Shown one piece after another: positions 1 through 64,000 of a stretch of DNA of 64,000 bases. The notes under the pieces are model-generated. The model worked only from the letters and a program-made list of their open reading frames with translations. It was not told the DNA's origin and made no database searches. Numbering within the stretch: position 1 is the stretch's first letter; every line of letters begins with the position of its first letter. The translations under genes were made by a program, and so were the position numbers. Source of the stretch: Lepidodermella squamata (taxonomy: Eukaryota; Animalia; Gastrotricha). Where the stretch lies: assembly GCA_047495785.1 (NCBI GenBank), contig JBLDXI010000057.1, positions 171,583 through 235,582 on the forward strand. The letters are read 5' to 3'.

Positions 1-496
1 AATCGAATATTTTGTTTACTTTTCCTCCAAGCGCTGATGAATCAGCTGACCATCTGGCGCCCATGGCGTAGCACCCTTTTTCTCGTGTAGTAAGCAGTCT
101 ATCCTAAATTTTATGTCTACGGGTTACCACACGACCAAGGAATTATCCAGAATTATTATGTCTAAGAATTCTTCTTCCAAAATCAAAATCCATTTTCAAA
201 CGTTAAACGGCGCAAAATAATTTATTAATATGCCGTATTTTCGAGATATCCGCATGAGTGAAAGGAAGAAGAGAACATCGGTAGCTGCGAACCGGAAGGA
301 AATCATGCTATTAAATATTGCTGCCATGGCGAGAAAACATTAATGTTATTAAAGCACTTGACTGTTGTTCTCATCATCATGTGTAGCCTATAAAGCGCAA
401 ACATGTGCTCACCGCCCATTTAAACCCGCATTCTCATCAGGACAGCGGCTACAAACACTTTTAACTGCGACAGAAACATGTGCTACTTTTGTCATC

Positions 497-3400
497 ATGA
501 GCTATGAATATCAGCCAGACGAGGATGAAGAATATGAACAGCGATTATTCGAGCAACAAGATCCGGTCATCAGGGAGATATTCAAGAGGCACGAGTTCGC
601 TAAGCGAGAGCGACGTGAGCGGTATTACCGAATTGAACTCGATAAAGTTATGACTCGGGTGTCGAAAATCTGCTCTCAATTCGATAAAAATGGCGCAGAG
701 GAGGGGAAATTCGTCAGAGTGATAGACGACCTGGTAAGACAAGAACATTGATGCTTTACAAATTTAGCTGTTGATATCAACTTTCAGGACGAATTTGAAG
801 CTGAACTGTTAGATCCGGAGAAGAAGAATGCTCACCGACACGAAATGCTGGTTCTGATAATTGGCTACCAAGTCAGCAACAAAGAGCGTTTTGGCTTGAT
901 TAAAAATGTTGGCGATGTAAGTAATTTGTTCAACGGTATAGCAATATCTTCATTGATTTATACTTCGACCAGTTTTTGAGAACAACCACGCAGAATTTGG
1001 TGGAGGAAGATGAGCCTAGCACAGGAGATCAGGTAAATTTGGTCTCGCCAACTTACGACCCGGATCACGGATTTCAAGAATTTGACTCTGCATTTCGACA
1101 AGCGATTCTTAAGGCCGAACAGCTGAAAATTATCTTCGAGCAAACAGTCGATTGCCTCGTCAAATATGCGACCGCAAAAGGAGGAAAGCTGCATAAAAAA
1201 ATAGAAGGAACTCTAAATCAAGCGAAAAATGAGATCAAGATGCTTCAAGACAAGCTAACTGCGGCGCATAATGAATTGGAGGACAGAAAGGACGCCCTGG
1301 TGAAGAACTTACGCGAACTGGAAGCCAAAAGAATAGAGATTGCGAAATATCGGAATGAGCTGGAAGAAGCTCAACGGAATCAAACTCGATTGGCCAACTT
1401 GGTCGAAGTCGTACAGGAAAAAGAGTCTCAAATTGAGCGACTGAATAGCAAGATAATGAACATGCAGTTTGATATCGACGACACTCACCATCAAATGGAA
1501 AACTTGCGGGCGTCAACTGAAGCTGAGATACTTGCATACCAGGATAAGGTCGAAGGGTTGGAAAAGCAGCTGCAGAAGAAGCAAGCCGCCCTTGAGAAGG
1601 CCAAAATGGACATGCAAGATTTACTGGATAAAGTTGTCCGAGAGCTGAACGAGAAAAACGCGGAAGCTCTAGACGCAATGGAAGCAGAGTATGAAGAAAA
1701 GATCGCCGCCATGGAGGTACGCTTTTTGGTTTTGATGATTGTTTGGCGTTTAATCTGATTGTATTTCTCATAGGAATCTCATAGAGCAGAGCTGCAGGAA
1801 ATGAGTAATAAAATTACGAAAATCATTGAAGAAAGTATGCAGCACCGTAACGTAAGTTCGACCAATTATTGAAAAAGGTGCCGATGCTAATTGTTAGATC
1901 TCAGTCTATTACTCCTGAAGATGGCGCGAAGCCAGCAGCTGATAAGCCGATTCTGAAATTGGTAAGGTTGAATAAATAATGCGTTGAACAATTAATATCA
2001 GGTTTGTTCTAGCTATCGGTCGTGACTCAAGAAGTCGCTGAGAAGGCTGAAAAACCTCCAGAAAAGCCTCCTGAAAAACCGAAGAAGAAGAGAAAAGTAC
2101 CATCGATATCCAGCACTGATATCATACGTGAAAACGCAGCTCTTCTTGCGACGGGGGGTGTTAACATTTCAATTTCTGACGACTCGCATTTCAGCACAAC
2201 CTCAGATGCAGACGAACTAAAGGCGAAATTCGCGAGATATAAAGAAAAAGTAAACAGTCAATGACATCAAGTCAAATACAAATTTGTAATATTGTTATTT
2301 TCAGGCTAAGGCGAGGATAAAAGAGCTTGAAGCTCAGCTAGCCGCAGCTGGCGTGGCCGCGAAGCAAGAAGCAGCAGAACTGGCGGCCGCTGAAGCCGCC
2401 GCTGCTGATCTAGTTGCAGCTGATAAAGCCTTGGAGGCAGAGCTTGCAAAAGTTGAAGTTGGAAGTACATCCTCAAGTGTATTTGCGAAGCAAAAGCCGG
2501 CATTGCCTGGTATAATTGAGTCCACTCCAATACCGGATACTGATTTGCTGCCCGTACCCGTCATCGAGCCGAAAGTGGACACAGTGAGCGCATTTTTAAT
2601 ATCGAAACCAGCTCGCTCATTTTCTTATCGTTTCAGATTCCTTCTCTTGGATCCAGCGATGAATTAGGACTAAAAACCTCTTTGACACTCCAACCATCAG
2701 TCTCGGCAGAGCCTCAGGAGTCTAAAGACGATGCAGCAAAAAAACCGGAGCCACCTCCTCGCAGTACTAAATTGAGCCATGCTGTATATAACACGGTATG
2801 ATCTGATGATTTCATAGCATGAGTATGACTTCAGGTTTTTCTCCCAGCTTAAACGACCTGACATCGGTATTAAACTTGCATCTATTGAAATTCTTGAGGA
2901 GCTTAAACGTAGCTATGCCGCTATTATCCAGCTTGGACAAGATACCTTTGATACGATACGCCATCTTGATTCCCGCAGTCTCAAAGGATATGATTTTCAA
3001 AGCAGCTTATGGAAGAGCATTTCTAAAAAATTGGATAGAAAGCTGCCAGGTAACTGGAGGCCAAGCAAAGAAGCTACTTCGTTTGGAATCGGAAGTAACC
3101 TGGCAAGAGTTCTTTCTGACCTCGAATATATGGAGGACGACATTGAACTGGCGGCGCGAATCACAGCTCATGTGAACGCCGTCGTTCAACAAATTCACTT
3201 CGCTTTTGATCGTTTGATCATTTTCTCGGGGAAAGAGCATGTAAGAAGTTATCTCCAAAAGTTGAGCTTAATATTCAAAGTTATATTTAGTCTGAGCATG
3301 AAGATGACAAGAGCTTGGATGTGTAAGTTCTTTTCTGGGTATGAGAATAATGGCTTAAACATTGTTACTTGAACAGTTCGATAAGACTTGAGAAGCAGAA

Positions 3401-4552
3401 GAAAGAGTTCGAACGCACATTAAGTGAAAAGGAACGGAGCATAACAGAGTTGAACGATAGAATCGAGCTGCTCAAGTTTCAGGTCGAACATCTGATGGCG
3501 TCGCAAAAAGCCCATGAATACGCAGTGATGTTCACGCGCCTGGATTTAGATAGAAATTCTCGCATCTTACAGCGAATGCCGGCAAATAAGCGAATCTCAA
3601 CGCAGCAAATCGAAGACGCCATACGGACCATGGAAGAATTTGTCGACATGCCCGTTCAAAGATTAGTGCAACTTATTGCTCAGCGCCGAAGAGAAGAGCT
3701 GCCAAACGCAAGTCCGCGAGCCGTGAAGGCAATTCTAAACGCAGCTGCTAATGACGTGGCGGAAGCTGCAACTGAACTCGGCCCGCTACTCGCAAGTGAT
3801 ATTGAAAAAATGGCTGAAGAGCGCATAAAATTGGCTGAGAATGTCATGGTGAAACTTCAAGAAATTGAACGTGAATCGGGTACATTTCTGATCAAGCCTT
3901 ACTTCAGCTATCCAGGGCAGCAGATACAGGACAGGGAGAAATTCAAAGTCAAAACGAGTCGACCAATGCAGGAATTTGAGCCTGTTTTGGCTGTAAATCA
4001 GCCAAATTCGAAGCAGCCACAGCAGACGACTGAATCTTGCAACACGTCAGCAACTCGCCGGCCTGTCCCGGCAGTTCTTGTTCAGAAGAGACGAAGTGGC
4101 AGTGTGAGCAAAGTTAGCGATATTACGAGCGGAATTAATGGTGAGAAGGTAGCTAAGCAACCGTCGCCTCCTCCACCTCAATGGCGCATGGATGAATCGG
4201 CCCATGTTGGGGATTTAGCGACAAGTATCATATCTCAATCCTCGCGACTTGAACAAATGGATGTGAAGCGTTATGTCGTGGCTCAAAATGCAGTAAGCAC
4301 TACCTTCCCGACAGAGCTGAAGGACAGTGCCCCGCCTGGTATGAAAACGGCTCGTGCATACTTCGGTCTAACTCGGGATCCTGTCATTCGTCTGTCAGGT
4401 CTGTCAGCATGTTGATTGGGCCTAGTTTGCATTACTTTTTTATTTCAGAGAATCCCGTTACATTCGTTTCTGTCACGCCAAATTACGCTACCCCTTCAAT
4501 CACGCCAGCAACTTCTGCATTGCCTCCCATTGCGATTCCAAAATTCTTCTAA
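497..4552 (+). CDS. Multi-exon uncharacterised coiled-coil protein (host gene)
   Basis: ATG at 497. The + ORFs 365-751, 976-1758, 2022-2264, 2353-2667, 3031-3372 and 3369-4415 are linked by roughly 50-nt GT..AG introns (e.g. 734-787). Long E/K/Q/L heptad-rich stretches. The final exon boundary is approximate. Confidence 0.7.
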
Positions 4553-4713
4553 AATTCATCAGAATTACACTTGAATTAAGTCTACCGGCACATCCAATTT
4601 CAAAAGAATCGCACACATTTTGATCAGTCGCTGAAACGAACCATTGATTTATTTTATTCAGGTTACATATTCAACTAACCTCTGATTGAGTCACACAAAA
4701 ATAAATATGGATG

Positions 4714-6439
4714 TTATTTTCCAAAGTAATTAGTAGTTATTTGCTCCGATTTTATGGCAAGATCTTCTTCGCTCTCGGCTGTAAAGAATTCATCCGGCAT
4801 GCGCAAGTAGCCGACCAACGGAACACTGACGGTAGCCAAAAAACATACAGCGAACCCGATCCAATTGACGGCGTACGCAACATACCAGGCGGTTTTGTTT
4901 CGCCGCAACCGACGACCGGCTTCGTATTCATGCTCTTTTGGGTCTGAGATTGCAGAGCGACGCCGCCACAGACGGTATCTCAACCTATTTAACGACCTTC
5001 TTGCTGAATAGATTGATGAGCGACTCGAAGGTCGGCTTTGTAAGATGTCCTGACGAGTGAAACGCTGACCACTTGGTTTCAGTGTCTGCATTGACGAATG
5101 GCTAGATCCAGTTGTTGCTGAAGATGCGTCGGAATCTTTGAAATGAAATTTAGCAGGATACGCAGCTCGTTTTAGAGATTTTAAGCCAGACACCAACATT
5201 TCGCCGATGTTGGGCAGCCCCCAGGGTGCTTTTATATATTCGCCTGGATCCACAATTGAAAGGCAGAGCGTTGTTGTTAGTATTGTAATAGCTGATGTGC
5301 ATAGAATAACAGTGAGGTAAATTGTTAGTAAACAATTAGCTGAGTTGTTAGGCAATTTTTCAGCGACCGTGACCTCAAATATCGCAACAGCCAGTACCGT
5401 TGTGACTGATTGAACAGGCCTGTCAACATAATGAACTGGGACCAAATAGGTCAGTAGGCTAATGACTGCCAGGACGCATGTTGGAATCAACACCGTAACA
5501 ATAAAGAAAACAGATTTCCGCTTAATGACTAGCACGAAGTGAACGCGACTGAATGATGTTCTTTCGCCGCTTTTGTAGAGCGTTGCGTAGCCAACACTCC
5601 TGTCAGCAACGAGCTCCCATACTTCTGCAATTTGAATGAAATATTTAAGTCAGAAGTTGTCATCGCTGTTAGCCTCACCGTTCTCAGCCAGCATGCCCAA
5701 AGAGACTGCATTAGGTCTGTCGTCTGTTCTTGTAATTAGCTTCAGCTCGCGGTCTTGATAAATGACCGATTCAAGAATGATCAAACATTGCTGAACGTCA
5801 AATGGGTAGAACCTGAGGTCGAAGTGGCAGCGCGTTGATGCTCGGCCGGTCGGATGATACCTTTCAATCCAATTTAACGTTCGAGATTCGAGGTACGACT
5901 AATTAGCGATAATTCTAAAGATCTTACCACACGTTTCCATCGTGAAGGACACGGAATGCGAACGAATAATCCTTCAATAGATCAAAGCCGCCAATAGAAT
6001 TGGCAATCTGTAATTGAGGAATCCATAAGACACCAGCTGGAATAACAATCTCGCGGAGGCCACCGAAATCTTGAGGAGCCCAAGCTAGACGAGGATCTTG
6101 CCAATTCTACGTTATCGTAAAAATGACACATGATGAAAATCATGAACAACTCACGAGCTGCAGTCGAATCGTAGAATGCAAAGTTTCAGCGGCTTCATCG
6201 ACTTGTTGAATGCGGACAATGTATAGCCGAGTTTTCACTATGAGAGTGAAGTTTCCCGCGAGTGGTACAGGCTTTGCTAGCTTTGAATAGCCAACTGAAG
6301 TTAACTTTCGAACGAGATCCAGTTCGTATGTTCGTGGCTTGCTGTTGATGGATGCCTCCCAGCTCGCCGGTAATCTCGCGAATGCCAGTTGAGTTATTTG
6401 AGTAAGAGCGATACCAATTAAAATATAATATTGAAACAT
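4714..6439 (-). CDS. Cys-loop ligand-gated ion channel subunit, paralog 1 (nAChR/5-HT3-like, non-alpha)
   Basis: Signal peptide; WQDPRLAW; WIPQLQIAN; Cys-loop CHFDLRFYPFDVQQC at about 5786-5830; M1-M3, cytoplasmic loop and M4 in ORF 4714-5535; short introns. Confidence 0.92.
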
Positions 6440-7373
6440 CGCGCACTTGTCCCTGATTGAAAACTAGAGCGGCAGCAATTTCACTCCGCGCTCATCAACC
6501 CAGTCAGTCCCACAGGGCAAAGCGAGTAGATCTTTCCGCACTTACTTATAAGTCTATTCGCACTGCATGTGAATAAATTCGATAACAACACTTTCTATAC
6601 ATTGCGAGCGAAGAAGTTTTAGGGCGGTACCGGTTTCGAATCGCCAAAATTTATTTCTAACACATATTGTTATGATACCTCACTTCGCAATACGAAACGG
6701 TTTAAGATATAAACAGCAAACCGTTCAATGAATAAACAATTTAGTATAGTTTCGCTTACTTCCCTAGCTTCTTGCTCACAATTCGGAGCTTCAGTATAAA
6801 CAGTAAACAATAAAACAGTATTTTTTCCGATGGGCAGAAATCGAATTACTGATACGCTTTACTTGTAGTCGTACTGTAGGTGTGAAGTCGTACTGTATAG
6901 CTTATAAGATAAACCGTATTTGCCCAGGAAAAATACGACTTCCGAGACCAAAAAACATAATTATCCTGCTACTTTGCTCATTCAATTCAGATAGTAGTAA
7001 GGGTCATAGATAGTATGATTAGGGCGCAAATTTTTTTTCGGTGCAAGTTCGAGGGTTTAATTCTTCAAAAAATGCAGGGTAAGCGGGTAATAAAGAAAGA
7101 GGAAATCAATCACTGCCATTTTCATGTTTTATTGCTCTTCATGCTGCGCTTTCCTTGACTTATGCCGAGAGTTTCATTTCCGCGATTGCTTTATCGCTTA
7201 TAATTGACCGGAGTAATGAGTATTCGGACGCGGCTAAAACAATTAATTGTAAAACCAAGGTATAATATTTATTCCAATTACTATGACTCAACATTATAGG
7301 AAAATGACTCGTCAAAATGTTAAGTAATCGTTTATTCCTCTGAGTTCTCACAACGTTGGGCGTAAGACCTAAG

Positions 7374-10300
7374 TTACATGCGGGTCATGTATATTGGTGG
7401 GATACTGCCGCGTTTGTGTCCAGTCAATAAATCCCCAAAGCCCTCCGTATGAGAGTATCCAAAACCCGTTCCCGAGTCTCGGAATGAATCGCCGCTCAGA
7501 CGAGGTCGAGTTCGCCGGCGCATGGATGTCGTCGATCGCACACTTCCCGAAATCGGTAGAGATACAGTATCTCGAATTGGCGCAGGGTGCATTTCTACGC
7601 TCTGCTGAGTCGTCAATTTTGGTGCCGCTTCCTGCTGTTCCGCTTCCTTTCGCTTCTTGCCACCTCCCAGCAGCAGCCGGAATACTTTGACTATGAAAAT
7701 ATCTCTTTCGCCATTTTCTTTCTCTCTGACTGCGTCTGTCAGCGTTGGCATAATGCAGCGAACAGCGTAGGACAATGCGATGCCAGGTAGAATCGCCATC
7801 GTAATCGCGCTCAAGGAAGCAAGCCACGTTGGGCCAAAATTCAGAGCAGCATATTGGGCGCCTTCGTAATCGTACTGAGCTCCGAATAGCCAGTAAACAA
7901 CTGGGCCGAAAGCAAAAACGCTGATCCAATAGATCAGAAGGGAACCCCATAATGTGATATGGCTCCAAATTGTCCAGTAGGCTGTTTCCTGGGCACAGCG
8001 AATCGTAACCAATGACAGTGTGGTGAATCCTAAGGTGAATGAAAAAGTTCGAAGATCAGCCAACTCAACTGAAGCTGCGGCCCAACGGGATCCACTTGAC
8101 GGAATATTGTACGCCGATGTCCCATAATGAACAAAGAAAACACAGGCAGCTGAGTACAGACTGTCGATGAAAGTCAATGTTAACGAGCGAATGTTGAGCA
8201 TCGAATTAGACAGGCCGACTTCATACAGCAGGGGGAAAGAGAGCAAACCAGTCGAGCTGACATCCTGGTCGCTAGCACCGAGAATAATGCATGGCAAAGC
8301 CGTGTAGATTGTATTGAATAGACCAACAAATAGAGGGTCAAATGCAGTCTAGAAGTCACATGAGCGGTTATAAAACGTAAAGATATAATAATACTATTTA
8401 CTTGAGCAGTACCGCCGCAAAAAAACGCGAAGAAGAAATGCCCCAGTGTGAATGTAAGGTTCTTGTAGAGAAAATAAAGCACAAATGTCGCCATTCGAGC
8501 ATAGCTCCAGCGGCCGTGGACAAGGAGTAATTTGGCAAGAAACCGAAACTGGGCGATAGCATAGTCACTAGATAGTACAGCTTGAAGCCCTTCTCGTCCA
8601 GCTATTCCAACACCGATATTCGCAGCTGTTCGAAGGGAAAATTCATGTAAGTAGGCACTGAGGCAATAAATTTACCTCGAATCATGGGCACATCGTTTGC
8701 TCCGTCTCCAATAGCGCAAGTTCTCGCATGCAGCTGGCGACGAAATAGCTCAACCACTCTCGCCTTAGATAACGGGGTCATCCGGCAGCAAATTACGGTA
8801 GAACACCGCCCGGCAACCTTAACGAATAGATCAGTCAGATTACTTCCACCGACCTCGTTGCCCTCTTCATCGTCTTCTGTGTCTGAAAATACGTCGCTTC
8901 CAGTTGCATTCGTTGGAATAGTCCCCGAGCTGGTTGGGCTTTCTGTGGCTTTCTTCTTATTCAAGTGAGGCAAGATGGAATCCTAAATAAAGTAGAAAAT
9001 GTGCAAAAGCTTCAATTAATAATGCAAATTTTACCAATGCCCCGCCGGTTATTGATAGCCCGAAAACTGGACCCTCGCCATTTTGAGCCTCGCTTTCGCG
9101 TGGTTTCTTATCAGTCGAGAAGAAGCCGTCGAATGTTTCCGCCATGTTCGTGCGAAAACGCTGTAAAGCACTCATGTCACGTCTTGCTACACTGGGGCGA
9201 GGTGGAGCTTTGTACGGCTTGCCTTCCATTTCCTGGTACAACCGTGCCAACATACCTGGAACGCGGTGTTTCGCAGCGTCATCGTCGTTTATCACGGTTA
9301 AATTTGTGTCTGCAGCCAGCAAATTGCAAGAATACCCAATATTGATAGCCGTCTCTTGCTTGTCTCCAGTTAGAACCCACATCCTAATACCAGCATTAAG
9401 AAGCTGCTTAATAGCCAGCGGAACCCCGTCTTGCAGCTTATCCTCGATGGCCGTCGCGCCGATTAGAGTAAAATCACGCTCTATTTCGTTGTAGACCTCT
9501 CGAACCTTTTCGTCTCGTTCACCAATCGCAGACTCGGCTTCTTCGCATCTAGCCTTCCACTGAGCAAACTCATGCTCCTTCAAGATGCGCATTCCAAATA
9601 CCAAAGTACGAAGTCCCTTCTCTGCGAAGTCTCTCAAGTGACCGGTGGTTCTTTCGATCATTTCCTCTTGGTTCGGGGCTGCGAACGGAAACAAAGACGA
9701 ATCGGCACCTTTGCAATACAAAATTATGACCGATTCGTCATCAGGGTCACGAATGATCACGGACATCCGTTTTCGCACGTTATCAAAATCGAGAAGATGC
9801 AACAGCTGAAACTTGATGATGCGAGACGATCTGTTGGTATTTGGAACAGGCTCTGCTATTGTTAAAGATTCAGCATCACGTTCCTGAAGTACGTAGCCGA
9901 ATGACCTTGCCCCTGATATTAAAGCGTTCTCGTCAGGCGACTGAGCTTGGTATATGAATGTTGTAGAGCCATCTGTTGAGTCTGGCCTCGGTACACGACT
10001 TGGTACAACCGTGCTGCATAGTGCCATAAGTCTAAAATAGTGCTGCAGCATTCTCCCGTGAGTTGAAAGCGAGCCTAAATTAATTAGCCGATTAACTACA
10101 TGTTTCTATATCGAAGTTTGAAAATATGTTACCTTGTTGCAAAATTGCTTCGACCAAACGACTGTCGTAAAATACAAAAGATGGATCTGCGTCGGGGGTG
10201 AGGGTCGAAATCAAGTCGAGACGCGGGAAAGTTGCGCCCTCTTCATATGGGTCGACATCAGTACCAGTGGCCTCGTCCAAAACATCACCGTATTTCACGC

Positions 10301-11964
10301 CGTAAATCGAACATTTATTGAGGGTCATTACATTTTGCGTCAATGTGCCAGTTTTGTCGGAAAAGACGTACTGAATCTGGCCGAGTTCCTCGCTCAGGCT
10401 GGTATTTCTCACATCAGCAGCTGTATCAGTCTCCTCGTACCACATGTCCTTGTCCCACATTATGAAGAAACTTTGAGCCAGACGAACGATTTCAACACTA
10501 ACGTAAAGTGATACCGGCACGAATGTATTGAAAAGGATGAAATAGCTCAAAAATTGCATGATCGCACGCACTATGAAAGCTCCGGCTATGTTGCTAGGCA
10601 TGAATGACTCCCAAGGCTGGTAAATTTGAAACCGCATTCCAGTATCACGTTCCCAGGCCAGGCTGTAGAGTGTGCAAATGAAACAGCACACTAACATTGA
10701 TATGAAAATTCCGATGACAGCGCGGTTCAGGAATACGTCGACAGAAGTTGTTTTGAACCGCTTCGCACCTGAGTTTTTCATCAACTTCGTATCCTTGCCG
10801 GTGAAAATGACCAAGCCGTAGACCCACTCTGTTGCTCGCAAGGTGCAACCTCTTAGAAGGATGTTGTCGTTAGTTAGCGCCTTTTTCGAATACATGCTAG
10901 CATCGGGCGCTTTGGAAACAGGCCCATTCCAAAGGACCCCTTCAAATTTCGATAAATTATTGTTTGGAGGTTCGCAGTGTACTTCGCATCGATAGCCAGA
11001 AATTTGCTCGCGGATTAATTGCGAGTTACTAGCAATGCTGGCCGGAAGTACGTCCGTAGCTTGCCGAACTTTCAAATTCGTTTCCCTTAAATATTAAATA
11101 GCTGTGAAATTAATAATATGATAACTGAGCTCGCTTGGTTTTACCCGTCCAATTCAGCAGTCTCAATTAGGCAAAATCCACTTGGCTCACTAGTTAGTAA
11201 TACTACCATGTCCGCCTGATGAGTCATATAAACTGTCAAGATCTCAAGAGGGAGAGGTTAATCATCGCTTACCGTTACAGCTTCGTCTTTTTTCAGCAGT
11301 ACTATATCACCGACTAGGACATTGTGCCAGGCTTTGACAACTTCCTGACCATGTCTGAGCAACGTGACTTTTCGATTGTTGATTTTTTTATCACTGGTGT
11401 GTCTCCTCTGGGAATTAAAAAGAGACATTACATCCACCCAGTCATCGTTAAATTATTATGTTACCAAGTCATCGACTCCATCTTTTATAGCAGTTACCGC
11501 CAATACGAAAAGAAGCGGCAGCAGTGTTGTGACCGGGTTGAGTGATGTGATTTGTGGAATAAACTGTTTAATTAAGGGAAAAATTCATTATAAAATCGGA
11601 GCATTTGTTGGGAAAACAGGGTTACCTGTAGGCCTAGAAGTAGAAGAAAATACAAATTCGCAAACCGATGAAATTGCTCAAACAGATTGAGTGGCAGGAA
11701 TGTGTAGAAAGTATATTTGGAAGTTTTAATTCTGTTATTCTGAGCGTTCAAAAATAATGCGTAAACGAAAATATTTCCGTGAATTATTAAAAAATTACAG
11801 CATATTTTTTGGCGAAATTAGCCTCGGGATCGTTTGATGCCACTATTCTCAGCGTCTCTGCCTCTGGCTCTAAATTTTATATTAAAAATAAATAAATCGC
11901 GCTGGTGCAAAAATGTCAATTTCATACGTTTTCGCTTGAAGAAATTTCGGAACCAAGCCGCCAT
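7374..11964 (-). CDS. P4-type ATPase phospholipid flippase (ATP8/class-1-like), multi-exon
   Basis: Motifs DGET (split by an intron), [52 protein letters not shown] and IGDGANDV, plus C-terminal TM helices. Confidence 0.96.
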
Positions 11965-12692
11965 GGTGAATTTCTTATCTAAATTAAGTTCGCTTGTTTC
12001 TTTGCATCTAACCGAGGTATAGCTGTGAGAACGAGACATTTGAATCACAGCAATTTTTATCACTGGCTCCGTTAATATTTTAGCATAATTGCCTTGCTAA
12101 GCAATATTGTCCGGGCGTTACGCTAAGAAAAGCAGGGAAATGGGCGGCAATAAATCGTAACATTCCTCGAGTGCGTGTTTGTGGGTAAATATACCTTGAG
12201 ATGGATATTGCAGGTATGTAGCAAAAAACGCAAGCGAAGTCACGCTACACGGCACACGGCTAATAACTGTGAGATGAATTATTCCGGCTGTATGTGGGGC
12301 AATGTCACTCGCTAGTGCCGATTTACAATACTACACATCCTACAACCAAGTGCGCGAGAGCCGCCTTATCTTCGACATCCCGCTGCCGCAGCGATAACCG
12401 GTCTCATATTAGTGCCGTAATATTGAAACAAGTCGCCCACGCACATCTGCTGGCACATTTCTTATCGCTGACCAACTGCGGTGAGCTGTCAGCCACTAGG
12501 CGTTTAATCAGAGTGCTTACTCTTGAAATTGCACTGAATCAGCGTCGTGTTCTCAATGGCGGTCACCTTAAAGTGGCAAATCATGTTTTATCAGGTCACA
12601 CCTCGCATGATTCAAAACTTGAAAAATTTTATTCATTGCAAGCGAACTAGTAACAGACAACTAGAAAGTCCGAAAAATTGAGCAGCATTGTT

Positions 12693-14241
12693 TCATAACT
12701 CGGTACCGTTCAGCTCCTGTAATAATAAAAAGTGGTTTTTATTTCAATGAACGGCATTCAAGAAGCATTTACCTTACTTGAGTCTTGCTGGGTGAAGTAT
12801 TGCCGCCTTCAACTGGCAAGACGCCGCTGGCAGTGATAACTGGTGGCTGGACGGGGCGATCGTTCGAGTCAGTCGCAAGGTTATTCATGCGATTGTATAC
12901 TTCGAAGCCTTCCAGCAAACGGCCGTATACGACGTGCTAAGATTTTCGTAAAGAAAATATTTAAAATTCGATATTTAAATATTAAACTTTTTAAAAATTG
13001 TAGGTAATCTTGAAAATGAATTTTCGCATACAGAAAAATAAGCTATCAGAGTTTTGTGCTGTTTTTGTAGTGAAGATTTAATTTTCTATCAAAAAATAAT
13101 CAATTTCCTATTTTATATCAATTTTCATTATTTCTAAATGTTGGCCAAGATTTTTTTATTTTATTTTAATTTATTTCCAGTTCTCACTTTGCCGTCGAGC
13201 CATGGCGTCGGTTCAGCAGTGATCGAAAATTGGCAACCGTTCGTATTAGGGCCGTGATTGACAGTAGACAACAGGTAGCCTATGGATATTTATTTGAATT
13301 TCTTCAAATTTGAGTCGGATTTCGTTTGTTAATTACCTTGGCTGTGTTGTAACGTGAAGGCTTCGTCGTCGAAGTAGCGCGTGCCATAAATCGTAATGAA
13401 TCCGTAGCCATCGCCCGAAATTATATCACCGCCCTGAACAAAATGTAAAAAAAAATATCGAATGATTCACAAGCTGGGAATATAAAATATTGCACGCAAA
13501 CAACCAACTTGAATTTACATTAAAAACTTAGCTCCATACATTTTAAAATCGGATGATTATTCACAAATTTGATTTGGAGAATTTCAGCGAAATTTATTTG
13601 AATTTTTTAAATTAATCGGGAAATTCCAGAAAATTCGGAAAAGGCAGATTTTGGTGAATTAACTGTTATTTCAAATTTGGTGCCGCTTCCAGTCAACTTT
13701 GGCGCCACAATAGGCAATTCGGTTCGGCTGGAAATTAGGAAAAAAAAACAAATTTATTTAAAATTGTAACAATGTCTCTATTTCTAACAAATCCAGTCTA
13801 TTTTCCCAAAGTGTGTTCGCAAATTCCAATTTGTTAAAAGCAACGTATTCGCCTCGCAATTTGTCAGCCCGATTATTATACCTGGCAGATAAAATTCTTG
13901 ATGATTCGATGGAAAATCGAGTTGACGTAGGTGAGTTTTCTGCCAGAGTAAGAATCGCGTTTCTTGCCCTCGGCCATCGTCTTGAAGTTCAGCACAGTCT
14001 TGGGCGCCACCTCGCCGAACAGGCCGATGACCAGCCGGCCGATCGCCTCATTTCCAACTGAAATGTCGAAATATACTTTGTCCGTAATTTTCGCCTTCAT
14101 CGGATCCTAAATTGTGGCGGAGAAAATGAATAAAATTGTAGAAATCGAGCTAAGATTGAATAAAATAAAGCGCACCCTTTCTGGTGGGACATCGGCGATA
14201 ACGGCGGTTGCAAAAATGGCGAGAAGAATTAACCGCGACAT
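12693..14241 (-). CDS. Secretory-pathway cyclophilin-type peptidyl-prolyl isomerase (cyclophilin B-like, divergent)
   Basis: Signal peptide [16 protein letters not shown]; ITDKVYFDI; [11 protein letters not shown]; [14 protein letters not shown]; NGCQFSIT; WLDGKHVVYG; predicted C-terminus GTEL. Confidence 0.9.
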
Positions 14242-15033
14242 ATCTGTGTAATAATTTTCCTCTAAATGTTCAGTGCAGAGTCGAAAAATGAAAAATTGTG
14301 CTATGCGACGTGCTGTCAAGTGGCAACAGTCTGGCACGTGAGTGCGTCAATAGGTCAACGGCGTAACAACGAGGCATTACGTGCGCTAACATGGCGCAGA
14401 TCCGACTATGTTTACTCAGTAGCAGGGGCGGTTACTCAATGCTGTCAAGTGAGAAAATTCTAGAACATGGAATTTTATTCAGCGAAAAAATCGTTTCTAT
14501 TACTGGTAATATTTCACGGTTCATAGAGCAGCTACAGAAATTGATTGGCCGGAAATGGGTTTGAAAAATGTAGCGATTTTTTTTATAAAAAACAAGAAAT
14601 TTAATATGTCATTAGATTTCATGAATTTTCATATATTTTCTCATTGAAGAAATATTAAAAATATTAGGATGAACCGCTATATATTTTTTTCTACGCGCCA
14701 CAAGCTGTGATTTTATTTAAGCATGCTGTCAAATAAATCCCAAATTATTCATGTCAAATATGTGTTGAGAAATAAAAGAAATGTTAATGAAGTTATTTCA
14801 ATAATTCTCAGCGACATCACGCTCAAGGCTGGAACTCGACCGGCTTTGTGCGCTGATTTGTAGGAAATATTTCAAAAAGACATGATCAGAAAGAGTGTCA
14901 TTTTTAGAGAGGTCATTTTTATTGAAAAAAATAACAATAAAAGTAATTTTATCATTCTCAAATAAGTATAAAAATATTGAATAATTGGCTTTACGCTGTT
15001 TCAAGGTTGATTCATTTACATCCGCCGGAAGAA

Positions 15034-18000
15034 TCAGTGGCCGTAATACTTCCACGCCATCATAGTCTCCTTGTTTTGATACGTCTCTTTGAAGAGCGCC
15101 TCTTCATCCTCGGCATGATCGTCGCTGGCGTAAAGCCGCGACAAAACAAACAACGGAAGTGTTATTGTCGCAGTGAGGCACAAAGCAAACGACAACCAAT
15201 TGACCGCATACGCCGTCATCCAAATGCGCCGGCTTGTCACCAGGTGCATTTCCGGCTGGTATATGTGCTTAGGAATGACGGTCGAGTATGTCGCTAGAGC
15301 CGGCATCGACAGCCGGTTACTCGCGGCGCGACTCGCCCGCCTCTTCAACAGTGACCGGGTCGGGGCGAGTGAGACGGGCGGCATCGCAACGTCATCGCCG
15401 CCGCAATCATCGTCTTGGCCATTTTCATGACACAGCGCTGAGCCGTTGTTGTTATTAGCGTTATTCTGCGGCGTTATTTGATCTACTACAACCGCCTCGA
15501 GAGTTTGGTCATTTTTCGGAAAATTAACCGACTGTTTTCGACGACGCCACGGCAGCAACGACCACAGCCACGAGGCCAAATTAGGTATGCCCCACGGTGG
15601 TGAAATGAACTCGCCCGGGTCGATCAATGCTAGGCAAATTGTGGTGGATAAAAGAGTTGCTCCAGACGAACACAAAATAATAGTTAAATAGATGGTGAGC
15701 AAGCAGTTGGCAGAATTGTTAGGCAAATTTTCAGCGATCATCGATTGGAAAATTGCGATGGCTAAAATTGTCGTGACACTCTGCACTGGGCGGTCGATGT
15801 AGTGCACAGGTATGAGATAGGTGAACAGGGTGATGAGCGCGAGCAGGAAAGTCGGGATGATGACGGTGACGACGTAGAACATGGGCCGGCGCTTCATAAC
15901 CAGCCAGAAGTGCACGCGGCTGAAGACCGTCGACTGGCCGCTGCGAAAACGCGTCGCCATGCCGCCGACTCGTTCGTGCAGCAACTCCCACACCTCTGAG
16001 AACGAAAACGAATAAATAAATTCGATCAATAAACAGTTCGAATTGGAAAAAATCAGAAAAATTCCTCCTAAAATTCAATTCTTTTGATGCAAATTCATAA
16101 AAAGACGTAGGTAAAATATGATGTTTTCCAATTTTTTTGTAGGAAGTTTCACATGTAATATGACCGATTTTGCAGAAAATTCAGCGAAAGCTTCACGCCA
16201 TGCGGGTTTCGCATTTTTCTTCAACAAGTGCCATTACTCATTTAACAATTTTTTCAAAAAATGCCCTAGCTAATTAATCAAATTGAAAAATGTTTAATCG
16301 ATTTTAACCATCCGAGCAAGCAACTTTTCCGTAAGTTTCCCCGAAAAAAACGAATTGCTTAATTATTCGGTATTTACGGTAACTAGTAGCTTAGTTATCG
16401 TCATCATTAATGTAGAAAGCCTCACTTTGATTTCTCACCTCTCACCTCTAACATGGCCTAAAACCGAGATGAACAAAGACGCTAACGATGCCTGGGGCTT
16501 GGGGGATTGTCGAAATTAAATTTAATTTTGGCATATTTTGGAGACTAAAAAATGAGAAAAATAGCCGCGTTCAGAGCAGCTTAGATTTTTGCGTTAATCG
16601 GCAATCAGTTTATATTTTATATGACCGGCTAATTTAAATTTTTTGTCATTTTTAGCTAAATATCATCGAAGTTGATGCCAATCTGGACAATTATTTTCAT
16701 AAAAAGCTAGAAAAAATATTAATACATCCGACGCCCTGAAACCCCATATTGCTGATCAAACAGCTGTTACATGATTTTTGACGTGAATTTTTTAGCTACC
16801 TTTGAAAAATCAACAATTCAGTTATTGGTTGGAGTCTAAAATCTGTCAGCAATTTTTTGAAGTCTCTACTGGTCTTTCAGGCCTGCTGCCAATCATGCGA
16901 GTATTTAGGATAACGGATTGCTGAAAATCAGCGGAACAGCTTAAAACCCTATACTTCTCCGACAATCATGCTGTCACCCGCATTTAGTGGGAACCTGGTA
17001 AGAAAATTCCATAATTTACCGTTCTCAGCTAACATTCCCAGCGAAACGGCGGCGTTGCGGCCCTCGGCCCTCACGATGAGTTTCAGTTCCCGTTCCTGGT
17101 AGATGCATGATTCCAGAATTATCAAGCACCGCTGCGTATCAAACTGGAAGCGAATTTGAGCGCTTAAATAGCTGGATGAATCATCTCGAGCTCAACTTAC
17201 TGGAAAGAAAGTTAGGTCGAATTTGCATCGCGTCTCCGCCTTGCCAGTCGGGTGATACTGTCAACATCCAAAATTGATAGTTATTGGAGAAAAATGGCGA
17301 AATATATGAATAGCTAACCCAAACATTTCCGTCACTTTGAACTCGAAATGCTGAAACGTCGTCGCGTAGAATGTCACTCATTCCGGACACGGCATTAGCG
17401 ATCTGCAAATCCGGCACCCACAGGTAACCGGCTGGTATCACGACGTCCTTCATACCGCCGAAATCTCGCGGTTGCCAAGACAGCGCCGGGTCACGCCAGT
17501 TCTGATAATAATAATTACAATTAAAACATGCCACCATATCAATATAATCACTAATGATCCGTTCATAAAATAGTCATATCAATTGGCTAAAATTTGAAGT
17601 GTCGACTTAAATAAGATTAAAAGGGCCTTAATTTAGCGGAGCAAAATTTTGAATAATTGATTCCATCTAACAGGCCTTTTTTAATTTTCGGGAAACTCCG
17701 AATTATTCCGTATAAATGTTCAATAAATTTCCATAATTGTTTTGGTAATTACAAAAATTGTCAGAAAAATCTTACATCGATATGTTGATTTTTTACAAAA
17801 AATAAAACTGGAACATTCGTAATGTGCCCATGCCGTGTTTCTTGTATACAATTTATACATTTTATACGAATTATTCGCTTAATTTGTTAGAAAATTTTTG
17901 GGTTTAAATATAGCTGAATCCCTAAATAATAGAAAAAAATAACGAAATTACCATTTTCGAGGAGTAAGGAATTTTTTTTTGGTTTCGAAAGAAATTATTA

Positions 18001-18342
18001 CGAGCGATCGGAATTTAGAATCAGGCTTACCAACTGCACTCGTATAGTTGAGTGCATGCGTTCCTCAGCTTCGTTGAGCTCTTGAATGCGAATTAAATAC
18101 AGCCGAGCCTTGATGATTAGACTTTCGTTAGGCTTCAAAGCCGGCTTCACTAATTTGCTGTAATTTTTTCCGACCAGTCGTTTGATCAGCTCGAGCTCGG
18201 TTTGTGAAGGAGCGCCCGGAGACGCTTTTTTGACAGAGAACCCATCGGGTAAGGTGCCACCGGCGACTTTAGCGCCATGGGCAAAGCAGAATCTTGTCGT
18301 CTCAATTACAGTCCAAATTACTGTAATAATACTTGTTTTCAT
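15034..18342 (-). CDS. Cys-loop ligand-gated ion channel subunit, paralog 2
   Basis: Exons in ORFs 17998-18342, 17181-17537 and 15034-16029; Cys-loop CKFDLTFFPFDTQRC across an intron; four TM helices highly similar to paralogs 1 and 3. Confidence 0.92.
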
Positions 18343-18878
18343 AATAAACGCTTAAAATAAAAGAATATGGCTTAGGTCACAATATATTTTCTAGAAAATT
18401 AATTGAAATCATTGATGATTTTGTGAGTTATTCTGATTGCGAATAAGGGCATCAACTATTTTATTACTGTAATATAAGGCGTCGTATTCAGGTGCTAGAT
18501 TGCTACAACAGAGCGTAAATATTAATAATGTTTATTTTAGAGCTTCCTCCTCCTGCCAAAGGTTTTTTACGCGCTCTACACACGCTTTCTGAGATGGGAA
18601 GGAACACTGAAAAGAGGGGCACATGCTTACTTATATGGTGCCCACTGGTGTTTGATTTAACGAAAATCGAAACAATTGACACGAAAAAATTATGCAATTA
18701 CGCAGGTTTTAATCAGATATCAGACCACCGCGGGGGTCACCGCAGAAATAAATATCGACTATAAAAGTGATCTTATGCTAAAATGAAACTGTAAACCCAG
18801 AATTACTCGACTACGGCTAAATATCTGCTATTTTGGAAATTCTATGTTGGAGACTAAATATCTGCGTGAAAATGAAAT

Positions 18879-19267
18879 GGGTCTTCCTGTTACCGGAACC
18901 AAATTTACAGTGAGCGGAACCAAATTTGCTGTATCGGAACCAAATTTGCTGTTAGCGGAACCAAATTTTAGAATTTTCTAGTGGCCTGAAATCGCTTTTC
19001 GGATATTTATTGCATGTCAAAATTGGCCCCAATAATTCTAGAAAATTCACAAGTGAATTCGGCGCAACATTCTCTATAACACGCAGTGTTCAATTCAGAA
19101 TTCATGCTTAGCCTAAAATTCTTAGAAATATTCAAAAAATGACTCTTGGCATATTTCGAGTTTGGTTCCGCAAAAAGCAAATTTGGTTCCGCTACAGCAA
19201 ATTTGGTTCCGATACAGCAAATTTGGTTCCGCTCACTGTAAATTTGGTTCCGCTAAAAGATATTCCC
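18879..19267. mobile_element. Mutator/Foldback-like MITE
   Basis: GGG...CCC termini; inverted arms each made of 4-5 tandem CGGAACCAAATTT units; 9-bp target-site duplication AAATGAAAT at 18870-18878 and 19268-19276; non-coding. Confidence 0.85.
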
Positions 19268-20219
19268 AAATGAAATGTCTGTTCGGCTTTCTTAAACGGG
19301 AGAGGCGAAGTGAACTGAAGTTTAGCCAACTCACCACCCATCACCTCCATGTTGGCTTATATTTGCAATATTTGCCGTTCTAAGAGGAAAGCTGCGACTG
19401 AAAATGGTTAACCCAAGAACTCGAATCGAGGTCTCTCGTTATTCGTCGTCGATATTGAGTGCATTTTTTTCCCCAAAAATTTGTTGTCTCATTGTAAATT
19501 GCAAATTTCGTATAAATACAAGCCTATAAGATAAACAGCAGTGAATTTGCTTACTAAATCGAAAGCTCTCCTAAAGCTGTTTCCCGCCGCTTCATGGTAG
19601 TGCTTCATCGACTATAATTCTAATGTTTTCAATGGCATTTTTCGCTTCGGTTTGCGGATATTAATTGTTTACCGATAAAGAGAGCAGCGTTTGATCCGTC
19701 ACGGCCACTAAAAAAATAAACAAAGATTGATGGTTTCGCCGCACTTTACGCAGCAGAACTATTGAGGGTTTTACATATATCGAAATGAGTGAAAACTATT
19801 GAAAAATTTCAGGTTATTACTATGAGCTCAGCAGCGCACCAATAATCGTTATTTACAACATGAGCCACTCTCAACTTACTAATTCGCTATACGATGCAGG
19901 GTGGATACGTATGAAGTAGTGAATGCCGTCAATATCGGATATTATCGCCGATTAAAGTACCAGCTACCTGATGCAATGTACCATCATCGCCGCAGCAGTC
20001 CACTTATTCTGAAATCAGGCGGGAATTTTATTTCAGCTGTACTGCGCGGCGTAGAAGCTCGCACCTCAGCGCTCAATTACGCACGGTAAATGGGCGATAA
20101 TAATAAAGTAGCGAATGGAATAAGTACAAAATTCAAGCGGTCGTAAATTGATCTCGATATAATTCGCCATTCGAGTCGAAAAGTGAAAGGGTGATAATTA
20201 CTTATTCAAAGTTATCAAC

Positions 20220-20669
20220 ATGAATTCAGCGAAATTAGAGAAATTCATCGGCGGGTTTTTATATGACATTGGGATGCTAAAAAGCTGGAACGTTGTTCCC
20301 AATTCGCCCATTGTGGCCATCATAGTGAATAGAAATGTAGTACACGCGAAACAATTAGTTACGAAAACTACGAGCACAAGTTTTGAGCTTACTTCAGACT
20401 TTGGAGATTCGATTCAAGGATTTTCGTCCGAAATATCGCTAGATAGTATGCACATGCGAGTGATAATTTTGCCACTTCGCCTGCCAAAAGCCAAAAGCGG
20501 ATGTGACCGATTAGGCGACACTCAATTATCATTGACCGAATCGCTATTATTGGATAGGAATCTTGACTATTCATTAAAGTATACATCATATGCCAAATGC
20601 CAGTTACTCATTGAAATAGCTCCTCGATATCGTATAAGATTGGAGAACACGATATTGGAGCGTTTATAG
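20220..20669 (+). CDS. Unassigned 149-aa ORF, possibly an exon or relic of an extracellular protein gene
   Basis: Open frame in the intergenic space between channel paralogs. Only a weak resemblance (CQLLIEIAPRYRIRL) to CUB-type strands. Confidence 0.25.
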   Translation: MNSAKLEKFIGGFLYDIGMLKSWNVVPNSPIVAIIVNRNVVHAKQLVTKTTSTSFELTSDFGDSIQGFSSEISLDSMHMRVIILPLRLPKAKSGCDRLGDTQLSLTESLLLDRNLDYSLKYTSYAKCQLLIEIAPRYRIRLENTILERL

Positions 20670-21351
20670 GCTAAAGCGAATCGATGCAGAGAGCGTGAAC
20701 GATTCAGGATTATGTGGACAGTTAGTATGTATTGCGCGAAGGGTAAACATCGATCGGAAAACGTGATATCTGCCTTTTTAAGCTCTATTTTTTTTACTTT
20801 CTCCGTGTTCTATCCACCCAGTACACTGATCTTCCGGTTCTCCAGTTCTTTCGAAGTCTCTCTTCAACTACCTAAATCAATGGAATGATTTTACAGAATT
20901 ATCAACCGTCTTACCCTTGTGGATTAAATGTTCAATCGGCGATTGGCAATCGACTTCTGTTACCTGCCAGTTGCCAGGTATCAATGATTGGCCGGCAACT
21001 CCAACAAAAATGTCATTCATGGCTCTTGTACCTGATGTAGATGTGATTTCGTAGACAATTTTGGAAATATAATTGTCTCAAATAAAAAAAAATCTCTCGG
21101 AAGTTGATCCGGCGCTGATATTTTCACACCACTGGCCTTTGCCAAGATATTGTTATTGTCTAGAAAATTATACTGTTGACTCATACAAAGTCAGGTACAA
21201 ATAGACGAATAATATCGAAGGATGTTGTGCATCGCTTGCGAACAAAAGTTTTCTTCCACAACAACATACATTGATTTATTAATTAAAAACTACCGTCATG
21301 ACAGTTCATCGAAGCTGAAATACGGAAACAAAAAATAGTGAGCGGTGCGTT

Positions 21352-23712
21352 TCAATTCCCGTAGTATTTAGCTGCATATGGCAACTTGTCGCCGTGATTG
21401 TTGCTAACATAGACGTATTCCTCTCCCAAAGGAACGTTACCACCTTCGCGAAGTCGCTTAAATAAGGCGAAGAGTGGAAGGCCGACTGTTGCGACAAGGC
21501 AAGCGCTGAAACTCACCCAGTTCACGGCATAGGCGGCCATCCAGATGCGGCGCTGCATGCGATATCGCACGATTACCTTGTTCGATACTGACTTCCGATG
21601 AGCCCCTTGGCTGAGAAGACCGGGCTCAACCTCACTGGGCTCGCCCAAACTGATAGCCGGGACACTAGATGCTCGCCGATAAGCCAAGTCGCATTGAGGC
21701 ATGAGATGCCTAGCTTCAAGAATATCGCCATTACCACCCGAGTCATTCACAGGGGGAGAGTCTACCACTACGGATAAGAACTCGCCTTGATTCGAATTGT
21801 TGTTGTTTTGCTCTATCTCAACAGATGATCGCTTAAATCGCCTATGAAAAAGCCGCCATATTGATTTTGCCACATTTGGAATTCCCCAGGGCGGAGCGAT
21901 GAATTCACCTGGATCAATGAGTGCGACGCAGATGATGGTCGAAAGCAAGGTCGCACCCGAGGAACAAAGAATGACAGTTAGATAAATGGTGAGCAAGCAA
22001 TTGGCTGAATTGTTAGGCAAATTTTCTGCGATCGTCGATTGGAAGATGGCGATGGCTAAAATAGTGGTAACGCTCTGCACTGGACGGTCAATGTAATGAA
22101 CGGGAATGAGGTAAGTGAATAGAGTGATCAACGCAAGCAAAAACGTTGGAATGATGACTGTTATAATGTAGAAAGTCGGCCGACGTGTCATGCCGAACCA
22201 AAAAGTGACACGACTAAAAACCGTTGACTCTCCACTTCTATATCTTCCAGCCTGGCCGCCGACATTCTGTGGTAAGAGCTCCCAAACCTCTGAAGCAGCG
22301 AACATTTGAATAAAGTCTGAATAAAGTAAAAGTGACTTTGAGACGTACCGTTTTCAGCGAGCATCCCCAGGGAGACTGCAGAATTATGGTCTTCTGAACG
22401 AATGACTATTTTCATTTCGCTTTCTTGATAAATGCATGATTCAAGAATGATCAAACAGCGTTGGGAATCAAACTGATGAAAAAGTAATGGTTAAGATCAA
22501 GTTAAGTTATTCAATGAAAACCAACGGGAAAATATGTCAAATCGAACTTGCATCGCGTTTCAGCTTTACCAGTGGGATGAAACCAGACATTGCCATCACT
22601 TTGTACTCGAAAGGAAGCACTCGCTTCCTCACGAAGCATTTCATTCATGCCGCCAGCTAGTGAATTAGCAATTTGAAGGTCTGGAATCCACAAGAAGCCG
22701 GCTGGTATTACTACATCTTTGATATTTTTAAAGTCCTTCGGATTCCAGGTCAGCGTTGGGTCTTTCCAGTTCTGCGATGGATAAATGAATAATATGAATC
22801 TGTGATCTGATCTCAGGTAAGCCTAGAATGTTTAGCAAGGGCAAGGTAACATTTTTAGGCTAACTACCAATTAACATTGATCACTCCTAACTAGTGGGGG
22901 GTTGATCAGCATTTTTAGAGGAACGCGAGGAAAAAGTAGCATTTATTCGTGATTACTCCAAATTTAAACCTAGCCTCCATGGGCTCCTAGGACCTCAACA
23001 GTTACGGTATGAAGTTTTCATCCACCAAAAAGTAAGTGAATTCATAGCAAACTGATTTATTCGAAACTATAATTTGAACTGAAATTAATCCTTTTTTTAT
23101 GAACCTAGCGGCAATTTATAGAAACCATGTCAGCTTGGTTTCTTGTTTTACTTTTTCTTGTCTTGGAAATTTCGCAAAATTGGTTTCGGGATATCCGATG
23201 TATAACACATATTACTGAGCGAAATACCGCCTGTGCGAATTAAGATTAGTGATATATATAAATAGATCCCCTATGAAGCTTATGGGTAATTTGGACAACT
23301 AAGTTTTATCCTAAGCTATAAACGATCACTTCTAGAGAGGATAATGTTTTACTGGATAGCTTACCAGCTGTAGCCGTATTGTAGAATGCATCCTCTCTTC
23401 GGCTTCGTTCAACTCTTGAATCCTGATTAGATAGAGGCGCGCTTTTATGACTATCGTGTCGTTTGGCCGGAGAAGTGGTCGAATCAGTTTGGTGTAATTT
23501 CGATTCAAAAGGTGCGACACAAGGTCGGCCTCGGGCGAACGAGGCGGTGCTTTTTGCTGAGCTGCGCTGTATCCCGGATGCCAGGAAGGCAAATCGGCTT
23601 TGAGGAGGGCCTGACTGCCGCATGAAGCGCCGGCAAGAAATTGCAATATTATTGACAAGAAACAAACAGCAGTATATTTTTCTATCTTCAATTCCTTCAA
23701 ATTATTGTCCAT
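21352..23712 (-). CDS. Cys-loop ligand-gated ion channel subunit, paralog 3
   Basis: Exons in ORFs 23332-23712, 22511-22693, 22188-22454 and 21352-22305; Cys-loop CKFDLTYFPFDSQRC; four TM helices. Confidence 0.92.
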
Positions 23713-24390
23713 GTGACTCTACTAGTATGAAAAAATCAATGTGTCACATTATGACAAGCGGTATAACATCATGTGAGTGATGTTTGCCTGCGGCCATTAG
23801 CTGAGTATGGGCGATAGCTGCTTAATTCTGCGAAACCACTTTCGAGGGCATCAGCCAAGGCGGGCAAGCGATCTTTATCGTCATCGGCTAGCGCGGTAGT
23901 GGTTCCGTTCCCAATCGATGCGCGCGCGGTGCTTGGCATAAAAAACTATCACTAAAAACAAAGTGCGCCGATATCGCACACGAATAGGAGCTAAGAGCTG
24001 GTGGTATGCGGCAATGGCGTTAATTGTTTTTGGCATTAGCCTGCGGGTAAAGGACAGACAGAGAGATCGCACTAGGACACGAGTCTAACATTTATATCTG
24101 CATGATTTCTGATATTATAAGTCAAATAGATATTTATATACGATTTGGATTCTTGCGAGGTGTTTCACGCTTAACTAGTTAACTGATGAAGAGATTTTAA
24201 AGGGCCGTTATTTTTCTCAGGAGCTAATGCATGAAATTGTCAGCGAGGTGAAAGAGGAATCGAACATTTGCTTACGATCCTTTGTTGTTCATCGCAAATA
24301 AAAAGCAGAAAACGTGTAGGTAGTCTAGTTTATTCGATCCAATGATCCGATCTGGCAATCTTTCAGCTCACAGAGAATTCAGTCAAGGCT

Positions 24391-25735
24391 TTAGTCATTT
24401 GCTACTACTAGTTCATTATTAAACTTGACGTGTTCAATCGCACCAACTCCATTTTTGAGGCGATAGATATAGTAGCTGTATGTGATTGGGGAAATAATAT
24501 ATTATCGATGAATAATACTGAAATGTACCCTTCGACTGCAGCAGCGATAAGCACTAGCGCCAGTAATGCGCCCAAAACACCGCCAACAACCGCAACTTTG
24601 TCGTCGCCATCAGTTCTGTCAGGGGTTGTTTGCCGGTGTGTATTTGGCGTCGTCGTAAGTTCTTCAATGCCACCACATTGATCGTCATCGATAGTGATAG
24701 CATCCATCGCCTCATTGTTACATAGGCTGCCACAACACGAACAAAGTTTAGCCTTGTCACCGTTGTCTTCTGTCGAAATGACACTCTGCCCGCATTGATG
24801 CCCGTCTTGCGTGTTCACAGCGCCCCATTTGTAACCGATTACGCCATTTTCTCGCCGCGAAATTTTCTGAGTATGAAATCACGTGCTTAATAACTACACA
24901 TCATTTTCCTAATAATTACAAAGCCTACAGCGTAAGTAGATTGTGATCCATGTAATCTTTTGGTAAGATCTTCAATACTTCGGATTTATTTCTGACCTAG
25001 CACCAAGTTGAATCCCAGCAGGCGCAGTTAGAAATAAAATCAGAAGAAATTTCATCTTGCAAAAGGATTTGATGTATCCACATAATGGGCGACTTTGTTT
25101 GTTTGTTTGTATTATAGGGTTTCAACTTACAAAGCAGCTCTGACTTGCTGTTATTGGAACCGTCACGATGACGTCGGCCTTGCTAATCTCTGGATCCGGG
25201 TGAACTTTATTTGAGTTGGAAAAGCACTCGCTTGTGAAAATTGGCAGCGTATTACACTTGTTGTCAAGAGCCTCGTTATTGCAGAAATCTTCGCAACACA
25301 TGCATGTTGCATAGTAACTGCGCATTGTGTCGTTTTCACCTAGAATGTGTCCGAGACTTGCCTCGCTGAAGTCGTTGCATTGAAAATAGTCTACTACAGG
25401 CCACCGTCCGTGCATGCACATCCAATAGTAAATAACTTCAGCCTCCTGTGAGCCGTCTGGGCGCGAACGCACTTCATAACCCAACTCTTTCTGATGCATG
25501 TAAGGCATGTAGTAATTCAATAAACTTGACGAGAAATAAAATCTGGACATACGACGCATTTCGCTGTTGGCTCTTTGCATGTAACAATCTGCATTTTATC
25601 AGTTCCAGGAAATGCACCGTTTTTACTTGTGCCCTCGTAACATTGGATGCAACTAACTGGCTGTGCAATTTTTAGAATAGCCAGAGCTAAAATTCCGACT
25701 GATGGCAGATAGCAAGCACGACCAGTCATGATCAT
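24391..25735 (-). CDS. Type I membrane protein with two Ly6/uPAR (three-finger)-like domains
   Basis: Signal peptide followed by IQCYEG; two C-x-CC-x3-CN domain ends (CMCCEDFCNNE and CSCCGSLCNNE); Thr-rich stalk; TM helix VAVVGGVLGALLALVLIAAAV; short tail ending at the stop at 24391. Confidence 0.75.
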
Positions 25736-26081
25736 AAAGACACTTGATACGTTTCTGGCGAAATGACAAAATAAGTAACAGCTTTTTAGGAGAAATTACG
25801 TAGCGACAATGCAAACTTAATTGCTCCGCTTATCAAATCAAAGCTACTATTGAGCTCGCGGGAATGATAAAGATCGCGTAGTATAAAAATTTACGAGTAG
25901 GGTATATCTCATCGTGCTGTTCCAGCGCACGTAAACATAATGACCCGTTTGCTTTTATCACGCCGCATCTCCTGGCATTTACTCACCTTTTATGTAACTA
26001 GATCATGATAAAATGAACTTTCGTGCATTCCCAACTTACTATCATGACGCAAAGGTGTCTGGCACAGGATAATACGCTCAG

Positions 26082-26105
26082 GGGTTAGGGTTAGGGTTAG
26101 GGTTA
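26082..26105 (+). repeat. Telomeric tract (GGGTTA)4, proximal boundary of the telomere-added region
   Basis: Read directly. No intact host gene is recognisable distal to it. Confidence 0.9.
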
Positions 26106-29088
26106 TTGGTAATAGTTTAATACAGACGAGCTGCAAACCGGGGCCTCTCGTTTTACCGAGAGTCAAACCGGGCCCTACCATTACTCCATCTGTTCCGTGA
26201 TTTCCGTGATCAGCGGACCCTATTTTACATATTCGTTGCGATTTATCGAAACTTTTTCGTTGACCATACATGCTTTTCGACCATATTTTCTTGATAATAC
26301 TATTTCCATGCGATTAATCGGCAATTGACGAAGATCCGAGAGATTATGAATTATTTTGAAATGCCAAAATTGAAAATCTCAATTTCGAAATAGATAATTT
26401 AAATTCGCTCCTAATCCTTTATTGTCGACAGCCGTCATGAGCCGACTCGATATTTGTCATCAGCCGACTTTACTTATTAATTTTTCACCAATTGGCTAAG
26501 AAGAATCCGACAAGTTGAGGTAAAATTTGAAAGGTCAGCCGCGACCAGATCGAGCTCAATATAGGTAATTTTCGATCGATCTGGAACCTTTTCCCTTCAC
26601 CGTACATGGTTTTCAACCACGTAATCGTCATCAGCGGACCTGATAGCACGATTCCCGTTTATCTTATTTTTCTTTCAAAGGTCCCGTCGCAATCCATCGA
26701 TTCAGATAATCAGCTAGTGCGATTCGTACTGCTTTCTCCTTATTCCTTACCATCAGCATCTGCGATGATCACAAAAGGCTTTTATTGAATTTGATAATCA
26801 CAAGAATTTTAATTTTACTCACCCCCGCCGATTCCTGTAATATTCATTTTACTTGACATCACCTTCCGGGCCTTGATCAATCCAGGTAAAGACATCCTAT
26901 TTCCACTCAACTTCTTTGCGATCGGATACGCTGATCGTGTTGGCACCGCTCTGACGGCTTGTTCTTCCACGACACTTGCAAAAACATACTTGGATAAAAG
27001 TTTTCCGACAAATTGTTCACAAATTACGCAATACAGGCGTCGGTCTTGAGCTTGCTATTCTTTTCAGCTTGTTGGCCATCTAACGACTTGTGCACACAGT
27101 AAGTATTTTTCTCGAGAATATTGTATGAGCTATAACGATTTTTTATCAGTTACGGCGCGCCATGTACTACCGCTACTCCAAGCAGGCATCAATCTACGTC
27201 TGCTTTCGGCAGAATCAATAGAAATCAGGCGAAAGCTGCTGAAGCGAATGCTGCTCATGACATGCAATGCGCTGCCTGATTCAATTCCTCGCCAACTTAT
27301 GAAATTTTTTTATAAGACTTCATTAAACAACTAAAAAAGGAATGATTATCTTCGTTAGGAGTGAACGAATTCTAATATAAATAAACAGTAGTTTTAATTA
27401 AATTACAAAAATCAGGCAAATGATTTTTAATTTAATAAAATTCAAGGACGACCGCGCAAGTTTTTTCCGCGCGCGCGCGCGCCATTTTCAGTTTGTTGGG
27501 TTTAGGTCTCGAGCAACGCGTGAGGCGTGAGTTAGAAACGAAAGACCTGCATGTACGCAGTAAGCTCTTTACTTATCTTGAAACAAGTCATTTGCGTAGG
27601 AGTGTTTCACTCTCACAGTACCAATCTATGCAAATAGCATCCTGACTGCGAGATTCTGTCTTTGTCAAGTTGCAAGATCTAATGCATCTAATGCCATTAC
27701 TGCGTGACATATCAGCTCATCAGGAGATCGTTCTACTAACTTCTCAACTTCTCTTCTCATCTTTAGATCTAGAGCTACCGCCAGCAAGCGAATGCCAGAT
27801 AAACTACTACTGCTCTTGAGTACCATCCTTTGATTACTAAAATTGAGTTCTCAGTGTGAACCTCTCTCAAGAACTTCTCTTCTCAATCTTAGATGACTCT
27901 AACTAAGATCTCCGTGGAGGATGCTTACGTATGAACGTATGAATATATTAGTAACGCCCCATTAGAGCCAAGTTATATCTTATCCTCAAAGAATAAACCT
28001 CAGTCCGGTGGTCCACTGAGATCATAACTCTATAACTCATATAGTGAATAAACCAATATGTGATATCTGAGACGCTTGGATGCTTCGAGCTTATTAAGAG
28101 TGGACCATTTAAGCAGTATCTACCTATAACCGAGGTCATTATTATATCCTTGAATGACCTTCTGAGTTCCTTCTGGATATCAAGTAACAATTTCACTTGG
28201 CAGGTTCAATGAAGCACCTCCTTCGATTCAATCGTAACTCTACTTACTCATCTCTAATCTCTAATCTCTAAGCAATGAACTGGCCTATGCAGTAGAATAG
28301 CAATTTCCTGCATTGCTAAATATTGTTGAGATAGTTTAGATTTTAGATTACCTAATGTTCTGATGTTCACCTTACTAAGAACTGAACGCTGAACTCAAAA
28401 TGGGCGCGTCTTGATAAGTCTTTATAAGACTCCCGTTCTTCATACTCATTTAATTAGTATGAATTATTTTCCTCAAATCGTCTGTTCTTTTCAATTATCC
28501 ATGGTCTAGATATTCTTGGAGTTTACCTTGCTTAACTTCTTCTGTGCATACTTGAGCCTCCGAGCCCAAAATTCATGTAATGATTTTCAACTTTGATTAG
28601 ACTTTCTTATGGTAAAAAAAATGATGGAGCCGAGAGACGTTCTCTCGAAATTTAAGTAAAGTATCTTCGTTAATCAATGATACTGTGACTTTACCCGAGA
28701 AGATAAGAAAAGCTCAATACGAAGAATGATGACCGTGAGGTAACTTAATAAGAAAGAGTTTGGCAGTACAAGAAATGGCCTAATTTTTAGGGGCGATACG
28801 TTTAATACGTGCCAGGCGAAGCCAGGCGTGCTGAAGATCGACTGCTAAACGGAAAAGCTTGCGCGGAATCAATCAAAATTTGAGAACTGCCAAAACGCCG
28901 TGTTTTAAAGTCTTTTTTCTAACGAAGGGCGATGGTGCCGCTGAATATGACTTATTTCCCTATGGGTTGTGGCTTAATTGTGGACTCTTTAATGTCTGCA
29001 TGTCATTAATTTGGGATAAATAAAATGAAAACCCTCTTGAAGATTGAGTAATTTTTATTTAATTTTCGAAATGGTGTTAATGATACGA

Positions 29089-29118
29089 GGCGCGCAGAGC
29101 GCGCCCGTCTTTTCTAGT
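29089..29118 (+). mobile_element. Helitron-like 3' terminus
   Basis: GC-rich hairpin GGCGCGC-AGA-GCGCGCC followed 8 nt later by CTAG|T. Further ATATCTAGTTACTA ends occur at about 29260 and 29296. The 5' end was not identified. Confidence 0.5.
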
Positions 29119-30129
29119 TACTGCAATAAATAGTGATGTATCCCTCTAGCCAGGGCGATAACAATGATGCAAAAAATAATTGGCGCGTGGCTCTATTTAA
29201 ATCGCGTGCATCATATGTTTGAGTCGCATGATTTGTAAACACATAAGGTACCCGAGGTGATATCTAGTTACTAAAAATAGCTGAGGTCAGGGCGATATCT
29301 AGTTACTAAAAATAGGTCATATTAAGAAGATGGTCGCAACATTGAAGAAATGGTTTTACTGTAAAAAATCGCTCTGAGATATCGTCCTGGTGAGCTAATA
29401 AGAAACTTCAACGAAAATAAAGGGAATAAATGTGAGGGGGACTATGGGTTCCCCGGATGGGCAGATAGAATTGGGTAAACACGATAAAGTAATTAAAAGT
29501 TGGACCTTAGGATTTCAAGATAGGACCTAATTAATTAAACCTCAGGGTGATAACTTTTTAGGTTTTCAGACAGGATTCTCCGTATAATGAGATGGTGATA
29601 ACTTTTTCATTTTTTAGTCAGGAATCGCATGTTTCTGTGACTTTGACTTTGCCAAAATAAGTGAAGATAACTTTTTCAATTTTAAGCCGGAAAACTCATT
29701 CTTTCACTTGCCGTAGTGTCTGTATGTATGTTTGATTTCACATTATACGAATAAGATAGTTTTGCTACGGCAGCTACGGCAGCGCTACGGTGAGTGCTAT
29801 TAGGTAGCAGTACGGTACGCAAGCTCGTGCTACGGTGCTACGGTGAGTCCTAACAGCGCGCAAGCACACCCCAATATTAAATTCATGCGCGTTAAAAGCG
29901 GGGCAATCGGCTCTGATATTGATAAAAACATATTATAATAAATTGGAAATGATAATATATACACCTATACTGAAGTTAATTAATTCATATCCCTGTGTCT
30001 TATAGGCAATGTTACTAAGAAATATGTAACGCAGACCACCAATAAATCGGCATCTCTCTCTAAAAACTAAAAAAATTAATAGTGGCCTTCATCGCCCGCG
30101 TGACTATATTCCGCGCGCCGGCTTCATCA

Positions 30130-30171
30130 GGGTTAGGGTTAGGGTTAGGGTTAGGGTTAGGGTTAGGGTTA
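30130..30171 (+). repeat. Telomeric tract (GGGTTA)7
   Basis: Read directly. It merges into the internal telomere-like tract of family A. Confidence 0.97.
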
Positions 30172-31121
30172 GTAGGGTTAGTACTACGGTCCTCCGGTTC
30201 AATATATTGCAAATTTTCAAGCAAAACTTTCCACCCCGTGACCAAGTTGTCACGGAGGTTCGTGCTGGTCATTGAGGCGCAGGCTTGACGCCACGCGTTG
30301 ACGAATTCTTCACGCGGTTCGCCGAGGTTGATGCCGCGGGCCTTGCGGATGACCGTAACCGAGCTGCCTTGACTGCAGACGCTGTTGAAGGCGCGAGCGG
30401 TGTAGAGCGGTAGCGAGTCGGGGTCGCAGTAACGGAACGCTTGCGACGCGTCCTTGTAGGCAAAGTAGGCTGCACCTGCGTGAGCCCAGCCGGAGCGGAG
30501 GCGAAGCGAGGTGACGGTGGCGGCGGCGAAACTGTCGCGTTCTGCAACGACTTTCGGGTCGACGAGCGAGTCTGTGGGAAAGAATTTGTTCATGCCATTA
30601 ATAAAATTTCTTTCATGTGGCGTGTAGCCGCCGCTGTTAACAGCAGTGCTAATGCGCGCCCGAATAATAAAATGATTAATAAATGATGCAAGCTTGGCCT
30701 GATATCGCTCGAGGATATCGTGACGGTGCTGTTGCTCGAGCCGTTGACGACGGTTAGAGGGCGGTGGTGACGCGTTCCTTGGAGCACGATTGCTCGGAGC
30801 GGGCGGACGCTGCTCTCGCCATGAGCGGTCGCGATAGCGGTCTTCTCGGTCTTGAGGACGGTCTTCGCGGTAGTAATGGCGGTCGTCGCGGTAGCGATGA
30901 CGGTCTTCGCCACGGTGACGGTGTTGTTGTCGATGTTGATCGTCTTGTTCGCGGTAACGCGATTGAGACGGCGTCGGTGGTTGACGACGGCGACCGGCTG
31001 TTGATGTCGAATTGTGGTAGACATAACGGAAGCCGCCAATGTAAGCGCGCTTCGCCGGATCGTTGTTGGCCGTGGTGAACCCGTTGTAATTATTTGCAAC
31101 AAAGCGATTGTGATTTGACAT
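30160..31121 (-). pseudogene. 3'-truncated copy of family A ORF1 running into telomeric repeats
   Basis: Matches the first ~320 aa of ORF 33826-35931, then reads (NP)n from CCCTAA repeats. Confidence 0.9.
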
Positions 31122-31143
31122 TTATCAAGATTTATTTATACTT

Positions 31144-31177
31144 TCAACTAACGCGTTTCAAATTTCATCAGAGTTGA
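31144..31177 (-). ncRNA. Minimal type I hammerhead ribozyme (family A, copy 1)
   Basis: UCAACU-CUGAUGA-AAUUU-GAAA-CGCG-UU/AGUUGA: 6-bp stem I, intact core, vestigial stem II, palindromic stem III (AACGCGUU). Confidence 0.85.
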
Positions 31178-32153
31178 GTGTGAAAACAGAACGATTCGTC
31201 GTTGTATTTAACATAGCGAAGCTGCGCCTACTTGGTCCAGGTAAGATCGTGTTAGGCGCAGCCTCTTAGCGCAACAGCTGTACATTAATTAACAATAATC
31301 TGTGTGTAACGAGGCGTTGACTAGGTGTGGCGCGGCAGATGGCGAAAACAGGTGTGCGCCGAGGTGCTGTAATCCCTAATCCCTAATCCCTCGCAGGTGC
31401 TCGGGTGATCACGAGCGGATTAACAGAAGGGAGCGAGAACCGATAATCATTAAGCTGTAGTTAAGTCCTGATGACTGCCGGCGTTGAGAACTAGTCGGAA
31501 AGAGGTTTGACGGACGTAACAAATCGATAGCGAAGAAAAAATCCGGCGTGACCATGGGGCGCAAAAGTAGGCAATTTATCAAAAACTTGTAGAAGTGCAA
31601 CAGTTGCAGCCGAGGTGTGTTTCTAGATGTAAGAGACCACGGAGAGCTCAAAAATCGAGGTCCCAGACTCACACGAGCTGGCGTTTGGAAGTAAACATCA
31701 AAATACAAAAATATTTTCGGTTTTTCCCGGATTTCGTGAAAACTAAGTCGAAAATCAAAATTCGAAGATCGGAGCAAAAAACTACATCATATGACACATC
31801 CAAATATGTTAATCATTAAAACGTGGTCATACTTTCATATTAGTGAGCTCGCAGTTTTTGCCGTTTTACGCGAAAACGGTGAGGATTGGCGATCAAACAA
31901 CAGTAACGTGACCCATATGTTTAGAACAGACCACGCGGAATCGATTGGAACTATTTCCCGGGAGAGTAGGTGTCACGGTTAACGAGATAATCGACTTTTA
32001 CGAAAATAAATTTTGGTAAAGTGAGCGGAAGGGCGCGTAAGAGCGCACAAAATTAATTTCAGTGACTATTCACACGTTTCGCAACATTACAACATTATTA
32101 CAGATCAATTGAGCGAAAGATTTTTGAGACGAAAAACTTTGAGCCAAAGCACG

Positions 32154-33893
32154 CTAACAGTCTTTAGTGCGGCAGAGCTGCTTGACCAGCGACGGGCCGA
32201 GGTGTGTGACGACGCGATGCCGGTGCCGTTTGGCGACGTCGAGTAGTGGCTGCAGACCGCGAACGAACTTGGTTTCGTGCTCCGGCCGCCAGTCACGATC
32301 GACCGGTCGCGAGTCAGCACGGTGTCGTAGAAACGGCCAGTCGAGGCCGGCGCAGCCGTCGACAACGCTGCGGCAGATTGCGAAGACGTCCGCGTCGTGA
32401 TAGCCGTACTTGCTGGCGGAGGCGGCGAGACTGAACACGGCCGAGGCCAGGTCCTGTGTGTTGTTACAAATTCGAACAAAATTAAGTAAACGACCAGAAA
32501 TAGCTGCACGTAAGGTGGAAAGAGGGTGATTAGAATCTGCGTGCAATAAAGGCAGCGCATTCATAGGCTTAAAGTAAACCCCTGTTCGAATTGAACCGTC
32601 TTCAAACTTCTGCATTCGCACGTCGAGCACGTTTGCACAGTCGTTGCTGATGTCGATTTCCAGTTTGATGCGAGGGTGCAGCGCGCTGTAGCCATTGCCC
32701 AGGTTGACGGCGGCTTCGTGGCTGGTAGCGACCGCGAAAATGTCGTCTCGGTAGCGTTTAAACAGTAGGAGGCCCTCGGAGCGGGCGACGAGGTCGCGTT
32801 CGAGAACGAAGAGAAAGGCGTCGGCGACGACGGGCGCGGTGTTTGACCCCATCGGGATGCCGTGCACTTGCCGATAACGAGCGCCTGCAAACAGAAAAAT
32901 ATTGAATTTAAGCGTGATTTTTAATATTTCGACAACAAGATGGCGTTCTGCTTGAGACCCGATACTGTTCTCGCGCAGTAGTAGCTCGATGGCGGCGATG
33001 CCTTCGTCGATCGGGACGTTGGTGTAGAGGTCGCTGACGTCGGCGGTGAAGAATGTAGCGTCGAGACCGCTTGTGTCGATTGACCGTACCGCTGATAACA
33101 GGTCGATAGTAGAGATCGCACACGTCGTCATGAAGTAATTCAGCGGTTTACAGAAGGCGGCGGCGACCTTGTCTGCGGCTGCGAGCGCGGTACCTAGGCA
33201 GTCGACGATCGGGCGAATCTTCGGTAGACCATCGACGTCGTTCGGTTTATGCATTTTCGGTAAGAAGTAGATGTACCGGTCACGCGTTGGCACGAGGTCG
33301 AGACCGCGGAGCAGCTTGCGTTGCGCCGCGGTACCTGAGGCGTTGATTCGCTCGACCAGAGACTTCATTGCTTCCAGCCCGGCGGTTGACTCGTCTTCAG
33401 TGGCGTTGACGTAGTTGGCGGTTGACAGATGCTTCGTTGCCATTTGGTTGTAGTCTTCTTTCTTGAGATAGACCATGGCCGAGCCCTTGTCCGACTTCTT
33501 AAAGACGCCGTTGTCGCGGAGCGCCTTGAGTCGTCGCAGCTGCGGGTCGTCGTTGAGCGGGCCGATTGTGAGCGTTCGGGCAGGCTGAGCGTGACGGATG
33601 ACCACTTGGCCGTTGATGCCTATGATAGGCCCTACGAAGCGTTTCGAGAACGGTACCGCTGGGACCGAGACGTCGTAGCGGTGATCGGCCCGCGGTTGGA
33701 CGGTTGCACCTAGAAGATCTGACATAGTTTTTAGTGAGGCAAATTTTTCTTTTTTAGTAAAATTTATAATTTTAAGGCCCCGCTCGAGTGCCTGTTTCTC
33801 GGCGGGCGCCAAACTTCCTGTCAGATCAATGACTGACGGTAGGGAACAGCGGTGAAGGCTGAACGCCGTACCATTCTGGACAAGGCACGACAT
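32154..33893 (-). CDS. Family A Penelope-like reverse transcriptase without GIY-YIG endonuclease
   Basis: YFLPKMHKP, IRPIV, TADVSDLYTNVP, QVHGIPMGS, RYRDDIF, and thumb GVYFKP..SNHP. The ORF stops shortly after the thumb. Confidence 0.93.
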   Translation of the reverse strand: MSCLVQNGTAFSLHRCSLPSVIDLTGSLAPAEKQALERGLKIINFTKKEKFASLKTMSDLLGATVQPRADHRYDVSVPAVPFSKRFVGPIIGINGQVVIRHAQPARTLTIGPLNDDPQLRRLKALRDNGVFKKSDKGSAMVYLKKEDYNQMATKHLSTANYVNATEDESTAGLEAMKSLVERINASGTAAQRKLLRGLDLVPTRDRYIYFLPKMHKPNDVDGLPKIRPIVDCLGTALAAADKVAAAFCKPLNYFMTTCAISTIDLLSAVRSIDTSGLDATFFTADVSDLYTNVPIDEGIAAIELLLRENSIGSQAERHLVVEILKITLKFNIFLFAGARYRQVHGIPMGSNTAPVVADAFLFVLERDLVARSEGLLLFKRYRDDIFAVATSHEAAVNLGNGYSALHPRIKLEIDISNDCANVLDVRMQKFEDGSIRTGVYFKPMNALPLLHADSNHPLSTLRAAISGRLLNFVRICNNTQDLASAVFSLAASASKYGYHDADVFAICRSVVDGCAGLDWPFLRHRADSRPVDRDWRPEHETKFVRGLQPLLDVAKRHRHRVVTHLGPSLVKQLCRTKDC

Positions 33894-35931
33894 GCCCGTC
33901 AGCCCTAGCGACGTTATAAAACGTGATCGCGGCTTCTCGATGCCTCCCTTCCTTGTCGCCGTGCTTTAAGGCGATGTGTTCGCATAGTGCGTTGATCGAA
34001 CCACGGTGAGGTCTGTGAAGACACACGGTGCCGTTCTTCTTTTTCTTGCCGCAGTACCAGAAGTGTTCTAATTCGTTCCATTCGACGCCGATTTCCGGGT
34101 CTTCTTTCTTCGTTTTCTGCCACCATTCGCGTCGGTACAAGGCCGTGATGACTCCGCGTTTTTGAGCGAACGTTTTCGGCGAGACTTGTTGCGCGTTGGT
34201 GTTTGAGCGTTTCGACTGACCGGGCGCGTTGTTGTAAACTTTCGATGCGGACGCGGCGTTTTCACCGTACATCTTCTTCGCGGGTACGGCCTTGGGCTTC
34301 GCTTTCGGAGCGACGGTCGAGATTGCTTGTTGTTTCGCGGTGGGCGGACGAGCTGTAGGCGACGGCTCCTTCTCTTCTTCTTGACGCCTCCGCTTCGACG
34401 ACACTGAAGGCGGAGGCGCGACCGGGTGGGTCACGCGTTGAGAGTTCGGCGTGAGCCCGAAGAAATCCGACGCGACCATGATAACATTTTCTCTAGGAAA
34501 AAGTGGGTTATTATTAATTAAAGCTTCGGCCGCTGTAGCGGCAGCCAGAAGCGCTGTGTCGCTCGCGGTATCGATGACAGGTGACGAGATCTTCCTCGGT
34601 GCGGCGGGCTGAACCGATTGTTCAGAGGCGCGTGTTGTGGTCGGAGTGATCGAATCGGTGTTGTTGTTGTTCGATTCGACGACGATGACGGGTGAGGCGT
34701 TGCGTGCGCTGGCCACGGCTGGCGGTGAGGTGGTAGGCGTGCGCGTTGTCGGAGCCTTGGCGACTGGCGCGGCGATAGGTTCGCTGTTCTTGACGATGGG
34801 TGAGGCGACGGCGGCGGCTGCTGGAGGCGCGGCCTTCGGTGTGACGTCGACGACGGAGATGCCTTCGCCGGTTTCTTCTTCGATCACTTGCATCGGAGAC
34901 GCGGGCTGTGCCGCGGGCGGTGCTTGAACCTCTGTACCCCTGGGAGGTACGCGGACCTGAGAAAGAAAAGGGTTAGGGTTAGTAGGGTTAGTACTACGGT
35001 CCTCCGGTTCAATATATTGCAAATTTTCAAGCAAAACTTTCCACCCCGTGACCAAGTTGTCACGGAGGTTCGTGCTGGTCATTGAGGCGCAGGCTTGACG
35101 CCACGCGTTGACGAATTCTTCACGCGGTTCGCCGAGGTTGATGCCGCGGGCCTTGCGGATGACCGTAACCGAGCTGCCTTGACTGCAGACGCTGTTGAAG
35201 GCGCGAGCGGTGTAGAGCGGTAGCGAGTCGGGGTCGCAGTAACGGAACGCTTGCGACGCGTCCTTGTAGGCAAAGTAGGCTGCACCTGCGTGAGCCCAGC
35301 CGGAGCGGAGGCGAAGCGAGGTGACGGTGGCGGCGGCGAAACTGTCGCGTTCTGCAACGACTTTCGGGTCGACGAGCGAGTCTGTGGGAAAGAATTTGTT
35401 CATGCCATTAATAAAATTTCTTTCATGTGGCGTGTAGCCGCCGCTGTTAACAGCAGTGCTAATGCGCGCCCGAATAATAAAATGATTAATAAATGATGCA
35501 AGCTTGGCCTGATATCGCTCGAGGATATCGTGACGGTGCTGTTGCTCGAGCCGTTGACGACGGTTAGAGGGCGGTGGTGACGCGTTCCTTGGAGCACGAT
35601 TGCTCGGAGCGGGCGGACGCTGCTCTCGCCATGAGCGGTCGCGATAGCGGTCTTCTCGGTCTTGAGGACGGTCTTCGCGGTAGTAATGGCGGTCGTCGCG
35701 GTAGCGATGACGGTCTTCGCCACGGTGACGGTGTTGTTGTCGATGTTGATCGTCTTGTTCGCGGTAACGCGATTGAGACGGCGTCGGTGGTTGACGACGG
35801 CGACCGGCTGTTGATGTCGAATTGTGGTAGACATAACGGAAGCCGCCAATGTAAGCGCGCTTCGCCGGATCGTTGTTGGCCGTGGTGAACCCGTTGTAAT
35901 TATTTGCAACAAAGCGATTGTGATTTGACAT
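33826..35931 (-). CDS. Family A ORF1 (701 aa): R/D-rich N-terminus, helical domain, P/A/T-rich linker, C-terminal C2H2-like zinc finger
   Basis: Continuous ORF containing YCGKKKKNGTVC...LCEHIALKH; overlaps the RT ORF in the +1 frame. Confidence 0.85.
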   Translation of the reverse strand: MSNHNRFVANNYNGFTTANNDPAKRAYIGGFRYVYHNSTSTAGRRRQPPTPSQSRYREQDDQHRQQHRHRGEDRHRYRDDRHYYREDRPQDREDRYRDRSWREQRPPAPSNRAPRNASPPPSNRRQRLEQQHRHDILERYQAKLASFINHFIIRARISTAVNSGGYTPHERNFINGMNKFFPTDSLVDPKVVAERDSFAAATVTSLRLRSGWAHAGAAYFAYKDASQAFRYCDPDSLPLYTARAFNSVCSQGSSVTVIRKARGINLGEPREEFVNAWRQACASMTSTNLRDNLVTGWKVLLENLQYIEPEDRSTNPTNPNPFLSQVRVPPRGTEVQAPPAAQPASPMQVIEEETGEGISVVDVTPKAAPPAAAAVASPIVKNSEPIAAPVAKAPTTRTPTTSPPAVASARNASPVIVVESNNNNTDSITPTTTRASEQSVQPAAPRKISSPVIDTASDTALLAAATAAEALINNNPLFPRENVIMVASDFFGLTPNSQRVTHPVAPPPSVSSKRRRQEEEKEPSPTARPPTAKQQAISTVAPKAKPKAVPAKKMYGENAASASKVYNNAPGQSKRSNTNAQQVSPKTFAQKRGVITALYRREWWQKTKKEDPEIGVEWNELEHFWYCGKKKKNGTVCLHRPHRGSINALCEHIALKHGDKEGRHREAAITFYNVARADGHVVPCPEWYGVQPSPLFPTVSH

Positions 35932-35953
35932 TTATCAAGATTTATTTATACTT

Positions 35954-35987
35954 TCAACTAACGCGTTTCAAATTTCATCAGAGTTGA
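35954..35987 (-). ncRNA. Minimal type I hammerhead ribozyme (family A, copy 2)
   Basis: Same sequence as 31144-31177; ends 22 nt upstream of the ORF1 ATG. Confidence 0.85.
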
Positions 35988-36198
35988 GTGTGAAAACAGA
36001 ACGATTCGTCGTTGTATTTAACATAGCGAAGCTGCGCCTACTTGGTCCAGGTAAGATCGTGTTAGGCGCAGCCTCTTAGCGCAACAGCTGTACATTAATT
36101 AACAATAATCTGTGTGTAACGAGGCGTTGACTAGGTGTGGCGCGGCAGATGGCGAAAACAGGTGTGCGCCGAGGTGCTGTAATCCCTAATCCCTAATC

Positions 36199-36219
36199 GG
36201 GTTAGGGTTAGGGTTAGGG

Positions 36220-36260
<41 letters not shown>

Positions 36261-36285
36261 GGTTAGGGTTAGGGTTGGGTTAGGT
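36199..36285 (+). repeat. Telomeric tract capping A and priming B
   Basis: About 14 TTAGGG units with a few variants. Confidence 0.97.
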
Positions 36286-36289
36286 TAAT

Positions 36290-36331
36290 TACCAGACGGG
36301 AAGCCTAAGCAACCCCGGCATAGAAGCTCTA
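36290..36331 (-). other. Conserved structured element adjacent to the telomere-priming tract (B1)
   Basis: TACCAGACRGGWAGCCTAAGCAACCCCGGCA..RGCTCTA is shared by B, C and D (also at 42463, 47187, 53076, 60594, 62387) while the flanks diverge. Confidence 0.75.
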
Positions 36332-36575
36332 GCAATCCCTTTCACTCTTTTGACGGTAATAAAAACGTTTTGCGTACCTGTCAATCCGTTGATTAGCACC
36401 AGTTGAGATTATTTCAAACAATTTCAATAATTTCCTAAGAAAGAGATTAAATATAATTGAATGTTTGAACATGAATAAGTGTTCTCAAGTCGAGGGTCAC
36501 TGTAGAACCATAAATCCAGGTTCAATCAAAGGAGACCTTGAATGAACCGGGATCATAAATGTAGAATTGAAAATG

Positions 36576-37130
36576 TGGTAGAACCATGTCTTAAGGTTAA
36601 ACCAGAAGGAAGAAGAAGACCTTGGTTGAACCAAAACCATAAAGTTGAGGTTGCAAATACGGGTAGAACCATAACTTAAGGTTGAACCGAAAAGGAAACC
36701 TTAATTGAACCAAAACTATGAAGTTGAGGTTGCAGATATGGGTAGAACCGTAATTTTAAGGTTAAACCGAAAAGGAAACCTTAACTGAACCAGAACTATA
36801 TAGTTAAGGTTGCAAATATGGGTAGAACCATAACTTAAGGTTAAACCGAGAAGGAAACCTTAATTGAACCAAAACTATATAGTTAAGGTTGCAAATATGG
36901 GTAGAACCATAACTTAAGGTTAAACCGAGAAGGAAACCTTAATTGAACCAAAACCATAAAGTTGAGGTTGTAAATATGGGTAAAACCATAATTTAAGGTT
37001 AAACCGAAAAGGAAACCTTAAACTGAACCAGAACTATAAAGTTGAGGTTGCAAATATGGGTAGAACCATAACTTAAGGTTAAACCGAGAAGGAAACCTTA
37101 ATTGAACCAAAACTGTGAAGTTAAGGTTAC
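36576..37130. repeat. About 80-bp tandem repeat (~7 units) in the family B UTR; second copy at about 42749-43303
   Basis: Repeated unit GGTAGAACCATAACTTAAGGTTAAACCGAAAAGGAAACCTTAATTGAACC... Confidence 0.9.
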
Positions 37131-37177
37131 CGTTCCGTTTTTCAAAGGAGAAAAAGGAGAAAAAACCGTAACAATAC

Positions 37178-37319
37178 GCCACCCATGAAGGGGAGCAAAG
37201 AATCAAAGGCCACCCGTATAGGGGAGCGGAAGGAGGCACGCCACCCGTAAAGGGGAGCAACAAAGCAATAGCCACCCATGAAGGGGAGCAATAATTAAAA
37301 GCCACCCGTAAAGGGGAGC
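37178..37319 (-). repeat. Short-hairpin array (GCCACCC-N4-GGGGAGC type) x5, family B
   Basis: About 31-nt periodicity; copy in B2 at +6173. Confidence 0.85.
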
Positions 37320-37420
37320 ATACGGAGAAAGAGCTCAACGTAAAGGTGAGCAAACTGGAAACAACGCCCAGCCGGGTTACCAGACAGTATTGGTAAGAAC
37401 AGGAGGTCAAAAGCACGCAA

Positions 37421-37474
37421 CGCCCATATTAGTCAGACCGGTTTCGCCTGTGGGCAGCAGGCTCGTCAGTGACT
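37421..37474 (-). ncRNA. Type I hammerhead ribozyme with putative loop-II pseudoknot (B1)
   Basis: AGUCA-CUGACGA-GCCUG(CUGCCCA)CAGGC-GAAA-CCGG-UC/UGACU..UGGGCG. Confidence 0.93.
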
Positions 37475-37526
37475 TTGTTGCGAAAATTAAATTTTGCGAA
37501 ATGACGAAAAGTCAGATCTTAAAGCC

Positions 37527-37582
37527 TTTATAAAGGGCTGTTATCTGGACGCCATTTTGAATTTTCAAAATTTGGCGCGAAA
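37527..37582 (-). promoter_or_regulatory. Putative Pol II promoter (E2F-like site, YY1-like site, TATA) upstream of the hammerhead, B1
   Basis: On the - strand: TTTCGCGCCAAA, AAAATGGCG, TTTATAAA. The same order and similar spacing occur in C and D. Confidence 0.6.
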
Positions 37583-38190
37583 GTTTGAGATTTATTTTCC
37601 CAAAATAATGTTATTTCCTGATTGGTAATCATGTGAGGGGTATAACTGGAGTGTTTCACGTAAAAAATGTTCAATTAATTGCCGCATGTTTTTCAAGGTC
37701 GTTGCCATTTGTGGTATCTAGTAAGTTTGCCTAACATGTTTGGTATCAGGTGACCGGTTACGGTTGTGGGTCCAAGTCCAGGAAAACCAAAACCTTGGTT
37801 TTTTGGGTTCTGTTATGGTTTTTATACATTTAAGGTTCATAGGTTTTTGGTGCAGTAACCCAAACTTTAACGTTAAGGTTATGGTTGACGTTATGGTGTT
37901 TTTCAGAATTATGGTTCTAGTTCCGTATCACACCAATTCCCAGTTTACGGTTCGATTTCTCATCTGTAATGTGTCACCAGGGTTGGGTTGCAACCATAAT
38001 TTTCGGTTTTTTTCGGTTGTTGGAGTTGTATGCCGTTTTGCAGGTTCGGTTTTTATGGTTTCACAAGTCGATTTTTTACAAAAGCGATCCACATTTTATT
38101 TCAGAGTTCCTTACCAGGTGGTTTAGAGAAAAACAAAAACACACCATAGCATCGTTACAAACATATTCACTGGAGGTAAGGTTGAGTCAC

Positions 38191-39269
38191 TTAAACTTTT
38201 TTGAGGAAATGGTTGATCAATTCCTCACGGCGTTTGAGCAGCGCCGTTACTTGGTCCATCAGAAGTGGGTGCGTTTCACGGAAATGCGTTGTCAAGCCAT
38301 CACGACGACCGGACCAGGGGGGCGAGCAACCCCTAACGAGGCAGGTCAGTTTCTTTTCACCCGTTTTATCGAAAAGCAATCGATCTTTCCAATCTGGGTC
38401 GTTCTTCAAATGAGCGAAGGCTTTAAGCTCGGCTAGATAGCGCGCCGAGCCTCCGGTAGGGCGTTTCGCAGAGCCCGGGGTGGTTTGAGAGGTCCCCGGC
38501 ACCGATGCCGGTGTTGTCAATGGCCGTTCTATCGAAGTAACAAAAGTAATTTGTGGAAAAGGTGAGAGAACCAGTCACTTACTTGATTTGAGGGCATCGA
38601 GGAATGTATTCTTGCATTCCAACTGTCTTTTCCGCGGTAGTGGCGTGATAATCGGCATACGTTCGACGAGAACCGCTGCCACCATCGGCTGTGTTTGTTC
38701 AGCCATACCGTTGGTTGTTTCGCCCGATGGTTCTTCATCCGCGGTGTCCTTATCGCTCTCGAGCGTAGTCGTAATTTCGACTACCGCAGATTGTTCAGCT
38801 TCGTCTTCCTCGCTGGATGTTTCGAACCCTCCAACATCGTCCGCTTCGCTGATCGTACGTGCTCCAAGGAGGTCGTTGAAGGCACGTTCGGACATGAGGT
38901 CCGCGACATCAGTGTCGGCCAAGTGACCGGCACCTGAAGTTCCAGCCAGATCCATCGGTGTTGCAGGTCGGTTAACCTCCGGTTCCAAAACCGGTGGCGG
39001 AGCAGCAGTGTCCTCAACTCGGCTGGCCGCGGGGGGTCCGCTTTCAACCAGTTGCGTAGCTGTAGACGGGCCAGCGCTGTCATCAAACTGACTAGATGAA
39101 GCCGCATCTATTCCGACGGCAGTTGTTCTGTGTTGGCATGGCAATGGCGGAGGGCGACTAGGGCGGCCAATGGTGACATTTTGAGGTAAGGGACCGCGCC
39201 ATTGATCCGTTCCAGCCCAACGTTTTGGGTCCGTGACCAAGCCTAGGCCAAAGTCCCAGTTGGGCCAAT
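38191..39269 (-). CDS. Family B downstream exons (38583-39269, 38191-38528): acidic disordered region plus C2H2 zinc finger
   Basis: Intron 38529-38582 (GTAAGT..AG) joins the two ORFs in frame; CLVRGC-x13-HFRETH. There is no ATG of its own; the region begins at a TTTTAG acceptor. Confidence 0.82.
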
Positions 39270-39448
39270 CTAAAATTAACTCACGAGTAAAGTGTTTGGG
39301 GAAATGATATGTTGCTGTTTCAATTTATTTACAACCAAAACTTAGGTCACGAGTCATAGTCAAAAGTGTCAATTATCACTTGTATTGTCTTGGAATCCGT
39401 TTGTTGTTGTTGTAGTTGTTGTAGATTAGCCTGTAAACGAACTTATAA

Positions 39449-42341
39449 TTAACCTATAAATTCAGACTTAGTGTATCTTTTTCTGTTGTTTTTGTTTAGT
39501 TTCAGAGCCAGTCGTCCTTTCTGACGAATTAGCGCGTAAGCAGGTTCCAGTGTTTTTACGTATGTTACTACGTTCACCGTTTCATACTTCTGCTTTTTGC
39601 TTTTGGCTTTGATAAATGGCCAAGGGGTGCCTTTCAGTTTCCTCAAGGTATTTTTGATTGTGCTAATTATGAGTGCCCAGGGGTAATCCCTTTTGAGGAG
39701 GCTGTAGCAGAGGGAAAGAGTGGCCGTGGCCCAATCTTCGAAGTTTGAGCAGATTCTGCTATATCGGAGAATTTGGGACTCAATGATGCCTGAAAAAATG
39801 TGGTCAGGGTGCTCCGAGCCATGACATAGAAGTGCCATGTTATCGGTCGGTTTAAAGTAAACCCCTGTTTCGATTTTACCATTTTTCTTATACAGAAAAA
39901 TGTCCAAGTATTGAGCAGACTTATCTGAGATATTCACCTCAAGTTTAATGTTTGGGTGAAGGGTCTTATAGTCCTCCAAGAAGGCTGATGAGCGGTGATT
40001 GTCGAGGAAGATAGTAATTAGATCATCGAGGTATCTACACCCCAGTGGTGGGGAGTAAATTACCCAAAGGTTTCTTTCCTTTATGAAAAGCCAATTGTTA
40101 GCCACCCAGGGGGATAGGTGACCCCCCATAGCTAGTCCTTGTATTTGACGATACCATTTATTGTTGAACTTCACCGTGCTAGAGCTAAGGACGAGGAATA
40201 TAGCTCGGCAGACGAGCCGTCTCTCGTCGTATTCGAGGACTTCAAATTCCCTAAGGTAGGCCGCGATTCCATCTACAGCCTCGTGGAGGGGAATTTGGTT
40301 GTACATGTCGGTAATGTCCGCTGTGGTGATGACTGCATTTCGCAAGTCCTTTCCACTAGCGTTCAAATCCCTGATCTTTTGTAGGACCTCCACGCTACTA
40401 TGTACAACCGTGGTGAGGGTGTGCCTAGCTTGCCGGAGATTCCTGTAGAGGGTTTTATCGGCTTGCGAAGTATAGGTGTTGGTGCCATCGGTAATTGGGC
40501 GGACTTTGAGTAAATTTTCGTTGTCTGGGGGCTTGTGTAATTTTGGTAAGAAGTAGATGTATTTTGTGCGTATCCTGTCTATCTTTTTGAAAAGGCCTTT
40601 CCAGTTTTTCAAAGTATTTGGTGATAGGATGACCCAAGATGATCTTAGCCTGTGTAGGGCGTTTCTGTATTCCGCTAAGCCATCATCGTTGACTTCGCGA
40701 AAAGTTTGGGCATTCTGGAGAAATTTTTCCCCCATGCGACAGTAGGTTATTTTGTTGATTGCAATGACTACATTTCCCTTGTCGCTTTTCGTTACCCAGG
40801 TTCCCTCGGGGACTGTAAGTTCCTCGTTGTCAACTTTAGATAATTCACGCTCAAAAGAATAGAATAGATCACGGCGGGATTTTCGAGTCAAGTTGATTTT
40901 CAATTCCACAAATTTCTTTTCAACATCAAGTAACGTTTTTCTCATGTCTTTCCTATTGACTTTTACGAATTGGAGTCCTTTGGAGAGGGCTTCCTTGAGA
41001 TTGGTTGGCAGTTTCTCTGTTAGATCTATAACCCCTCGTTTTTCCCATTTTTTATTCTCTGCAGAAAGCGAAAGGGCTGGTTGAGAGGAAGTATGAATTG
41101 GTAGCCTATTGGAGAGTGAACTCTCTGATCCAAAAATAGATGATGAAAGGCCCGGGAGATCTTCAAGTATAAGCAGATCCTGGAGGTGACAGTCTATCAG
41201 ATGCCTCCAAAGTTTCCTTTTATTAGTTATATTGGTTGAATGTTCGTTACAGGTGGTGGTAATTATTCCATTGTTCTCAGAGGATGAGATACTACGATTC
41301 GGGTGACCCGGTTCGAATTTAGATGTAAAGAACCATAAAGAGGGTTTGGAAAATAGTGCGTTGATGAGAGTTTTGGTGTTGCATGTTTCTCCAAAAAGGT
41401 TTTCCTCGTGTAGAGTTTCCCAAGTGATTGGTTTGATAATATTAGGAACAGAAATTCTCCTACCTGAACTGACTGTAATGCCAGGGGCAGTCAGGGGTGC
41501 AGTCGGTGTTCCGCCAGTACTGAGCTCAACAGACAACTTTTCATCAATCAAGTGAAGAATGGTTTGAAAGCGTGCGGGTGGATCCGATGGCAGCGTCGTC
41601 CAATCTTGAGCAAGCATTGCCTTTGCGGCACGGCAAATTGCAGCTGCATCCAAGGTTTTGCCTTGTGTTTGCGGTGCGGTGATTAGAGGGAACGGTTTCC
41701 AGTTGAGAAGTATATCGGTTTGAAATGTGAGACTTGAACGATCTGCGGAGCGCCATGAAGACAGTATGGCATCATCGATTGAGCCACGGATGGAGGTCGA
41801 CGCTGATTCATAAATCGGCTTCAAGTCCAGCCACTTTTCAGCAGTGGAAGCCATGGACGCGACGATTTTCAAGCGTTCCTGTTCCGCCACGGCACGAATA
41901 GACACTTCAATTGTATCGTTCACCAGTCCTGGCCACTTTATGAACGCGTGGCACATCATGGCCTCCGCAAGCTAAGGATAAGACAGAATATTAGGTTATT
42001 TTCGATATTAAGGGGGTTAAGTGACTTACTTGTCGAACCACTGTGTTACCGGGGCTGAGGCCCGCAGACTTGGCTTTGTACCCGGCCATCATATTAAAGG
42101 TGGTGATGGCCATTGGCCAAAACGAGTTCAGGACATTAAGTGCTTGTTCGATAAGATCACCACCAGTGCGATTTGACGGTTGCCAGGAACTAAAAGCGGC
42201 ATGGAGAACGTTGGCGACGTCGTTGTTTTGGTCGACCCTAGGTTCATCTGCTTTGTTTCCCCCGTTATGAAATCGTTTAACGGGACCGCCGCGACCGTGA
42301 CCATTGTTGTTCCGATTACGATGGTTATTTGGCATACTCAT
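39449..42341 (-). CDS. Family B RT polyprotein (944 aa after removing intron 41972-42029), no endonuclease
   Basis: YFLPKLHKP, VRPITDG, TADITDMYNQIP, QIQGLAMGG, RYLDDL, GVYFKPTDN..SEHP. The spliced junction VVRQ/LAEAMMC aligns with uninterrupted family C AVRDIAKIVC. Confidence 0.93.
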
Positions 42342-43593
42342 TTCTAGGAAGAGAATGTAAAATATTAGGATGGCTTAGAGGTGTGTGATGAGGGACCGTC
42401 TCAGAGTTAGGGGATCGCCGTACTCACGACACGAGCCAGTGTTAGGGTTGGGTTAGGTTAATTACCAGACGGGAAGCCTAAGCAACCCCGGCATAGAAGC
42501 TCTAGCAATCCCTTTCACTCTTTTGACGGTAATAAAAACGTTTTGCGTACCTGTCAATCCGTTGATTAGCACCAGTTGAGATTATTTCAAACAATTTCAA
42601 TAATTTCCTAAGAAAGAGATTAAATATAATTGAATGTTTGAACATGAATAAGTGTTCTCAAGTCGAGGGTCACTGTAGAACCATAAATCCAGGTTCAATC
42701 AAAGGAGACCTTGAATGAACCGGGATCATAAATGTAGAATTGAAAATGTGGTAGAACCATGTCTTAAGGTTAAACCAGAAGGAAGAAGAAGACCTTGGTT
42801 GAACCAAAACCATAAAGTTGAGGTTGCAAATACGGGTAGAACCATAACTTAAGGTTGAACCGAAAAGGAAACCTTAATTGAACCAAAACTATGAAGTTGA
42901 GGTTGCAGATATGGGTAGAACCGTAATTTTAAGGTTAAACCGAAAAGGAAACCTTAACTGAACCAGAACTATATAGTTAAGGTTGCAAATATGGGTAGAA
43001 CCATAACTTAAGGTTAAACCGAGAAGGAAACCTTAATTGAACCAAAACTATATAGTTAAGGTTGCAAATATGGGTAGAACCATAACTTAAGGTTAAACCG
43101 AGAAGGAAACCTTAATTGAACCAAAACCATAAAGTTGAGGTTGTAAATATGGGTAAAACCATAATTTAAGGTTAAACCGAAAAGGAAACCTTAAACTGAA
43201 CCAGAACTATAAAGTTGAGGTTGCAAATATGGGTAGAACCATAACTTAAGGTTAAACCGAGAAGGAAACCTTAATTGAACCAAAACTGTGAAGTTAAGGT
43301 TACCGTTCCGTTTTTCAAAGGAGAAAAAGGAGAAAAAACCGTAACAATACGCCACCCATGAAGGGGAGCAAAGAATCAAAGGCCACCCGTATAGGGGAGC
43401 GGAAGGAGGCACGCCACCCGTAAAGGGGAGCAACAAAGCAATAGCCACCCATGAAGGGGAGCAATAATTAAAAGCCACCCGTAAAGGGGAGCATACGGAG
43501 AAAGAGCTCAACGTAAAGGTGAGCAAACTGGAAACAACGCCCAGCCGGGTTACCAGACAGTATTGGTGAGAACAGGAGGTCAAAAGCACGCAA

Positions 43594-43647
43594 CGCCCAT
43601 ATTAGTCAGACCGGTTTCGCCTGTGGGCAGCAGGCTCGTCAGTGACT
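43594..43647 (-). ncRNA. Hammerhead ribozyme (B2)
   Basis: Same sequence as 37421-37474. Confidence 0.93.
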
Positions 43648-44363
43648 TTGTTGCGAAAATTAAATTTTGCGAAATGACGAAAAGTCAGATCTTAAAGCCT
43701 TTATAAAGGGCTGTTATCTGGACGCCATTTTGAATTTTCAAAATTTGGCGCGAAAGTTTGAGATTTATTTTCCCAAAATAATGTTATTTCCTGATTGGTA
43801 ATCATGTGAGGGGTATAACTGGAGTGTTTCACGTAAAAAATGTTCAATTAATTGCCGCATGTTTTTCAAGGTCGTTGCCATTTGTGGTATCTAGTAAGTT
43901 TGCCTAACATGTTTGGTATCAGGTGACCGGTTACGGTTGTGGGTCCAAGTCCAGGAAAACCAAAACCTTGGTTTTTTGGGTTCTGTTATGGTTTTTATAC
44001 ATTTAAGGTTCATAGGTTTTTGGTGCAGTAACCCAAACTTTAACGTTAAGGTTATGGTTGACGTTATGGTGTTTTTCAGAATTATGGTTCTAGTTCCGTA
44101 TCACACCAATTCCCAGTTTACGGTTCGATTTCTCATCTGTAATGTGTCACCAGGGTTGGGTTGCAACCATAATTTTCGGTTTTTTTCGGTTGTTGGAGTT
44201 GTATGCCGTTTTGCAGGTTCGGTTTTTATGGTTTCACAAGTCGATTTTTTACAAAAGCGATCCACATTTTATTTCAGAGTTCCTTACCAGGTGGTTTAGA
44301 GAAAAACAAAAACACACCATAACATCGTTACAAACATACTCACTGGAGGTAAGGTTGAGTCAC

Positions 44364-45442
44364 TTAAACTTTTTTGAGGAAATGGTTGATCAATTCCTCA
44401 CGGCGTTTGAGCAGCGCCGTTACTTGGTCCATCAGAAGTGGGTGCGTTTCACGGAAATGCGTTGTCAAGCCATCACGACGACCGGACCAGGGGGGCGAGC
44501 AACCCCTAACGAGGCAGGTCAGTTTCTTTTCACCCGTTTTATCGAAAAGCAATCGATCTTTCCAATCTGGGTCGTTCTTCAAATGAGCGAAGGCTTTAAG
44601 CTCGGCTAGATAGCGCGCCGAGCCTCCGGTAGGGCGTTTCGCAGAGCCCGGGGTGGTTTGAGAGGTCCCCGGCACCGATGCCGGTGTTGTCAATGGCCGT
44701 TCTATCGAAGTAACAAAAGTAATTTGTGGAAAAGGTGAGAGAACCAGTCACTTACTTGATTTGAGGGCATCGAGGAATGTATTCTTGCATTCCAACTGTC
44801 TTTTCCGCGGTAGTGGCGTGATAATCGGCATACGTTCGACGAGAACCGCTGCCACCATCGGCTGTGTTTGTTCAGCCATACCGTTGGTTGTTTCGCCCGA
44901 TGGTTCTTCATCCGCGGTGTCCTTATCGCTCTCGAGCGTAGTCGTAATTTCGACTACCGCAGATTGTTCAGCTTCGTCTTCCTCGCTGGATGTTTCGAAC
45001 CCTCCAACATCGTCCGCTTCGCTGATCGTACGTGCTCCAAGGAGGTCGTTGAAGGCACGTTCGGACATGAGGTCCGCGACATCAGTGTCGGCCAAGTGAC
45101 CGGCACCTGAAGTTCCAGCCAGATCCATCGGTGTTGCAGGTCGGTTAACCTCCGGTTCCAAAACCGGTGGCGGAGCAGCAGTGTCCTCAACTCGGCTGGC
45201 CGCGGGGGGTCCGCTTTCAACCAGTTGCGTAGCTGTAGACGGGCCAGCGCTGTCATCAAACTGACTAGATGAAGCCGCATCTATTCCGACGGCAGTTGTT
45301 CTGTGTTGGCATGGCAATGGCGGAGGGCGACTAGGGCGGCCAATGGTGACATTTTGAGGTAAGGGACCGCGCCATTGATCCGTTCCAGCCCAACGTTTTG
45401 GGTCCGTGACCAAGCCTAGGCCAAAGTCCCAGTTGGGCCAAT
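44364..45442 (-). CDS. Family B downstream ZnF exons, copy in B2 (orphaned from their upstream exons)
   Basis: Duplicate of 38191-39269 at +6173. Confidence 0.7.
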
Positions 45443-45621
45443 CTAAAATTAACTCACGAGTAAAGTGTTTGGGGAAATGATATGTTGCTGTTTCAATTTA
45501 TTTACAACCAAAACTTAGGTCACGAGTCATAGTCAAAAGTGTCAATTATCACTTGTATTGTCTTGGAATCCGTTTGTTGTTGTTGTAGTTGTTGTAGATT
45601 AGCCTGTAAACGAACTTATAA

Positions 45622-47060
45622 TTAACCTATAAATTCAGACTTAGTGTATCTTTTTCTGTTGTTTTTGTTTAGTTTCAGAGCCAGTCGTCCTTTCTGACGA
45701 ATTAGCGCGTAAGCAGGTTCCAGTGTTTTTACGTATGTTACTACGTTCACCGTTTCATACTTCTGCTTTTTGCTTTTGGCTTTGATAAATGGCCAAGGGG
45801 TGCCTTTCAGTTTCCTCAAGGTATTTTTGATTGTGCTAATTATGAGTGCCCAGGGGTAATCCCTTTTGAGGAGGCTGTAGCAGAGGGAAAGAGTGGCCGT
45901 GGCCCAATCTTCGAAGTTTGAGCAGATTCTGCTATATCGGAGAATTTGGGACTCAATGATGCCTGAAAAAATGTGGTCAGGGTGCTCCGAGCCATGACAT
46001 AGAAGTGCCATGTTATCGGTCGGTTTAAAGTAAACCCCTGTTTCGATTTTACCATTTTTCTTATACAGAAAAATGTCCAAGTATTGAGCAGACTTATCTG
46101 AGATATTCACCTCAAGTTTAATGTTTGGGTGAAGGGTCTTATAGTCCTCCAAGAAGGCTGATGAGCGGTGATTGTCGAGGAAGATAGTAATTAGATCATC
46201 GAGGTATCTACACCCCAGTGGTGGGGAGTAAATTACCCAAAGGTTTCTTTCCTTTATGAAAAGCCAATTGTTAGCCACCCAGGGGGATAGGTGACCCCCC
46301 ATAGCTAGTCCTTGTATTTGACGATACCATTTATTGTTGAACTTCACCGTGCTAGAGCTAAGGACGAGGAATATAGCTCGGCAGACGAGCCGTCTCTCGT
46401 CGTATTCGAGGACTTCAAATTCCCTAAGGTAGGCCGCGATTCCATCTACAGCCTCGTGGAGGGGAATTTGGTTGTACATGTCGGTAATGTCCGCTGTGGT
46501 GATGACTGCATTTCGCAAGTCCTTTCCACTAGCGTTCAAATCCCTGATCTTTTGTAGGACCTCCACGCTACTATGTACAACCGTGGTGAGGGTGTGCCTA
46601 GCTTGCCGGAGATTCCTGTAGAGGGTTTTATCGGCTTGCGAAGTATAGGTGTTGGTGCCATCGGTAATTGGGCGGACTTTGAGTAAATTTTCGTTGTCTG
46701 GGGGCTTGTGTAATTTTGGTAAGAAGTAGATGTATTTTGTGCGTATCCTGTCTATCTTTTTGAAAAGGCCTTTCCAGTTTTTCAAAGTATTTGGTGATAG
46801 GATGACCCAAGATGATCTTAGCCTGTGTAGGGCGTTTCTGTATTCCGCTAAGCCATCATCGTTGACTTCGCGAAAAGTTTGGGCATTCTGGAGAAATTTT
46901 TCCCCCATGCGACAGTAGGTTATTTTGTTGATTGCAATGACTACATTTCCCTTGTCGCTTTTCGTTACCCAGGTTCCCTCGGGGACTGTAAGTTCCTCGT
47001 TGTCAACTTTAGATAATTCACGCTCAAAAGAATAGAATAGATCACGGCGGGATTTTCGAG
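45622..47060 (-). pseudogene. 5'-truncated family B RT (B2)
   Basis: Matches the C-terminal half of the B1 RT; broken at 47060 by telomeric repeats. Confidence 0.9.
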
Positions 47061-47092
47061 GGTTAGGGTTAGGGTTAGGGTTAGGGTTAGGG

Positions 47093-47133
<41 letters not shown>

Positions 47134-47182
47134 GGTTAGGGTTAGGGTTAGGGTTAGGGTTAGGGTTAGGGTTAGGTTAGGG
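47060..47182 (+). repeat. Telomeric tract capping B and priming C
   Basis: About 20 TTAGGG units. Confidence 0.97.
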
Positions 47183-47714
47183 AAAATACCAGACAGGTAG
47201 CCTAAGCAACCCCGGCAAAGAGGCTCTAATGCAGTTCAACCCGAATGAATTTTTTAAAAATAAACGTGAGCTTACCATGTTCGTTGCTTCTTCCGTGAGA
47301 GTAAAGGCCGATAATACCCAAAGATTTTAACAGAATCTAAAATACAGAAACATACAAATTGTTAGTTACAAGTTAAGGTTACCAGAACCTTAAATAATTT
47401 GCTTTTCAATAGATTGTCAACGTGGACACTAACCATAAGTGATTATAGGTATGTCTCGAAAAGGATAGGGTGTGAACCTTAAGTGGTTTACCCTATACCG
47501 GCTATTCCGTATTTAAACATCTCAAAGTTGAGGTCGAGGCCGAATAGGATTTATGGTTCGCAACCATATCCGGTTACATAGTTCAATCCGACCATAAGCA
47601 TATGAACCTTAACTTAGGTTAAGCTTTAGAGACTACTTCCTTAGTTCAGGGCTCTTGCTGAACCCTAAGTTATTTAGGGTCAGGATACCTTAAGTCAACC
47701 TGAGCAGCCCAGGT

Positions 47715-47948
47715 GCCACCCCAGTTGCGGGAAGCGTGTTTCCAAATGCCACCCATTAGAGGGAAGCCAACCGATTCTGCCACCCGTTGGAGGGAAGCTA
47801 CAAATATGATGCCACCCGTTAAAGGGAAGCCACGAATGTAATGCCACCCGTTGAAGGGAAGCCGAAAAGGTTACGCCACCCTCGTAAGGGAAGCCGACAA
47901 CAAAATGCCACCCATTAGAGGGAAGCTAAGCCACCCGTGGAGGGAAGC
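47715..47948 (-). repeat. Short-hairpin array (GCCACCC-N5/7-GGGAAGC) x8, family C
   Basis: About 32-nt periodicity; copy in C2 at +5889. Confidence 0.87.
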
Positions 47949-48017
47949 ACCCGATAAATTAGTTGCGGAGCGGTATGCGGTGTAATAACCTAATGTAATA
48001 CGAGAGATAGTAAGCAA

Positions 48018-48070
48018 CGCCCATAGTGCCAGACCGGTTTCGCCTGTGGGCGGCAGGCTCGTCAGTGACT
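48018..48070 (-). ncRNA. Hammerhead ribozyme (C1)
   Basis: GUCA-CUGACGA-GCCUG(CCGCCCA)CAGGC-GAAA-CCGG-UC/UGGC..UGGGCG. Confidence 0.92.
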
Positions 48071-48124
48071 CTAGTTGCTTAAAACAAAATCCGCTCAAAT
48101 GATGAAAATGTTCGAAAATAAGGC

Positions 48125-48190
48125 TTTTTATACTGCGGTCCCTTCCGCCATTTTGGAAAAAATCGTGGCACGTGGGTTTTGGCGCGAAAA
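48125..48190 (-). promoter_or_regulatory. Putative promoter (E2F-like, E-box, YY1-like, TATA), C1
   Basis: On the - strand: TTTTCGCGCCAAA, CACGTG, AAAATGGCGG, TATAAAAA. Confidence 0.62.
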
Positions 48191-48804
48191 TTTTTCTAGA
48201 AACTGATGTTATTTCCATAACCCAGTGCTAGTGGTTAGCTTATTTCCAACGGTTGAAACGTTTTGGAATTTATTAGCCGCAGGTGATTTCAAGGTCGTTT
48301 AGCCGCAGGTGATAGACTTAGAGTTAAGGTTTCATACTTATGGTTCGAGTTAAGGTTTCATACTTATGGTTCGCCTAGTCTTAGTGTTGGCGGTCTTCTG
48401 ACCACAAGTTAAATAACCGGCCGAATAGTCGTTTTAGGGTTGTCCTCGATAAGATAAGGTTCTTTTCAGTTCCGCTATTTGTTCAAGTCCCAAAACCTTA
48501 AGTTCTGGTTTCACACCGTAAGGTGGATTTAAGGTTACAGATATTCGTTAGTTTATTTCCACCTTCCTGAAGTGGATTTAAGGTTAGGGTCCTGTAGTTC
48601 GATTTCAATTTCCACGTTGATTCAGGTTGCCCAACCTTAAGTTGTTACTTAAGGTTACGGTTTCTGATTATCTTCGGACCCATTTGTTTCTGTTTCATTC
48701 TGCCTGGAGTTAAGGTTCACACGGTTGTAAAAGTCGTGAATTAGTTCAACAATGTGTTTTATTTCAGAAACTTCATCACTCACACTCACTTGACACAAAT
48801 CACC

Positions 48805-49982
48805 TCAAAAGTCACCCTTCTTCAGGATCTCAGCGCGGAGACGAAGACGTTCTTCATCCAGTGCTTGGGCCTGGACTAGCTGGTCTTTCTCGTGGTTCTT
48901 CAAGAAGTGTCCAAGTAGACCGTCCGACCTAGTGCAAGTGAACTTGCAGGATCCAATTCGGCAGAGGATGATCGATCCAGGCTTTTTGCCCGGGACCCGG
49001 GGAGCTTGCTCCACCCGTTCCCAGACAAGGGCGCCCTCGTAGTTCTCGCGCAGTTTTTCCCATGCAAGACTTTCGGCGACAGATCTAGCGGAACCTCCCG
49101 CAAGTCTCCGACCAGAAGTCGTGGGTCCACGGGCTGGAGTGCTGGCGATAGAGAATGAACAACCACCGGTCGATGACGACGAGCGTTCTGTGACAAGGTA
49201 AAGTTGAAGTTAAGGTTGCAATCTCCTTTAAAGAAATATCTTACCTTCCAAAGACGGAAGTGGTCGCTTGCGATTCGCCCTGTTGACTGTAGGCTCCGAT
49301 GTCGAAGCCATGGACACATTGTAGCGGGGTGCTGGCGATGAGGCTGCCGAACTCGTGGCGCTGCTGAATTCCAGTGGGGTTGAGGTTGCGCCTCCTCTCA
49401 GAGGTCGTCCGAACATATCGATATCTATGAAAAGATCGCGATCGAGGCGGACAACACAATCCTTAGTCGACAATCTCGGGTCTGGAGTTCCCAGGGTCGC
49501 ATCCGGCTGAAGTGTTGATTCCGAGGATGAGCTTTCACTATCTGAGCGTGAAAGCGCATCACGTGTCTCTTCGGGCAGCTCGTCCGCTGACATTTCAATA
49601 GCATCCTCGGTAGCCGATCTCACCGGAGAATCGGTTATCACGATGACGCCGCCCTGCTCCCGTTCCGGTGCTGCGTTGCTGGTAGCGGTTCCACCGTTAT
49701 CCTGGTCAGGCTTGGGATCTGCGTTGACTTGCTCGGTATCGTCGTCCAGCAGGTCAAGGGCTTCCTGGAGGGTAGCCGAGTCCGCGGCAGAGAAGCTACC
49801 CAAGCCGCTGAAAGTAGAAGCGCAAATTTCGGGACCATTGCTCGTCGATGGCAGCTCGAGCCTGTGACCAATGGTGACGGGCGAGGGGCACGGAGCCCTC
49901 CAGGCCGACTCAGGAGCCCAGCGACCGGTATCGTAGGTTGTCCCGAAGTTGAAGAATCTCCAACTCGGTGAAGCCGTGTCAG
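48805..49982 (-). CDS. Family C downstream exons (49245-49982, 48805-49187): disordered region plus C2H2 zinc finger
   Basis: Intron 49188-49244 (GTAAGA..CAG) restores the frame; GGSAR and the zinc finger CRIGSC-x12-HFLKNH align with family B; begins at a polypyrimidine TTTCCAG acceptor. Confidence 0.82.
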
Positions 49983-50151
49983 CTGGAAATGTTGTTATAG
50001 GGTTACGGGTATAAAGAAAAGGGTAAAAAGGCAAGTAAATTTGCACCAACTGTTTTATTTCTCACAAATGTTAGTATCATGGTGGATCATCGTCAAATGT
50101 CATTGTTCAGGGCCATAGTTGCGTTGAATGATGTCTTGTGTTGTTGTTTCT

Positions 50152-52986
50152 TTAGCTCTGACCTAGAAATTCAGATTTAGTGAAACGTTTACGATTATTT
50201 TTATTAAGACGAAGGGCCATTTTTCCTTTCCTTCGGATCAGGCTGTATGCGGGTTGAAGTGCTTTAGCATAGTGTAAAACGTGCATTGTCTCGTAATTTT
50301 TCTTTTTCTGCCGGTTGTTGTTGATAAAGGGCCACGTCTTTCCCTCCAATTTTGACAAAGTGCTTTTTGTGACTTTTGAGAGTAGAGTCCAAGAGTACCC
50401 CCGTTTAACCAAGCTGTTGAAAAGGGAGAGCGTTGCATACGCCCAGTCTGAGAACGTTGAGGCAATTCTGCTGAAGCGTAGAATTTGGGATTCAATGACA
50501 CCACTGAAAATGTGCTCTGGGTGCTCTGATCCATAACTGAGCAAGGCGAGGTTATCAGTAGGTTTGAAGTAGACGCCCGTCTCTAGCCTACCCTGTTTTT
50601 TATAGATAACCATATCCAAGTATTGGCCACTAGTCTGGGAAGAGGACACTTCAAGTTTGATATTTGGGTGCAGTTTTTTGTAATCTTCTTCAAAAGATGA
50701 TGATCTTTGGTTGCTGAGAAAAATCGTGAGGAGGTCATCGAGGTAACGGCAACCGAGGGGTGGTGAATAGATAAGCCAGAGTTTTCTTTCCAAGATGAAT
50801 AACCAGTTATTAGCCACCCATGGGGAGAGATGGCCCCCCATTGCCAACCCTTGGATCTGTTGGTACCATTTGTTGTTAAATTTCACCCTGCTGGAGCATA
50901 GTACGAGGTAAATAGCTTTGCATACTAATCTTCGTTCTTCAGGCTCGAAAACTTCATATTCCCGCAGATAAATTGCCACACCGTCCACCGCCTCCTTTAG
51001 GGGTATCTGGTTGTACATATCGCTGATGTCAGCAGTCATGATGACCGCTTCATCCAAGTTCCGACCACTTTCATTCAGTTCCCTGATTTTCTGTAAGACC
51101 TCTGTGCTGCTATGCACAACAGTTGTGAGGGTATGCCTAGCCCTGCGCAGTTTTTTGTAGAGTGTTTTGTCGGCTTGGGAGGTGTAGGTATTAGTACCAT
51201 CTGTGATGGGTCGAACCTTAAGTAGCCCTTCCTCGTCCGGGGCCTTATGGAGTTTCGGGAGAAAGTAAATAAATTTCGAGCGAAGTTTTTGTTGTCTTAC
51301 AAAGATCCCTTTCCATTTCCTCAGTGTGCCAGGGGAAATTTGTAGCCATGATGATTTTAATTGAGACAAAGCCTCTCGATATCCCGCGAAGCCGTCATCC
51401 TCAACAACTCGAAAATTAGTTGCGTTGTTCAAAAATTTTTCACCCATACGACAATAGGTGCTCTTGTCTAGAGCTAAAGTGACGTTACCTTTGTCACTTT
51501 TAGTGATCCAAACGTTCGGTCCTAGTTCTGGGGTTTTATTCTCAAGGCGCGTCATTTCTATGGCGGTCCCGGCGTGTAATTCCCTTCGGGATCTCCTGCT
51601 CAGCTGAATGCCCAGTTCCTTAAATTTTTCCTCCACTTCCTGGAGGGATTTTTGAAGATCTTTTTTGGTCAGTTTGACAAATTGAAATCCCTTCGCTAGG
51701 GTTGCCTTAACCTCTTCAGATAAACTATTAGTAAGGTCAACAACACCTTTTTTCTCCCAGATCTTGTTTTCCTCGGAAAGATTGAGGGCTGGTTGCCTAG
51801 AGCTGTGAATCGGTAGGTTACCCGGGACGATACAGTTTTCACCGTACAAGGATTTAGTGAATGAAGGGAAATCCTCCATGACGAAGAGGTCGTATATGTG
51901 GCAATCTACAAGGTGTTTCCATAACTTCCCGGGTGCAGAGAAAGTGGAGCGGTGTTTACTACAAGAGACAGTGAACCCGTCTGAATTTTCTGAAGTCAGG
52001 CAATTGCTGGGGTGCCCCGGTTCCCAACGGGCTGAGAAATGCCACACCGAGGGTTCCGTGAAAAGCTGTTTTATAACAACTCCAACCCTACACAAAGTTT
52101 TATTACCCATCAAGTTATCCAAGTATCCCCAAGTAATGTCCTTGATTCCGCTAGGAGTAAAAACAATTTTCCTACCTGAGGCTCCAGAGGCTCCTGCCTG
52201 TGGAGCAGTCGGCAGCCCGCCATTGGTGAGCTCCAAGCCCAGTTTTTCATCAACCAGATGTACCAATGTGCGCAATCTGACTGCTTTGTCGCCTCCAACT
52301 CCATTCCAATCATGGGCAATGACGGCCTGCGTTGCACGGCAGATCCCGGACTTGTCGAGCGTTTTACCAGCATTGCGGGGTGCGGCAATGAGAGGGAACG
52401 GCTGCCAAGTCACTGTGAAGTCCGCGCTGATACCAAGCCCTTCTTTATCGGCGGCCCTGTAAGTCGCCGCGAGAGCGTCATCCAGCGCTGCCTTGACCGG
52501 AGGTGTCGCAGACTCGTAGATCTCCTTGAGACTTAACCATTTCTCAGCTGCTCTGGCGAGGTTAACCGTAATTTTTAATCGTAGCTTCTCTCCCACCAGT
52601 TTCAGCGACAGGTCGACCGCCTCATTGGCCAGTGGTTCGTAATCCAAGATGTCGTTGTCGCAAACGATCTTCGCGATGTCGCGAACTGCCGGGTCAGACA
52701 GAGGAGATAGACTCAAAACTTTGGTCTTGTAGCCATCCATTTCCTTGAACACGCGGAACGTTTGACGCCAAAAATCATTGAATAGTTGCGTAGCGCGTTC
52801 AGTCGAGTCGCCGCCGGTTCGGTTCGTCGGGTTGAAGGCCGATAGAAAGGCCGTAAAGCGATCATTCGAACTCGAGGACCGCCCATCATCCGAGCGACGA
52901 TCGCCGTGCTGACCATCGAAACGCTTCCGATTGTACTTGCCGTTGCCGTTACCGTTGCCGAATCGATTGTTGTGGTTACCAGGCAT
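50152..52986 (-). CDS. Family C RT polyprotein (944 aa), no endonuclease
   Basis: Intact ORF with YFLPKLHK, TADISDMYNQIP, GLAMGG, RYLDDL, GVYFKPTDN..SEHP. Confidence 0.95.
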   Translation of the reverse strand: MPGNHNNRFGNGNGNGKYNRKRFDGQHGDRRSDDGRSSSSNDRFTAFLSAFNPTNRTGGDSTERATQLFNDFWRQTFRVFKEMDGYKTKVLSLSPLSDPAVRDIAKIVCDNDILDYEPLANEAVDLSLKLVGEKLRLKITVNLARAAEKWLSLKEIYESATPPVKAALDDALAATYRAADKEGLGISADFTVTWQPFPLIAAPRNAGKTLDKSGICRATQAVIAHDWNGVGGDKAVRLRTLVHLVDEKLGLELTNGGLPTAPQAGASGASGRKIVFTPSGIKDITWGYLDNLMGNKTLCRVGVVIKQLFTEPSVWHFSARWEPGHPSNCLTSENSDGFTVSCSKHRSTFSAPGKLWKHLVDCHIYDLFVMEDFPSFTKSLYGENCIVPGNLPIHSSRQPALNLSEENKIWEKKGVVDLTNSLSEEVKATLAKGFQFVKLTKKDLQKSLQEVEEKFKELGIQLSRRSRRELHAGTAIEMTRLENKTPELGPNVWITKSDKGNVTLALDKSTYCRMGEKFLNNATNFRVVEDDGFAGYREALSQLKSSWLQISPGTLRKWKGIFVRQQKLRSKFIYFLPKLHKAPDEEGLLKVRPITDGTNTYTSQADKTLYKKLRRARHTLTTVVHSSTEVLQKIRELNESGRNLDEAVIMTADISDMYNQIPLKEAVDGVAIYLREYEVFEPEERRLVCKAIYLVLCSSRVKFNNKWYQQIQGLAMGGHLSPWVANNWLFILERKLWLIYSPPLGCRYLDDLLTIFLSNQRSSSFEEDYKKLHPNIKLEVSSSQTSGQYLDMVIYKKQGRLETGVYFKPTDNLALLSYGSEHPEHIFSGVIESQILRFSRIASTFSDWAYATLSLFNSLVKRGYSWTLLSKVTKSTLSKLEGKTWPFINNNRQKKKNYETMHVLHYAKALQPAYSLIRRKGKMALRLNKNNRKRFTKSEFLGQS

Positions 52987-53906
52987 CTAAGAGAATATTA
53001 AACAAATTCATTAGTGAGCTGAACTAACATCGCACGTACGGCACAAGCAAATTGTTAGGGTTAGTTTAGGGAAAATACCAGACAGGTAGCCTAAGCAACC
53101 CCGGCAAAGAGGCTCTAATGCAGTTCAACCCGAATGAATTTTTTAAAAATAAACGTGAGCTTACCATGTTCGTTGCTTCTTCCGTGAGAGTAAAGGCCGA
53201 TAATACCCAAAGATTTTAACAGAATCTAAAATACAGAAACATACAAATTGTTAGTTACAAGTTAAGGTTACCAGAACCTTAAATAATTTGCTTTTCAATA
53301 GATTGTCAACGTGGACACTAACCATAAGTGATTATAGGTATGTCTCGAAAAGGATAGGGTGTGAACCTTAAGTGGTTTACCCTATACCGGCTATTCCGTA
53401 TTTAAACATCTCAAAGTTGAGGTCGAGGCCGAATAGGATTTATGGTTCGCAACCATATCCGGTTACATAGTTCAATCCGACCATAAGCATATGAACCTTA
53501 ACTTAGGTTAAGCTTTAGAGACTACTTCCTTAGTTCAGGGCTCTTGCTGAACCCTAAGTTATTTAGGGTCAGGATACCTTAAGTCAACCTGAGCAGCCCA
53601 GGTGCCACCCCAGTTGCGGGAAGCGTGTTTCCAAATGCCACCCATTAGAGGGAAGCCAACCGATTCTGCCACCCGTTGGAGGGAAGCTACAAATATGATG
53701 CCACCCGTTAAAGGGAAGCCACGAATGTAATGCCACCCGTTGAAGGGAAGCCGAAAAGGTTACGCCACCCTCGTAAGGGAAGCCGACAACAAAATGCCAC
53801 CCATTAGAGGGAAGCTAAGCCACCCGTGGAGGGAAGCACCCGATAAATTAGTTGCGGAGCGGTATGCGGTGTAATAACCTAATGTAATACGAGAGATAGT
53901 AAGCAA

Positions 53907-53959
53907 CGCCCATAGTGCCAGACCGGTTTCGCCTGTGGGCGGCAGGCTCGTCAGTGACT
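53907..53959 (-). ncRNA. Hammerhead ribozyme (C2)
   Basis: Same sequence as in C1. Confidence 0.92.
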
Positions 53960-54693
53960 CTAGTTGCTTAAAACAAAATCCGCTCAAATGATGAAAATGT
54001 TCGAAAATAAGGCTTTTTATACTGCGGTCCCTTCCGCCATTTTGGAAAAAATCGTGGCACGTGGGTTTTGGCGCGAAAATTTTTCTAGAAACTGATGTTA
54101 TTTCCATAACCCAGTGCTAGTGGTTAGCTTATTTCCAACGGTTGAAACGTTTTGGAATTTATTAGCCGCAGGTGATTTCAAGGTCGTTTAGCCGCAGGTG
54201 ATAGACTTAGAGTTAAGGTTTCATACTTATGGTTCGAGTTAAGGTTTCATACTTATGGTTCGCCTAGTCTTAGTGTTGGCGGTCTTCTGACCACAAGTTA
54301 AATAACCGGCCGAATAGTCGTTTTAGGGTTGTCCTCGATAAGATAAGGTTCTTTTCAGTTCCGCTATTTGTTCAAGTCCCAAAACCTTAAGTTCTGGTTT
54401 CACACCGTAAGGTGGATTTAAGGTTACAGATATTCGTTAGTTTATTTCCACCTTCCTGAAGTGGATTTAAGGTTAGGGTCCTGTAGTTCGATTTCAATTT
54501 CCACGTTGATTCAGGTTGCCCAACCTTAAGTTGTTACTTAAGGTTACGGTTTCTGATTATCTTCGGACCCATTTGTTTCTGTTTCATTCTGCCTGGAGTT
54601 AAGGTTCACACGGTTGTAAAAGTCGTGAATTAGTTCAACAATGTGTTTTATTTCAGAAACTTCATCACTCACACTCACTTGACACAAATCACC

Positions 54694-55871
54694 TCAAAAG
54701 TCACCCTTCTTCAGGATCTCAGCGCGGAGACGAAGACGTTCTTCATCCAGTGCTTGGGCCTGGACTAGCTGGTCTTTCTCGTGGTTCTTCAAGAAGTGTC
54801 CAAGTAGACCGTCCGACCTAGTGCAAGTGAACTTGCAGGATCCAATTCGGCAGAGGATGATCGATCCAGGCTTTTTGCCCGGGACCCGGGGAGCTTGCTC
54901 CACCCGTTCCCAGACAAGGGCGCCCTCGTAGTTCTCGCGCAGTTTTTCCCATGCAAGACTTTCGGCGACAGATCTAGCGGAACCTCCCGCAAGTCTCCGA
55001 CCAGAAGTCGTGGGTCCACGGGCTGGAGTGCTGGCGATAGAGAATGAACAACCACCGGTCGATGACGACGAGCGTTCTGTGACAAGGTAAAGTTGAAGTT
55101 AAGGTTGCAATCTCCTTTAAAGAAATATCTTACCTTCCAAAGACGGAAGTGGTCGCTTGCGATTCGCCCTGTTGACTGTAGGCTCCGATGTCGAAGCCAT
55201 GGACACATTGTAGCGGGGTGCTGGCGATGAGGCTGCCGAACTCGTGGCGCTGCTGAATTCCAGTGGGGTTGAGGTTGCGCCTCCTCTCAGAGGTCGTCCG
55301 AACATATCGATATCTATGAAAAGATCGCGATCGAGGCGGACAACACAATCCTTAGTCGACAATCTCGGGTCTGGAGTTCCCAGGGTCGCATCCGGCTGAA
55401 GTGTTGATTCCGAGGATGAGCTTTCACTATCTGAGCGTGAAAGCGCATCACGTGTCTCTTCGGGCAGCTCGTCCGCTGACATTTCAATAGCATCCTCGGT
55501 AGCCGATCTCACCGGAGAATCGGTTATCACGATGACGCCGCCCTGCTCCCGTTCCGGTGCTGCGTTGCTGGTAGCGGTTCCACCGTTATCCTGGTCAGGC
55601 TTGGGATCTGCGTTGACTTGCTCGGTATCGTCGTCCAGCAGGTCAAGGGCTTCCTGGAGGGTAGCCGAGTCCGCGGCAGAGAAGCTACCCAAGCCGCTGA
55701 AAGTAGAAGCGCAAATTTCGGGACCATTGCTCGTCGATGGCAGCTCGAGCCTGTGACCAATGGTGACGGGCGAGGGGCACGGAGCCCTCCAGGCCGACTC
55801 AGGAGCCCAGCGACCGGTATCGTAGGTTGTCCCGAAGTTGAAGAATCTCCAACTCGGTGAAGCCGTGTCAG
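54694..55871 (-). CDS. Family C downstream ZnF exons, copy in C2
   Basis: Duplicate of 48805-49982 at +5889. Confidence 0.75.
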
Positions 55872-56040
55872 CTGGAAATGTTGTTATAGGGTTACGGGTA
55901 TAAAGAAAAGGGTAAAAAGGCAAGTAAATTTGCACCAACTGTTTTATTTCTCACAAATGTTAGTATCATGGTGGATCATCGTCAAATGTCATTGTTCAGG
56001 GCCATAGTTGCGTTGAATGATGTCTTGTGTTGTTGTTTCT

Positions 56041-58718
56041 TTAGCTCTGACCTAGAAATTCAGATTTAGTGAAACGTTTACGATTATTTTTATTAAGACG
56101 AAGGGCCATTTTTCCTTTCCTTCGGATCAGGCTGTATGCGGGTTGAAGTGCTTTAGCATAGTGTAAAACGTGCATTGTCTCGTAATTTTTCTTTTTCTGC
56201 CGGTTGTTGTTGATAAAGGGCCACGTCTTTCCCTCCAATTTTGACAAAGTGCTTTTTGTGACTTTTGAGAGTAGAGTCCAAGAGTACCCCCGTTTAACCA
56301 AGCTGTTGAAAAGGGAGAGCGTTGCATACGCCCAGTCTGAGAACGTTGAGGCAATTCTGCTGAAGCGTAGAATTTGGGATTCAATGACACCACTGAAAAT
56401 GTGCTCTGGGTGCTCTGATCCATAACTGAGCAAGGCGAGGTTATCAGTAGGTTTGAAGTAGACGCCCGTCTCTAGCCTACCCTGTTTTTTATAGATAACC
56501 ATATCCAAGTATTGGCCACTAGTCTGGGAAGAGGACACTTCAAGTTTGATATTTGGGTGCAGTTTTTTGTAATCTTCTTCAAAAGATGATGATCTTTGGT
56601 TGCTGAGAAAAATCGTGAGGAGGTCATCGAGGTAACGGCAACCGAGGGGTGGTGAATAGATAAGCCAGAGTTTTCTTTCCAAGATGAATAACCAGTTATT
56701 AGCCACCCATGGGGAGAGATGGCCCCCCATTGCCAACCCTTGGATCTGTTGGTACCATTTGTTGTTAAATTTCACCCTGCTGGAGCATAGTACGAGGTAA
56801 ATAGCTTTGCATACTAATCTTCGTTCTTCAGGCTCGAAAACTTCATATTCCCGCAGATAAATTGCCACACCGTCCACCGCCTCCTTTAGGGGTATCTGGT
56901 TGTACATATCGCTGATGTCAGCAGTCATGATGACCGCTTCATCCAAGTTCCGACCACTTTCATTCAGTTCCCTGATTTTCTGTAAGACCTCTGTGCTGCT
57001 ATGCACAACAGTTGTGAGGGTATGCCTAGCCCTGCGCAGTTTTTTGTAGAGTGTTTTGTCGGCTTGGGAGGTGTAGGTATTAGTACCATCTGTGATGGGT
57101 CGAACCTTAAGTAGCCCTTCCTCGTCCGGGGCCTTATGGAGTTTCGGGAGAAAGTAAATAAATTTCGAGCGAAGTTTTTGTTGTCTTACAAAGATCCCTT
57201 TCCATTTCCTCAGTGTGCCAGGGGAAATTTGTAGCCATGATGATTTTAATTGAGACAAAGCCTCTCGATATCCCGCGAAGCCGTCATCCTCAACAACTCG
57301 AAAATTAGTTGCGTTGTTCAAAAATTTTTCACCCATACGACAATAGGTGCTCTTGTCTAGAGCTAAAGTGACGTTACCTTTGTCACTTTTAGTGATCCAA
57401 ACGTTCGGTCCTAGTTCTGGGGTTTTATTCTCAAGGCGCGTCATTTCTATGGCGGTCCCGGCGTGTAATTCCCTTCGGGATCTCCTGCTCAGCTGAATGC
57501 CCAGTTCCTTAAATTTTTCCTCCACTTCCTGGAGGGATTTTTGAAGATCTTTTTTGGTCAGTTTGACAAATTGAAATCCCTTCGCTAGGGTTGCCTTAAC
57601 CTCTTCAGATAAACTATTAGTAAGGTCAACAACACCTTTTTTCTCCCAGATCTTGTTTTCCTCGGAAAGATTGAGGGCTGGTTGCCTAGAGCTGTGAATC
57701 GGTAGGTTACCCGGGACGATACAGTTTTCACCGTACAAGGATTTAGTGAATGAAGGGAAATCCTCCATGACGAAGAGGTCGTATATGTGGCAATCTACAA
57801 GGTGTTTCCATAACTTCCCGGGTGCAGAGAAAGTGGAGCGGTGTTTACTACAAGAGACAGTGAACCCGTCTGAATTTTCTGAAGTCAGGCAATTGCTGGG
57901 GTGCCCCGGTTCCCAACGGGCTGAGAAATGCCACACCGAGGGTTCCGTGAAAAGCTGTTTTATAACAACTCCAACCCTACACAAAGTTTTATTACCCATC
58001 AAGTTATCCAAGTATCCCCAAGTAATGTCCTTGATTCCGCTAGGAGTAAAAACAATTTTCCTACCTGAGGCTCCAGAGGCTCCTGCCTGTGGAGCAGTCG
58101 GCAGCCCGCCATTGGTGAGCTCCAAGCCCAGTTTTTCATCAACCAGATGTACCAATGTGCGCAATCTGACTGCTTTGTCGCCTCCAACTCCATTCCAATC
58201 ATGGGCAATGACGGCCTGCGTTGCACGGCAGATCCCGGACTTGTCGAGCGTTTTACCAGCATTGCGGGGTGCGGCAATGAGAGGGAACGGCTGCCAAGTC
58301 ACTGTGAAGTCCGCGCTGATACCAAGCCCTTCTTTATCGGCGGCCCTGTAAGTCGCCGCGAGAGCGTCATCCAGCGCTGCCTTGACCGGAGGTGTCGCAG
58401 ACTCGTAGATCTCCTTGAGACTTAACCATTTCTCAGCTGCTCTGGCGAGGTTAACCGTAATTTTTAATCGTAGCTTCTCTCCCACCAGTTTCAGCGACAG
58501 GTCGACCGCCTCATTGGCCAGTGGTTCGTAATCCAAGATGTCGTTGTCGCAAACGATCTTCGCGATGTCGCGAACTGCCGGGTCAGACAGAGGAGATAGA
58601 CTCAAAACTTTGGTCTTGTAGCCATCCATTTCCTTGAACACGCGGAACGTTTGACGCCAAAAATCATTGAATAGTTGCGTAGCGCGTTCAGTCGAGTCGC
58701 CGCCGGTTCGGTTCGTCG
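56041..58718 (-). pseudogene. Family C RT ORF in C2 lacking its first ~52 codons
   Basis: Matches C1 up to 58718, where the inversion junction removes the ATG. Confidence 0.85.
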
Positions 58719-58721
58719 TCC

Positions 58722-60390
58722 ACGAGCTGCCCGAAGAGACACGTGATGCGCTTTCACGCTCAGATAGTGAAAGCTCATCCTCGGAATCAACACTTCAGCC
58801 GGATGCGACCCTGGGAACTCCAGACCCGAGATTGTCGACTAAGGATTGTGTTGTCCGCCTCGATCGCGATCTTTTCATAGATATCGATATGTTCGGACGA
58901 CCTCTGAGAGGAGGCGCAACCTCAACCCCACTGGAATTCAGCAGCGCCACGAGTTCGGCAGCCTCATCGCCAGCACCCCGCTACAATGTGTCCATGGCTT
59001 CGACATCGGAGCCTACAGTCAACAGGGCGAATCGCAAGCGACCACTTCCGTCTTTGGAAGGTAAGATATTTCTTTAAAGGAGATTGCAACCTTAACTTCA
59101 ACTTTACCTTGTCACAGAACGCTCGTCGTCATCGACCGGTGGTTGTTCATTCTCTATCGCCAGCACTCCAGCCCGTGGACCCACGACTTCTGGTCGGAGA
59201 CTTGCGGGAGGTTCCGCTAGATCTGTCGCCGAAAGTCTTGCATGGGAAAAACTGCGCGAGAACTACGAGGGCGCCCTTGTCTGGGAACGGGTGGAGCAAG
59301 CTCCCCGGGTCCCGGGCAAAAAGCCTGGATCGATCATCCTCTGCCGAATTGGATCCTGCAAGTTCACTTGCACTAGGTCGGACGGTCTACTTGGACACTT
59401 CTTGAAGAACCACGAGAAAGACCAGCTAGTCCAGGCCCAAGCACTGGATGAAGAACGTCTTCGTCTCCGCGCTGAGATCCTGAAGAAGGGTGACTTTTGA
59501 GGTGATTTGTGTCAAGTGAGTGTGAGTGATGAAGTTTCTGAAATAAAACACATTGTTGAACTAATTCACGACTTTTACAACCGTGTGAACCTTAACTCCA
59601 GGCAGAATGAAACAGAAACAAATGGGTCCGAAGATAATCAGAAACCGTAACCTTAAGTAACAACTTAAGGTTGGGCAACCTGAATCAACGTGGAAATTGA
59701 AATCGAACTACAGGACCCTAACCTTAAATCCACTTCAGGAAGGTGGAAATAAACTAACGAATATCTGTAACCTTAAATCCACCTTACGGTGTGAAACCAG
59801 AACTTAAGGTTTTGGGACTTGAACAAATAGCGGAACTGAAAAGAACCTTATCTTATCGAGGACAACCCTAAAACGACTATTCGGCCGGTTATTTAACTTG
59901 TGGTCAGAAGACCGCCAACACTAAGACTAGGCGAACCATAAGTATGAAACCTTAACTCGAACCATAAGTATGAAACCTTAACTCTAAGTCTATCACCTGC
60001 GGCTAAACGACCTTGAAATCACCTGCGGCTAATAAATTCCAAAACGTTTCAACCGTTGGAAATAAGCTAACCACTAGCACTGGGTTATGGAAATAACATC
60101 AGTTTCTAGAAAAATTTTCGCGCCAAAACCCACGTGCCACGATTTTTTCCAAAATGGCGGAAGGGACCGCAGTATAAAAAGCCTTATTTTCGAACATTTT
60201 CATCATTTGAGCGGATTTTGTTTTAAGCAACTAGAGTCACTGACGAGCCTGCCGCCCACAGGCGAAACCGGTCTGGCACTATGGGCGTTGCTTACTATCT
60301 CTCGTATTACATTAGGTTATTACACCGCATACCGCTCCGCAACTAATTTATCGGGTGCTTCCCTCCACGGGTGGCTTAGCTTCCCTCTAA
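58722..60390 (+). mobile_element. Inverted fragment of family C (reverse complement of about 47915-49583)
   Basis: The same ORFs appear on the opposite strand; includes the ZnF exon, promoter block and hammerhead; capped by telomeric repeats. Confidence 0.93.
60235..60287 (+). ncRNA. Hammerhead ribozyme in the inverted C fragment
   Basis: AGTCACTGACGAGCCTGCCGCCCACAGGCGAAACCGGTCTGGCACTATGGGCG. Confidence 0.92.
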
Positions 60391-60582
60391 GGGTTTGGGT
60401 TAGAGTTAGGGTTAGGGTTGGGTTAGGGTTAGGGTTAGGGTTAGGGTTAGGGTTAGGGTTAGGGTTAGGGTTAGGGTTAGGGTTAGGGTTAGGGTTAGGG
60501 TTAGGGTTAGGGTTAGGGTTAGGGTTAGGGTTAGGGTTAGGGTTAGGGTTAGGGTTAGGGTTAGGGTTAGGGTTAGGGTTAG
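60391..60582 (+). repeat. Telomeric tract (about 32 units, first few variant)
   Basis: GGGTTTGGGTTAGAGTTAGGG... followed by regular TTAGGG. Confidence 0.97.
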
Positions 60583-61129
60583 TTTAGGGAAAATACCAGA
60601 CAGGTAGCCTAAGCAACCCCGGCAAGGAGGCTCTAGTGCAGCCCAGCTCAAATAAAATACCGTAATCCTTGATCGAGGCTTAGAGGAGGTTCAGTATTGG
60701 TTGAACTGTGGTATCAACAGTTCCGTAGAGTAGACAAGGGTCTTTCAATGTATGTAAACAGATCATCTCCAGGTTGAGGTTCCCGAACCCTAAGTGGTTC
60801 AAGCTCAGACAAAAATGGCGTGTGCACCATAACTCAGTCAGAGGAACGCCTGTTCAGGATCAGCGCTCCTTTCGTTGGGAAATCGTCACCCGAGAGCACG
60901 CCAGGAAGAGCGACACCCGAACCTTAAGTAACCCTGTAGCATTTCACAGATTACTCCCGGTCCATCCTGCAACCTAAGCCAAGGATGACATTCCAGAAGC
61001 TCAAGTTATTCCAAAAGGTGAACCCTAACTGATGTTGGGCTCGATTTGTGATCTCCCTGTGTCTGAGATCACGATGACCCCCAAGTTATTTAGGGTTGGA
61101 AGGCTTGAAGTCATCCTGCAAGCTGAGAT

Positions 61130-61276
61130 GCCACCCTAGTAGCGGGAAGCGTAATTCCAGATGCCACCCATTGGAGGGAAGCCAACAACGCAATGCCACC
61201 CATTAGAGGGAAGCCAATATCACAATGCCACCCTTGCGGGAAGCCTTTTTCGCCTTGCCACCCGTAAAGGGAAGCA
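61130..61276 (-). repeat. Short-hairpin array x5, family D
   Basis: GCCACCC-N4/7-GGGAAGC; copy at +1793. Confidence 0.85.
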
Positions 61277-61370
61277 CTTGGTAATGTGGTGGAAAAGAGC
61301 AGTACTCGACAATTGCGATTGTCGCATATTCCTAGGAAAAGTAGGAAATAAAGTTATTGATGTCAAGCAA

Positions 61371-61423
61371 CGCCCATAGTGTCAGACCGGTTTCGCCTGT
61401 GGGCAGCAGGCTCATCAGTGACT
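61371..61423 (-). ncRNA. Hammerhead ribozyme (D1)
   Basis: GUCA-CUGAUGA-GCCUG(CUGCCCA)CAGGC-GAAA-CCGG-UC/UGAC..UGGGCG. Confidence 0.93.
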
Positions 61424-61478
61424 CTAGTTGCTTAGACCAAAATCCGCTCGAATGAAGAAAACGCTCCGAAATACGGCC

Positions 61479-61539
61479 TTATATACCGCGATCTCTTCCG
61501 CTATTACAACATACGTGCCACGTGGCTTTGGCGCGAAAA
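61479..61539 (-). promoter_or_regulatory. Putative promoter (E2F-like, E-box, TATA), D1
   Basis: On the - strand: TTTTCGCGCCAAA, CACGTG, TATATAA. Confidence 0.58.
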
Positions 61540-63163
61540 CCCTTTCTGCCATCTGATACAATTCTCGTAATATACGGTTAGAGGTTAGCTTATTTCCAAG
61601 AGTTGACATGCTTTGGAATTAATTAGCCGCAGGTGACAGACTTAGAGTTAAGGTTCCCTACTTGGGGTATTACAAAACCAGGTTTGGCGCTTTAGGGTTA
61701 AGGTTAAGGTTCGCTGTTCTCTGATCATGCTTTTATTAACACAACTTATCTAGTTAGTTAAGGTCATCTCGTTTAGCATTTGGAGAAATTCGATCTGTTG
61801 TTGTTCATCATATCCCTTGAAGTGTCTTATCTCTGTCGCGTGATGAGACATCTAATCTTCGAACTCTAAGGTTCATACACATAGATGACAGGTCAAGAGG
61901 CCCTACCTTTGCTACAACAAGCTTGTAAAATATCTTGTTACCGATACGGGGAAGCTGAAACAGCCGTTGAGTATGGAGTGAATCCATACCAGTCACAATT
62001 CCCTGTGCGTACACAGTCATTACTTCGTTCATGATCGTAATGAGTTTTAAGGTCACACTATGGGTTGTTCCCGGGATTTTGATATCAACAAACCATAAAT
62101 GCAACGCAAACTCAGGCCACTACTTATCCACATATGGATTACATGAGAGAATTGATGACTGCCACTGACTAGCTAGTGTCCTAATTGTTCATCCCATATC
62201 GATCGATATAAATAGGGTAAATACAACCCGAAGAGGCTCCATGTCATCGAAGTAAACCGAGTATGATTGAGTTCTGATGGAGGATTGTTAACGAAACGAC
62301 CATTAAGTTGGTCAGGTATAATAAATGAGCCAAACTGACACCGCACGTACGGCACAAGCAAATTGTTAGGGTTAGTTTAGGGAAAATACCAGACAGGTAG
62401 CCTAAGCAACCCCGGCAAGGAGGCTCTAGTGCAGCCCAGCTCAAATAAAATACCGTAATCCTTGATCGAGGCTTAGAGGAGGTTCAGTATTGGTTGAACT
62501 GTGGTATCAACAGTTCCGTAGAGTAGACAAGGGTCTTTCAATGTATGTAAACAGATCATCTCCAGGTTGAGGTTCCCGAACCCTAAGTGGTTCAAGCTCA
62601 GACAAAAATGGCGTGTGCACCATAACTCAGTCAGAGGAACGCCTGTTCAGGATCAGCGCTCCTTTCGTTGGGAAATCGTCACCCGAGAGCACGCCAGGAA
62701 GAGCGACACCCGAACCTTAAGTAACCCTGTAGCATTTCACAGATTACTCCCGGTCCATCCTGCAACCTAAGCCAAGGATGACATTCCAGAAGCTCAAGTT
62801 ATTCCAAAAGGTGAACCCTAACTGATGTTGGGCTCGATTTGTGATCTCCCTGTGTCTGAGATCACGATGACCCCCAAGTTATTTAGGGTTGGAAGGCTTG
62901 AAGTCATCCTGCAAGCTGAGATGCCACCCTAGTAGCGGGAAGCGTAATTCCAGATGCCACCCATTGGAGGGAAGCCAACAACGCAATGCCACCCATTAGA
63001 GGGAAGCCAATATCACAATGCCACCCTTGCGGGAAGCCTTTTTCGCCTTGCCACCCGTAAAGGGAAGCACTTGGTAATGTGGTGGAAAAGAGCAGTACTC
63101 GACAATTGCGATTGTCGCATATTCCTAGGAAAAGTAGGAAATAAAGTTATTGATGTCAAGCAA

Positions 63164-63216
63164 CGCCCATAGTGTCAGACCGGTTTCGCCTGTGGGCAGC
63201 AGGCTCATCAGTGACT
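63164..63216 (-). ncRNA. Hammerhead ribozyme (D2)
   Basis: Same sequence as in D1. Confidence 0.93.
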
Positions 63217-64000
63217 CTAGTTGCTTAGACCAAAATCCGCTCGAATGAAGAAAACGCTCCGAAATACGGCCTTATATACCGCGATCTCTTCCGCTATTAC
63301 AACATACGTGCCACGTGGCTTTGGCGCGAAAACCCTTTCTGCCATCTGATACAATTCTCGTAATATACGGTTAGAGGTTAGCTTATTTCCAAGAGTTGAC
63401 ATGCTTTGGAATTAATTAGCCGCAGGTGACAGACTTAGAGTTAAGGTTCCCTACTTGGGGTATTACAAAACCAGGTTTGGCGCTTTAGGGTTAAGGTTAA
63501 GGTTCGCTGTTCTCTGATCATGCTTTTATTAACACAACTTATCTAGTTAGTTAAGGTCATCTCGTTTAGCATTTGGAGAAATTCGATCTGTTGTTGTTCA
63601 TCATATCCCTTGAAGTGTCTTATCTCTGTCGCGTGATGAGACATCTAATCTTCGAACTCTAAGGTTCATACACATAGATGACAGGTCAAGAGGCCCTACC
63701 TTTGCTACAACAAGCTTGTAAAATATCTTGTTACCGATACGGGGAAGCTGAAACAGCCGTTGAGTATGGAGTGAATCCATACCAGTCACAATTCCCTGTG
63801 CGTACACAGTCATTACTTCGTTCATGATCGTAATGAGTTTTAAGGTCACACTATGGGTTGTTCCCGGGATTTTGATATCAACAAACCATAAATGCAACGC
63901 AAACTCAGGCCACTACTTATCCACATATGGATTACATGAGAGAATTGATGACTGCCACTGACTAGCTAGTGTCCTAATTGTTCATCCCACTCTCACGAGA

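What the first reader, a model, noticed from the sequence alone, without database searches (positions are those of the whole stretch)
30130..63989. Chromosome end built from a multi-family chain of telomere-primed, endonuclease-less, hammerhead-bearing retroelements in a TTAGGG animal
Seen: four families (A-D) stacked with the same polarity. Each begins in a (TTAGGG)n tract; A, B and the C block are truncated and re-capped by fresh TTAGGG. The three RTs have Penelope-type motifs and stop after the thumb with no GIY-YIG domain. Known: EN-deficient PLEs (Athena/Terminons in bdelloid rotifers, Coprina in fungi) attach to G-rich telomeric overhangs. Inference: alternating rounds of retrotransposition onto the chromosome end and telomerase capping built more than 30 kb here. 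The gene architecture (see the intron finding) is one I do not recognise from those described elements.
Basis: partly seen in the sequence, partly recalled or inferred. Interest (0 to 1): 0.9.

Follow-up and report, generated by a model that had tools for sequence, protein, structure and literature searches.

The report
Telomere-primed Penelope-like retroelement chain
Next to ordinary animal genes lie 34 kb made of four families of endonuclease-less, telomerase-related retrotransposons, stacked in one direction and each joined to TTAGGG telomere repeats; this way of building chromosome ends is already known from rotifers and fungi, but it appears here in an undescribed lineage with several new details.

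Summary
Five TTAGGG tracts, all on the + strand, separate four element blocks (A-D) whose genes and ribozymes lie on the minus strand. That is the orientation expected if the telomeric G-strand primed reverse transcription.

A, B and C encode Penelope-like reverse transcriptases. Their predicted fold is closest to telomerase, and they end after the thumb. No GIY-YIG endonuclease occurs in any frame of the 64 kb. D is a non-coding derivative of C.

Each block is a typical Penelope-like partial tandem: a 5'-truncated copy followed by a full copy, 99.9-100% identical. Each full copy ends in a short element-encoded CCCTAA-like stretch that merges into the proximal tract. Each truncated 5' end is capped by new TTAGGG.

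The three RTs fall in an all-endonuclease-less clade. Its other members are unnamed metagenomic or sequencing-run contigs, and several carry the same CCCTAA stretch and hammerheads.

New details:
- The priming stretch lies 0.8-1.15 kb 3' of the hammerhead, and inside ORF1 in the A lineage.
- The A lineage has a conserved hammerhead-like motif without helix II.
- B and C retain frame-consistent introns.

Not shown: that this is the physical chromosome end, that telomerase made the caps, and whether the clade is Athena, Coprina or new. I rate it a new variant of a known kind.

The parts
30129..30172 (+). Telomeric tract 1, (TTAGGG)7. It is joined directly to unique subtelomeric DNA and is the attachment site of element A.
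30173..36198 (-). Element A: one full 4810-nt unit (30159-34968) plus a 5'-truncated upstream copy (34969-36198).
   Evidence: The two copies are 100% identical over 1230 nt.
33826..35931 (-). A ORF1 (701 aa). It has a conserved N-terminal domain, a Pro/Ala/Thr-rich middle and a C-terminal Cys/His motif. It reads across the tandem junction.
   Evidence: The homologous ORF1 proteins of L003 and L011 are compared.
34970..34994 (-). A's element-encoded reverse-complement telomeric stretch (sense GUACUAACCCUACUAACCCUAACCC). It lies inside ORF1 and encodes TNPTNPNP; I take it as the priming site.
   Evidence: The same 16-mer, CCCTACTAACCCTAAC, occurs in frame in the ORF1 of L011.
32154..33893 (-). 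A reverse transcriptase ORF (579 aa). It overlaps the end of ORF1 by 68 nt in another frame.
   Evidence: RVT_1; placed in the endonuclease-less clade.
35954..35987 (-). A hammerhead-like motif without helix II: UCAACU CUGAUGA AAUUU GAAAC GC GUU AGUUGA. A second copy lies at 31144-31177.
   Evidence: It is syntenic in L003, L011 and L017, with covarying helix I.
30060..31121 (-). Truncated ORF1 of the telomere-proximal part of A. It reads through the priming stretch into the telomere repeats (NPNPNP...).
36199..36284 (+). Telomeric tract 2. It caps truncated A and is the attachment site of B. One extra T near 36238 splits it into two perfect blocks.
36285..47058 (-). Element B: one full 6173-nt unit (36265-42437) plus a 5'-truncated copy (42438-47058, cut inside the RT ORF).
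39449..42341 (-). B N-terminal-domain/C2H2-like/RT gene. Exon 1 is 42030-42341, a GT-AG intron is 41972-42029, and exon 2 runs to 39449. Together the exons give 944 codons, colinear with C.
38191..39240 (-). B ORF3. Exon 1 is acidic and Ser-rich, a phase-1 intron is at 38529-38582, and exon 2 carries a C2H2-like zinc finger.
37426..37474 (-). B type I minimal hammerhead: helix I 5 bp, helix II 5 bp, palindromic helix III ACCGGU. A second copy lies at 43599-43647.
47059..47182 (+). Telomeric tract 3. It caps truncated B and is the attachment site of C. It has one extra T near 47111.
47183..58718 (-). Element C: one full 5889-nt unit (47165-53053) plus a copy (53054-58718) that is 5'-truncated by 224 nt.
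50152..52986 (-). C N-terminal-domain/C2H2-like/RT ORF (944 aa). The truncated second copy is at 56041-58718.
   Evidence: The predicted fold (pLDDT 95.8) is closest to telomerase RTs.
48805..50049 (-). C ORF3: two exons, a phase-1 intron at 49188-49244, and a C-terminal C2H2-like finger.
48022..48069 (-). C hammerhead. A second copy is at 53911-53958, and an inverted copy is at 60240-60283 on the + strand.
58722..60394 (+). Inverted C fragment, the reverse complement of 53799-55472 (or 47910-49583). It is joined to C through a 3-nt filler (58719-58721) and capped by tract 4.
60390..60582 (+). Telomeric tract 4. Its first repeats are imperfect and are followed by 160 nt of perfect repeats. It is the attachment site of D.
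60583..63989 (-). Element D: a non-coding 1793-nt unit in 1.9 copies. It shares its 5' end, 3' end, hairpin array and promoter/hammerhead region with C. The second copy is truncated at 63989 and joined to other sequence.
61375..61422 (-). D hammerhead. A second copy is at 63168-63215. It is the only one that Rfam's Hammerhead_3 model reports, weakly (21.6 bits, below the cut-off).
47165..47234 (-). Conserved 3'-terminal cis-element of about 60 nt plus the CCCTAA-like stretch. It is shared by B (36265-36332), C and D (60572-60641), while the neighbouring sequence is diverged.

Best explanation
Region 30.1-64 kb is a subtelomeric array built by endonuclease-deficient Penelope-like retroelements (PLEs). 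It holds three autonomous families (A, B, C) and one non-autonomous family (D).

Proposed cycle (inferred):
1. A promoter just upstream of the hammerhead, in the repeated part of a partial tandem, drives a transcript longer than one unit.
2. The single-stranded TTAGGG 3' end of a short or deprotected telomere anneals to a short CCCUAA-like stretch in that RNA. The stretch lies 0.8-1.15 kb 3' of the hammerhead. It is non-coding in B, C and D and lies inside ORF1 in A.
3. The element's telomerase-like RT extends the chromosomal G-strand, copying more than one unit of the multi-copy (or circularised) RNA until it falls off. This leaves a full copy next to the old telomere and a 5'-truncated copy distal to it.
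4. The new end is healed with fresh TTAGGG, presumably by telomerase, and becomes the substrate for the next element.

Shown here: element identity, absence of an endonuclease, orientation, junction anatomy, conserved cis-elements, and relatives with the same features.

Inferred: priming by the overhang, the nature of the template, capping by telomerase, and that the array lies at the physical end.
For: All telomeric tracts are G-strand on + and all elements are antisense to them.

Junctions:
- The element-encoded imperfect C-strand stretch is present both at the internal tandem junctions and at the telomere junctions.
- Base 47176 is telomere-type G where the template copy has T.
- Truncation points are variable and followed at once by TTAGGG, with 0-2 nt of microhomology.

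Protein evidence:
- No GIY-YIG in six frames or in Pfam.
- Of the best 150 homologues, 76 are RT+GIY-YIG Penelope-like proteins, so the RT is Penelope-type.
- A, B and C sit in a clade of only endonuclease-less proteins (SH-aLRT 100, branch length 0.87).
- All clade members end at the same point after the thumb.
- The AlphaFold model (pLDDT 95.8) is closest to TERT structures.

Relatives on independent contigs carry an imperfect (CCCTAA)~7 3' of the last ORF, followed by the next unit (L005-L010, L012). One contig (L018) ends in a CCCTAA run inside an ORF.

Hammerheads show compensatory changes in helices I and II and a palindromic helix III in all 10 elements examined.

Literature:
- The overhang-priming model for endonuclease-less PLEs (PMC8557442, PMC3846280, PMC6431247).
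- Partial tandems as the normal PLE insertion form (PMC3846280).
- Internal RT initiation on unprocessed multi-copy RNA in a canonical PLE (PMC11167929).
Against: - The window ends in non-telomeric sequence after D, so no terminal tract is seen.
- The tracts are short (44-193 bp). The same junctions could arise by priming at nicks inside a longer telomeric array.
- One C fragment is inverted, which shows that DNA repair or template switching also shaped the array.
- The perfect identity of the tandem copies could also come from unequal recombination or from the assembler.
- No TERT gene, RNA data or read-level support was available.
- A's truncation falls in a (GGGAUUA)3 motif, which the model does not predict.
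Confidence: 0.8

Rival explanations
1. The elements inserted into a pre-existing long or interstitial TTAGGG array, rather than onto a free end. The 3' OH would come from nicks, gaps or replication intermediates, or from an endonuclease supplied in trans (as with the site-specific SART/TRAS elements of Bombyx). No telomerase capping would be needed.
For: Both flanks of each block are TTAGGG in the same orientation. 5'-truncated copies joined by microhomology are also the outcome of target-primed insertion. The physical end is not in the window.
Against: No endonuclease is present in any frame. The first tract is only 44 bp and abuts unique DNA. The first repeats of tract 4 are irregular, as in de novo addition. 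Relatives of this RT clade are uniformly endonuclease-less.
Confidence: 0.1
2. The chain, or the tandem copies within each block, was produced mainly by DNA-level processes and only seeded by retrotransposition. Candidate processes are unequal crossing-over, break-induced replication or telomere capture between chromosome ends.
For: Tandem copies are 99.9-100% identical. The inverted C fragment with a 3-nt filler looks like a fold-back or end-joining product. Subtelomeres commonly exchange sequence.
Against: A truncated copy followed by a full copy is the standard PLE insertion product (PMC3846280, PMC11167929). The four blocks are different families, each with its own telomere junction and truncation point. 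No block is duplicated as a whole together with its tract.
Confidence: 0.07
3. The array is an assembly artefact: telomere-containing reads or repeats were chained falsely by the assembler.
For: Perfect repeats of 1.2-5.7 kb and several telomeric tracts are hard for assemblers. I had no reads to check.
Against: Orientation is consistent throughout. The partial tandems are of the kind PLEs are known to form. The junctions are element-specific and match the internal junctions. Independent metagenomic or sequencing-run contigs of relatives show the same unit-to-unit junction with a CCCTAA stretch.
Confidence: 0.03

Closest known systems
Athena elements and Terminons of bdelloid rotifers (endonuclease-deficient Penelope-like elements)
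   Same: - No endonuclease.
- A telomerase-related RT.
- Short reverse-complement telomeric repeats at the 3' end.
- 5'-truncated copies capped by telomeric repeats.
- Head-to-tail arrays at chromosome ends.
- Minimal type I hammerheads with a small palindromic helix III.
- An ORF1 upstream of the RT in another frame, seen here in A.
(PMC8557442, PMC6431247, PMC4209133)
   Different: - The host repeat is TTAGGG, not TGTGGG.
- The hammerhead is 0.8-1.15 kb 5' of the telomere-complementary stretch, not immediately next to it.
- Units are 4.8-6.2 kb with no accessory enzymes, not giant elements of up to 40 kb.
- The only bdelloid proteins recovered (Rotaria socialis P0004 and P0005, endonuclease-less) fall outside the clade that holds A-C.
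- The A lineage lacks helix II in its hammerhead.
Coprina elements of fungi, protists and plants (endonuclease-deficient Penelope-like elements)
   Same: They are endonuclease-less and telomere-associated, and they occur in hosts that also use TTAGGG-type repeats.
   Different: The host here is an animal. The hammerheads described for fungal and protist elements have a long helix III and work as monomers (PMC4209133); here helix III is a 6-nt palindrome of the metazoan dimer type. I could not test the phylogenetic relation.
Canonical endonuclease-bearing Penelope/Poseidon elements (for example PAc of Anolis)
   Same: - Partial-tandem (pseudo-LTR) organisation.
- A promoter and hammerhead in the repeat.
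- Retained introns.
- Reverse transcription starting at an internal AC-rich site 3' of the hammerhead, within the ORF, on multi-copy RNA (PMC11167929). This parallels the internal, and in A coding, CCCUAA site.
   Different: Those elements carry a C-terminal GIY-YIG nuclease and insert at AT-rich sites throughout the genome. Here there is no nuclease, and the only junctions seen are with telomere repeats.
HeT-A/TART/TAHRE of Drosophila and SART/TRAS of Bombyx
   Same: Retroelements form oriented head-to-tail arrays at chromosome ends. The promoter of one copy depends on the neighbouring copy, as in HeT-A.
   Different: Those are non-LTR (LINE-type) elements. Drosophila lacks telomerase repeats altogether, and SART/TRAS use a sequence-specific AP endonuclease. 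Here the elements are Penelope-like, endonuclease-less and alternate with canonical repeats.
Animal non-LTR retrozymes
   Same: D is a non-coding, tandem, hammerhead-bearing derivative that shares its cis-elements with an autonomous Penelope-like element. This is the relationship proposed for retrozymes (bioRxiv 10.64898/2026.07.22.740005; PMC7761336).
   Different: D's unit is 1.8 kb rather than 150-300 bp. D carries the telomere-complementary stretch and sits on a telomeric tract.

Membership tests
Penelope-like elements (PLE) | RT of the Penelope-like/telomerase-related lineage | tested here: met
   Exhaustive HMMER search: 9609 hits. Of the best 150, 76 carry a C-terminal GIY-YIG domain in the canonical PLE arrangement. 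The DKG and YFLPK.HK motifs are conserved. The predicted fold is closest to TERT.
Penelope-like elements (PLE) | Partial-tandem (pseudo-LTR) organisation: a 5'-truncated copy upstream of a full copy | tested here: met
   A has 1.25 units, B 1.75, C 1.96 and D 1.9, at 99.9-100% identity.
Penelope-like elements (PLE) | Hammerhead ribozyme motif in the repeated region | tested here: met
   B, C and D have a minimal type I hammerhead with covarying helices. A has a variant without helix II. Catalysis was not tested.
Penelope-like elements (PLE) | Retention of spliceosomal introns | tested here: met
   Three frame-consistent GT-AG introns: 41972-42029 (B), 38529-38582 (B) and 49188-49244 (C). Splicing itself was not observed because no RNA data were available.
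Endonuclease-deficient, telomere-attaching PLEs (Athena/Coprina type) | No endonuclease domain in or near the RT | tested here: met
   A custom GIY-YIG profile against six frames of 64 kb gives a best E of 0.79. Pfam finds only RVT_1. The protein ends after the thumb.
Endonuclease-deficient, telomere-attaching PLEs (Athena/Coprina type) | Short reverse-complement telomeric repeats at the element's 3' boundary | tested here: met
   Present at all four telomere junctions and all four internal tandem junctions. Also present in relatives L005-L010, L012 and L018.
Endonuclease-deficient, telomere-attaching PLEs (Athena/Coprina type) | 5'-truncated copies capped by telomeric repeats, with elements antisense to the G-strand | tested here: met
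   Caps begin at 36199, 47059 and 60390. All elements are on the minus strand and all tracts on the plus strand.
Endonuclease-deficient, telomere-attaching PLEs (Athena/Coprina type) | Location at or near physical chromosome ends | not testable with these tools
   Only one 64-kb window is available and it ends inside the array. The G-strand orientation places the end to the right.
Athena clade / Terminons (bdelloid rotifers) | RT groups with bdelloid Athena RTs | tested here: inconclusive
   No named Athena sequence could be obtained. The only bdelloid (Rotaria socialis) endonuclease-less proteins found lie outside the 22-member clade that holds A-C, on a long branch.
Athena clade / Terminons (bdelloid rotifers) | Telomere-complementary stretch immediately downstream of the 3'-terminal hammerhead (PMC6431247) | tested here: not met
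   The distance from the hammerhead cleavage site to the stretch is about 970 nt (A), 1150 nt (B), 850 nt (C) and 800 nt (D).
Athena clade / Terminons (bdelloid rotifers) | Giant units (up to 40 kb) with accessory enzyme ORFs (the Terminon definition) | tested here: not met
   Units are 1.8-6.2 kb. The only ORFs are ORF1, the N-terminal domain, the RT and a zinc-finger ORF3.
Coprina clade | Hammerhead with a long helix III that is active as a monomer (fungal/protist type, PMC4209133) | tested here: not met
   All 10 hammerheads examined have a 6-nt palindromic helix III of the metazoan dimer type.
Coprina clade | RT groups with named Coprina RTs | not tested
   No named reference sequences were available through the tools.
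Non-LTR retrozymes (for element D) | Non-coding tandem repeats, each with a type I hammerhead, derived from PLE repeats | tested here: met
   D has no ORF, has one hammerhead per unit, and shares termini and the promoter/hammerhead region with C. Its 1793-nt unit is far larger than the 150-300 nt described (PMC7761336).

The most novel reading that the evidence does not exclude
A-D and their unnamed relatives from metagenomes and sequencing runs would be a previously undescribed metazoan clade of endonuclease-less Penelope-like elements, separate from bdelloid Athena and from Coprina. This clade co-builds chromosome ends with telomerase in a TTAGGG animal.

Its life cycle would differ from the Terminon model in three ways:
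- Priming occurs at an internal CCCUAA site about 1 kb 3' of the hammerhead, inside ORF1 in one lineage. A functional copy can then arise only from a template longer than one unit or circular (rolling-circle or template-jumping reverse transcription).
- One lineage uses a natural helix-II-less hammerhead that could act only as a dimer.
- The clade supports a telomere-targeted non-autonomous partner (D).
Probability: 0.35. Interest if true: 0.75.

Novelty: new variant of a known kind. Interest (0 to 1): 0.6.

Why it matters
Endonuclease-less Penelope-like elements are the closest retroelement relatives of telomerase. They are the main model for how telomerase and retrotransposons are connected. 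Well-documented animal cases are essentially confined to bdelloid rotifers, which have an unusual telomere repeat and unusual biology.

This window is a clean multi-family example in an animal with the canonical TTAGGG repeat, with near-identical and therefore recent copies. It would give a second system for asking whether such elements merely exploit short telomeres or help maintain them.

It also supplies testable cis-elements:
- an internal telomere-complementary priming site that is conserved even inside a coding region;
- a conserved 60-nt 3' element;
- arrays of hairpins;
- a hammerhead series running from full to helix-II-less.

The helix-II-less motif, if catalytic, would be a natural counterpart of engineered minizymes and dimeric maxizymes.

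Tried and rejected
- Rfam at gathering thresholds found nothing. At permissive thresholds it found only a weak Hammerhead_3 match in D. The hammerheads were therefore found by motif search and checked by covariation.
- The word-indexed protein search with the whole C ORF found nothing, because its words come from the divergent N-terminus. Restricting it to the RT region gave 5 hits.
- Host identification failed. A search with a Cys-loop channel exon gave no hit, and the exact look-up of the C protein is not on record. None of the 10 closest cluster representatives I looked up carries an organism name.
- The metagenome scan with an RT alignment first failed for lack of conserved columns, then gave only 3 short, distant loci. 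The viral-contig scan gave none.
- I could not obtain named Athena, Coprina, Neptune, Naiad or TERT sequences. The requested phylogeny is replaced by a tree of unnamed homologues labelled by presence or absence of the endonuclease.
- Gladyshev & Arkhipova 2007, Arkhipova et al. 2017 and Luense et al. 2017 are not held. Their content is cited only through papers that summarise them.
- The region 26106-30128, behind the short tract at 26085, has no ORF and no similarity to A-D. I do not count it as a fifth element.
- My first candidate for a canonical hammerhead in A paired part of an A/U-rich linker as helix II. I reinterpreted it as a helix-II-less motif once the syntenic copies in relatives were found.
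- MFE folding does not recover the hammerhead. This is expected for motifs with a 2-nt helix III loop that can pair only as dimers.

Full report
**Layout.** A search for (TTAGGG)3 gives 51 matches, all on the + strand, where none is expected by chance. They form tracts at 26085-26105, 30129-30172, 36199-36284, 47059-47182 and 60390-60582.

A self-comparison resolves four blocks between the tracts:
- A, 30173-36198: unit 4810 nt, 1.25 copies, 1230/1230 identical.
- B, 36285-47058: unit 6173 nt, 1.75 copies, three real differences.
- C, 47183-58718: unit 5889 nt, 1.96 copies, identical except one base in the telomere-like stretch.
- D, 60583-63989: unit 1793 nt, 1.9 copies, 1625/1625 identical.

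All long ORFs are on the minus strand. With the G-strand on +, the chromosome end should lie to the right, and the elements are antisense to the G-strand. That is what is expected if the G-strand 3' end primed cDNA synthesis.

Left of 30129 lie ordinary genes. One is a P4-ATPase whose best solved relatives are Drs2/ATP8-type flippases (E 1e-58). Three are fragments of nAChR/5-HT3-type Cys-loop channels (E 5e-11). The host is therefore an animal. I could not identify it further.

**Proteins.** A, B and C encode RTs. A and C share about 30% identity, and B and C share 59%. Pfam sees only RVT_1.

An exhaustive HMMER search gives 9609 hits. I built a GIY-YIG profile from the hits themselves, and it marks 76 of the best 150 as canonical RT-endonuclease Penelope-like proteins. 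The top 21 hits lack the endonuclease. The same profile finds nothing in six frames of the whole window, with a best E of 0.79.

In a FastTree of 158 RT cores and an IQ-TREE of 68, A-C fall in a clade made only of endonuclease-less proteins (SH-aLRT 100, branch 0.87). It has two subclades, one holding B and C and the other holding A.

All members end at the same position. An AlphaFold model of the C core (pLDDT 95.8) ends after three thumb helices and a small beta-alpha-beta unit. Its best matches among solved structures are telomerase RTs.

The clade's other members come from metagenomes or sequencing runs and carry no organism names. The only named relatives are Rotaria socialis proteins at 27% identity, which lie outside the clade.

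**Junctions.** Each unit ends, in sense orientation, in an imperfect C-strand stretch:
- A: GUACUAACCCUACUAACCCUAACCC.
- B: ...UAAUUAACCUAACCCAACCCUAA.
- C and D: ...UUUUCCCUAAACUAACCCUAA.

These stretches are present at the internal unit-to-unit junctions as well as at the telomere junctions, so they belong to the elements. At C's telomere junction one base is telomere-type (47176 G) where the internal copy has T (53065). This is the only difference between the two C copies, and I read it as primer-derived.

The distal truncations fall at unrelated positions:
- A: 267 nt upstream of the ORF1 start.
- B: inside the RT ORF.
- C: 224 nt short of a full unit.

Each truncation is followed directly by TTAGGG.

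B, C and D share a conserved 60-nt element just 5' of the stretch, while the neighbouring sequence is diverged.

Relatives show the same boundary. L005-L010 and L012 carry an imperfect (CCCTAA)~7 0.1-0.4 kb 3' of the last ORF, followed by the 5' part of the next unit. L018 ends in a CCCTAA run inside an ORF.

**Hammerheads.** B, C and D carry a minimal type I hammerhead: GUCA-CUGAYGA-GCCUG...CAGGC-GAAAC-CG-GUC-UGAC. L001 and L016, relatives of B and C, have the same motif with compensatory changes in helices I and II.

A has a motif in which helix II is replaced by 3-6 A/U-rich nucleotides. The same form occurs in L003, L011 and L017, always just 5' of the ORF1 start and with a completely different but paired helix I. 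L019, from a sister lineage, has a 3-bp helix II. This pattern occurs 5 times in 123.5 kb and never in 200 shuffles.

All ten motifs have a 6-nt palindrome (ACCGGU, ACGCGU or ACUAGU) in place of helix III. This is the dimer-type arrangement described for metazoan and rotifer Penelope-like elements, and it is unlike the long helix III of fungal and protist elements (PMC4209133, PMC7761336).

**Architecture.** In all four families the telomere-complementary stretch lies 0.8-1.15 kb 3' of the hammerhead. In Terminons it lies directly next to it (PMC6431247).

In B, C and D the interval is non-coding and holds arrays of hairpins. In A it encodes the N-terminal domain of ORF1, and the stretch is read in frame as TNPTNPNP. 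The same 16-mer is in frame in the ORF1 of L011, and a similar stretch occurs in L003. Consequently the intact ORF1 of A exists only across the tandem junction. The telomere-proximal ORF1 copy reads into the telomere.

There, reverse transcription starts at an internal AC-rich site 3' of the hammerhead, inside the ORF, on unprocessed multi-copy RNA, and partial tandems result (PMC11167929, PMC3846280).

A TATA box with conserved TTTCGCGCC and CACGTG motifs lies 55-120 nt 5' of the hammerhead in B, C and D. The promoter therefore probably sits in the repeat, and an upstream partial copy is needed for expression.

**Introns and accessory genes.** B has a 58-nt GT-AG intron (41972-42029). Its removal gives a 944-codon ORF colinear with C's uninterrupted one. 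B and C each have a phase-1 intron at the same place in ORF3 (38529-38582 and 49188-49244). This intron joins an acidic exon to an exon with a C2H2-like finger, and the ORF3 proteins of L001, L002 and L012 end in the same finger.

D has no ORF. It shares with C its first 39 nt, its last 70 nt, the hairpin array and the promoter/hammerhead region, so it is a non-autonomous derivative.

**Departures from a simple stack.** The C block ends in an inverted copy of 53799-55472, joined through a 3-nt filler and then capped. I read this as a fold-back or template-switch event.

The second D copy is truncated at 63989 and continues into 11 nt of unrelated sequence at the window edge. The array therefore continues, and the terminus is not seen.

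**Verdict.** It is the mechanism already described for Athena/Terminons and Coprina (PMC8557442).

What is new:
- the host type (a TTAGGG animal);
- an apparently undescribed endonuclease-less clade known otherwise only from unnamed contigs;
- the internal or coding position of the priming stretch;
- the helix-II-less hammerhead series;
- a telomere-attached non-autonomous partner.

What is not established:
- the terminal location;
- the involvement of telomerase;
- the nature of the template (multi-copy or circular);
- the clade's relation to the named families.

Noticed in passing
window 35954-35987 and 31144-31177 (-); L003 2946-2979; L011 509-546; L017 561-597: A hammerhead-like motif with intact CUGAnGA and GAAAC cores, a covarying 6-9 bp helix I and a palindromic helix III, but with helix II replaced by 3-6 A/U-rich nucleotides. 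It is conserved in four A-lineage elements, always just 5' of ORF1. L019 (2090-2118) has an intermediate 3-bp helix II. It resembles engineered minizymes and maxizymes; its activity is unknown.
   Followed up: partly
window 58719-60394: A 1.67-kb inverted copy of C (the reverse complement of 53799-55472) is joined to the truncated C copy through a 3-nt filler (TCC) and then capped by TTAGGG. This looks like a fold-back or template-switch product with a loop of about 3.2 kb.
   Followed up: partly
window 36180-36198 (internal copy 31370-31391): A's distal truncation and cap fall exactly inside a sense-strand (GGGAUUA)3 motif, which reads CCCTAAT repeats on the + strand. The cap junction reads CCCTAATCCCTAATC|GGGTTAGGG. 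A chance hit in a 4.8-kb unit is unlikely, and I have no explanation.
   Followed up: no
window about 36238 and about 47111: Tracts 2 and 3 each contain a single extra T (GGGTTTAGGG) that splits them into two perfect blocks (38+32 nt and 50+59 nt). This may be a footprint of the junction between the resident telomere and repeats copied from the incoming RNA.
   Followed up: no
window 30129-30172, 36199-36284, 47059-47182, 60390-60582: Tract length rises towards the presumed end (44, 86, 124, 193 bp). All tracts are far shorter than typical functional telomeres, which suggests attachment to short or freshly healed ends.
   Followed up: no
window 47745-47926, 37172-37353, 61161-61245 (-); L001 5470-5700; also 36577-37128: Arrays of 3-7 short hairpins lie just 3' of the hammerhead in B, C, D and L001; in C the unit is GCUUCCC-loop-GGGUGGC. 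The L001 array folds with z = -6.1 and C's with z = -2.7. B additionally has seven 79-nt tandem repeats. These could be protein-binding or packaging sites.
   Followed up: partly
window 48125-48190, 37525-37582, 61479-61539 (-): A conserved promoter-like block lies upstream of the hammerhead in B, C and D. It has an E2F-like TTTCGCGCC, a CACGTG E-box (C and D only) and a TATA box about 55-60 nt before the ribozyme. Transcripts would start just 5' of the hammerhead, and the leader would be cleaved off.
   Followed up: no
window 41972-42029, 38529-38582, 49188-49244 (-); putative 5'UTR introns near 42343-42424 and 52990-53040: Short (54-58 nt) GT-AG introns are retained in the elements. One is specific to B, and one phase-1 intron is shared by ORF3 of B and C. 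All three are frame-consistent. The unit 5' ends also look like a donor and acceptor pair just before the start codon.
   Followed up: partly
window 26085-30128: A short (TTAGGG)3.5 lies 4 kb proximal to tract 1. It is followed by ORF-less, AT-richer DNA with no similarity to A-D. It may be an older healed end or an interstitial remnant.
   Followed up: partly
window 4714-5535, 15034-16029, 21352-22305 (-); 18894-18968 and 19161-19255: Three Cys-loop channel gene fragments lie in the subtelomeric flank (15575-15935 and 21869-22229 are 76% identical). A pair of inverted 20-21-bp tandem arrays lies between them. This suggests local gene-family duplication next to the array.
   Followed up: no
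window 63990-64000: The second D copy stops at 63989 and is followed by unrelated sequence (ctctcacgaga) with no telomeric tract. The array continues beyond the window with a different kind of junction.
   Followed up: no
L005-L010 (JGI metagenomes), L006 695-3516: One relative (P0159) occurs on 18 contigs. Upstream of its RT it has a row of 59-332-aa ORFs spaced about 100 nt apart, which looks like a multi-exon ORF1. Its unit ends in (CCCTAA)~7 and is followed by the next unit.
   Followed up: partly

Follow-up and report, generated by a model that had tools for sequence, protein, structure and literature searches.

Endonuclease (EN)-deficient Penelope-like elements (PLEs) are known from the telomeres of bdelloid rotifers as Athena elements and Terminons (Gladyshev & Arkhipova 2007 and Arkhipova et al. 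2017, as summarised in PMC8557442 and PMC6431247). According to these summaries, such elements have two ORFs, a 3' end that faces the centromere, telomere-capped 5' ends, a head-to-tail arrangement in chains and a hammerhead motif. Their attachment end carries telomeric repeats in reverse complement, described as a non-coding tract immediately 3' of the 3'-terminal hammerhead. Similarly, Coprina (Coprina-1_Alen, PMC13159263) is a telomeric EN-less PLE of a fungal host that lies amid TTAGGG tracts, usually has one ORF and shows ORFs flanked by direct repeats, as in a more-than-unit copy; these repeats measure 63-422 bp and are not described as coding. In PAc, a Poseidon element of Anolis that has a GIY-YIG nuclease, the start of reverse transcription is internal to the RNA and maps to an AC-rich site, 111-118 nt into the ORF, that shares no homology with the target (Frangieh et al. 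2024, PMC11167929), and a circle that templates more-than-unit cDNA has been proposed for PLEs (PMC4209133). Telomere-complementary 3' tracts, copying beyond one unit, RNA circles as a proposal and initiation of reverse transcription within an ORF (Frangieh 2024) are thus already published for PLEs. New in the element described here is that a telomere-complementary attachment tract lies in frame within the element's own ORF1, a twist on the known extension of chromosome ends.

The locus was analysed in a 64,000-nt stretch of Lepidodermella squamata DNA (hereafter the window), in which TTAGGG dimers occur 69 times versus 0.19 expected. An insert of an element family that we call A lies between two G-strand telomere tracts with its 3' end centromere-ward (Table 1), and the presence of telomere repeats on the centromere side of its tract fits an element that was added onto a pre-existing chromosome end. 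Family A shares with the Athena elements and Terminons the lack of an EN, the two ORFs, the telomeric position and orientation, the capped 5' ends, the head-to-tail chains, the reverse-complement repeats at the attachment (3') end (14 nt in register, and coding) and a hammerhead-like motif. By contrast, its tract is in frame inside ORF1, with the hammerhead-like motif 989 nt upstream, and its repeat is TTAGGG instead of TGTGGG or TGAGGG. The direct repeats of 1230 nt also exceed those of Coprina. Two further families in the window, B and C, whose reverse transcriptases (RTs) are 30-32% identical to that of family A, meet telomere repeats exactly at an internal telomere-like tract of their own and form copies of 1.75 and about 2.2 units, respectively. 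Both the tract and the 5' truncations, which telomere repeats cap, are particular to each family, and the units inside any one insert are identical or nearly so.

Table 1. Coordinates of family A features and flanking telomere tracts (positions within the window).
Feature	Position	Strand	Basis
Proximal telomere tract to which family A was added; TCAGGG followed by TTAGGG repeats	30127..30158	+	sequence
Family A insert, 6040 nt = 1.256 units of an EN-free PLE	30159..36198	-	self-comparison
Tract copy at 3' terminus, telomere-complementary; final 14 nt (sense CTAACCCTAACCCT) in telomere-repeat register	30159..30182	-	sequence
Downstream repeat (pseudo-LTR): 5'UTR, hammerhead-like motif, ORF1 codons 1-321	30159..31388	-	100% identical to 34969-36198
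Hammerhead-like motif, second copy	31144..31177	-	pattern search
Internal copy of G-rich motif (sense GGGATTA-type); 31388, inside the motif, is the equivalent of the insert 5' end 36198	31370..31391	-	sequence, repeat alignment
3' untranslated region, without EN ORF	31389..32153	-	ORF list, Pfam
ORF2, RT, 579 aa (RVT_1, DKG motif, YRDD); 68-nt overlap with ORF1	32154..33893	-	ORF list, Pfam
ORF1, 701 aa: helical N-domain, NPN tract in linker, long low-complexity stretch, C-terminal Cys/His zinc-finger-like motif	33826..35931	-	ORF translation, predicted structure
Internal telomere-complementary tract, in frame as TNPTNPNP; includes conserved core AACCCTAAC	34969..34992	-	sequence, relatives
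Hammerhead-like motif: 6-bp stem I, CUGAUGA, 5-nt loop, GAAA, palindrome CGCG, then UU	35954..35987	-	pattern search
Insert 5' end, within G-rich motif (sense GATTAGGGATTAGGGATTA)	36180..36198	-	sequence, repeat alignment
Distal telomere tract: caps family A and carries the next element (family B)	36199..36285	+	sequence

Classification of family A as an EN-free PLE is based on its coding sequence. ORF2 matches RVT_1 at E = 4e-7, and in an alignment of 15 RT sequences the DKG motif upstream of the RT core (D135 K136 G137) and the R382 D383 D384 of its YxDD box are invariant, as expected for a PLE-type RT. No GIY-YIG EN was found: ORF2 stops after the RT/thumb, and Pfam searches with ORF1, ORF2 and the sole ORF of the 3'UTR returned RVT_1 alone. 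Comparison of the ORF2 RT with PDB profiles gave generic RT matches only, all weak. For ORF1, neither Pfam nor the ESM Atlas feature search yielded a match that indicates function, and Foldseek matched its helical domain (model pLDDT 82) to nothing in the PDB, so that the N-terminal part remains a predicted helical domain without assigned function. Exact-protein look-ups found neither the ORF1 nor the ORF2 sequence on record, and metagenome scans with RT and ORF1 profiles gave no confirmed match. We provisionally place family A beside Athena and Coprina by these and the structural features.

Self-comparison of the window revealed that family A units follow each other head-to-tail with a period of 4810 nt and that 30159-31388 and 34969-36198 are 100% identical over 1230 nt, which is the layout of a partial tandem (pseudo-LTR). 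The match to the internal copy begins with the first tract base (30159), and (TTAGGG)n continues in register to its left; the initial annotation had rightly seen a junction that starts at the tract in mid-ORF, placing it one base off at 30160. The tract encodes TNPTNPNP, as had been read: its 24 nt, ACT AAC CCT ACT AAC CCT AAC CCT on the minus strand (34992-34969), specify ORF1 residues 314-321, about 960 nt into the gene. Two further early claims hold as well, namely that the insert is permuted relative to gene order, as the junction inside ORF1 indicates, and that ORF1 is intact only by virtue of 1.26-unit copying, since the sole complete copy is the one that spans the internal tract and unit joint and ORF1 is whole because copying ran past about 1.2 units. 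The 3'-terminal ORF1 copy (31121 to 30159) consists of codons 1-321 and then reads (NP)n through the telomere repeats (ORF 30060-31121); a protein word search with this truncated ORF1, aimed at products ending in (NP)n, found none. At the opposite end, the insert start at 36198 and the internal-repeat start at 31388 are one and the same unit position, and attempts to pair the G-rich motif there with telomerase, with the C-strand or with the tract gave no fitting scheme. Contig sequencing depth is about 2-3 times higher over the repeat than over the body, a measure too crude for a copy-length distribution.

Although the window holds one complete family A junction only, other copies also point to the tract. 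First, among the L. squamata reads a further family A copy gives way to unrelated DNA at the very same base (34970). Second, the contigs of two relatives (L006 and L008) end within the tract, and six contigs of relatives wrap around, as more-than-unit copies would. Third, the 9-nt core AACCCTAAC recurs, where ORF1 aligns, in ten related lineages whose RTs are 36-59% identical, with a single change in one of them (L007); it reads Asn-Pro-Asn in 9/9 lineages whose frame was checked, while the flanks are only about 50% identical. In seven of eight predicted folds the openness of the core ranks in the top 2-6% of the 9-mers in its own ±200 nt, and in the predicted ORF1 structure it falls into a low-confidence linker past the last helix (pLDDT below 50) that is probably disordered. 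We also considered the tract, a U-rich run and a CAG as a branch point and 3' splice site, and rejected this intron reading on finding no donor-like site on the sense strand and no conservation beyond L001. On the strength of the window junction, the second read junction, the two contig ends and the core kept in ten lineages, a dual role is supported in which the ORF1 tract would double as codons and as a fixed attachment (docking) site. The annotation had gone further and called the same stretch protein code and primer-binding site; of this, the code and the fixed attachment point stand, whereas priming itself is deduced from the junctions.

The explanation that we favour, with a probability of roughly 0.55 for the whole of it, is that family A extends chromosome ends from a linear template longer than one unit. 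The tract in the element RNA would pair with the telomeric 3' G-overhang, the element RT would then extend the paired overhang along this RNA, and telomerase would recap the new end afterwards. A minimal template would begin where the upstream repeat begins (36198), continue across ORF1, ORF2 and the 3'UTR and stop at the tract in the downstream repeat; copying of such a transcript would reproduce the 1.26-unit daughter. The initial annotation had held that the template must be circular or multimeric. Although a template of more than one unit is indeed required, a linear 1.26-unit transcript from a parent of the same shape is sufficient, with template jumping and copying at the DNA level as alternatives. 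A fixed 1.26-unit transcript leaves the copies of families B and C unexplained, and these show that templates or DNA arrays of at least two units occur. If transcription starts at the first base of the upstream repeat, the promoter would have to lie farther downstream, as is known for Penelope. Extension of the overhang would resemble the internal initiation observed in vitro with PAc, to judge by analogy: the genomic junction of family A sits at an internal ORF site of the PAc type, where the cDNA start is putative, and family A would share with PAc a start downstream of a hammerhead or hammerhead-like motif on RNA from tandem copies, and thereby a unit permuted with respect to the ORF. The two differ in the nuclease, absent from family A, and in the site, which in family A lies far deeper in the ORF and, unlike that of PAc, has its complement in the telomere overhang. 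The proposed pairing also recalls the telomerase RNA template, likewise a short internal C-rich stretch to which the G-overhang anneals and which a TERT-related RT copies; the family A tract includes CUAACCCUAAC, the template sequence of vertebrate telomerase. Unlike telomerase, family A copying would run on for 6 kb without a stop and reset at each repeat, and the family A RNA would also be a messenger. The docking explanation agrees with published PLE biology (PMC8557442, PMC6431247, PMC11167929, PMC4209133).

Priming at the same tract might instead take place on an RNA circle, for which the two hammerhead-like motifs would excise a unit-length RNA from a longer transcript, a host ligase would close it and reverse transcription would proceed as a rolling circle. 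The idea, which we regard as doubtful, draws on the hammerhead-like motif, detected by pattern alone: CUGANGA and GAAA boxes, helix I and a short palindromic helix III occur in the window and likewise in each of the ten related lineages that were examined, with a covarying stem I of 6-12 bp that differs in sequence by lineage and palindromes CGCG, CCGG, CUAG or UCUAGA. The motif looks like a minimal type I variant of the PLE hammerhead and is a putative ribozyme, of the dimer type by its palindromic stem III. Exactly two copies, 4810 nt apart, lie in the 1.26-unit insert, and a circle would suit the near-identity of units within inserts and the longer copies of families B and C, besides regaining length lost by 5' truncation. 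Such a circle has been proposed for PLEs (PMC4209133), and ribozyme-derived circles are known for retrozymes (PMC7761336), whose tandem units likewise have type I hammerheads of the dimer type; unlike family A, however, retrozymes do not encode proteins and are small. On the other hand, the motif has no helix II (the boxes are 3-5 nt apart, up to 6 in L009 and L010/L011), Rfam returned no family at the gathering score for the whole window and no hammerhead on 29500-38000 even at E = 10, and cleavage is putative. The insert 5' end also sits on a special motif, not at a random position, and for PAc the main substrate is unprocessed RNA and insertion is unaffected by ribozyme mutants (PMC11167929). 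The predicted cut is 28 nt ahead of the ORF1 AUG and 989 nt ahead of the tract, and in B, C and a 1.8-kb element of the window the motif is about 0.85-1.2 kb upstream of the tract, while the Terminon description has the hammerhead directly upstream (PMC6431247). Under the favoured linear-template explanation, the motif probably does not make the priming end and probably serves to process read-through or multimeric RNA or to aid ORF1 translation. About as tentative is a version in which the ORF1 tract acts as a telomerase-like template-alignment site on the mRNA, the overhang pairing internally without an RNA 3' end, and a ribozyme-cut, religated circle is copied repeatedly by the TERT-related RT.

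A seamless tandem could also result if unit-length linear RNAs were copied in succession, either by an RT that jumps from one 5' end to the next 3' end or in two back-to-back events. Non-LTR and group II RTs are known to jump end-to-end between templates, and the shared unit position of 36198 and 31388 is expected if RNAs begin there. We nevertheless find this improbable: an RNA ending just before that position would be without a telomere-complementary end, jumps usually add or lose bases whereas the family A joint is seamless, and the telomere junction at the ORF1 tract would be left unexplained. More improbable still is an event at the DNA level, in which strand invasion by a telomeric 3' overhang, into the 14-nt tract of a family A copy located on a different chromosome end, led to break-induced replication of that copy and of all DNA distal to it. 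This would give an identical-looking junction, and the chain of A, B, C and the 1.8-kb element does lie entirely distal to it. However, 14 nt is scant homology for invasion, conservation of the tract within the element extends across lineages that have their own RT, and tracts specific to each family, together with telomere-capped 5' truncations, are a signature of retrotransposition. Finally, that Asn-Pro-Asn is simply a protein motif at which the junction fell by chance can practically be dismissed: Asn-Pro repeats are common in disordered linkers, but this reading is already contradicted by the conservation of identical nucleotide spelling in nine lineages (p = 0.137 per lineage from codon usage, given NPN), a 24-nt target in a 4810-nt unit leaves about 0.5% for a random junction, and the site is shared by two contig ends and one further junction.

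How PLE reverse transcription starts and why PLEs insert in the form of more-than-unit tandems are still poorly understood, and initiation within an ORF comes so far from one in vitro system, with a site devoid of target homology. The family A lineage offers a natural case in which the putative initiation site is recognisable by sequence through its complementarity to the telomere overhang. With this site about 960 nt into the gene, a functional daughter can arise only by more-than-unit copying. The finding is also relevant to the proposed kinship of PLEs and telomerase. If the tentative reading of a circle with an alignment site were true, a single 9-nt stretch would be under joint coding and priming constraint, and the lineage would be a living intermediate between retrotransposon and telomerase.

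The tract of 24 telomere-complementary nucleotides (sense strand 34992-34969, ACT AAC CCT ACT AAC CCT AAC CCT) encodes TNPTNPNP, residues 314-321 of ORF1 of family A, an endonuclease (EN)-free Penelope-like element (PLE), as the initial annotation had read it. At 30159-30182 these 24 nt recur as the insert's telomere-proximal end, the final 14 of them continuing in register into telomere repeats. The junction thus falls at the tract in mid-ORF, as had been claimed, at 30159 instead of 30160. Telomere dimers matched the window 69 times versus 0.19 expected, and the GC-rich block between the second and third telomere tracts has its genes on the minus strand. Positions 34969-36198 and 30159-31388 are 100% identical across 1230 nt, which gives a period of 4810 nt and an insert (30159-36198, 6040 nt) of 1.256 units. 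In PLE terms family A is a pseudo-LTR (a repeat made by partial tandem), a body and a second pseudo-LTR, of 1230 nt each and holding ORF1 codons 1-321.

Features of family A and of neighbouring elements in the window
Feature	Position	Strand	Details
G-strand telomere repeats	26085; 30127-30168; 36199-36285; 47063-47177; 60400-60578	plus	
Insert 5' end	36198	minus	inside G-rich GGGATTA-type motif
5'UTR		minus	267 nt
Hammerhead-like motif	35987-35954	minus	28 nt ahead of AUG
ORF1	33826-35931	minus	701 aa
ORF2 (reverse transcriptase, RT)	32154-33893	minus	579 aa; RVT_1 match
3'UTR		minus	765 nt; no endonuclease ORF
Downstream repeat		minus	G-rich motif, 5'UTR, hammerhead-like motif, ORF1 codons 1-321; ends with the tract
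Hammerheads of B, C and the 1.8-kb element	37469; 43642; 48065; 53954; 61418; 63211	minus	
Hammerhead of the same kind	60240	plus	

Along ORF1 a helical N-domain is followed by the tract, then by a long stretch of low complexity and finally by a Cys/His motif; AlphaFold modelled the N-domain at pLDDT 82, with the tract in a low-confidence tail past the last helix (pLDDT below 50). The RT ORF shares 68 nt (33826-33893) with ORF1, read in another frame; in relatives the overlap is 4-52 nt or absent. The terminal ORF1 copy comprises codons 1-321 only, followed by telomere that reads as (NP)n. A unit-length copy from tract to tract would have split ORF1, and a whole ORF1 plus leader requires ~1.2 units, which bears out the earlier statement that an intact ORF1 depends on the 1.26 units. 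Since the telomere complement contains no stop codon in the Asn-Pro frame (30060-31121) and the terminal partial unit retains the full upstream region with the hammerhead-like motif, an ORF1 N-domain extended by (NP)n could be expressed from this unit. An intron reading of 34956-34992 (minus strand), where two UACUAAC followed by UUUUCUUUCUCAG resemble a branch point, polypyrimidine tract and 3' splice site (a feature common to L001, a contig of a relative), was rejected: no splice donor was found on the sense strand, and the resemblance therefore probably follows from the telomere sequence itself.

A word search with the family A RT returned 21 relatives at 27-62% identity, and eleven contigs (L001-L011) from ten lineages were compared, L010 and L011 encoding the same RT. 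A 9-nt core, AACCCTAAC, lies within ORF1 in nine of ten related lineages; the core of L007 is AACCCTACC. In the ORF1 alignment, which took in seven relatives, it falls where the conserved N-domain ends, and it is read as Asn-Pro-Asn in the window and in all eight frame-checked relatives (L009, whose ORF1 was uncalled, was left out). The 36 nt flanking the core are only ~50% identical, and the chance of NPN being spelled as in the core, given the codon usage of these same elements, is 0.137 per lineage. The core is also predicted to be unpaired, its openness placing it in the top 2-6% of the 9-mers within +/-200 nt in 7/8 lineages.

The L006 and L008 contigs terminate within the tract, as expected of an assembler at a fork where either ORF1 or telomere repeats can follow. 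L003, L004, L005, L007, L010 and L011 are self-wrapping, and L001, L002, L006 and L008 are permuted, ORF1 being divided between the two contig ends. Other family A copies had been expected to start at the tract, and in contigs of the one public run of this genome, to which the survey was limited, one further copy does so: at 34970 it abuts unrelated DNA. A variant lacking 3 nt of the tract is also common there. The window may derive from this very run, whose contigs therefore do not support the sequence independently; the 34970 junction is nonetheless distinct from the window's.

Families B (period 6173, 1.75 units, 6 differences between units in 4625 nt) and C (period 5889, 1 difference in 5665 nt, with a further 1.7-kb piece in inverted orientation), which lie distal to family A, meet telomere repeats exactly at their own internal telomere-like tracts upstream of the ORF. 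A fixed-tract rule thus holds for three families in the window, among which only A has its tract in coding sequence. The inverted piece at the distal end of C (58722-60394), a self-copy 99.9% identical to 47910-49583 and 53799-55472, corresponds to the inverted 5'-truncated arrangement described for PLEs. A telomere tract at 26085-26102 precedes ~4 kb without long ORFs (26082-30126) that end at family A's tract, with CTGATGA immediately after the telomere repeats at the minus-strand 5' end; this stretch is probably the innermost, protein-less member of the chain.

A hammerhead-like motif lies 5' of the ORF1 start in all lineages: stem I, CUGA(A/U)GA, a 3-6 nt loop, GAAA, a 4-6-nt palindrome, U, H and the complementary stem I strand. 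This stem spans 6-12 bp in the eight lineages measured and differs in sequence in each (L006 has one mismatch), at least 6 pairs being expected in random sequence with p = 0.002. With its palindrome, stem III belongs to the dimer type known from PLE hammerheads (PMC4209133, PMC7761336). Because helix II is absent from the motif of family A and relatives and Rfam gave no match for that of family A, its cleavage is putative only. The tract of family A lies 989 nt downstream of the motif. In B, C and the 1.8-kb element the hammerhead, ~0.85-1.2 kb upstream from each tract, is fuller, having a helix II of 5 bp (GCCUG/CAGGC) and CCGG as its palindrome; the interval is non-coding in these elements (in B partly a 79-nt satellite) and holds the ORF1 N-domain in A.

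The element's 3' end points towards the telomere repeats, which adjoin the tract on its centromeric side; this arrangement fits addition onto an existing G-overhang and does not suit healing of a break. We infer that the RNA tract would pair with the telomeric overhang, which the RT would then extend. The template must have been longer than one unit; the initial annotation went further in holding that it must be circular or multimeric, whereas a linear 1.26-unit transcript suffices. The simplest template would be such a transcript of a 1.26-unit parent, starting where the upstream repeat starts and reaching the tract in the downstream one; given a promoter downstream of the start, as Penelope is reported to have (PMC8557442), it would reproduce itself. 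Such a transcript would also account for a 5' end on a particular motif, since a random end would fall inside the 22-nt G-rich motif with a chance of ~0.5%. This GGGATTA-type motif (36180-36198 and 31370-31391), telomere G-strand-like with a 7-nt period on the sense strand and absent from relatives, may mark where transcription starts or the RT stops, or may be a binding site. A circle of RNA that the RT went round more than once is a live alternative to the linear transcript and better accounts for copies of at least two units and for regaining length lost through 5' truncation. Jumping between templates, or copying at the DNA level, is a further possibility.

EN-deficient PLEs join G-overhangs via reverse-complement telomeric repeats adjoining the hammerhead (PMC8557442, PMC6431247), and one telomeric Coprina element has direct repeats around its two ORFs (PMC13159263). 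PLE insertions are partial tandems, "more-than-unit copies" being required for further transposition, and one proposal for the template is an RNA circle made by ribozyme action (PMC4209133). The RT of the nuclease-bearing PAc initiates in vitro inside the RNA, at an AC-rich stem-loop 111-118 nt into the ORF, using RNA from tandem copies, with ribozyme cleavage dispensable (PMC11167929). With tandems, RNA circle and internal initiation already described or proposed, the initial inference repeats published ideas. For an in-frame telomere-complementary tract ~960 nt into ORF1 and ~1 kb from the hammerhead, read as Asn-Pro-Asn across deep divergence, we found no description in the literature covered, which leaves out the original Athena and Terminon descriptions. 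Conservation, junction, fold and model results together show that a translated stretch is also under nucleotide-level constraint, and the proposal that one stretch serves both as protein code and as docking site is well supported by inference from core conservation and the junctions.

What the first reader, a model, noticed from the sequence alone, without database searches (positions are those of the whole stretch)
36268..63989. All four insertions are seamless partial tandems of more than one unit, consistent with rolling-circle reverse transcription
Seen: lengths of about 1.26 (A), 1.75 (B), 1.96 (C) and 1.9 (D) units. The internal junctions (42441, 53054, 62365) contain only the element's own 2-3 variant repeats and no added telomere. 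Each unit has one hammerhead, which in B/C/D lies 0.8-1.2 kb from the priming tract. Known: hammerhead-bearing retrozymes yield unit-length circular RNAs, and PLEs often form partial tandems. Inference: cleavage at successive hammerheads releases a monomer that circularises and is copied past one turn. This also places the promoter of one unit upstream of the ORF of the next.
Basis: inference. Interest (0 to 1): 0.78.

Follow-up and report, generated by a model that had tools for sequence, protein, structure and literature searches.

The report
Telomere-primed Penelope-like retroelements in partial tandems
Four endonuclease-lacking Penelope-like retroelements are stacked on a chromosome end, each as a seamless copy of between one and two units; this layout is known for such elements, and the DNA cannot show whether the RNA template was a circle.

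Summary
The tandems are real. Lengths are 1.256 units (A, outside the stated range), 1.749 (B), 1.962 (C) and 1.906 (D). Repeated parts are 99.9-100% identical. Each internal junction holds only the element's own variant telomere-like tract.

A type I hammerhead with a one-pair helix III and a CCGG loop occurs once per unit in B, C and D, about 0.8-1.15 kb from the tract. No hammerhead was found in A, which is still a partial tandem.

The ORFs are Penelope-like reverse transcriptases without a GIY-YIG endonuclease. The nearest named relatives are bdelloid rotifer proteins at 27% identity.

Partial tandems plus an inverted 5' copy are standard for these elements. The idea of hammerhead cleavage, circular RNA and more-than-unit copying was published in 2014. 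An in-vitro study of 2024 instead favours internal initiation on linear multi-copy RNA, with the hammerhead dispensable.

The sequence shows only that the template ran unbroken across the tract. I slightly prefer a linear more-than-unit RNA (0.45) over a hammerhead-made circle (0.25). This is a new member of a known kind with some variant features.

The parts
30133..30168 (+). telomeric G-strand tract on which insertion A was primed
30159..36198 (-). insertion A: 1.256 units of a 4810-nt element (RNA sense is the - strand); no hammerhead found
34966..34990 (-). A internal junction: the element's own variant telomere-like tract, lying in frame inside ORF1
33826..35931 (-). A ORF1 (701 codons), open across the internal junction
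32154..33893 (-). A reverse transcriptase ORF (579 aa), overlapping ORF1 in another frame
36199..36284 (+). telomere tract capping A and priming B
36265..47060 (-). insertion B: 1.749 units of a 6173-nt element
42438..42462 (-). B internal junction tract (three variant repeats)
39449..41959 (-). B reverse transcriptase ORF (836 aa); the N-terminal piece at 42278-42018 is in another frame
37400..37500 (-). B hammerhead, proximal unit (core 37442-37469; predicted cleavage between 37436 and 37435)
43573..43673 (-). B hammerhead, distal partial unit
47059..47182 (+). telomere tract capping B and priming C
47165..58718 (-). insertion C, direct part: 1.962 units of a 5889-nt element
53054..53071 (-). 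C internal junction tract
50152..52986 (-). C ORF (944 aa) with zinc-finger-like motif and Penelope-like reverse transcriptase; no endonuclease domain
47997..48097 (-). C hammerhead, proximal unit (core 48038-48065)
53886..53986 (-). C hammerhead, distal unit
58722..60394 (+). inverted copy of C unit positions 746-2419, joined by 3 extra bases at 58719-58721; carries a third C hammerhead at 60208-60308
60390..60582 (+). telomere tract (about 32 repeats, irregular at its start) capping C and priming D
60572..63989 (-). insertion D: 1.906 units of a 1793-nt element with no long ORF. It shares with C the 3' 70 nt, the hammerhead region, 32-nt repeats and the last 39 nt
62365..62382 (-). D internal junction tract
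61350..61450 (-). D hammerhead, proximal unit (core 61391-61418)
63143..63243 (-). D hammerhead, distal unit

Best explanation
These are endonuclease-lacking Penelope-like retroelements of three autonomous families (A, B, C) plus one non-coding derivative (D), added one after another to a chromosome end.

Shown by the sequence: each insertion starts exactly where perfect TTAGGG repeats meet a short variant tract coded by the element. All ORFs point toward the centromere. The distal ends of A, B and C are re-capped by telomere repeats. This fits extension of the telomeric 3' overhang after it pairs with a complementary tract in the element RNA.

Also shown: the template ran unbroken through that tract, because a complete unit is joined seamlessly to the next tract.

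Inferred, and my preferred reading: the template was a linear RNA longer than one unit, either a multi-copy or a read-through transcript of an existing tandem or head-to-tail array. Synthesis started at the tract as an initiation site, as shown in vitro for the anole element PAc. It then stopped or switched template within the second unit. In this reading the hammerhead is an accessory RNA-processing motif and does not cause the tandem.
For: - Anatomy and orientation.
- Element-coded tract: identical at terminal and internal copies, and shared by C and D.
- Primer/cDNA boundary: visible as single differences at 36267/42440 and 47176/53065.
- Penelope-like reverse transcriptase: DKG, PKLHK, RPI and YxDD-type motifs are shared by A, B, C and database relatives. 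No GIY-YIG domain was found. The nearest named relatives are Rotaria socialis proteins. Metagenome relatives carry a hammerhead followed by a short C-rich tract, as published for rotifer Athena (PMC6431247).
- Continuous template: a block of about 65 nt, the tract and about 35 nt is conserved across the junction in B, C and D. In A, a 701-codon ORF is open only in one frame on both sides of the junction.
- Against a need for the hammerhead: A is a tandem without one. Naiad elements lack hammerheads yet form partial tandems (PMC8557442). PAc hammerhead mutants insert normally, unprocessed multi-copy RNA is the main substrate and initiation is internal (PMC11167929).
- Template switching: C changes to an inverted copy through 3 extra bases.
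Against: A linear template of 1.96 units needs a source array of at least two units plus an upstream promoter, and none of the four copies here qualifies. Progeny of copies shorter than two units should shrink with each generation, unless transcription enters from the distal neighbour.

Under a single memoryless stopping rule, the chance that all four lengths fall between one and two units is at most 0.004. A two-regime model fits more easily, with easy synthesis in the first turn and harder strand displacement afterwards, and that suits a circle. The hammerhead is kept intact in the non-coding derivative D and is of the dimer type, which suggests a role in propagation. No RNA data were available.
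Confidence: 0.45

Rival explanations
1. A transcript holding two hammerheads is cut at both, the dimer-type ribozymes pairing through their ACCGGU segment. The unit-length RNA is ligated into a circle. The telomeric overhang pairs with the single tract on the circle, and the reverse transcriptase runs past one turn.
For: B, C and D each hold two hammerheads in direct order around a complete unit. All core nucleotides are invariant across three diverged families, with one compensatory pair in helix I. The non-coding D keeps the hammerhead. A circle explains how copies shorter than two units can regenerate more-than-unit progeny. It also explains why stops cluster in the second turn if strand displacement is inefficient. 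The model was published as a hypothesis (PMC4209133), and small animal retrozymes with type I hammerheads do exist as circular RNA (PMC7229834).
Against: A has the same architecture with no detectable hammerhead. No insertion exceeds two units, not even the 1.8-kb D, although the same class of enzyme copied 11.6 kb in C. The inverted segment in C is not a rolling product. For PAc, the hammerhead is dispensable in vitro and no RNA-seq reads end at the cleavage site (PMC11167929). None of the papers read here reports a circular RNA of about 6 kb made by a minimal hammerhead.
Confidence: 0.25
2. Template jumping. A unit-length linear RNA is copied to its 5' end at the junction. The cDNA end is then handed to the tract of a second RNA, perhaps held by the second subunit of a dimeric enzyme. 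This would give at most about two units.
For: The enzyme demonstrably switches template in C, adding 3 extra bases. In B and C the ORF starts 68 nt and about 140 nt downstream of the junction, so a unit-length mRNA starting at the junction is plausible. PAc is predicted to be a dimer (PMC11167929). A two-template complex would explain the limit of one to two units.
Against: In A, an RNA starting at the junction would begin in mid-ORF. The conserved block spans both sides of the junction as one module, and a predicted stem pairs the two sides, with three compensatory pairs but only three sequences. None of the four junctions carries extra bases, unlike the switch seen in C.
Confidence: 0.12
3. 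The lengths are not primary products. Longer arrays were collapsed by the assembler to one loop traversal, or single-unit insertions were duplicated later by unequal exchange or break-induced replication at the chromosome end.
For: Collapse of an array of n.x units to 1.x is the typical assembly outcome, and it would by itself produce lengths between one and two units in every case. A, D and the internal part of C have no differences between copies, so reads could not tell the copies apart.
Against: B's copies differ at three internal positions and were kept apart. Partial tandems of this kind are the documented norm for Penelope-like elements in many assemblies (PMC8557442, PMC13159263). Later duplication would not place the repeat boundary exactly at the priming tract in four unrelated cases.
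Confidence: 0.08

Closest known systems
Athena elements and Terminons of bdelloid rotifers (endonuclease-lacking Penelope-like elements)
   Same: No endonuclease. The 3' end carries a short reverse-complement telomeric tract joined to G-strand repeats. 5' ends are capped by telomere repeats. Elements form head-to-tail arrays at chromosome ends and carry a type I hammerhead. ORF1 and the reverse transcriptase ORF lie in different frames in A. The nearest named proteins come from a bdelloid.
   Different: Identity is only 27%. The telomere repeat is TTAGGG, not the rotifer type. In Athena, and in the metagenome relatives fetched here, the hammerhead lies immediately upstream of the tract (PMC6431247). 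Here it is 0.8-1.15 kb away, separated by tandem repeats, and A has none. There are no giant accessory gene sets.
Coprina elements (fungi, diatoms, clubmoss, shrimp)
   Same: Endonuclease-lacking, found at TTAGGG-type telomeres and flanked by telomere repeats on both sides. Direct terminal repeats are reported for Coprina-1_Alen (PMC13159263).
   Different: Placement in the reverse transcriptase tree was not tested here. The host genes in this window (a P4-ATPase and ORFs with weak Cys-loop channel matches) and the dimer-type minimal hammerhead point to an animal. Fungal and protist Penelope-like elements are reported to carry hammerheads that are stable as monomers (PMC4209133).
Canonical endonuclease-bearing Penelope-like elements (Penelope, Poseidon/PAc, Naiad)
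   Same: A full copy is preceded by a 5'-truncated copy (pseudo-LTR), often with an inverted 5'-truncated copy next to it, exactly as in C (PMC8557442). In PAc the ORF start lies upstream of the internal initiation site (PMC11167929), as in A.
   Different: No GIY-YIG domain. Priming uses a natural chromosome end instead of a nick. The initiation site here is complementary to its primer, whereas PAc starts at a site with no homology to the target.
Animal non-LTR retrozymes
   Same: D is a non-coding unit with one type I hammerhead and shares cis elements with an autonomous Penelope-like element. [quoted passage not shown]
   Different: D is 1793 nt, far longer than the small circular RNAs the retrozyme paper reports (PMC7229834; the few-hundred-nt size is from my own knowledge). 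It is targeted to a telomere and sits in a copy of fewer than two units, not a long array. Circular RNA was not tested.
HeT-A/TART telomeric retrotransposons of Drosophila
   Same: Head-to-tail arrays at chromosome ends. In HeT-A a promoter in the 3' end of one element drives its downstream neighbour (established knowledge, not tested here).
   Different: They are non-LTR (LINE-like) elements with poly(A) ends, have no hammerhead and occur in a host without telomerase repeats.

Membership tests
Penelope-like elements (reverse transcriptase) | Reverse transcriptase with the family's conserved motifs (DKG block upstream of the core, YxDD-type active site, thumb) | tested here: met
   Alignment A2: the DKG, PKLHK, RPI, ADISDMY, AMG and RYLDD-type blocks are shared by A, B, C and five database relatives. 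Pfam RVT_1 is weak, at 20-30 bits.
Penelope-like elements (reverse transcriptase) | Placement inside the Penelope-like clade, sister to telomerase, in a reverse transcriptase tree | not tested
   No reference set of named sequences was available. A profile search of solved structures gave only weak generic reverse transcriptase hits, with telomerase at E about 0.05.
Endonuclease-lacking telomeric Penelope-like elements (Athena/Coprina) | No GIY-YIG endonuclease domain | tested here: met
   No Pfam match in any ORF of 150 aa or more in the elements. The reverse transcriptase ORFs end shortly after the thumb.
Endonuclease-lacking telomeric Penelope-like elements (Athena/Coprina) | 3' end carries a short reverse-complement telomeric tract joined to G-strand repeats, with the 5' end facing the chromosome end and capped by repeats | tested here: met
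   Met for A, B and C. D's cap lies outside the window.
Endonuclease-lacking telomeric Penelope-like elements (Athena/Coprina) | Hammerhead immediately next to the 3' tract | tested here: not met
   The distance is about 800-1150 nt in B, C and D, and A has none. In the metagenome relatives the tract follows within a few tens of bases.
Pseudo-LTR / partial tandem architecture of Penelope-like elements | A full unit preceded by a 5'-truncated unit in direct order, optionally with an inverted 5'-truncated copy | tested here: met
Hammerhead ribozyme, minimal type I (Penelope-like variant) | Conserved core (CUGANGA, GAAA, cleavage triplet), helices I and II, and a 1-2 pair helix III with a palindromic loop | tested here: met
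   All 16 proposed pairs form in all three families, with one compensatory pair and one wobble change. The CCGG loop is present.
Hammerhead ribozyme, minimal type I (Penelope-like variant) | Score above the curated threshold of an Rfam hammerhead model | tested here: not met
   Best scores are 12.5-21.6 bits against gathering scores of 48.5-56.
Hammerhead ribozyme, minimal type I (Penelope-like variant) | Self-cleavage | not testable with these tools
   Needs an in-vitro assay on monomer and dimer constructs. The lowest-energy fold of a single copy is not the active fold, as expected for dimer-type motifs.
Rolling-circle reverse transcription of a circular RNA | Products of more than two units, or longer than any genomic source array | tested here: not met
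   All four lie between 1.26 and 1.96 units. Only this window could be examined.
Rolling-circle reverse transcription of a circular RNA | Unit-length circular RNA | not testable with these tools
   No RNA data were available.
Animal non-LTR retrozymes (for D) | Non-coding repeat unit with one type I hammerhead, mobilised in trans | tested here: inconclusive
   D's longest ORF is 74 codons. D shares its 3' 70 nt (96%), its hammerhead region (80%) and its last 39 nt (90%) with C. Its unit is much longer than the small circular RNAs described for retrozymes.

The most novel reading that the evidence does not exclude
B and C, at 5.9-6.2 kb and protein-coding, and their 1.8-kb derivative D may replicate through hammerhead-processed circular RNAs. 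These circles would be copied in rolling-circle fashion from the telomeric overhang. That would make them autonomous, gene-carrying counterparts of retrozymes. A tract held in a hairpin by an internal mimic of the telomeric G strand would serve as the origin of cDNA synthesis.
Probability: 0.25. Interest if true: 0.8.

Novelty: new member of a known kind. Interest (0 to 1): 0.4.

Why it matters
How Penelope-like elements make their partial tandem and inverted copies is an open question. The field has suggested that the endonuclease is responsible (PMC8557442). This locus shows the full pattern in elements without an endonuclease: a complete unit, a truncated direct copy and an inverted 5' copy. 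The primer (the telomeric overhang) and the start point are known to within a few bases. This points to the reverse transcriptase and its RNA template as the source of the pattern.

The locus also holds families with and without a hammerhead side by side. That gives a natural contrast for testing whether the ribozyme has any part in tandem formation. The elements themselves are ordinary members of a known class, and the proposed mechanism is a published hypothesis that the DNA alone cannot settle.

Tried and rejected
- Rfam at gathering thresholds found nothing in the window.
- The first protein word search drew its words from the non-conserved N-terminus and found nothing. Repeating it on residues 480-944 worked.
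- A word search with a host channel ORF, meant to identify the organism, found nothing. The taxon stays unknown.
The contigs of the closest relatives (51%, 44% and 33% identity) could therefore not be fetched to look for tandems, hammerheads or the junction-spanning ORF.
- Sequence searches of solved structures were uninformative.
- The loose hammerhead-like match in A at 31142-31171, and a + strand match at 31468, were rejected.
- Successive independent insertions of the same element were rejected as the cause of the tandems, because there are no added repeats and the proximal unit is not truncated.
- One processivity-limited stopping rule was rejected as the explanation of the lengths (P at most 0.004). 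This does not separate a circle from other two-regime models.
- BLASTP found no similarity between A ORF1 and the C ORF. Only a short N-terminal motif looks alike.
- The 2007 and 2017 primary papers on Athena and Terminons are not held in the library, so their content is cited through later papers.
- The large representative protein search and structure prediction were not used, because no claim here rests on them.

Full report
**What is there**

The + strand carries perfect TTAGGG tracts at 30133-30168, 36199-36284, 47059-47182 and 60390-60582. It is therefore the telomeric G strand, and the chromosome end lies to the right. A self-comparison shows that each tract is followed by a head-to-tail partial tandem:

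| Insertion | Coordinates | Period (nt) | Units | Mismatches between copies |
|---|---|---|---|---|
| A | 30159-36198 | 4810 | 1.256 | 0 in 1230 |
| B | 36265-47060 | 6173 | 1.749 | 4 in 4623 |
| C | 47165-58718 | 5889 | 1.962 | 1 in 5665 |
| D | 60572-63989 | 1793 | 1.906 | 0 in 1625 |

A lies left of the stated range.

**Junctions**

Each internal junction (34969, 42438, 53054, 62365) holds only a variant telomere-like tract of about 18-25 nt. The same tract stands at the terminal copy, and C and D share it. The tract is therefore coded by the element.

One of B's four differences (36267/42440) and C's only difference (47176/53065) lie inside the tract. The terminal copy reads like the telomere there. 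These positions probably mark the boundary between primer and cDNA.

**Genes**

All long ORFs are on the - strand. The ORFs at 32154-33893, 39449-41959 and 50152-52986 hit Pfam RVT_1 weakly. They align with each other and with database relatives through the blocks typical of Penelope-like reverse transcriptases, including the DKG block. No GIY-YIG endonuclease was found.

The closest relatives are unnamed proteins from public assemblies (51%, 44% and 33% identity). The closest named ones are Rotaria socialis proteins at 27%. Eighty metagenome loci encode distant relatives. In six of them a hammerhead on the reverse transcriptase strand is followed within a few tens of bases by a short C-rich tract. 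That is the arrangement described for rotifer Athena elements (PMC6431247, PMC8557442).

The left 23 kb of the window holds host ORFs: P4-ATPase pieces and three ORFs with weak, sub-threshold Pfam matches to the Cys-loop channel membrane domain. The host is probably an animal. Its identity could not be found. I do not take the contig for human.

**Hammerheads**

A descriptor scan, an alignment and a covariance model run without filters find the same motif seven times:
- twice in B, on the - strand;
- twice in C, on the - strand;
- once on the + strand, in the inverted C segment;
- twice in D, on the - strand.

The core is invariant. Helix II has five pairs. Helix I has 4 + 6 pairs, with one compensatory change and one wobble change. 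Helix III is a single A-U pair closed by CCGG, so the ACCGGU segment is self-complementary. This is the minimal dimer-type design reported for Penelope-like elements (PMC4209133).

Curated Rfam models reach only 12-22 bits at these sites. Element A has no such motif by any of the three methods. The loose match at 31142-31171 does not hold up.

1. C is followed by a 1673-nt inverted copy of its own positions 746-2419 (58722-60394). It is joined through three extra bases and ends in irregular first telomere repeats. A full unit, a truncated direct unit and an inverted 5'-truncated copy together are the textbook arrangement of Penelope-like insertions (PMC8557442).
2. D is followed by 11 non-telomeric bases at the window end.
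3. In A, a 701-codon ORF (33826-35931) runs through the internal junction. The tract is translated in frame. Both halves are open only in this frame and show the same GC pattern by codon position. Its first residues resemble the N-termini of the B and C ORFs. Joining two halves in frame has about a one-in-three chance by itself. If the ORF is real, A's protein can be encoded only by a template that crosses the junction.
4. In B, C and D a block of about 65 nt, the tract and about 35 nt is conserved across the junction, while the other non-coding sequence is not alignable. The predicted fold pairs the tract with an upstream G-rich segment that mimics the telomeric G strand. An outer stem pairs the two sides of the junction, with three compensatory pairs. 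There are only three sequences, the shuffle controls are weak and the fold z-score is -2.2.
5. D has no long ORF and shares only cis elements with C. It looks like a non-autonomous derivative.
6. The 4-kb segment 26108-30132 is also bounded by telomere repeats but is not a tandem.

**Mechanism**

The shared core is well supported. The telomeric overhang pairs with the tract and the element's reverse transcriptase extends it. The template is continuous through the tract. Synthesis ends or switches within the second unit, and the end is re-capped. Independent successive insertions cannot give a complete proximal unit joined to the next tract with no added repeats.

The topology of the template is the open point. 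A circle, a linear multimer and a precise template jump all give the same DNA.

- Two hammerheads flank a unit in B, C and D.
- The ribozyme is of the dimer type.
- D retains the hammerhead.
- A circle would explain how copies shorter than two units regenerate more-than-unit progeny.
- All four lengths lie between one and two units. One memoryless stopping rule gives this with probability at most 0.004. A model with easy synthesis in the first turn and harder strand displacement afterwards fits more readily.

*Against it:*
- A is a tandem without a hammerhead.
- Naiad elements behave the same way (PMC8557442).
- No insertion exceeds two units, not even the 1.8-kb D.
- The inverted segment shows template switching.
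- For the only Penelope-like enzyme studied in vitro, hammerhead mutants insert normally, unprocessed multi-copy RNA is the main substrate, initiation is internal and no RNA-seq reads end at the cleavage site (PMC11167929).
- Collapse of longer arrays during assembly would also produce the pattern of one to two units, and it cannot be excluded for A, C and D.

My estimates are 0.45 for a linear more-than-unit template, 0.25 for a hammerhead-made circle, 0.12 for template jumping and 0.08 for artefact or later duplication.

**Comparison with what is known**

The locus belongs to the endonuclease-lacking, telomere-attached Penelope-like elements. It differs from Athena in four ways:
- low sequence identity (27% to the nearest named relatives);
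- TTAGGG-type tracts;
- a hammerhead separated from the tract by about 1 kb of tandem repeats (79-nt and 31-32-nt units);
- one family with no hammerhead, whose tract lies inside an ORF.

The rolling-circle idea was proposed in 2014 (PMC4209133).

- Two primary papers are not held in the library.
- The two frames of B's ORF were translated and compared separately.

Noticed in passing
58719-60394: A 1673-nt inverted copy of C unit positions 746-2419 is joined to the direct tandem by 3 extra bases. It includes a third C hammerhead on the + strand and ends in irregular first telomere repeats.
   Followed up: yes
33826-35931 (-): A's 701-codon ORF reads in frame through the internal junction and the telomere-like tract. 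The complete ORF therefore exists only in a copy longer than one unit. Its first residues resemble the N-termini of the B and C ORFs.
   Followed up: partly
36181-36198: The distal end of A consists of two 7-nt C-strand-like repeats directly abutting the G-strand tract. This is a poor substrate for telomerase, and the join is unexplained.
   Followed up: no
26085-30132: A short TTAGGG tract at 26085-26107 is followed by 4 kb with no reverse transcriptase, tandem or hammerhead. Its first 60 nt weakly resemble the 3' module of B, C and D. It may be a fifth insertion that is not a tandem.
   Followed up: partly
42400-42520, 53016-53136, 62327-62447 (-): A conserved block spans the junction. In the predicted fold the tract pairs with an upstream G-rich mimic of the telomeric strand, and an outer stem joins the two sides of the junction. 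Covariation support is weak, with only three sequences.
   Followed up: partly
36577-37353; 47745-47926; 61161-61245: Tandem repeats of 79 nt (7 copies) and 31-32 nt fill the space between hammerhead and tract. The 31-32-nt units of B, C and D share a core motif.
   Followed up: no
42278-42018 versus 41971-39449 (-); 33826-33893: In B, the N-terminal roughly 90 codons homologous to C lie in a different frame from the main ORF. In A, ORF1 and the reverse transcriptase ORF overlap by 68 nt in different frames. ORF1 set apart by a frameshift is described for some Penelope-like elements (PMC8557442).
   Followed up: partly
47176/53065 and 36267/42440: At these single positions the terminal tract reads like the telomere while the internal tract reads like the element. 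They probably mark where the primer ended and cDNA began, and the register differs between insertions.
   Followed up: partly
37442-37469 and the other hammerhead copies: Loop 2 (GCCCA) is complementary to the bulge in helix I (UGGGC) in all three families. This may be a tertiary pseudoknot. In single-copy folds it competes with the active structure.
   Followed up: no
1-23000: Host side: pieces of a P4-ATPase gene (7374-11075, - strand) and three ORFs with weak Cys-loop channel matches sharing 61-77% identical segments near 5.2, 15.6 and 21.9 kb. Two 20-21-nt tandem arrays at 18894-18968 and 19161-19255 are reverse complements of each other.
   Followed up: no
L007:7354-7847 and 12825-13318; L016, L022, L074: Metagenome relatives: L007 has 494-nt direct repeats 5471 nt apart around its reverse transcriptase. 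L016, L022 and L074 each show two successive hammerhead-like motifs, each followed by a short C-rich tract, within 80-300 nt. These look like stacked, heavily 5'-truncated insertions.
   Followed up: partly

Follow-up and report, generated by a model that had tools for sequence, protein, structure and literature searches.

Telomerase has its closest relatives in the Penelope-like elements (PLEs), of whose expression and replication little is understood. These elements keep introns, the role of which has been called unknown (PMC8557442). Some PLEs, Athena and Coprina, are endonuclease-deficient and associated with telomeres (Gladyshev and Arkhipova 2007, summarised in PMC8557442 and PMC13159263). 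Terminons are giant Athena-based telomeric elements of bdelloid rotifers that reach up to 40 kb (PMC5408684, PMC5537684). In Ty1/Copia elements, which belong to the LTR class, a short GAG RNA arises through alternative splicing linked with premature termination: an intron used in part, together with a poly(A) site within the unit, yields a structural mRNA on the one hand and the full-length polymerase RNA on the other (Oberlin et al. 2017, PMC5580714; BARE, PMC3735527).

The locus described here lies in a window of 64,000 nt from Lepidodermella squamata (GCA_047495785.1, contig JBLDXI010000057.1, 171,583-235,582), to which all positions refer (Table 1). Element B1 is apparently an intact copy of an endonuclease-lacking Penelope-like retroelement, its exons showing zero stops and zero frameshifts when translated one by one. 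It stands in a head-to-tail array with B2, C1 and others, with (TTAGGG)n tracts between the elements. By self-BLAST, 36265-40887 equals 42438-47060 at 99.9% identity; B2 differs from B1 by 4 mismatches in 4623 nt, with identical acceptor and intron 3 sites, and C1 differs from C2 at a single position in 5665 nt. The units measure 5.9-6.2 kb and carry ORF1, RT and ORF3 as their sole ORFs. All (TTAGGG)n tracts are on the plus strand (36199-36284, 47059-47182 and 60390-60582), and a minus-strand element follows each of them with its 3' end. The array adjoins animal host genes, among them one with a Cys-loop receptor exon, for which a search returned zero matches at 1e-10.

Table 1. Positions of the elements, exons, introns and motifs in the window
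Feature	Position	Strand	Remarks
Element B1	36265..42437	-	full length, 6173 nt; 3' end joins (CCCTAA)n on the minus strand
Exon 1	42030..42341	-	312 nt; ATG at 42341; Arg/Gly/Asn-rich N-terminus of ORF1
Intron 1	41972..42029	-	58 nt; phase 0; GTAAGT...CCTTAG
Exon 2	41464..41971	-	508 nt; C-terminal part of ORF1; ends at phase-1 donor CAG/GTAGGA
Large alternative intron (candidate)	39270..41463	-	2194 nt; phase 1; GTAGGA...TTTTAG
Unspliced read-through frame	39449..41971	-	ORF1-RT fusion; 840 codons and stop at 39449-39451
Cys/His finger-like motif	41186..41251	-	N-terminal part of the RT frame
RT region	39470..40822	-	homologous to Penelope-like RTs
DKG motif of RT	40772-40786	-	
YLDD motif of RT	40022-40033	-	
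AATAAA in the large intron	39324..39329	-	120 nt past the RT stop, 54 nt before the acceptor
Exon 3	38583..39269	-	687 nt; 35-residue Trp-rich stretch conserved with C, then acidic low-complexity linker
Intron 3	38529..38582	-	54 nt; phase 1; GTAAGT...ATAG
Exon 4	38191..38528	-	338 nt; conserved C-terminal domain; stop at 38191-38193
Single C2H2-like finger	about 38269-38343	-	in exon 4
AATAAA after exon 4	38095..38100	-	91 nt past the exon 4 stop
Long non-coding 3' region of B1	36265..38094	-	
31-nt repeats	37172-37353	-	in the 3' region of B1
79-nt tandem repeats	36577-37128	-	in the 3' region of B1
(TTAGGG)n tract	36199..36284	+	joined to the 3' end of B1
Element B2	42438..47060	-	5'-truncated at 47060; joined to the 5' end of B1; capped by (TTAGGG)n at 47063-47177
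Element C1 (family C)	47165..53053	-	layout same as B1
C1 finger exon	within 48808-49187	-	
Family A (sister clade)	30159..36198	-	
Family A ORF1	33826-35931	-	continuous; 701 aa; finger at C-terminus
Family A RT ORF	32154-33893	-	downstream of ORF1

The identity of the RT was established through its relatives. When the RT ORF served as query, a word-based protein search returned two weak matches, the better being P0001, a protein with RVT_1 and GIY-YIG domains, and an exhaustive search gave 10264 homologues. The relatives carry PF28514, PF00078 and PF26215, the same set as P0001, and the nearest of them come from Logan, ENA and JGI assemblies. On B itself the Pfam RVT_1 model stays below its cut-off (20.1 versus 29.6 bits), and phmmer of the RT ORF against PDB sequences returned zero matches at E up to 1. 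The RT homology, the DKG motif (the N-terminal DKG/DKN of PLE RTs) and a domain set in the relatives that is that of canonical PLEs argue that B is a Penelope-like element. The GIY-YIG endonuclease domain is absent, RVT_1 being the sole Pfam match in the RT ORF of B, of C and of the relatives; the RT ORF of B ends just past the region aligned to the RTs of its relatives (query residues up to 836). By its features B would fit an endonuclease-deficient PLE of the Athena/Coprina type.

Several features are shared with Athena and Coprina. A Penelope-like RT devoid of GIY-YIG goes together with retained spliceosomal introns and an ORF1 whose N-terminus is basic. Telomeric repeats in reverse complement stand at the 3' end, which is joined to the G-strand, and the 5' end is directed toward the chromosome end; 5'-truncated copies are telomere-capped (B2, at 47060), and the elements form head-to-tail chains at the chromosome end. 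In contrast, the hammerhead motif found by the 3' repeats of Athena/Coprina was not detected here: an Rfam search, which could miss divergent minimal variants, gave zero hammerhead matches at the gathering threshold in the whole window, at E up to 10 in 36150-36700 and at E up to 5 in the whole of B1. At both gathering and permissive thresholds B1 and its 3' end matched zero Rfam families. A block of about 45 nt beside the telomeric repeats in the 3' region of B1 is conserved between B and C; this block and the 31-nt repeats have folding z-scores of -1.0 to +0.7, and thermodynamic support for a structure is thus absent. The second difference concerns the RT, which here lies inside a putative intron of 2.2 kb whose removal would join ORF1 to a 3' finger exon. 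We found no description of an RT within an intron with a 3' finger exon in the literature covered, which leaves aside the primary Athena and Terminon papers of 2007 and 2017. Terminons also combine an Athena-type RT with extra co-oriented downstream ORFs, telomeric chains and C-rich 3' repeats. However, the units here are about 6 kb long and not up to 40 kb, the finger-bearing ORF3 is the sole extra ORF (DEDDy, GDSL, Rep and GIY-YIG-like ORFs were not found), and the telomeric repeat is TTAGGG. An identity as Terminon was rejected because there are neither giant units of tens of kb nor multiple accessory enzymatic ORFs.

The original prediction had described, for family B, the donor shared with C at homologous codons, the acceptor, the intron lengths in both families, the two AATAAA signals, the exon total and the two protein products. 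When the minus strand was read directly, all of its coordinates and arithmetic turned out to be correct. Exon 2 ends at 41464 and the GT occupies 41463-41462 in the context TCAG/GTAGGA (codons S-S-G-R-R); C has the identical TCAG/GTAGGA at 52176/52175 (codons A-S-G-R-K). The TTTTAG acceptor ends at 39270 and exon 3 begins at 39269. Both junctions of B are phase 1 (41959-41464+1 = 496 = 165x3+1) with the split codon G+AT, so removal of the GT-AG intron keeps the frame. This putative intron, of 2194 nt in B and 2193 nt in C (52175..49983, the acceptor ending at 49983), takes in the RT domain of B in full, together with its stop codon and one AATAAA. The exons (312+508+687+338 nt) total 1845 nt or 614 codons, with zero internal stops and a stop at the end of the last exon; in this model each exon was translated separately, the frame being taken from the running phase. 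The RT isoform would consist of the 104 aa of exon 1 and the 840-codon open frame 41971..39452, i.e. 944 aa.

The 944-aa ORF is 59% identical between B and C. Exon 1 shows 46% identity over 50 residues and exon 2 43% over 159 residues; intron 1 of B has no counterpart in C, where the ORF is continuous. The first residues past the acceptor align between the families as had been claimed (46% identity over 35 residues, E 6e-7), and beyond these 35 residues exon 3 of B and C do not align. Intron 3 has the same position and phase in both, its counterpart in C being 49244..49188 (57 nt, phase 1). Motifs resembling the Cys/His finger at 41186..41251 are visible in C, L001, L002 and L003.

Conservation of donor, phase and poly(A) signals had been taken as a sign of selection rather than chance. 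Synonymous sites are saturated between B and C at their 31-59% amino-acid identity. In the codon alignment of the two, over the first 1.1 kb of the ORF and with a background nucleotide identity of 51%, 2 of 1038 15-nt windows reach at least 14/15 identity, and both are over the donor, which is identical over 10 nt. Conservation of the donor thus goes beyond chance. With GTAGGA the large intron also has a weaker donor than the small introns with their GTAAGT, which fits a partial use of the large intron.

To B and C we added five families from public assemblies (L001-L005), whose RTs are 27-45% identical to that of B; the seven families together span 27-59% RT identity. The original prediction had named in advance the loss of the donor in further members as evidence against it; a phase-1 GT and a phase-1 AG are found in all five, and at the level of the sequence the prediction is thus supported. 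In 7/7 families a phase-1 GT stands at the end of ORF1 and a phase-1 AG opens the ORF3 frame, 2161-2250 nt apart. The donor of L004 is weak (5/9 consensus positions) and that of L003 was chosen on score and phase alone. As acceptors were picked with the required phase known, among several AGs per region, their phase match is weaker evidence than that of the donors. The ORF1 stop lies 2-5 nt inside the intron in L001, L002, L004 and L005, whereas ORF1 runs in frame into the RT in B, C and L003. In L001, L002 and L004 an invariant Trp of the RT N-terminus sits 5' of the first ATG in the RT frame; an AG in phase 1, 63-128 nt past the donor, would link it to ORF1. We infer that in these three relatives the ORF1-RT fusion would come from a short proximal intron that shares this donor; L005 is without a proximal phase-1 acceptor. 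L007 (27% RT identity) has zero recognisable ORF1 or ORF3 homology and was uninformative. A scan of JGI metagenomes with the RT alignment gave 41 loci, all at most 35% identical over the best matching segment; none has the ORF3 finger and none has telomeric repeats, hence the set of families was not enlarged.

In six families ORF3 ends in a conserved finger. Five of its columns are invariant (R, D, G and two H), so that both His and an R-x-D-G stretch are shared by all six. Pfam C2H2-type models match the finger of exon 4 below threshold (E 0.007 to 0.24), and AlphaFold places a hairpin and a helix where they are expected, with low confidence (pLDDT 60.6). The conservation of poly(A) signals noted between B and C generalises as well: 6/7 families have an AATAAA in the interval from the RT stop to the acceptor (P ~3e-4, a conservative value), and a poly(A)-like hexamer is found 33-95 nt from the ORF3 stop in 5/6.

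The sister clade, represented in the window by family A (RT 32% identical to B), offers an external comparison. Family A and its relatives (L006, L049, L050 and the contig of P0010) share with B the RT superfamily, the telomeric setting and the finger. In contrast to B, their finger ends an uninterrupted ORF1 of about 580-730 aa, all of which precedes the RT ORF, and the large intron is not needed. The ORF3 finger matches the C-terminus of the sister-clade ORF1 (hhalign E 6.7e-6), and profile against profile the value is 2.6e-5 over 75 columns. These significant matches are reached through A-like relatives only: with the ORF1 of family A in the window alone hhalign gave E 0.56 (alignment of ORF1 C-termini) and 0.2 (finger alignment). 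Homology between the N-terminal parts of ORF1 of the two clades was not detected. The contiguous ORF1-finger of the sister clade lends independent support to the joining of ORF1 and ORF3.

From these sequence comparisons we consider it likely that a telomere-attached PLE splits its structural gene around its polymerase gene, and that the choice of splicing, with intronic polyadenylation, sets the product. As the layout is common to seven diverged families, splicing probably decides which protein results. The choice would depend on a single donor, weak and in phase 1, where ORF1 ends. When the 2194-nt intron is kept, ORF1 would read into the RT and give the 944-aa ORF1-RT protein, and the unspliced RNA could end at the AATAAA just past the RT stop. 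When it is removed, ORF1 would come in frame with exons 3 and 4 to give a 614-aa protein without RT, in which an acidic linker connects the basic N-terminus with the C2H2-like finger at the C-terminus; this may be the nucleic-acid-binding, Gag-like protein of the element. Coupled with intronic polyadenylation, alternative splicing would in this way let one promoter supply structural protein and polymerase in a set ratio. That the splice of 41464 to 39269 occurs, and occurs partially, we infer from the sequence.

The best surviving alternative, although an unlikely one, is that the element has three separate cistrons (ORF1 or ORF1-RT, and ORF3) and that the GT and AG are chance look-alikes. ORF3 would then be expressed alone, either from a promoter of its own inside the element or by translation that starts internally, at a Met further downstream or at a non-AUG codon. 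Gene callers do annotate ORF3 as a gene of its own in relatives, multi-ORF Athena elements are known (PMC13159263), an ATG occurs 14-40 codons from the acceptor in L003, L004 and L005, and a protein search with the ORF1 of L002 for ORF1-ORF3 fusions of the spliced type returned the query alone. However, ORF3 lacks such a start in the four other families, where the acceptor is followed by 104 (B), 129 (C), 144 (L001) and 116 (L002) open codons before the first ATG, including the 35 residues conserved between B and C; the chance of an ATG-free open stretch of this kind is 4e-3 to 3e-5 per family. Separate cistrons also agree poorly with an ORF1 stop that falls within the donor in 4/4 families with a separate ORF1, with phase 1 at both ends of the intron in all seven, and with a donor that ranks first in conservation among the 15-mers compared between B and C in the first 1.1 kb of the ORF.

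It is even less probable that the large intron is real and the unit is not, an RT-only element having inserted into an intron of another gene or element. Cases of PLEs carrying host genes with introns are known (PMC3846280), and the contiguous ORF1 and finger of the sister clade imply that a rearrangement happened at some point. Against such a chimera, the order ORF1, RT, ORF3 and telomere-type 3' end is kept across the seven families in spite of their divergence, the near-identity of B1 with B2 and of C1 with C2 shows that the unit is copied whole, the linker through which ORF1 enters the RT in frame has a protein sequence that B and C have conserved, and the RT part is not flanked by internal telomeric repeats or terminal structures. 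Finally, programmed frameshifting or stop-codon readthrough from the RT frame into ORF3 deserves hardly any credence and was excluded, for even though the two frames overlap by 10 nt in L002 and ORF1 is separated by a frameshift in some PLEs (PMC8557442), the frames do not overlap or have stops between them in 6/7 families (128 nt apart in B with stops in the ORF3 frame; the same frame in C, L001 and L003 yet at least two stops between) and the families show no consistent shift.

A structural gene split around the polymerase gene would work like the Ty1/Copia system, in that one unit sets an excess of structural protein over enzyme; this likeness is not a claim of membership. The element here is Penelope-like and not of the LTR class, the intron spans the whole RT and not the protease region, and whereas in Ty1/Copia the spliced RNA ends early, here splicing would add a C-terminal finger encoded 3' of the RT. 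In retroviruses the subgenomic env mRNA is spliced from a suboptimal 5' donor, located close to where the genome begins, to an acceptor beyond the 3' end of pol, and the unspliced RNA serves both for pol expression and as genome. Unlike env, the product here would be an in-frame ORF1-finger fusion and not a membrane glycoprotein, and the elements have no LTRs and no integrase. We tentatively extend the retroviral parallel, as a serious possibility that we would still not count as probable, to a whole clade of telomere-attached PLEs: from one phase-1 donor, intron retention or a short proximal intron would give ORF1-RT and the distal acceptor ORF1-finger, with the intronic poly(A) site between them. 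Since the sister clade encodes the ORF1-finger contiguously upstream of the RT, one arrangement may derive from the other, via reverse transcription of a spliced messenger and template switching to an RT-bearing template.

A conserved intron that holds the RT and an intronic poly(A) signal would give PLE introns a function, the control of the ratio of structural protein to polymerase, and its splicing would also explain an ORF3 without start codon. Given the intact look of B1 and C1, and copies of them that are at least 99.9% identical, the host should offer transcripts in which to look for the splice directly. The comparison with the sister clade provides a concrete instance, open to testing, of permuted gene order in a retroelement. 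If true, an origin by template switching would reveal a new way in which domains are shuffled in retroelements near the origin of telomerase.

Read directly on the sequence, all coordinates of the original prediction, which nested the RT of family B in a large intron (it lies between ORF1 and ORF3, the frame 3' of the RT), are right. The donor TCAG/GTAGGA (the slash marks the junction) is the same in family B (exon end at 41464) and family C (exon end at 52176), the acceptor of B is TTTTAG with its last base at 39270, and the predicted intron measures 2194 nt in B and 2193 nt in C, in phase 1 at both junctions. The four exons of B, translated one by one with the frame set by the running phase, are open over 1845 nt in all, with a stop at the end. 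The donor of the large intron (GTAGGA) is weaker than the strong GTAAGT found in both small introns of B. When B and C are aligned by codons over the first 1.1 kb of the ORF, only two 15-nt windows reach 14/15 identity, both over the donor, for a background of 51%; the check proposed at the outset, for excess conservation at this site, is thus positive at the nucleotide level. A small phase-1 intron just 5' of the finger domain is common to B (54 nt) and C (57 nt), with in-frame stops inside both.

An exhaustive search gave five relatives with readable contigs, at 27-45% RT identity (L001, L002, L003, L004 and L005). All five have the gene order ORF1, RT, ORF3, and L002 and L005 have CCCTAA-type repeats at their end. 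L001, L002, L004 and L005 have ORF1 in a frame of its own, with the stop codon 2-5 nt past a phase-1 GT. L003 resembles B and C in that its ORF1 continues into the RT, and its sole strong donor within the relevant 800 nt is in phase 1. A phase-1 AG opens the ORF3 frame in all seven families, 17-95 nt past the point where this frame becomes open, and the implied large introns measure 2161-2250 nt. The conservation of donor and phase, claimed from B and C, is therefore borne out in further families (phase-1 donor and acceptor in 7/7). The phase match of the acceptors is the weaker evidence because they were chosen with the required phase known; the donors were set independently of this choice, by the ORF1 ends. 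L001 also has a 57-nt phase-1 GT-AG intron within ORF1 (1871-1927 of L001), at a position unlike that of B intron 1. The predicted small introns are lineage-specific, whereas the predicted large intron is common to the families.

The poly(A) signals, which the original prediction also called conserved, extend to the further families as well: in six of the seven, the RT stop is followed by an AATAAA before the distal acceptor is reached (P ~3e-4, conservative null). A poly(A)-type hexamer is found 33-95 nt 3' of the ORF3 stop in 5/6 families, and in B, C and L005 a distance of 1.6-1.9 kb separates it from the telomere-type tail downstream. Should both signals be in use, the 3' priming region would be missing from both messengers, and read-through RNA alone could serve as template.

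Past the acceptor, ORF3 runs open for 104 codons in B, 129 in C, 144 in L001 and 116 in L002 before its first ATG. The chance of such an ATG-free open stretch is 4e-3 to 3e-5 in each case, and the conserved 35-residue segment of B and C falls inside it. As its frame reads, ORF3 probably cannot stand alone. A frameshift or readthrough from RT to ORF3 is excluded in six of the seven families by stops in between or by non-overlapping frames. The C-terminal domain of ORF3 is conserved in six families, with five invariant columns (Arg, Asp, Gly and two His) and a Cys-Cys...His-His pattern. Since its matches to Pfam C2H2 models stay below threshold and its AlphaFold model, from two-sequence input, is of low confidence, we name this finger C2H2-like.

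The sister clade independently supports the predicted spliced product of B and C being a real protein. Family A has a continuous ORF1 of 701 aa, entirely upstream of an RT ORF that is 32% identical to that of B, and the same two-ORF layout is found in its relatives L006, L049, L050 and the contig of P0010. In hhalign, the ORF1 C-terminus of these relatives matches the finger at the end of ORF3 in B/C-like elements (E 6.7e-6 with L006 as query to the ORF3 profile; E 2.6e-5 over 75 columns, profile against profile); the match of the window family A ORF1 alone is not significant. If the ORF3 finger corresponds to the C-terminus of A-like ORF1, the spliced B/C protein, predicted to consist of the ORF1 N-part, a disordered linker and the finger, has a domain order encoded unspliced in the sister clade. 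L003 (B/C-like) and L006 (A-like) come from one run (SRR22038626), the same pairing as in the window, so that both clades coexist in at least one other host. Other runs behind L001-L006 include SRR30502329 and ERR10802333.

Family A ORF1 contains an internal telomere-like run. A chromosome-proximal partial A copy (31388..30159) ends exactly at this run, followed by a perfect (CCCTAA)n tract, and looks as if it arose by priming or healing there, not at the true 3' end.

The 836-aa ORF of B has only a weak match to Pfam RVT_1. Its best word-based database match has RVT_1 and a GIY-YIG endonuclease, the canonical Penelope-like architecture; the nearest of 10264 homologues found by exhaustive search have the flanking Pfam domains of that match without the endonuclease. 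DKG and YLDD motifs both occur in the RT frame of B, which has no endonuclease domain. In its N-terminal part this frame also carries a second Cys/His finger-like motif, with similar ones in C, L001, L002 and L003. Set beside published descriptions of the endonuclease-deficient Athena and Coprina (PMC8557442, PMC13159263), the RT features and telomeric attachment read here place B and C among Penelope-like elements of this kind. The hammerhead ribozyme expected beside the 3' repeats of such elements was not found at the 3' end of B1.

The window comes from the end of a chromosome. In its left 26 kb lie ordinary genes of the host: a P4-type ATPase, and Cys-loop receptors in several paralogues, one with a ligand-binding-domain exon scoring above the Pfam threshold; these genes mark the host as an animal. 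No close relatives of the host proteins turned up in the protein collection searched, where a Cys-loop receptor exon gave no hit at 1e-10. The D2 repeats of these paralogues are 61-77% identical in nucleotides, which points to a probable subtelomeric gene-family expansion. From ~30 kb on, minus-strand RT elements form a chain with (TTAGGG)n tracts in between. All tracts are on the plus strand, and each is followed on that strand by an antisense element 3' end, the order expected if RNA with a (CCCUAA)n end was reverse-transcribed from a telomeric G-overhang as primer. B2 differs from B1 by 4 mismatches in 4623 nt and C2 from C1 by 1 in 5665 nt; the exons of B1 and C1 have no stops and no frameshifts, and 5' truncation is the sole defect of B2 and C2. 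The inverted C copy and C2 stand head to head, meeting at the 5' truncation of C2. The 1793-nt tandem unit past the last telomeric tract has a 32-nt repeat in common with C, and so probably represents 3' parts of another element family.

Features of the chromosome-end region (window positions)
Positions	Feature	Remark
4714-5535, 15034-18342, 21352-23712	At least three paralogous Cys-loop receptor genes in a row	Adjoining the element array
26085-26102	Solitary (TTAGGG)3	
30127-30190, 34969-35000	Internal telomere-like run, family A ORF1	Minus strand; codes T-N-P-T-N-P-N-P
30159-36198	Family A, third family	
31368-31390, 36178-36200	Two to three sense G-strand-like GATTAGG repeats, 5' end of family A unit	Minus strand
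36198-36202	GATTAGG repeats of family A	Directly after telomeric tract ending B1
36265-42437	B1, full-length family B	
36275-36320 (B), 47178-47225 (C)	~45-nt block	Directly upstream of telomeric repeats
36577-37128 (and 42750-43301)	~7 tandem copies of 79-nt unit	Family B 3' untranslated region
37172-37353, 47745-47926, 53634-53815, 61161-61245, 62954-63038	31-32-nt repeat arrays	
41186-41251	Second Cys/His finger-like motif	RT frame of B
42438-47060	B2, 5'-truncated family B	Joined to 5' end of B1; telomeric-repeat cap
47165-53053	C1, family C	
53054-58718	C2, family C	Same pattern as B copies
58722-60393	Inverted copy of C 3' part	99.9% identical to 47912-49583
60390-60582	Long (TTAGGG)n tract	After inverted C copy
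60572-63989	1793-nt unit in tandem	100% identity over 1625 nt

B, C and the right-hand element all have the 31-32-nt repeat unit, with its short self-complementary core, in their 3' untranslated regions. It could be a protein-binding site; the natural B array of 31-nt repeats has no significant fold stability (z = -0.77). The ~45-nt block is nearly identical between B and C while their remaining 3' regions diverged; it has no Rfam match and no significant fold.

The best-supported reading of B and C is one unit, alternatively spliced and alternatively polyadenylated, in which the RT gene would lie inside an intron of the gene for the structural protein. Plain intron retention would yield ORF1-RT in B, C and L003. 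In L001, L002 and L004, 20-24 open codons precede the first ATG of the RT frame and contain an invariant Trp of the RT N-terminus, and a phase-1 AG 63-128 nt past the ORF1 donor would join ORF1 to these codons, the predicted short introns measuring 71 nt in L001, 128 nt in L002 and 63 nt in L004. One donor may thus serve two acceptors, the proximal giving ORF1-RT and the distal ORF1-ORF3, which is suggestive only; no proximal phase-1 acceptor was found in L005, where one frame break interrupts the RT.

Intron retention in Penelope-like elements has been called unexplained (PMC8557442), and none of the papers on these elements covered here (PMC8557442 and PMC13159263 among them) mentions an RT-in-intron layout. 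The layout of B and C would work like the short-GAG strategy of Ty1/Copia, where alternative splicing is coupled to premature termination (PMC5580714), and can be likened to retroviral subgenomic splicing. B and C differ from both in being Penelope-like, and in that splicing would add a C-terminal domain whose coding sequence lies 3' of the RT.

Follow-up and report, generated by a model that had tools for sequence, protein, structure and literature searches.

How does a retroelement translate zinc-finger exons that lie downstream of its reverse transcriptase (RT) and have no start codon of their own? The question is raised by a repeated element, family C, in a window of 64,000 nucleotides from the gastrotrich Lepidodermella squamata (contig JBLDXI010000057.1, positions 171,583 to 235,582). 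The initial annotation of this DNA had proposed that the RT is encoded inside an intron, and that a choice between splicing and polyadenylation yields two proteins with a shared N-terminus. All features of the element described below are on the minus strand of the window.

Family C is an endonuclease-free Penelope-like retroelement (PLE) stacked on (CCCTAA)n at an animal subtelomere, an assignment made from its motifs, telomeric behaviour and candidate hammerhead and not from alignment with a named PLE reference. The full unit, copy C1, was delimited by self-BLAST (47165..53047, ~5.9 kb) and comprises, in order, a 5' UTR, an ORF for an N-terminal domain (N-domain) and the RT, the zinc-finger (ZnF) exons, and a 3' region in which a promoter-like module precedes a candidate hammerhead. 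Its terminal sequence is ...ggtattttccctaa, and its 3' end, ...ttccctaa, abuts a (CCCTAA)n tract (47180-47060), beyond which lies a 5'-truncated element of family B with an RT fragment at 46908-45622. Reverse-complement telomeric repeats are also found at the 3' end of B, and the related lineage L003 ends in a CCCTAA-like tract. The C units in the window are stacked and 5'-truncated: copy C2 (53054..58718) is truncated within the RT ORF and joined to C1 by an 18-nt telomere-like tract, and 47165-52829 equals 53054-58718 with 99.98% identity in a self-BLAST of the window. The splice sites and AATAAA discussed below recur in C2 at +5889 relative to C1.

The promoter-like module (TTTCGCGCC, TATAAAA) and the minimal candidate hammerhead core that follows it occupy 48009..48190. 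The core itself, CTGACGAG...CGAAAC at 48082-48009, has the short palindromic helix III typical of PLEs. An Rfam scan at the gathering threshold gave no hammerhead match; below threshold the core of C matches Hammerhead_HH9 weakly (14.4 bits, E 0.35), and the homologue in lineage L001 scores 20.4 bits (E 0.004). A candidate 178-nt 5' intron or trans-splice outron (52987..53164), predicted from sequence, bridges two stacked units, with its donor ...acATG/gtaagc in the 3' end of the upstream copy and its acceptor tcttag/ immediately before the RT ATG. The same layout recurs in family B and L001.

The unspliced ORF of C (50152..52986, 944 aa) contains the N-domain, a CCHH finger close to the RT (52002-51898), a DKG motif (SDKGN, residues 497-501, at 51498-51484), the RT core with RYLDD (residues 747-751, at 50748-50734) and the thumb; a YFKPTD motif is also present, and the ORF stops ~130 aa past it. 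With a DKG motif ahead of the core, and a thumb, the RT is of the PLE/TERT-related type; Pfam gives only a weak RVT_1 match for this ORF. RT relatives number 9609, and the closest carry DUF8422, RVT_1 and HTH_animal. No GIY-YIG endonuclease was found by Pfam, RVT_1 being the sole match in the RT ORF and the other ORFs of the unit having none. The N-domain exon (52176..52986) spans 270 codons and one further nucleotide; its start is basic and rich in G/N/R, its body mostly helical, and at its end the motif L.HL[IV]DEKL leads into a Pro/Gly/Ser linker.

Downstream of the RT lie two ZnF exons. Exon 1 (49245..49982, 738 nt) is entered in phase 1 and has a conserved start, SW..F..G...RW....W..P.P..VTIG, of which SW..F, RW and VTIG are common to C, B and L004; its remainder is acidic and Ser-rich and appears disordered by composition. 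A 57-nt intron follows (49188..49244, gaag/gtaaga...tcacag/aa) at a position common to family B (38582-38529). It is found in both C copies and in B, and introns thus appear to be retained in transposed copies. Exon 2 (48805..49187, including the stop TGA at 48807-48805) encodes a single finger, C-x4-C-x12-H-x4-H (48963-48892), with a helical tail, and an AATAAA (48758..48763) lies 42 nt past its stop. The finger spacing is invariant in six lineages, whose alignment has invariant C, C, G, H and H; the profile matches fingers of WT1, KLF4/5 and TFIIIA (E 5e-4 to 1e-2), and Pfam zf-C2H2 matched two of the six members (E 0.003). Judged from these matches, the domain is a conserved classical C2H2 finger. 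Upstream the ZnF frame is closed by the TAA within another AATAAA, 67 nt before the acceptor, and the first in-frame Met of C comes 130 codons past it. The exons thus lack a usable ATG and start at a phase-1 acceptor, as first reported. By the comparison given below, they cannot initiate their own translation and are coding from the first codon past the acceptor.

A candidate donor for these exons is found inside the RT ORF. The phase-1 sequence GTAGGA (52170..52175, ...cctcag/gtagga, exon end 52176) and the ZnF acceptor ...tttccag/ct (boundary 49983/49982, exon start 49982) delimit a candidate intron of 2193 nt (49983..52175) for a short isoform. Within it lie RT ORF codons 271-944 with their stop, and the upstream AATAAA (50054..50059), which is 93 nt past that stop and 71 nt ahead of the ZnF acceptor. 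Joining 52986-52176, 49982-49245 and 49187-48805 gives 1932 nt, or 643 aa, with zero internal stops. The coordinates first reported for the donor, the acceptor, the 57-nt intron and both AATAAA all proved correct on the minus strand, as did the open join and the 944-aa unspliced ORF. The open 643-aa frame is not significant by itself, because any phase-1 GT of the RT ORF would yield the same; this ORF has 121 GT dinucleotides, 43 of them in phase 1. Three observations do go beyond chance. Only two of the 121, including that at 52175, match the consensus MAG/GTRAGT in at least 7 of 9 positions. A 10-nt block at the donor, TCAGGTAGGA, is also kept in family B within an otherwise diverged linker. 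Five more lineages, described below, have phase-1 donors and acceptors homologous to these. The block is not unique, since 12 identical runs of at least 9 nt occur when C and B are aligned, which counts against the splice reading; so do the weakness of the GTAGGA hexamer and the length of the 2.2-kb candidate intron, ~40 times that of the usual intron of the genome (50-62 nt). The S-G-R codons at the donor may be preserved for protein reasons. The sole public sequencing run covering the stretch is DNA-like and contains no joint, and neither searches of protein collections for the spliced product nor junction searches returned a match.

We tested the splice reading by comparing C and B with five relatives (L001, L002, L003, L004 and L007), of which L007 is a decayed copy, leaving six intact lineages (C, B and L001-L004). 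The seven form one clade in the RT tree with support 100/99, and their RTs are 30-56% identical. The family B homologue (38191..42341; ATG at 42341, stop at 38191) has an additional phase-0 intron of 58 nt (42029-41972), a donor TCAG/GTAGGA with exon end 41464, an RT stop at 39449 followed by an AATAAA and the acceptor TTTTAG/AT (exon start 39269), and the ZnF intron noted above; its spliced product would be an open 614 aa. The C2H2 exon after the RT begins at a phase-1 acceptor in 7/7 lineages and has no usable ATG, the ATG-free run past the acceptor being 15-145 codons long. The N-domain likewise ends at a phase-1 (T)CAG/GT-type donor in all seven, and this donor is the sole in-frame feeder of the ZnF exon found in every lineage. 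The join from N-domain to ZnF is open throughout (C 643, B 614, L001 603, L002 541, L003 465 and L004 581 aa, and L007 too). The phase match is shared by descent and hence amounts to about a single event whose chance is 1 in 3. The anatomy and the frame compatibility are conserved across the seven lineages.

An in-frame stop follows the donor in L001, L003, L004 and L007, and in the first three an intron of 63-137 nt leads from the donor to the RT exon; in L007 no RT acceptor could be identified. Because of this stop the donor is obligatory for making the RT in L001, L003 and L004, where introns of 57-137 nt need removal for an open frame. The RT frame of C, B and L002 stays open across the donor, which is nevertheless the top-scoring donor-like site of the 2.8-3 kb ORF. 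By the RT tree this intron-less state of N-domain and RT arose twice, once in C and B and once in L002. Each of the six intact lineages has an AATAAA between the RT stop and the ZnF acceptor, at a distance of 15-71 nt from the latter, and L007 has CATAAA; the chance of an AATAAA there in shuffled sequence is 0.03-0.33 per lineage. The sequence features of the initial annotation are thus confirmed and its interpretation is supported in part: the comparison bears out the frame fit, the donor and the AATAAA on which the proposed choice and the two proteins with one N-terminus depend. The description of the RT as lying inside an intron holds for the short isoform only; three relatives have the RT simply as an alternative terminal exon.

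The best explanation of these data, which we hold to be somewhat more probable than not, is that a splice-or-polyadenylate choice would yield two proteins with one N-terminus, because seven lineages share the layout. Frameshifting and readthrough are excluded because the RT and ZnF frames do not overlap. The AATAAA shortly before the acceptor in 6/6 intact lineages is a classic intercistronic layout, and a tag/ATG precedes the RT ORF itself, as in host genes; both favour a reading in which RT and ZnF are separate cistrons of an operon-like unit, with the RT mRNA polyadenylated at 50059-54 and the ZnF exon receiving a spliced leader at 49983/49982 and a start codon from the leader or a downstream Met. 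We consider this unlikely: the leader would need to supply an AUG plus 3n+1 nt because the ZnF exon enters in phase 1, the exon has no ATG for 15-145 codons, the first AUG past the acceptor in C and L003 is out of frame and opens a wrong-frame ORF of ~80-90 codons, and the residues directly past the acceptor are conserved. It is less likely still that a tiny ATG exon between the RT stop and the AATAAA starts the ZnF gene, whose protein would then have no N-domain. Candidates are found in C (ATG...CATTT/GTGAGA, 25 nt, phase 1, with an intron of ~83 nt) and B (ATG...TTTTG/GTTGTA, 22 nt, phase 1); the GT sites at which the two mini-ORFs end align with each other and are in phase 1, and the resulting intron would be of a length typical for the genome. 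But such an exon is impossible in L001, where a stop precedes any GT, and in L003 and L004, where the interval of 56-84 nt has no in-frame ATG. The donor GTTGTA of B is poor, the ATG lies within a TTGAC-containing motif that L004 has without the ATG, and this reading would leave unexplained why C, B and L002 keep a donor where the N-domain ends.

That donor would be equally unexplained if the ZnF were a C-terminal extension of the RT, with a phase-1 GT among the final codons of the RT joined to the ZnF acceptor, the stop and AATAAA removed, and an RT-ZnF fusion of ~1300 aa produced. Such GTs are found in C (TAG/GTCAGA), B (TAG/GTTAAT) and L001 (CAG/GTACCA), where the GGT codon at KSEF.G is preserved and followed by variable tails, and an intron of plausible length (120-185 nt) would result. 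A fusion would recall the Zn-finger linker after the RT in Neptune and Nematis elements, and Zn-finger-like motifs downstream of the RT occur in endonuclease-containing PLE clades (PMC8557442). However, the donors are weak, L002 has no phase-1 GT in its last 80 RT codons, and L003 and L004 have one only at least 23 codons inside the conserved thumb, which makes this reading rather improbable as a replacement for the splice-or-polyadenylate choice; the fusion could exist beside the latter as a third isoform. The donor-like site might also be a mere conserved Ser-Gly-Arg coding motif, with the ZnF exons a relic or non-canonically initiated and no two proteins sharing an N-terminus. The 10-nt identity is indeed one of 12 such runs, but seven lineages whose RTs have diverged to 30-56% identity all keep an intact ZnF ORF in which C, C, H and H are invariant, and the homologous donor must be used for the RT in three lineages; we find this very unlikely.

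In this best explanation family C adds itself to TTAGGG chromosome ends, and its pre-mRNA would probably initiate in the promoter/hammerhead module of the upstream stacked unit. The stretch before the ATG would be removed at the tag/ATG acceptor, via a cis intron or a spliced leader. If the weak donor 52176/52175 is ignored, cleavage after the AATAAA at 50059-54 would give the 944-aa protein of N-domain, finger and RT. If the donor is spliced to 49982, the 2193 nt with the remaining RT and the 57-nt intron would be removed, and the RNA would end after the AATAAA at 48763-58 and encode the 643-aa protein, in which the 270-aa N-domain found in the 944-aa protein is followed by a low-complexity acidic region and a single C2H2 finger at the C-terminus. 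Such a switch would be of the composite terminal exon type, splicing against intronic polyadenylation, and would determine how much ORF1-like nucleic-acid-binding protein is made relative to RT; the common N-domain may let both proteins assemble on one RNA. From the sequences we infer that the splice and poly(A) sites are in fact used, that the switch controls the ratio, and what the two proteins do. We would give an even chance to the broader proposal that the whole clade, with RTs down to ~30% identity, has an N-domain/C2H2 gene with the RT as an alternative terminal exon, fused to the upstream exon in some lineages, in which the splice/poly(A) switch and not a frameshift sets the ORF1-like:RT ratio and the genomic RNA escapes both routes.

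Endonuclease-deficient PLEs are known as Athena in bdelloid rotifers, Coprina in fungi, and others (Gladyshev & Arkhipova 2007, as reported in PMC8557442 and PMC13159263). By these accounts, a frameshift separates ORF1 from RT in Athena, and Coprina has either a single ORF or a coil ORF1 together with RT. C resembles these elements in its RT without GIY-YIG, its reverse-complement telomeric repeats at the 3' end and attachment to chromosome ends, its head-to-tail, 5'-truncated stacks with ORFs toward the centromere, its candidate hammerhead motif, retained introns and extended N-terminus. Compared by description, the clade of C and B differs from them in fusing the N-domain to the RT and in the start-less C2H2 exon after the RT; family A and its kin fit the ORF description of Athena and Coprina as given there, whereas C and B do not. 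In family A, L006 and L008, ORF1 overlaps the RT in the +1 frame, which is not the case in C and B. The papers searched contain no account of a layout in which the N-domain is fused to the RT and a start-less C2H2 exon follows it.

Alternative splicing combined with premature termination is used by Ty1/copia elements, as in the 2-kb RNA of Drosophila copia. The shGAG RNA of Arabidopsis EVD (PMC5580714) and BARE (PMC3735527) are further cases. As in Ty1/copia, one transcription unit of C would give a short mRNA for a structural or ORF1-like protein and a long mRNA for the enzyme, a splice donor would compete with a poly(A) site, and the retrotransposed RNA would have to remain unspliced. In copia part of pol is missing from the spliced RNA, and the short RNA is terminated early. 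In C, by contrast, early termination would apply to the unspliced RNA, which encodes the RT, and splicing would bypass the RT and add C-terminal exons with a zinc finger. C is also a PLE without LTR or capsid, and the copia case is proven by RNA where that of C is predicted. Penelope and Chlamys-3_cRei have a 5'-UTR intron across the pLTR/body boundary, with alternative intron use in the latter (PMC8557442). C would resemble them in having its donor within the repeat unit upstream, its acceptor immediately ahead of the ORF and an internal promoter in the repeated part, but their introns lie in the 5' UTR or an N-terminal extension, the RT is not skipped and an endonuclease is present. Alternative terminal exons are also used by IgM (mu-s/mu-m) and calcitonin/CGRP; these are host genes and serve as an analogy only, by which C would share with them a composite terminal exon, a weak internal donor set against an intronic poly(A) site, and a common N-terminus.

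PLEs are the closest relatives of telomerase and, to our knowledge, the least understood class of retroelements; we know of no established account of how the telomere-attached, endonuclease-free members express and balance their proteins. The comparison defines a monophyletic clade and a simple set of junctions that can be tested. If the splice-or-polyadenylate choice is true, it would be a variant of the 'spliced gag mRNA' strategy of Ty1/copia in a third retroelement class, which would have met the problem of making much structural protein and little enzyme with splicing combined with intronic polyadenylation, and independently of Ty1/copia and retroviruses. The conserved C2H2 protein would then become a candidate partner of the RT for targeting telomeres or RNA, and the choice would help explain why telomere-attached, endonuclease-free PLEs retain introns.

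Family C, an endonuclease-free Penelope-like retroelement, would encode two proteins from one start, as proposed in the initial annotation. We re-read its minus strand over 48600-53300 and all the coordinates claimed there for the splice parts were right. The reverse transcriptase (RT) ORF is 944 aa when left unspliced (52986-50152), and a donor (cctcag/gtagga, exon end 52176) closes its N-terminal part, here called the N-domain. The start-less exons behind the RT stop, which encode a C2H2 zinc finger (ZnF), begin at the acceptor tttccag/ct (exon start 49982), are split by a 57-nt intron (49244-49188) and end at the stop codon 48807-48805. One AATAAA (50059-50054) lies between the RT stop and the ZnF acceptor and another (48763-48758) lies after the ZnF stop. 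Our computation confirms that the three-piece join has 1932 nt and an open frame of 643 aa. The predicted junction 52176/49982 reads ...GGAGCCTCAG/CTGACACGGC..., with the junction peptide ...GASGAS-ADTASPSW. By itself the open frame supports the splice weakly, because any phase-1 GT in the RT ORF would yield one, and 43 of the 121 GTs there are in phase 1. Only two of the 121 match MAG/GTRAGT at no fewer than 7 of the 9 positions and the GT at 52175 is one of the two, so this donor matches the consensus more than expected by chance.

The same layout recurs in the related lineages that we could compare. Family B in the window, whose RT is 56% identical to that of C, has the phase-1 donor TCAG/GTAGGA, and its RT stop is followed by an AATAAA and a phase-1 acceptor TTTTAG/AT. 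Its ZnF part has a small intron at the same place as in C, and the join from the N-domain to the ZnF is open over 614 aa. The RT ORF of C, used as the query of an exhaustive protein search, gave 9609 relatives. The closest ones begin near residue 300 of C and hence have no N-domain. Their contigs show the C-type layout in four lineages (L001, L002, L003 and L004) and in a decayed copy (L007). In these five a good phase-1 3' splice site opens the ZnF exon, and no in-frame Met was found for 15-145 codons after the acceptor. The exon after RT encodes an acidic/Ser-rich stretch and a C-terminal C-x4-C-x12-H-x4-H finger. The residues C, C, G, H and H are invariant in our alignment of the finger, and its profile matches fingers of the WT1/KLF/TFIIIA type. 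An AATAAA lies 15-71 nt upstream of the ZnF acceptor in all six intact lineages; L007 has just CATAAA there.

A phase-1 donor ends the N-domain in every lineage (TCAG/GT, TCTG/GT, CAAG/GT, CCAG/GT or TCAA/GT). It is followed by an in-frame stop in L001, L003, L004 and L007. In the first three of these a 63-137-nt intron precedes the RT exon, and the joins from the N-domain to RT and to the ZnF are both open. For the decayed L007 we found no RT acceptor of the right phase; its join to the ZnF is open. The RT frame of C, B and L002 reads through the donor, which is still the best donor-like site of the 2.8-3 kb ORF. In the RT tree the seven ZnF-bearing lineages form one clade with support 100/99 and the topology (L003,L007),(L002,L004),(L001,(C,B)), therefore the read-through state arose twice and the donor was kept.

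The sister clade (family A of the window, L006, L008 and others) has an ORF1 overlapping RT in the +1 frame, and the downstream ZnF is absent from A, L006 and L008. In family A (30060-36198, minus strand), L006 and L008, this ORF1 consists of an N-domain, a Pro-rich linker and a CCHH finger. The +1 overlap recurs in three lineages, A and its relatives, and hints at either a small intron between ORF1 and RT or a +1 shift that has been conserved. Just after the N-domain of A, at a position equivalent to the splice donor of C and B, in-frame reading of a telomere-complementary tract gives NPTNPNP... We considered the contiguous ORF1 of A as a "Rosetta stone" for the spliced product of C and rejected it, because its finger spacing (C-x9-13-C...H-x4-H) and its distance to V[IV]DLT match the RT-proximal finger of C. 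In both respects it is unlike the downstream C2H2 finger. Family D (60572-63989) was also rejected as a spliced RT-less derivative, having neither N-domain nor ZnF ORFs.

Which exon feeds the ZnF exon can be narrowed down by comparing the lineages. The start of this exon is kept as protein, with SW..F, RW and VTIG common to C, B and L004, and hence translation must reach it in frame through an upstream exon. Frameshifting or readthrough from RT was rejected since the two frames are separate, apart from a 12-nt overlap in L003, and the donor of the leader exon (...ATG/GTAAGC) would join the ZnF acceptor out of frame. An ATG mini-exon entering in phase 1 can be drawn for C and B, but is impossible in L001, L003 and L004. 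The last conserved RT residue, a Gly followed by 0-6 variable codons, is encoded by GGT in C (50163-50161, minus strand), B (39454-39452, minus strand) and L001 (~4276), and its phase-1 GT could be spliced to the ZnF acceptor to yield a possible third, RT-ZnF isoform; however, such a GT in the last RT codons exists just in these three lineages. The succession of RT stop, AATAAA and acceptor looks like an operon junction, yet the ZnF exon has no ATG of its own after the acceptor and is entered in phase 1. Judged by sequence, the N-domain donor appears to be the best partner for the ZnF acceptor, because it is the sole candidate feeder present in every lineage.

Several points temper the splice from the N-domain to the ZnF. 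Because it is inherited, the phase agreement across lineages amounts to about a single event that had a 1-in-3 chance. The 10-nt identity between C and B, TCAGGTAGGA, is one of 12 identical runs of at least 9 nt, and stands out in that it sits in a diverged linker and not in a conserved motif. The proposed 2.2-kb intron is ~40 times the usual intron size of the genome. The only public run with the C stretch is a DNA-like unitig set, which we placed on 47365-53250; it has no joint there other than the tandem one, and hence no processed DNA copies. Word-based protein searches with the RT ORF and with the N-domain of L003 returned no spliced product, giving nothing or the query itself. A metagenome scan found no relative with a narrow RT alignment, and the sole match to a 22-mer of the L004 donor exon was a bacterial nuoE gene, hit by chance. 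The AlphaFold model of the N-domain is poor (pLDDT 45), and all its look-alikes in the Atlas score below 0.9, with no match at or above this value. The idea of two proteins set by splice and poly(A) choice is partly supported, by an anatomy conserved across lineages.

We lean, with slightly more than even confidence, towards a composite-terminal-exon switch as the most likely mechanism. When the weak donor is ignored and the RNA is cleaved after the first AATAAA, the N-domain/finger/RT protein would be made. An RNA spliced from 52176 to 49982 that also loses the 57-nt intron and terminates after the second AATAAA would encode an ORF1-like protein with the same N-domain as the RT protein, an acidic stretch and the C2H2 finger. 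The two proteins may assemble through their shared N-domain, and the finger may bind nucleic acid or the telomere. The RNA copied onto telomeres would have to escape both processing routes, since no intron is missing from the inserted copies, which run 1.6 kb past the second AATAAA; this would fit the intron retention known for Penelope-like elements (PMC8557442). The otherwise unalignable sequence from the RT stop to the AATAAA (C 50152-50060 and B 39449-39330, both minus strand; L002 3230-3290; L004 3575-3585; L003 2985-2995) contains recurring short motifs, namely TTGAC in C, B, L002 and L004, and GATACTAA or GACCTAA in C, L003 and B. They may be poly(A) upstream elements or a distant branch site.

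The self-comparison gave two copies of C on the minus strand, C1 (53047-47165) and C2 (58718-53054, 5'-truncated inside RT), which are 99.98% identical and joined by an 18-nt telomere-like tract. The end of C1, ...ttccctaa, borders on ~120 nt of (CCCTAA)n, and beyond that tract lies a 5'-truncated copy of family B. The truncation point of C2 (58718/58722) adjoins an inverted partial copy (58722-60394, plus strand, corresponding to 49583-47910), and a second (CCCTAA)n tract (60400-60590) lies beyond it. Such an inverted, 5'-truncated arrangement is typical of Penelope-like insertions. Besides the DKG and RYLDD motifs, the RT shows a thumb; no endonuclease domain was found in it. In the 3' region a TATA-like module precedes a candidate minimal hammerhead core. 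By these sequence features C belongs with the endonuclease-free telomeric Penelope-like elements, and we assign it at this level, above Athena/Coprina. The anatomy of such endonuclease-deficient, telomere-attached elements has been summarised (PMC8557442, PMC13159263). The setting of the array is a subtelomere. The left 30 kb of the window encode Cys-loop receptor and P4-ATPase ORFs with introns of 50-62 nt, and the Pfam matches mark the host as an animal. Three host ORFs have Cys-loop receptor transmembrane regions (4714-5535, 15034-16029 and 21352-22305, minus strand), and their segments 15575-15935 and 21869-22229 are 76% identical. The P4-type phospholipid flippase (7374-11075, minus strand) has GTAAAT donors at its 50-62-nt introns.

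The unit ends carry further candidate signals. The upstream unit has a donor ~110 nt short of its 3' end (...acATG/gtaagc in C, gacag/gtacgc in B), and the next unit has an acceptor tag/ immediately in front of its RT ATG. The candidate intron of 178-207 nt (C 53164-52987 and B 42550-42344, minus strand; L001 ~1100-1260) would span the telomeric junction, as do the pLTR introns of Penelope/Chlamys. Alternatively, tag/ATG before RT could be a spliced-leader acceptor. At their 5' ends, immediately past the junction tract, full-length units share a GTG[CT]CG-rich motif (C 53047-52990 and B 42438-42345, minus strand; L001 1146-1260) that may be a conserved 5'-end signal. Every unit has in its 3' part a module of TTTCGCGCC and TATAAA, ~65 nt before the candidate hammerhead (48190-48009 and 37590-37420, minus strand; L004 4540-4700; L002 4560-4588), and hence the promoter in one unit would drive its downstream neighbour in the stack. 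This logic of promoting in tandem is known from Drosophila HeT-A. The read depth of the DNA run triples over 47956-48152, so the module is common to more copies or families. The 3' regions also contain internal tandem repeats, with 79-80-nt units rich in aaccttaa/ggtt motifs in B (36500-37210 and 42675-43380, minus strand), ~40-nt units (gcttccct...gggtggc) in C (47980-47730, minus strand) and analogous ggcctctg...acacgcc repeats after the hammerhead in L001.

The expression logic of C is similar to the alternative splicing and premature termination of Ty1/copia (PMC5580714, PMC3735527), to the 5'-UTR intron and alternative isoform of Penelope/Chlamys (PMC8557442), and to host alternative terminal exons. 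In the literature we searched, the primary Athena/Coprina and Terminon papers aside, no description was found of a start-less C2H2 exon that lies after RT and uses the N-terminal exon of RT. If true, the proposed switch would be a variant of a known splice and termination strategy.
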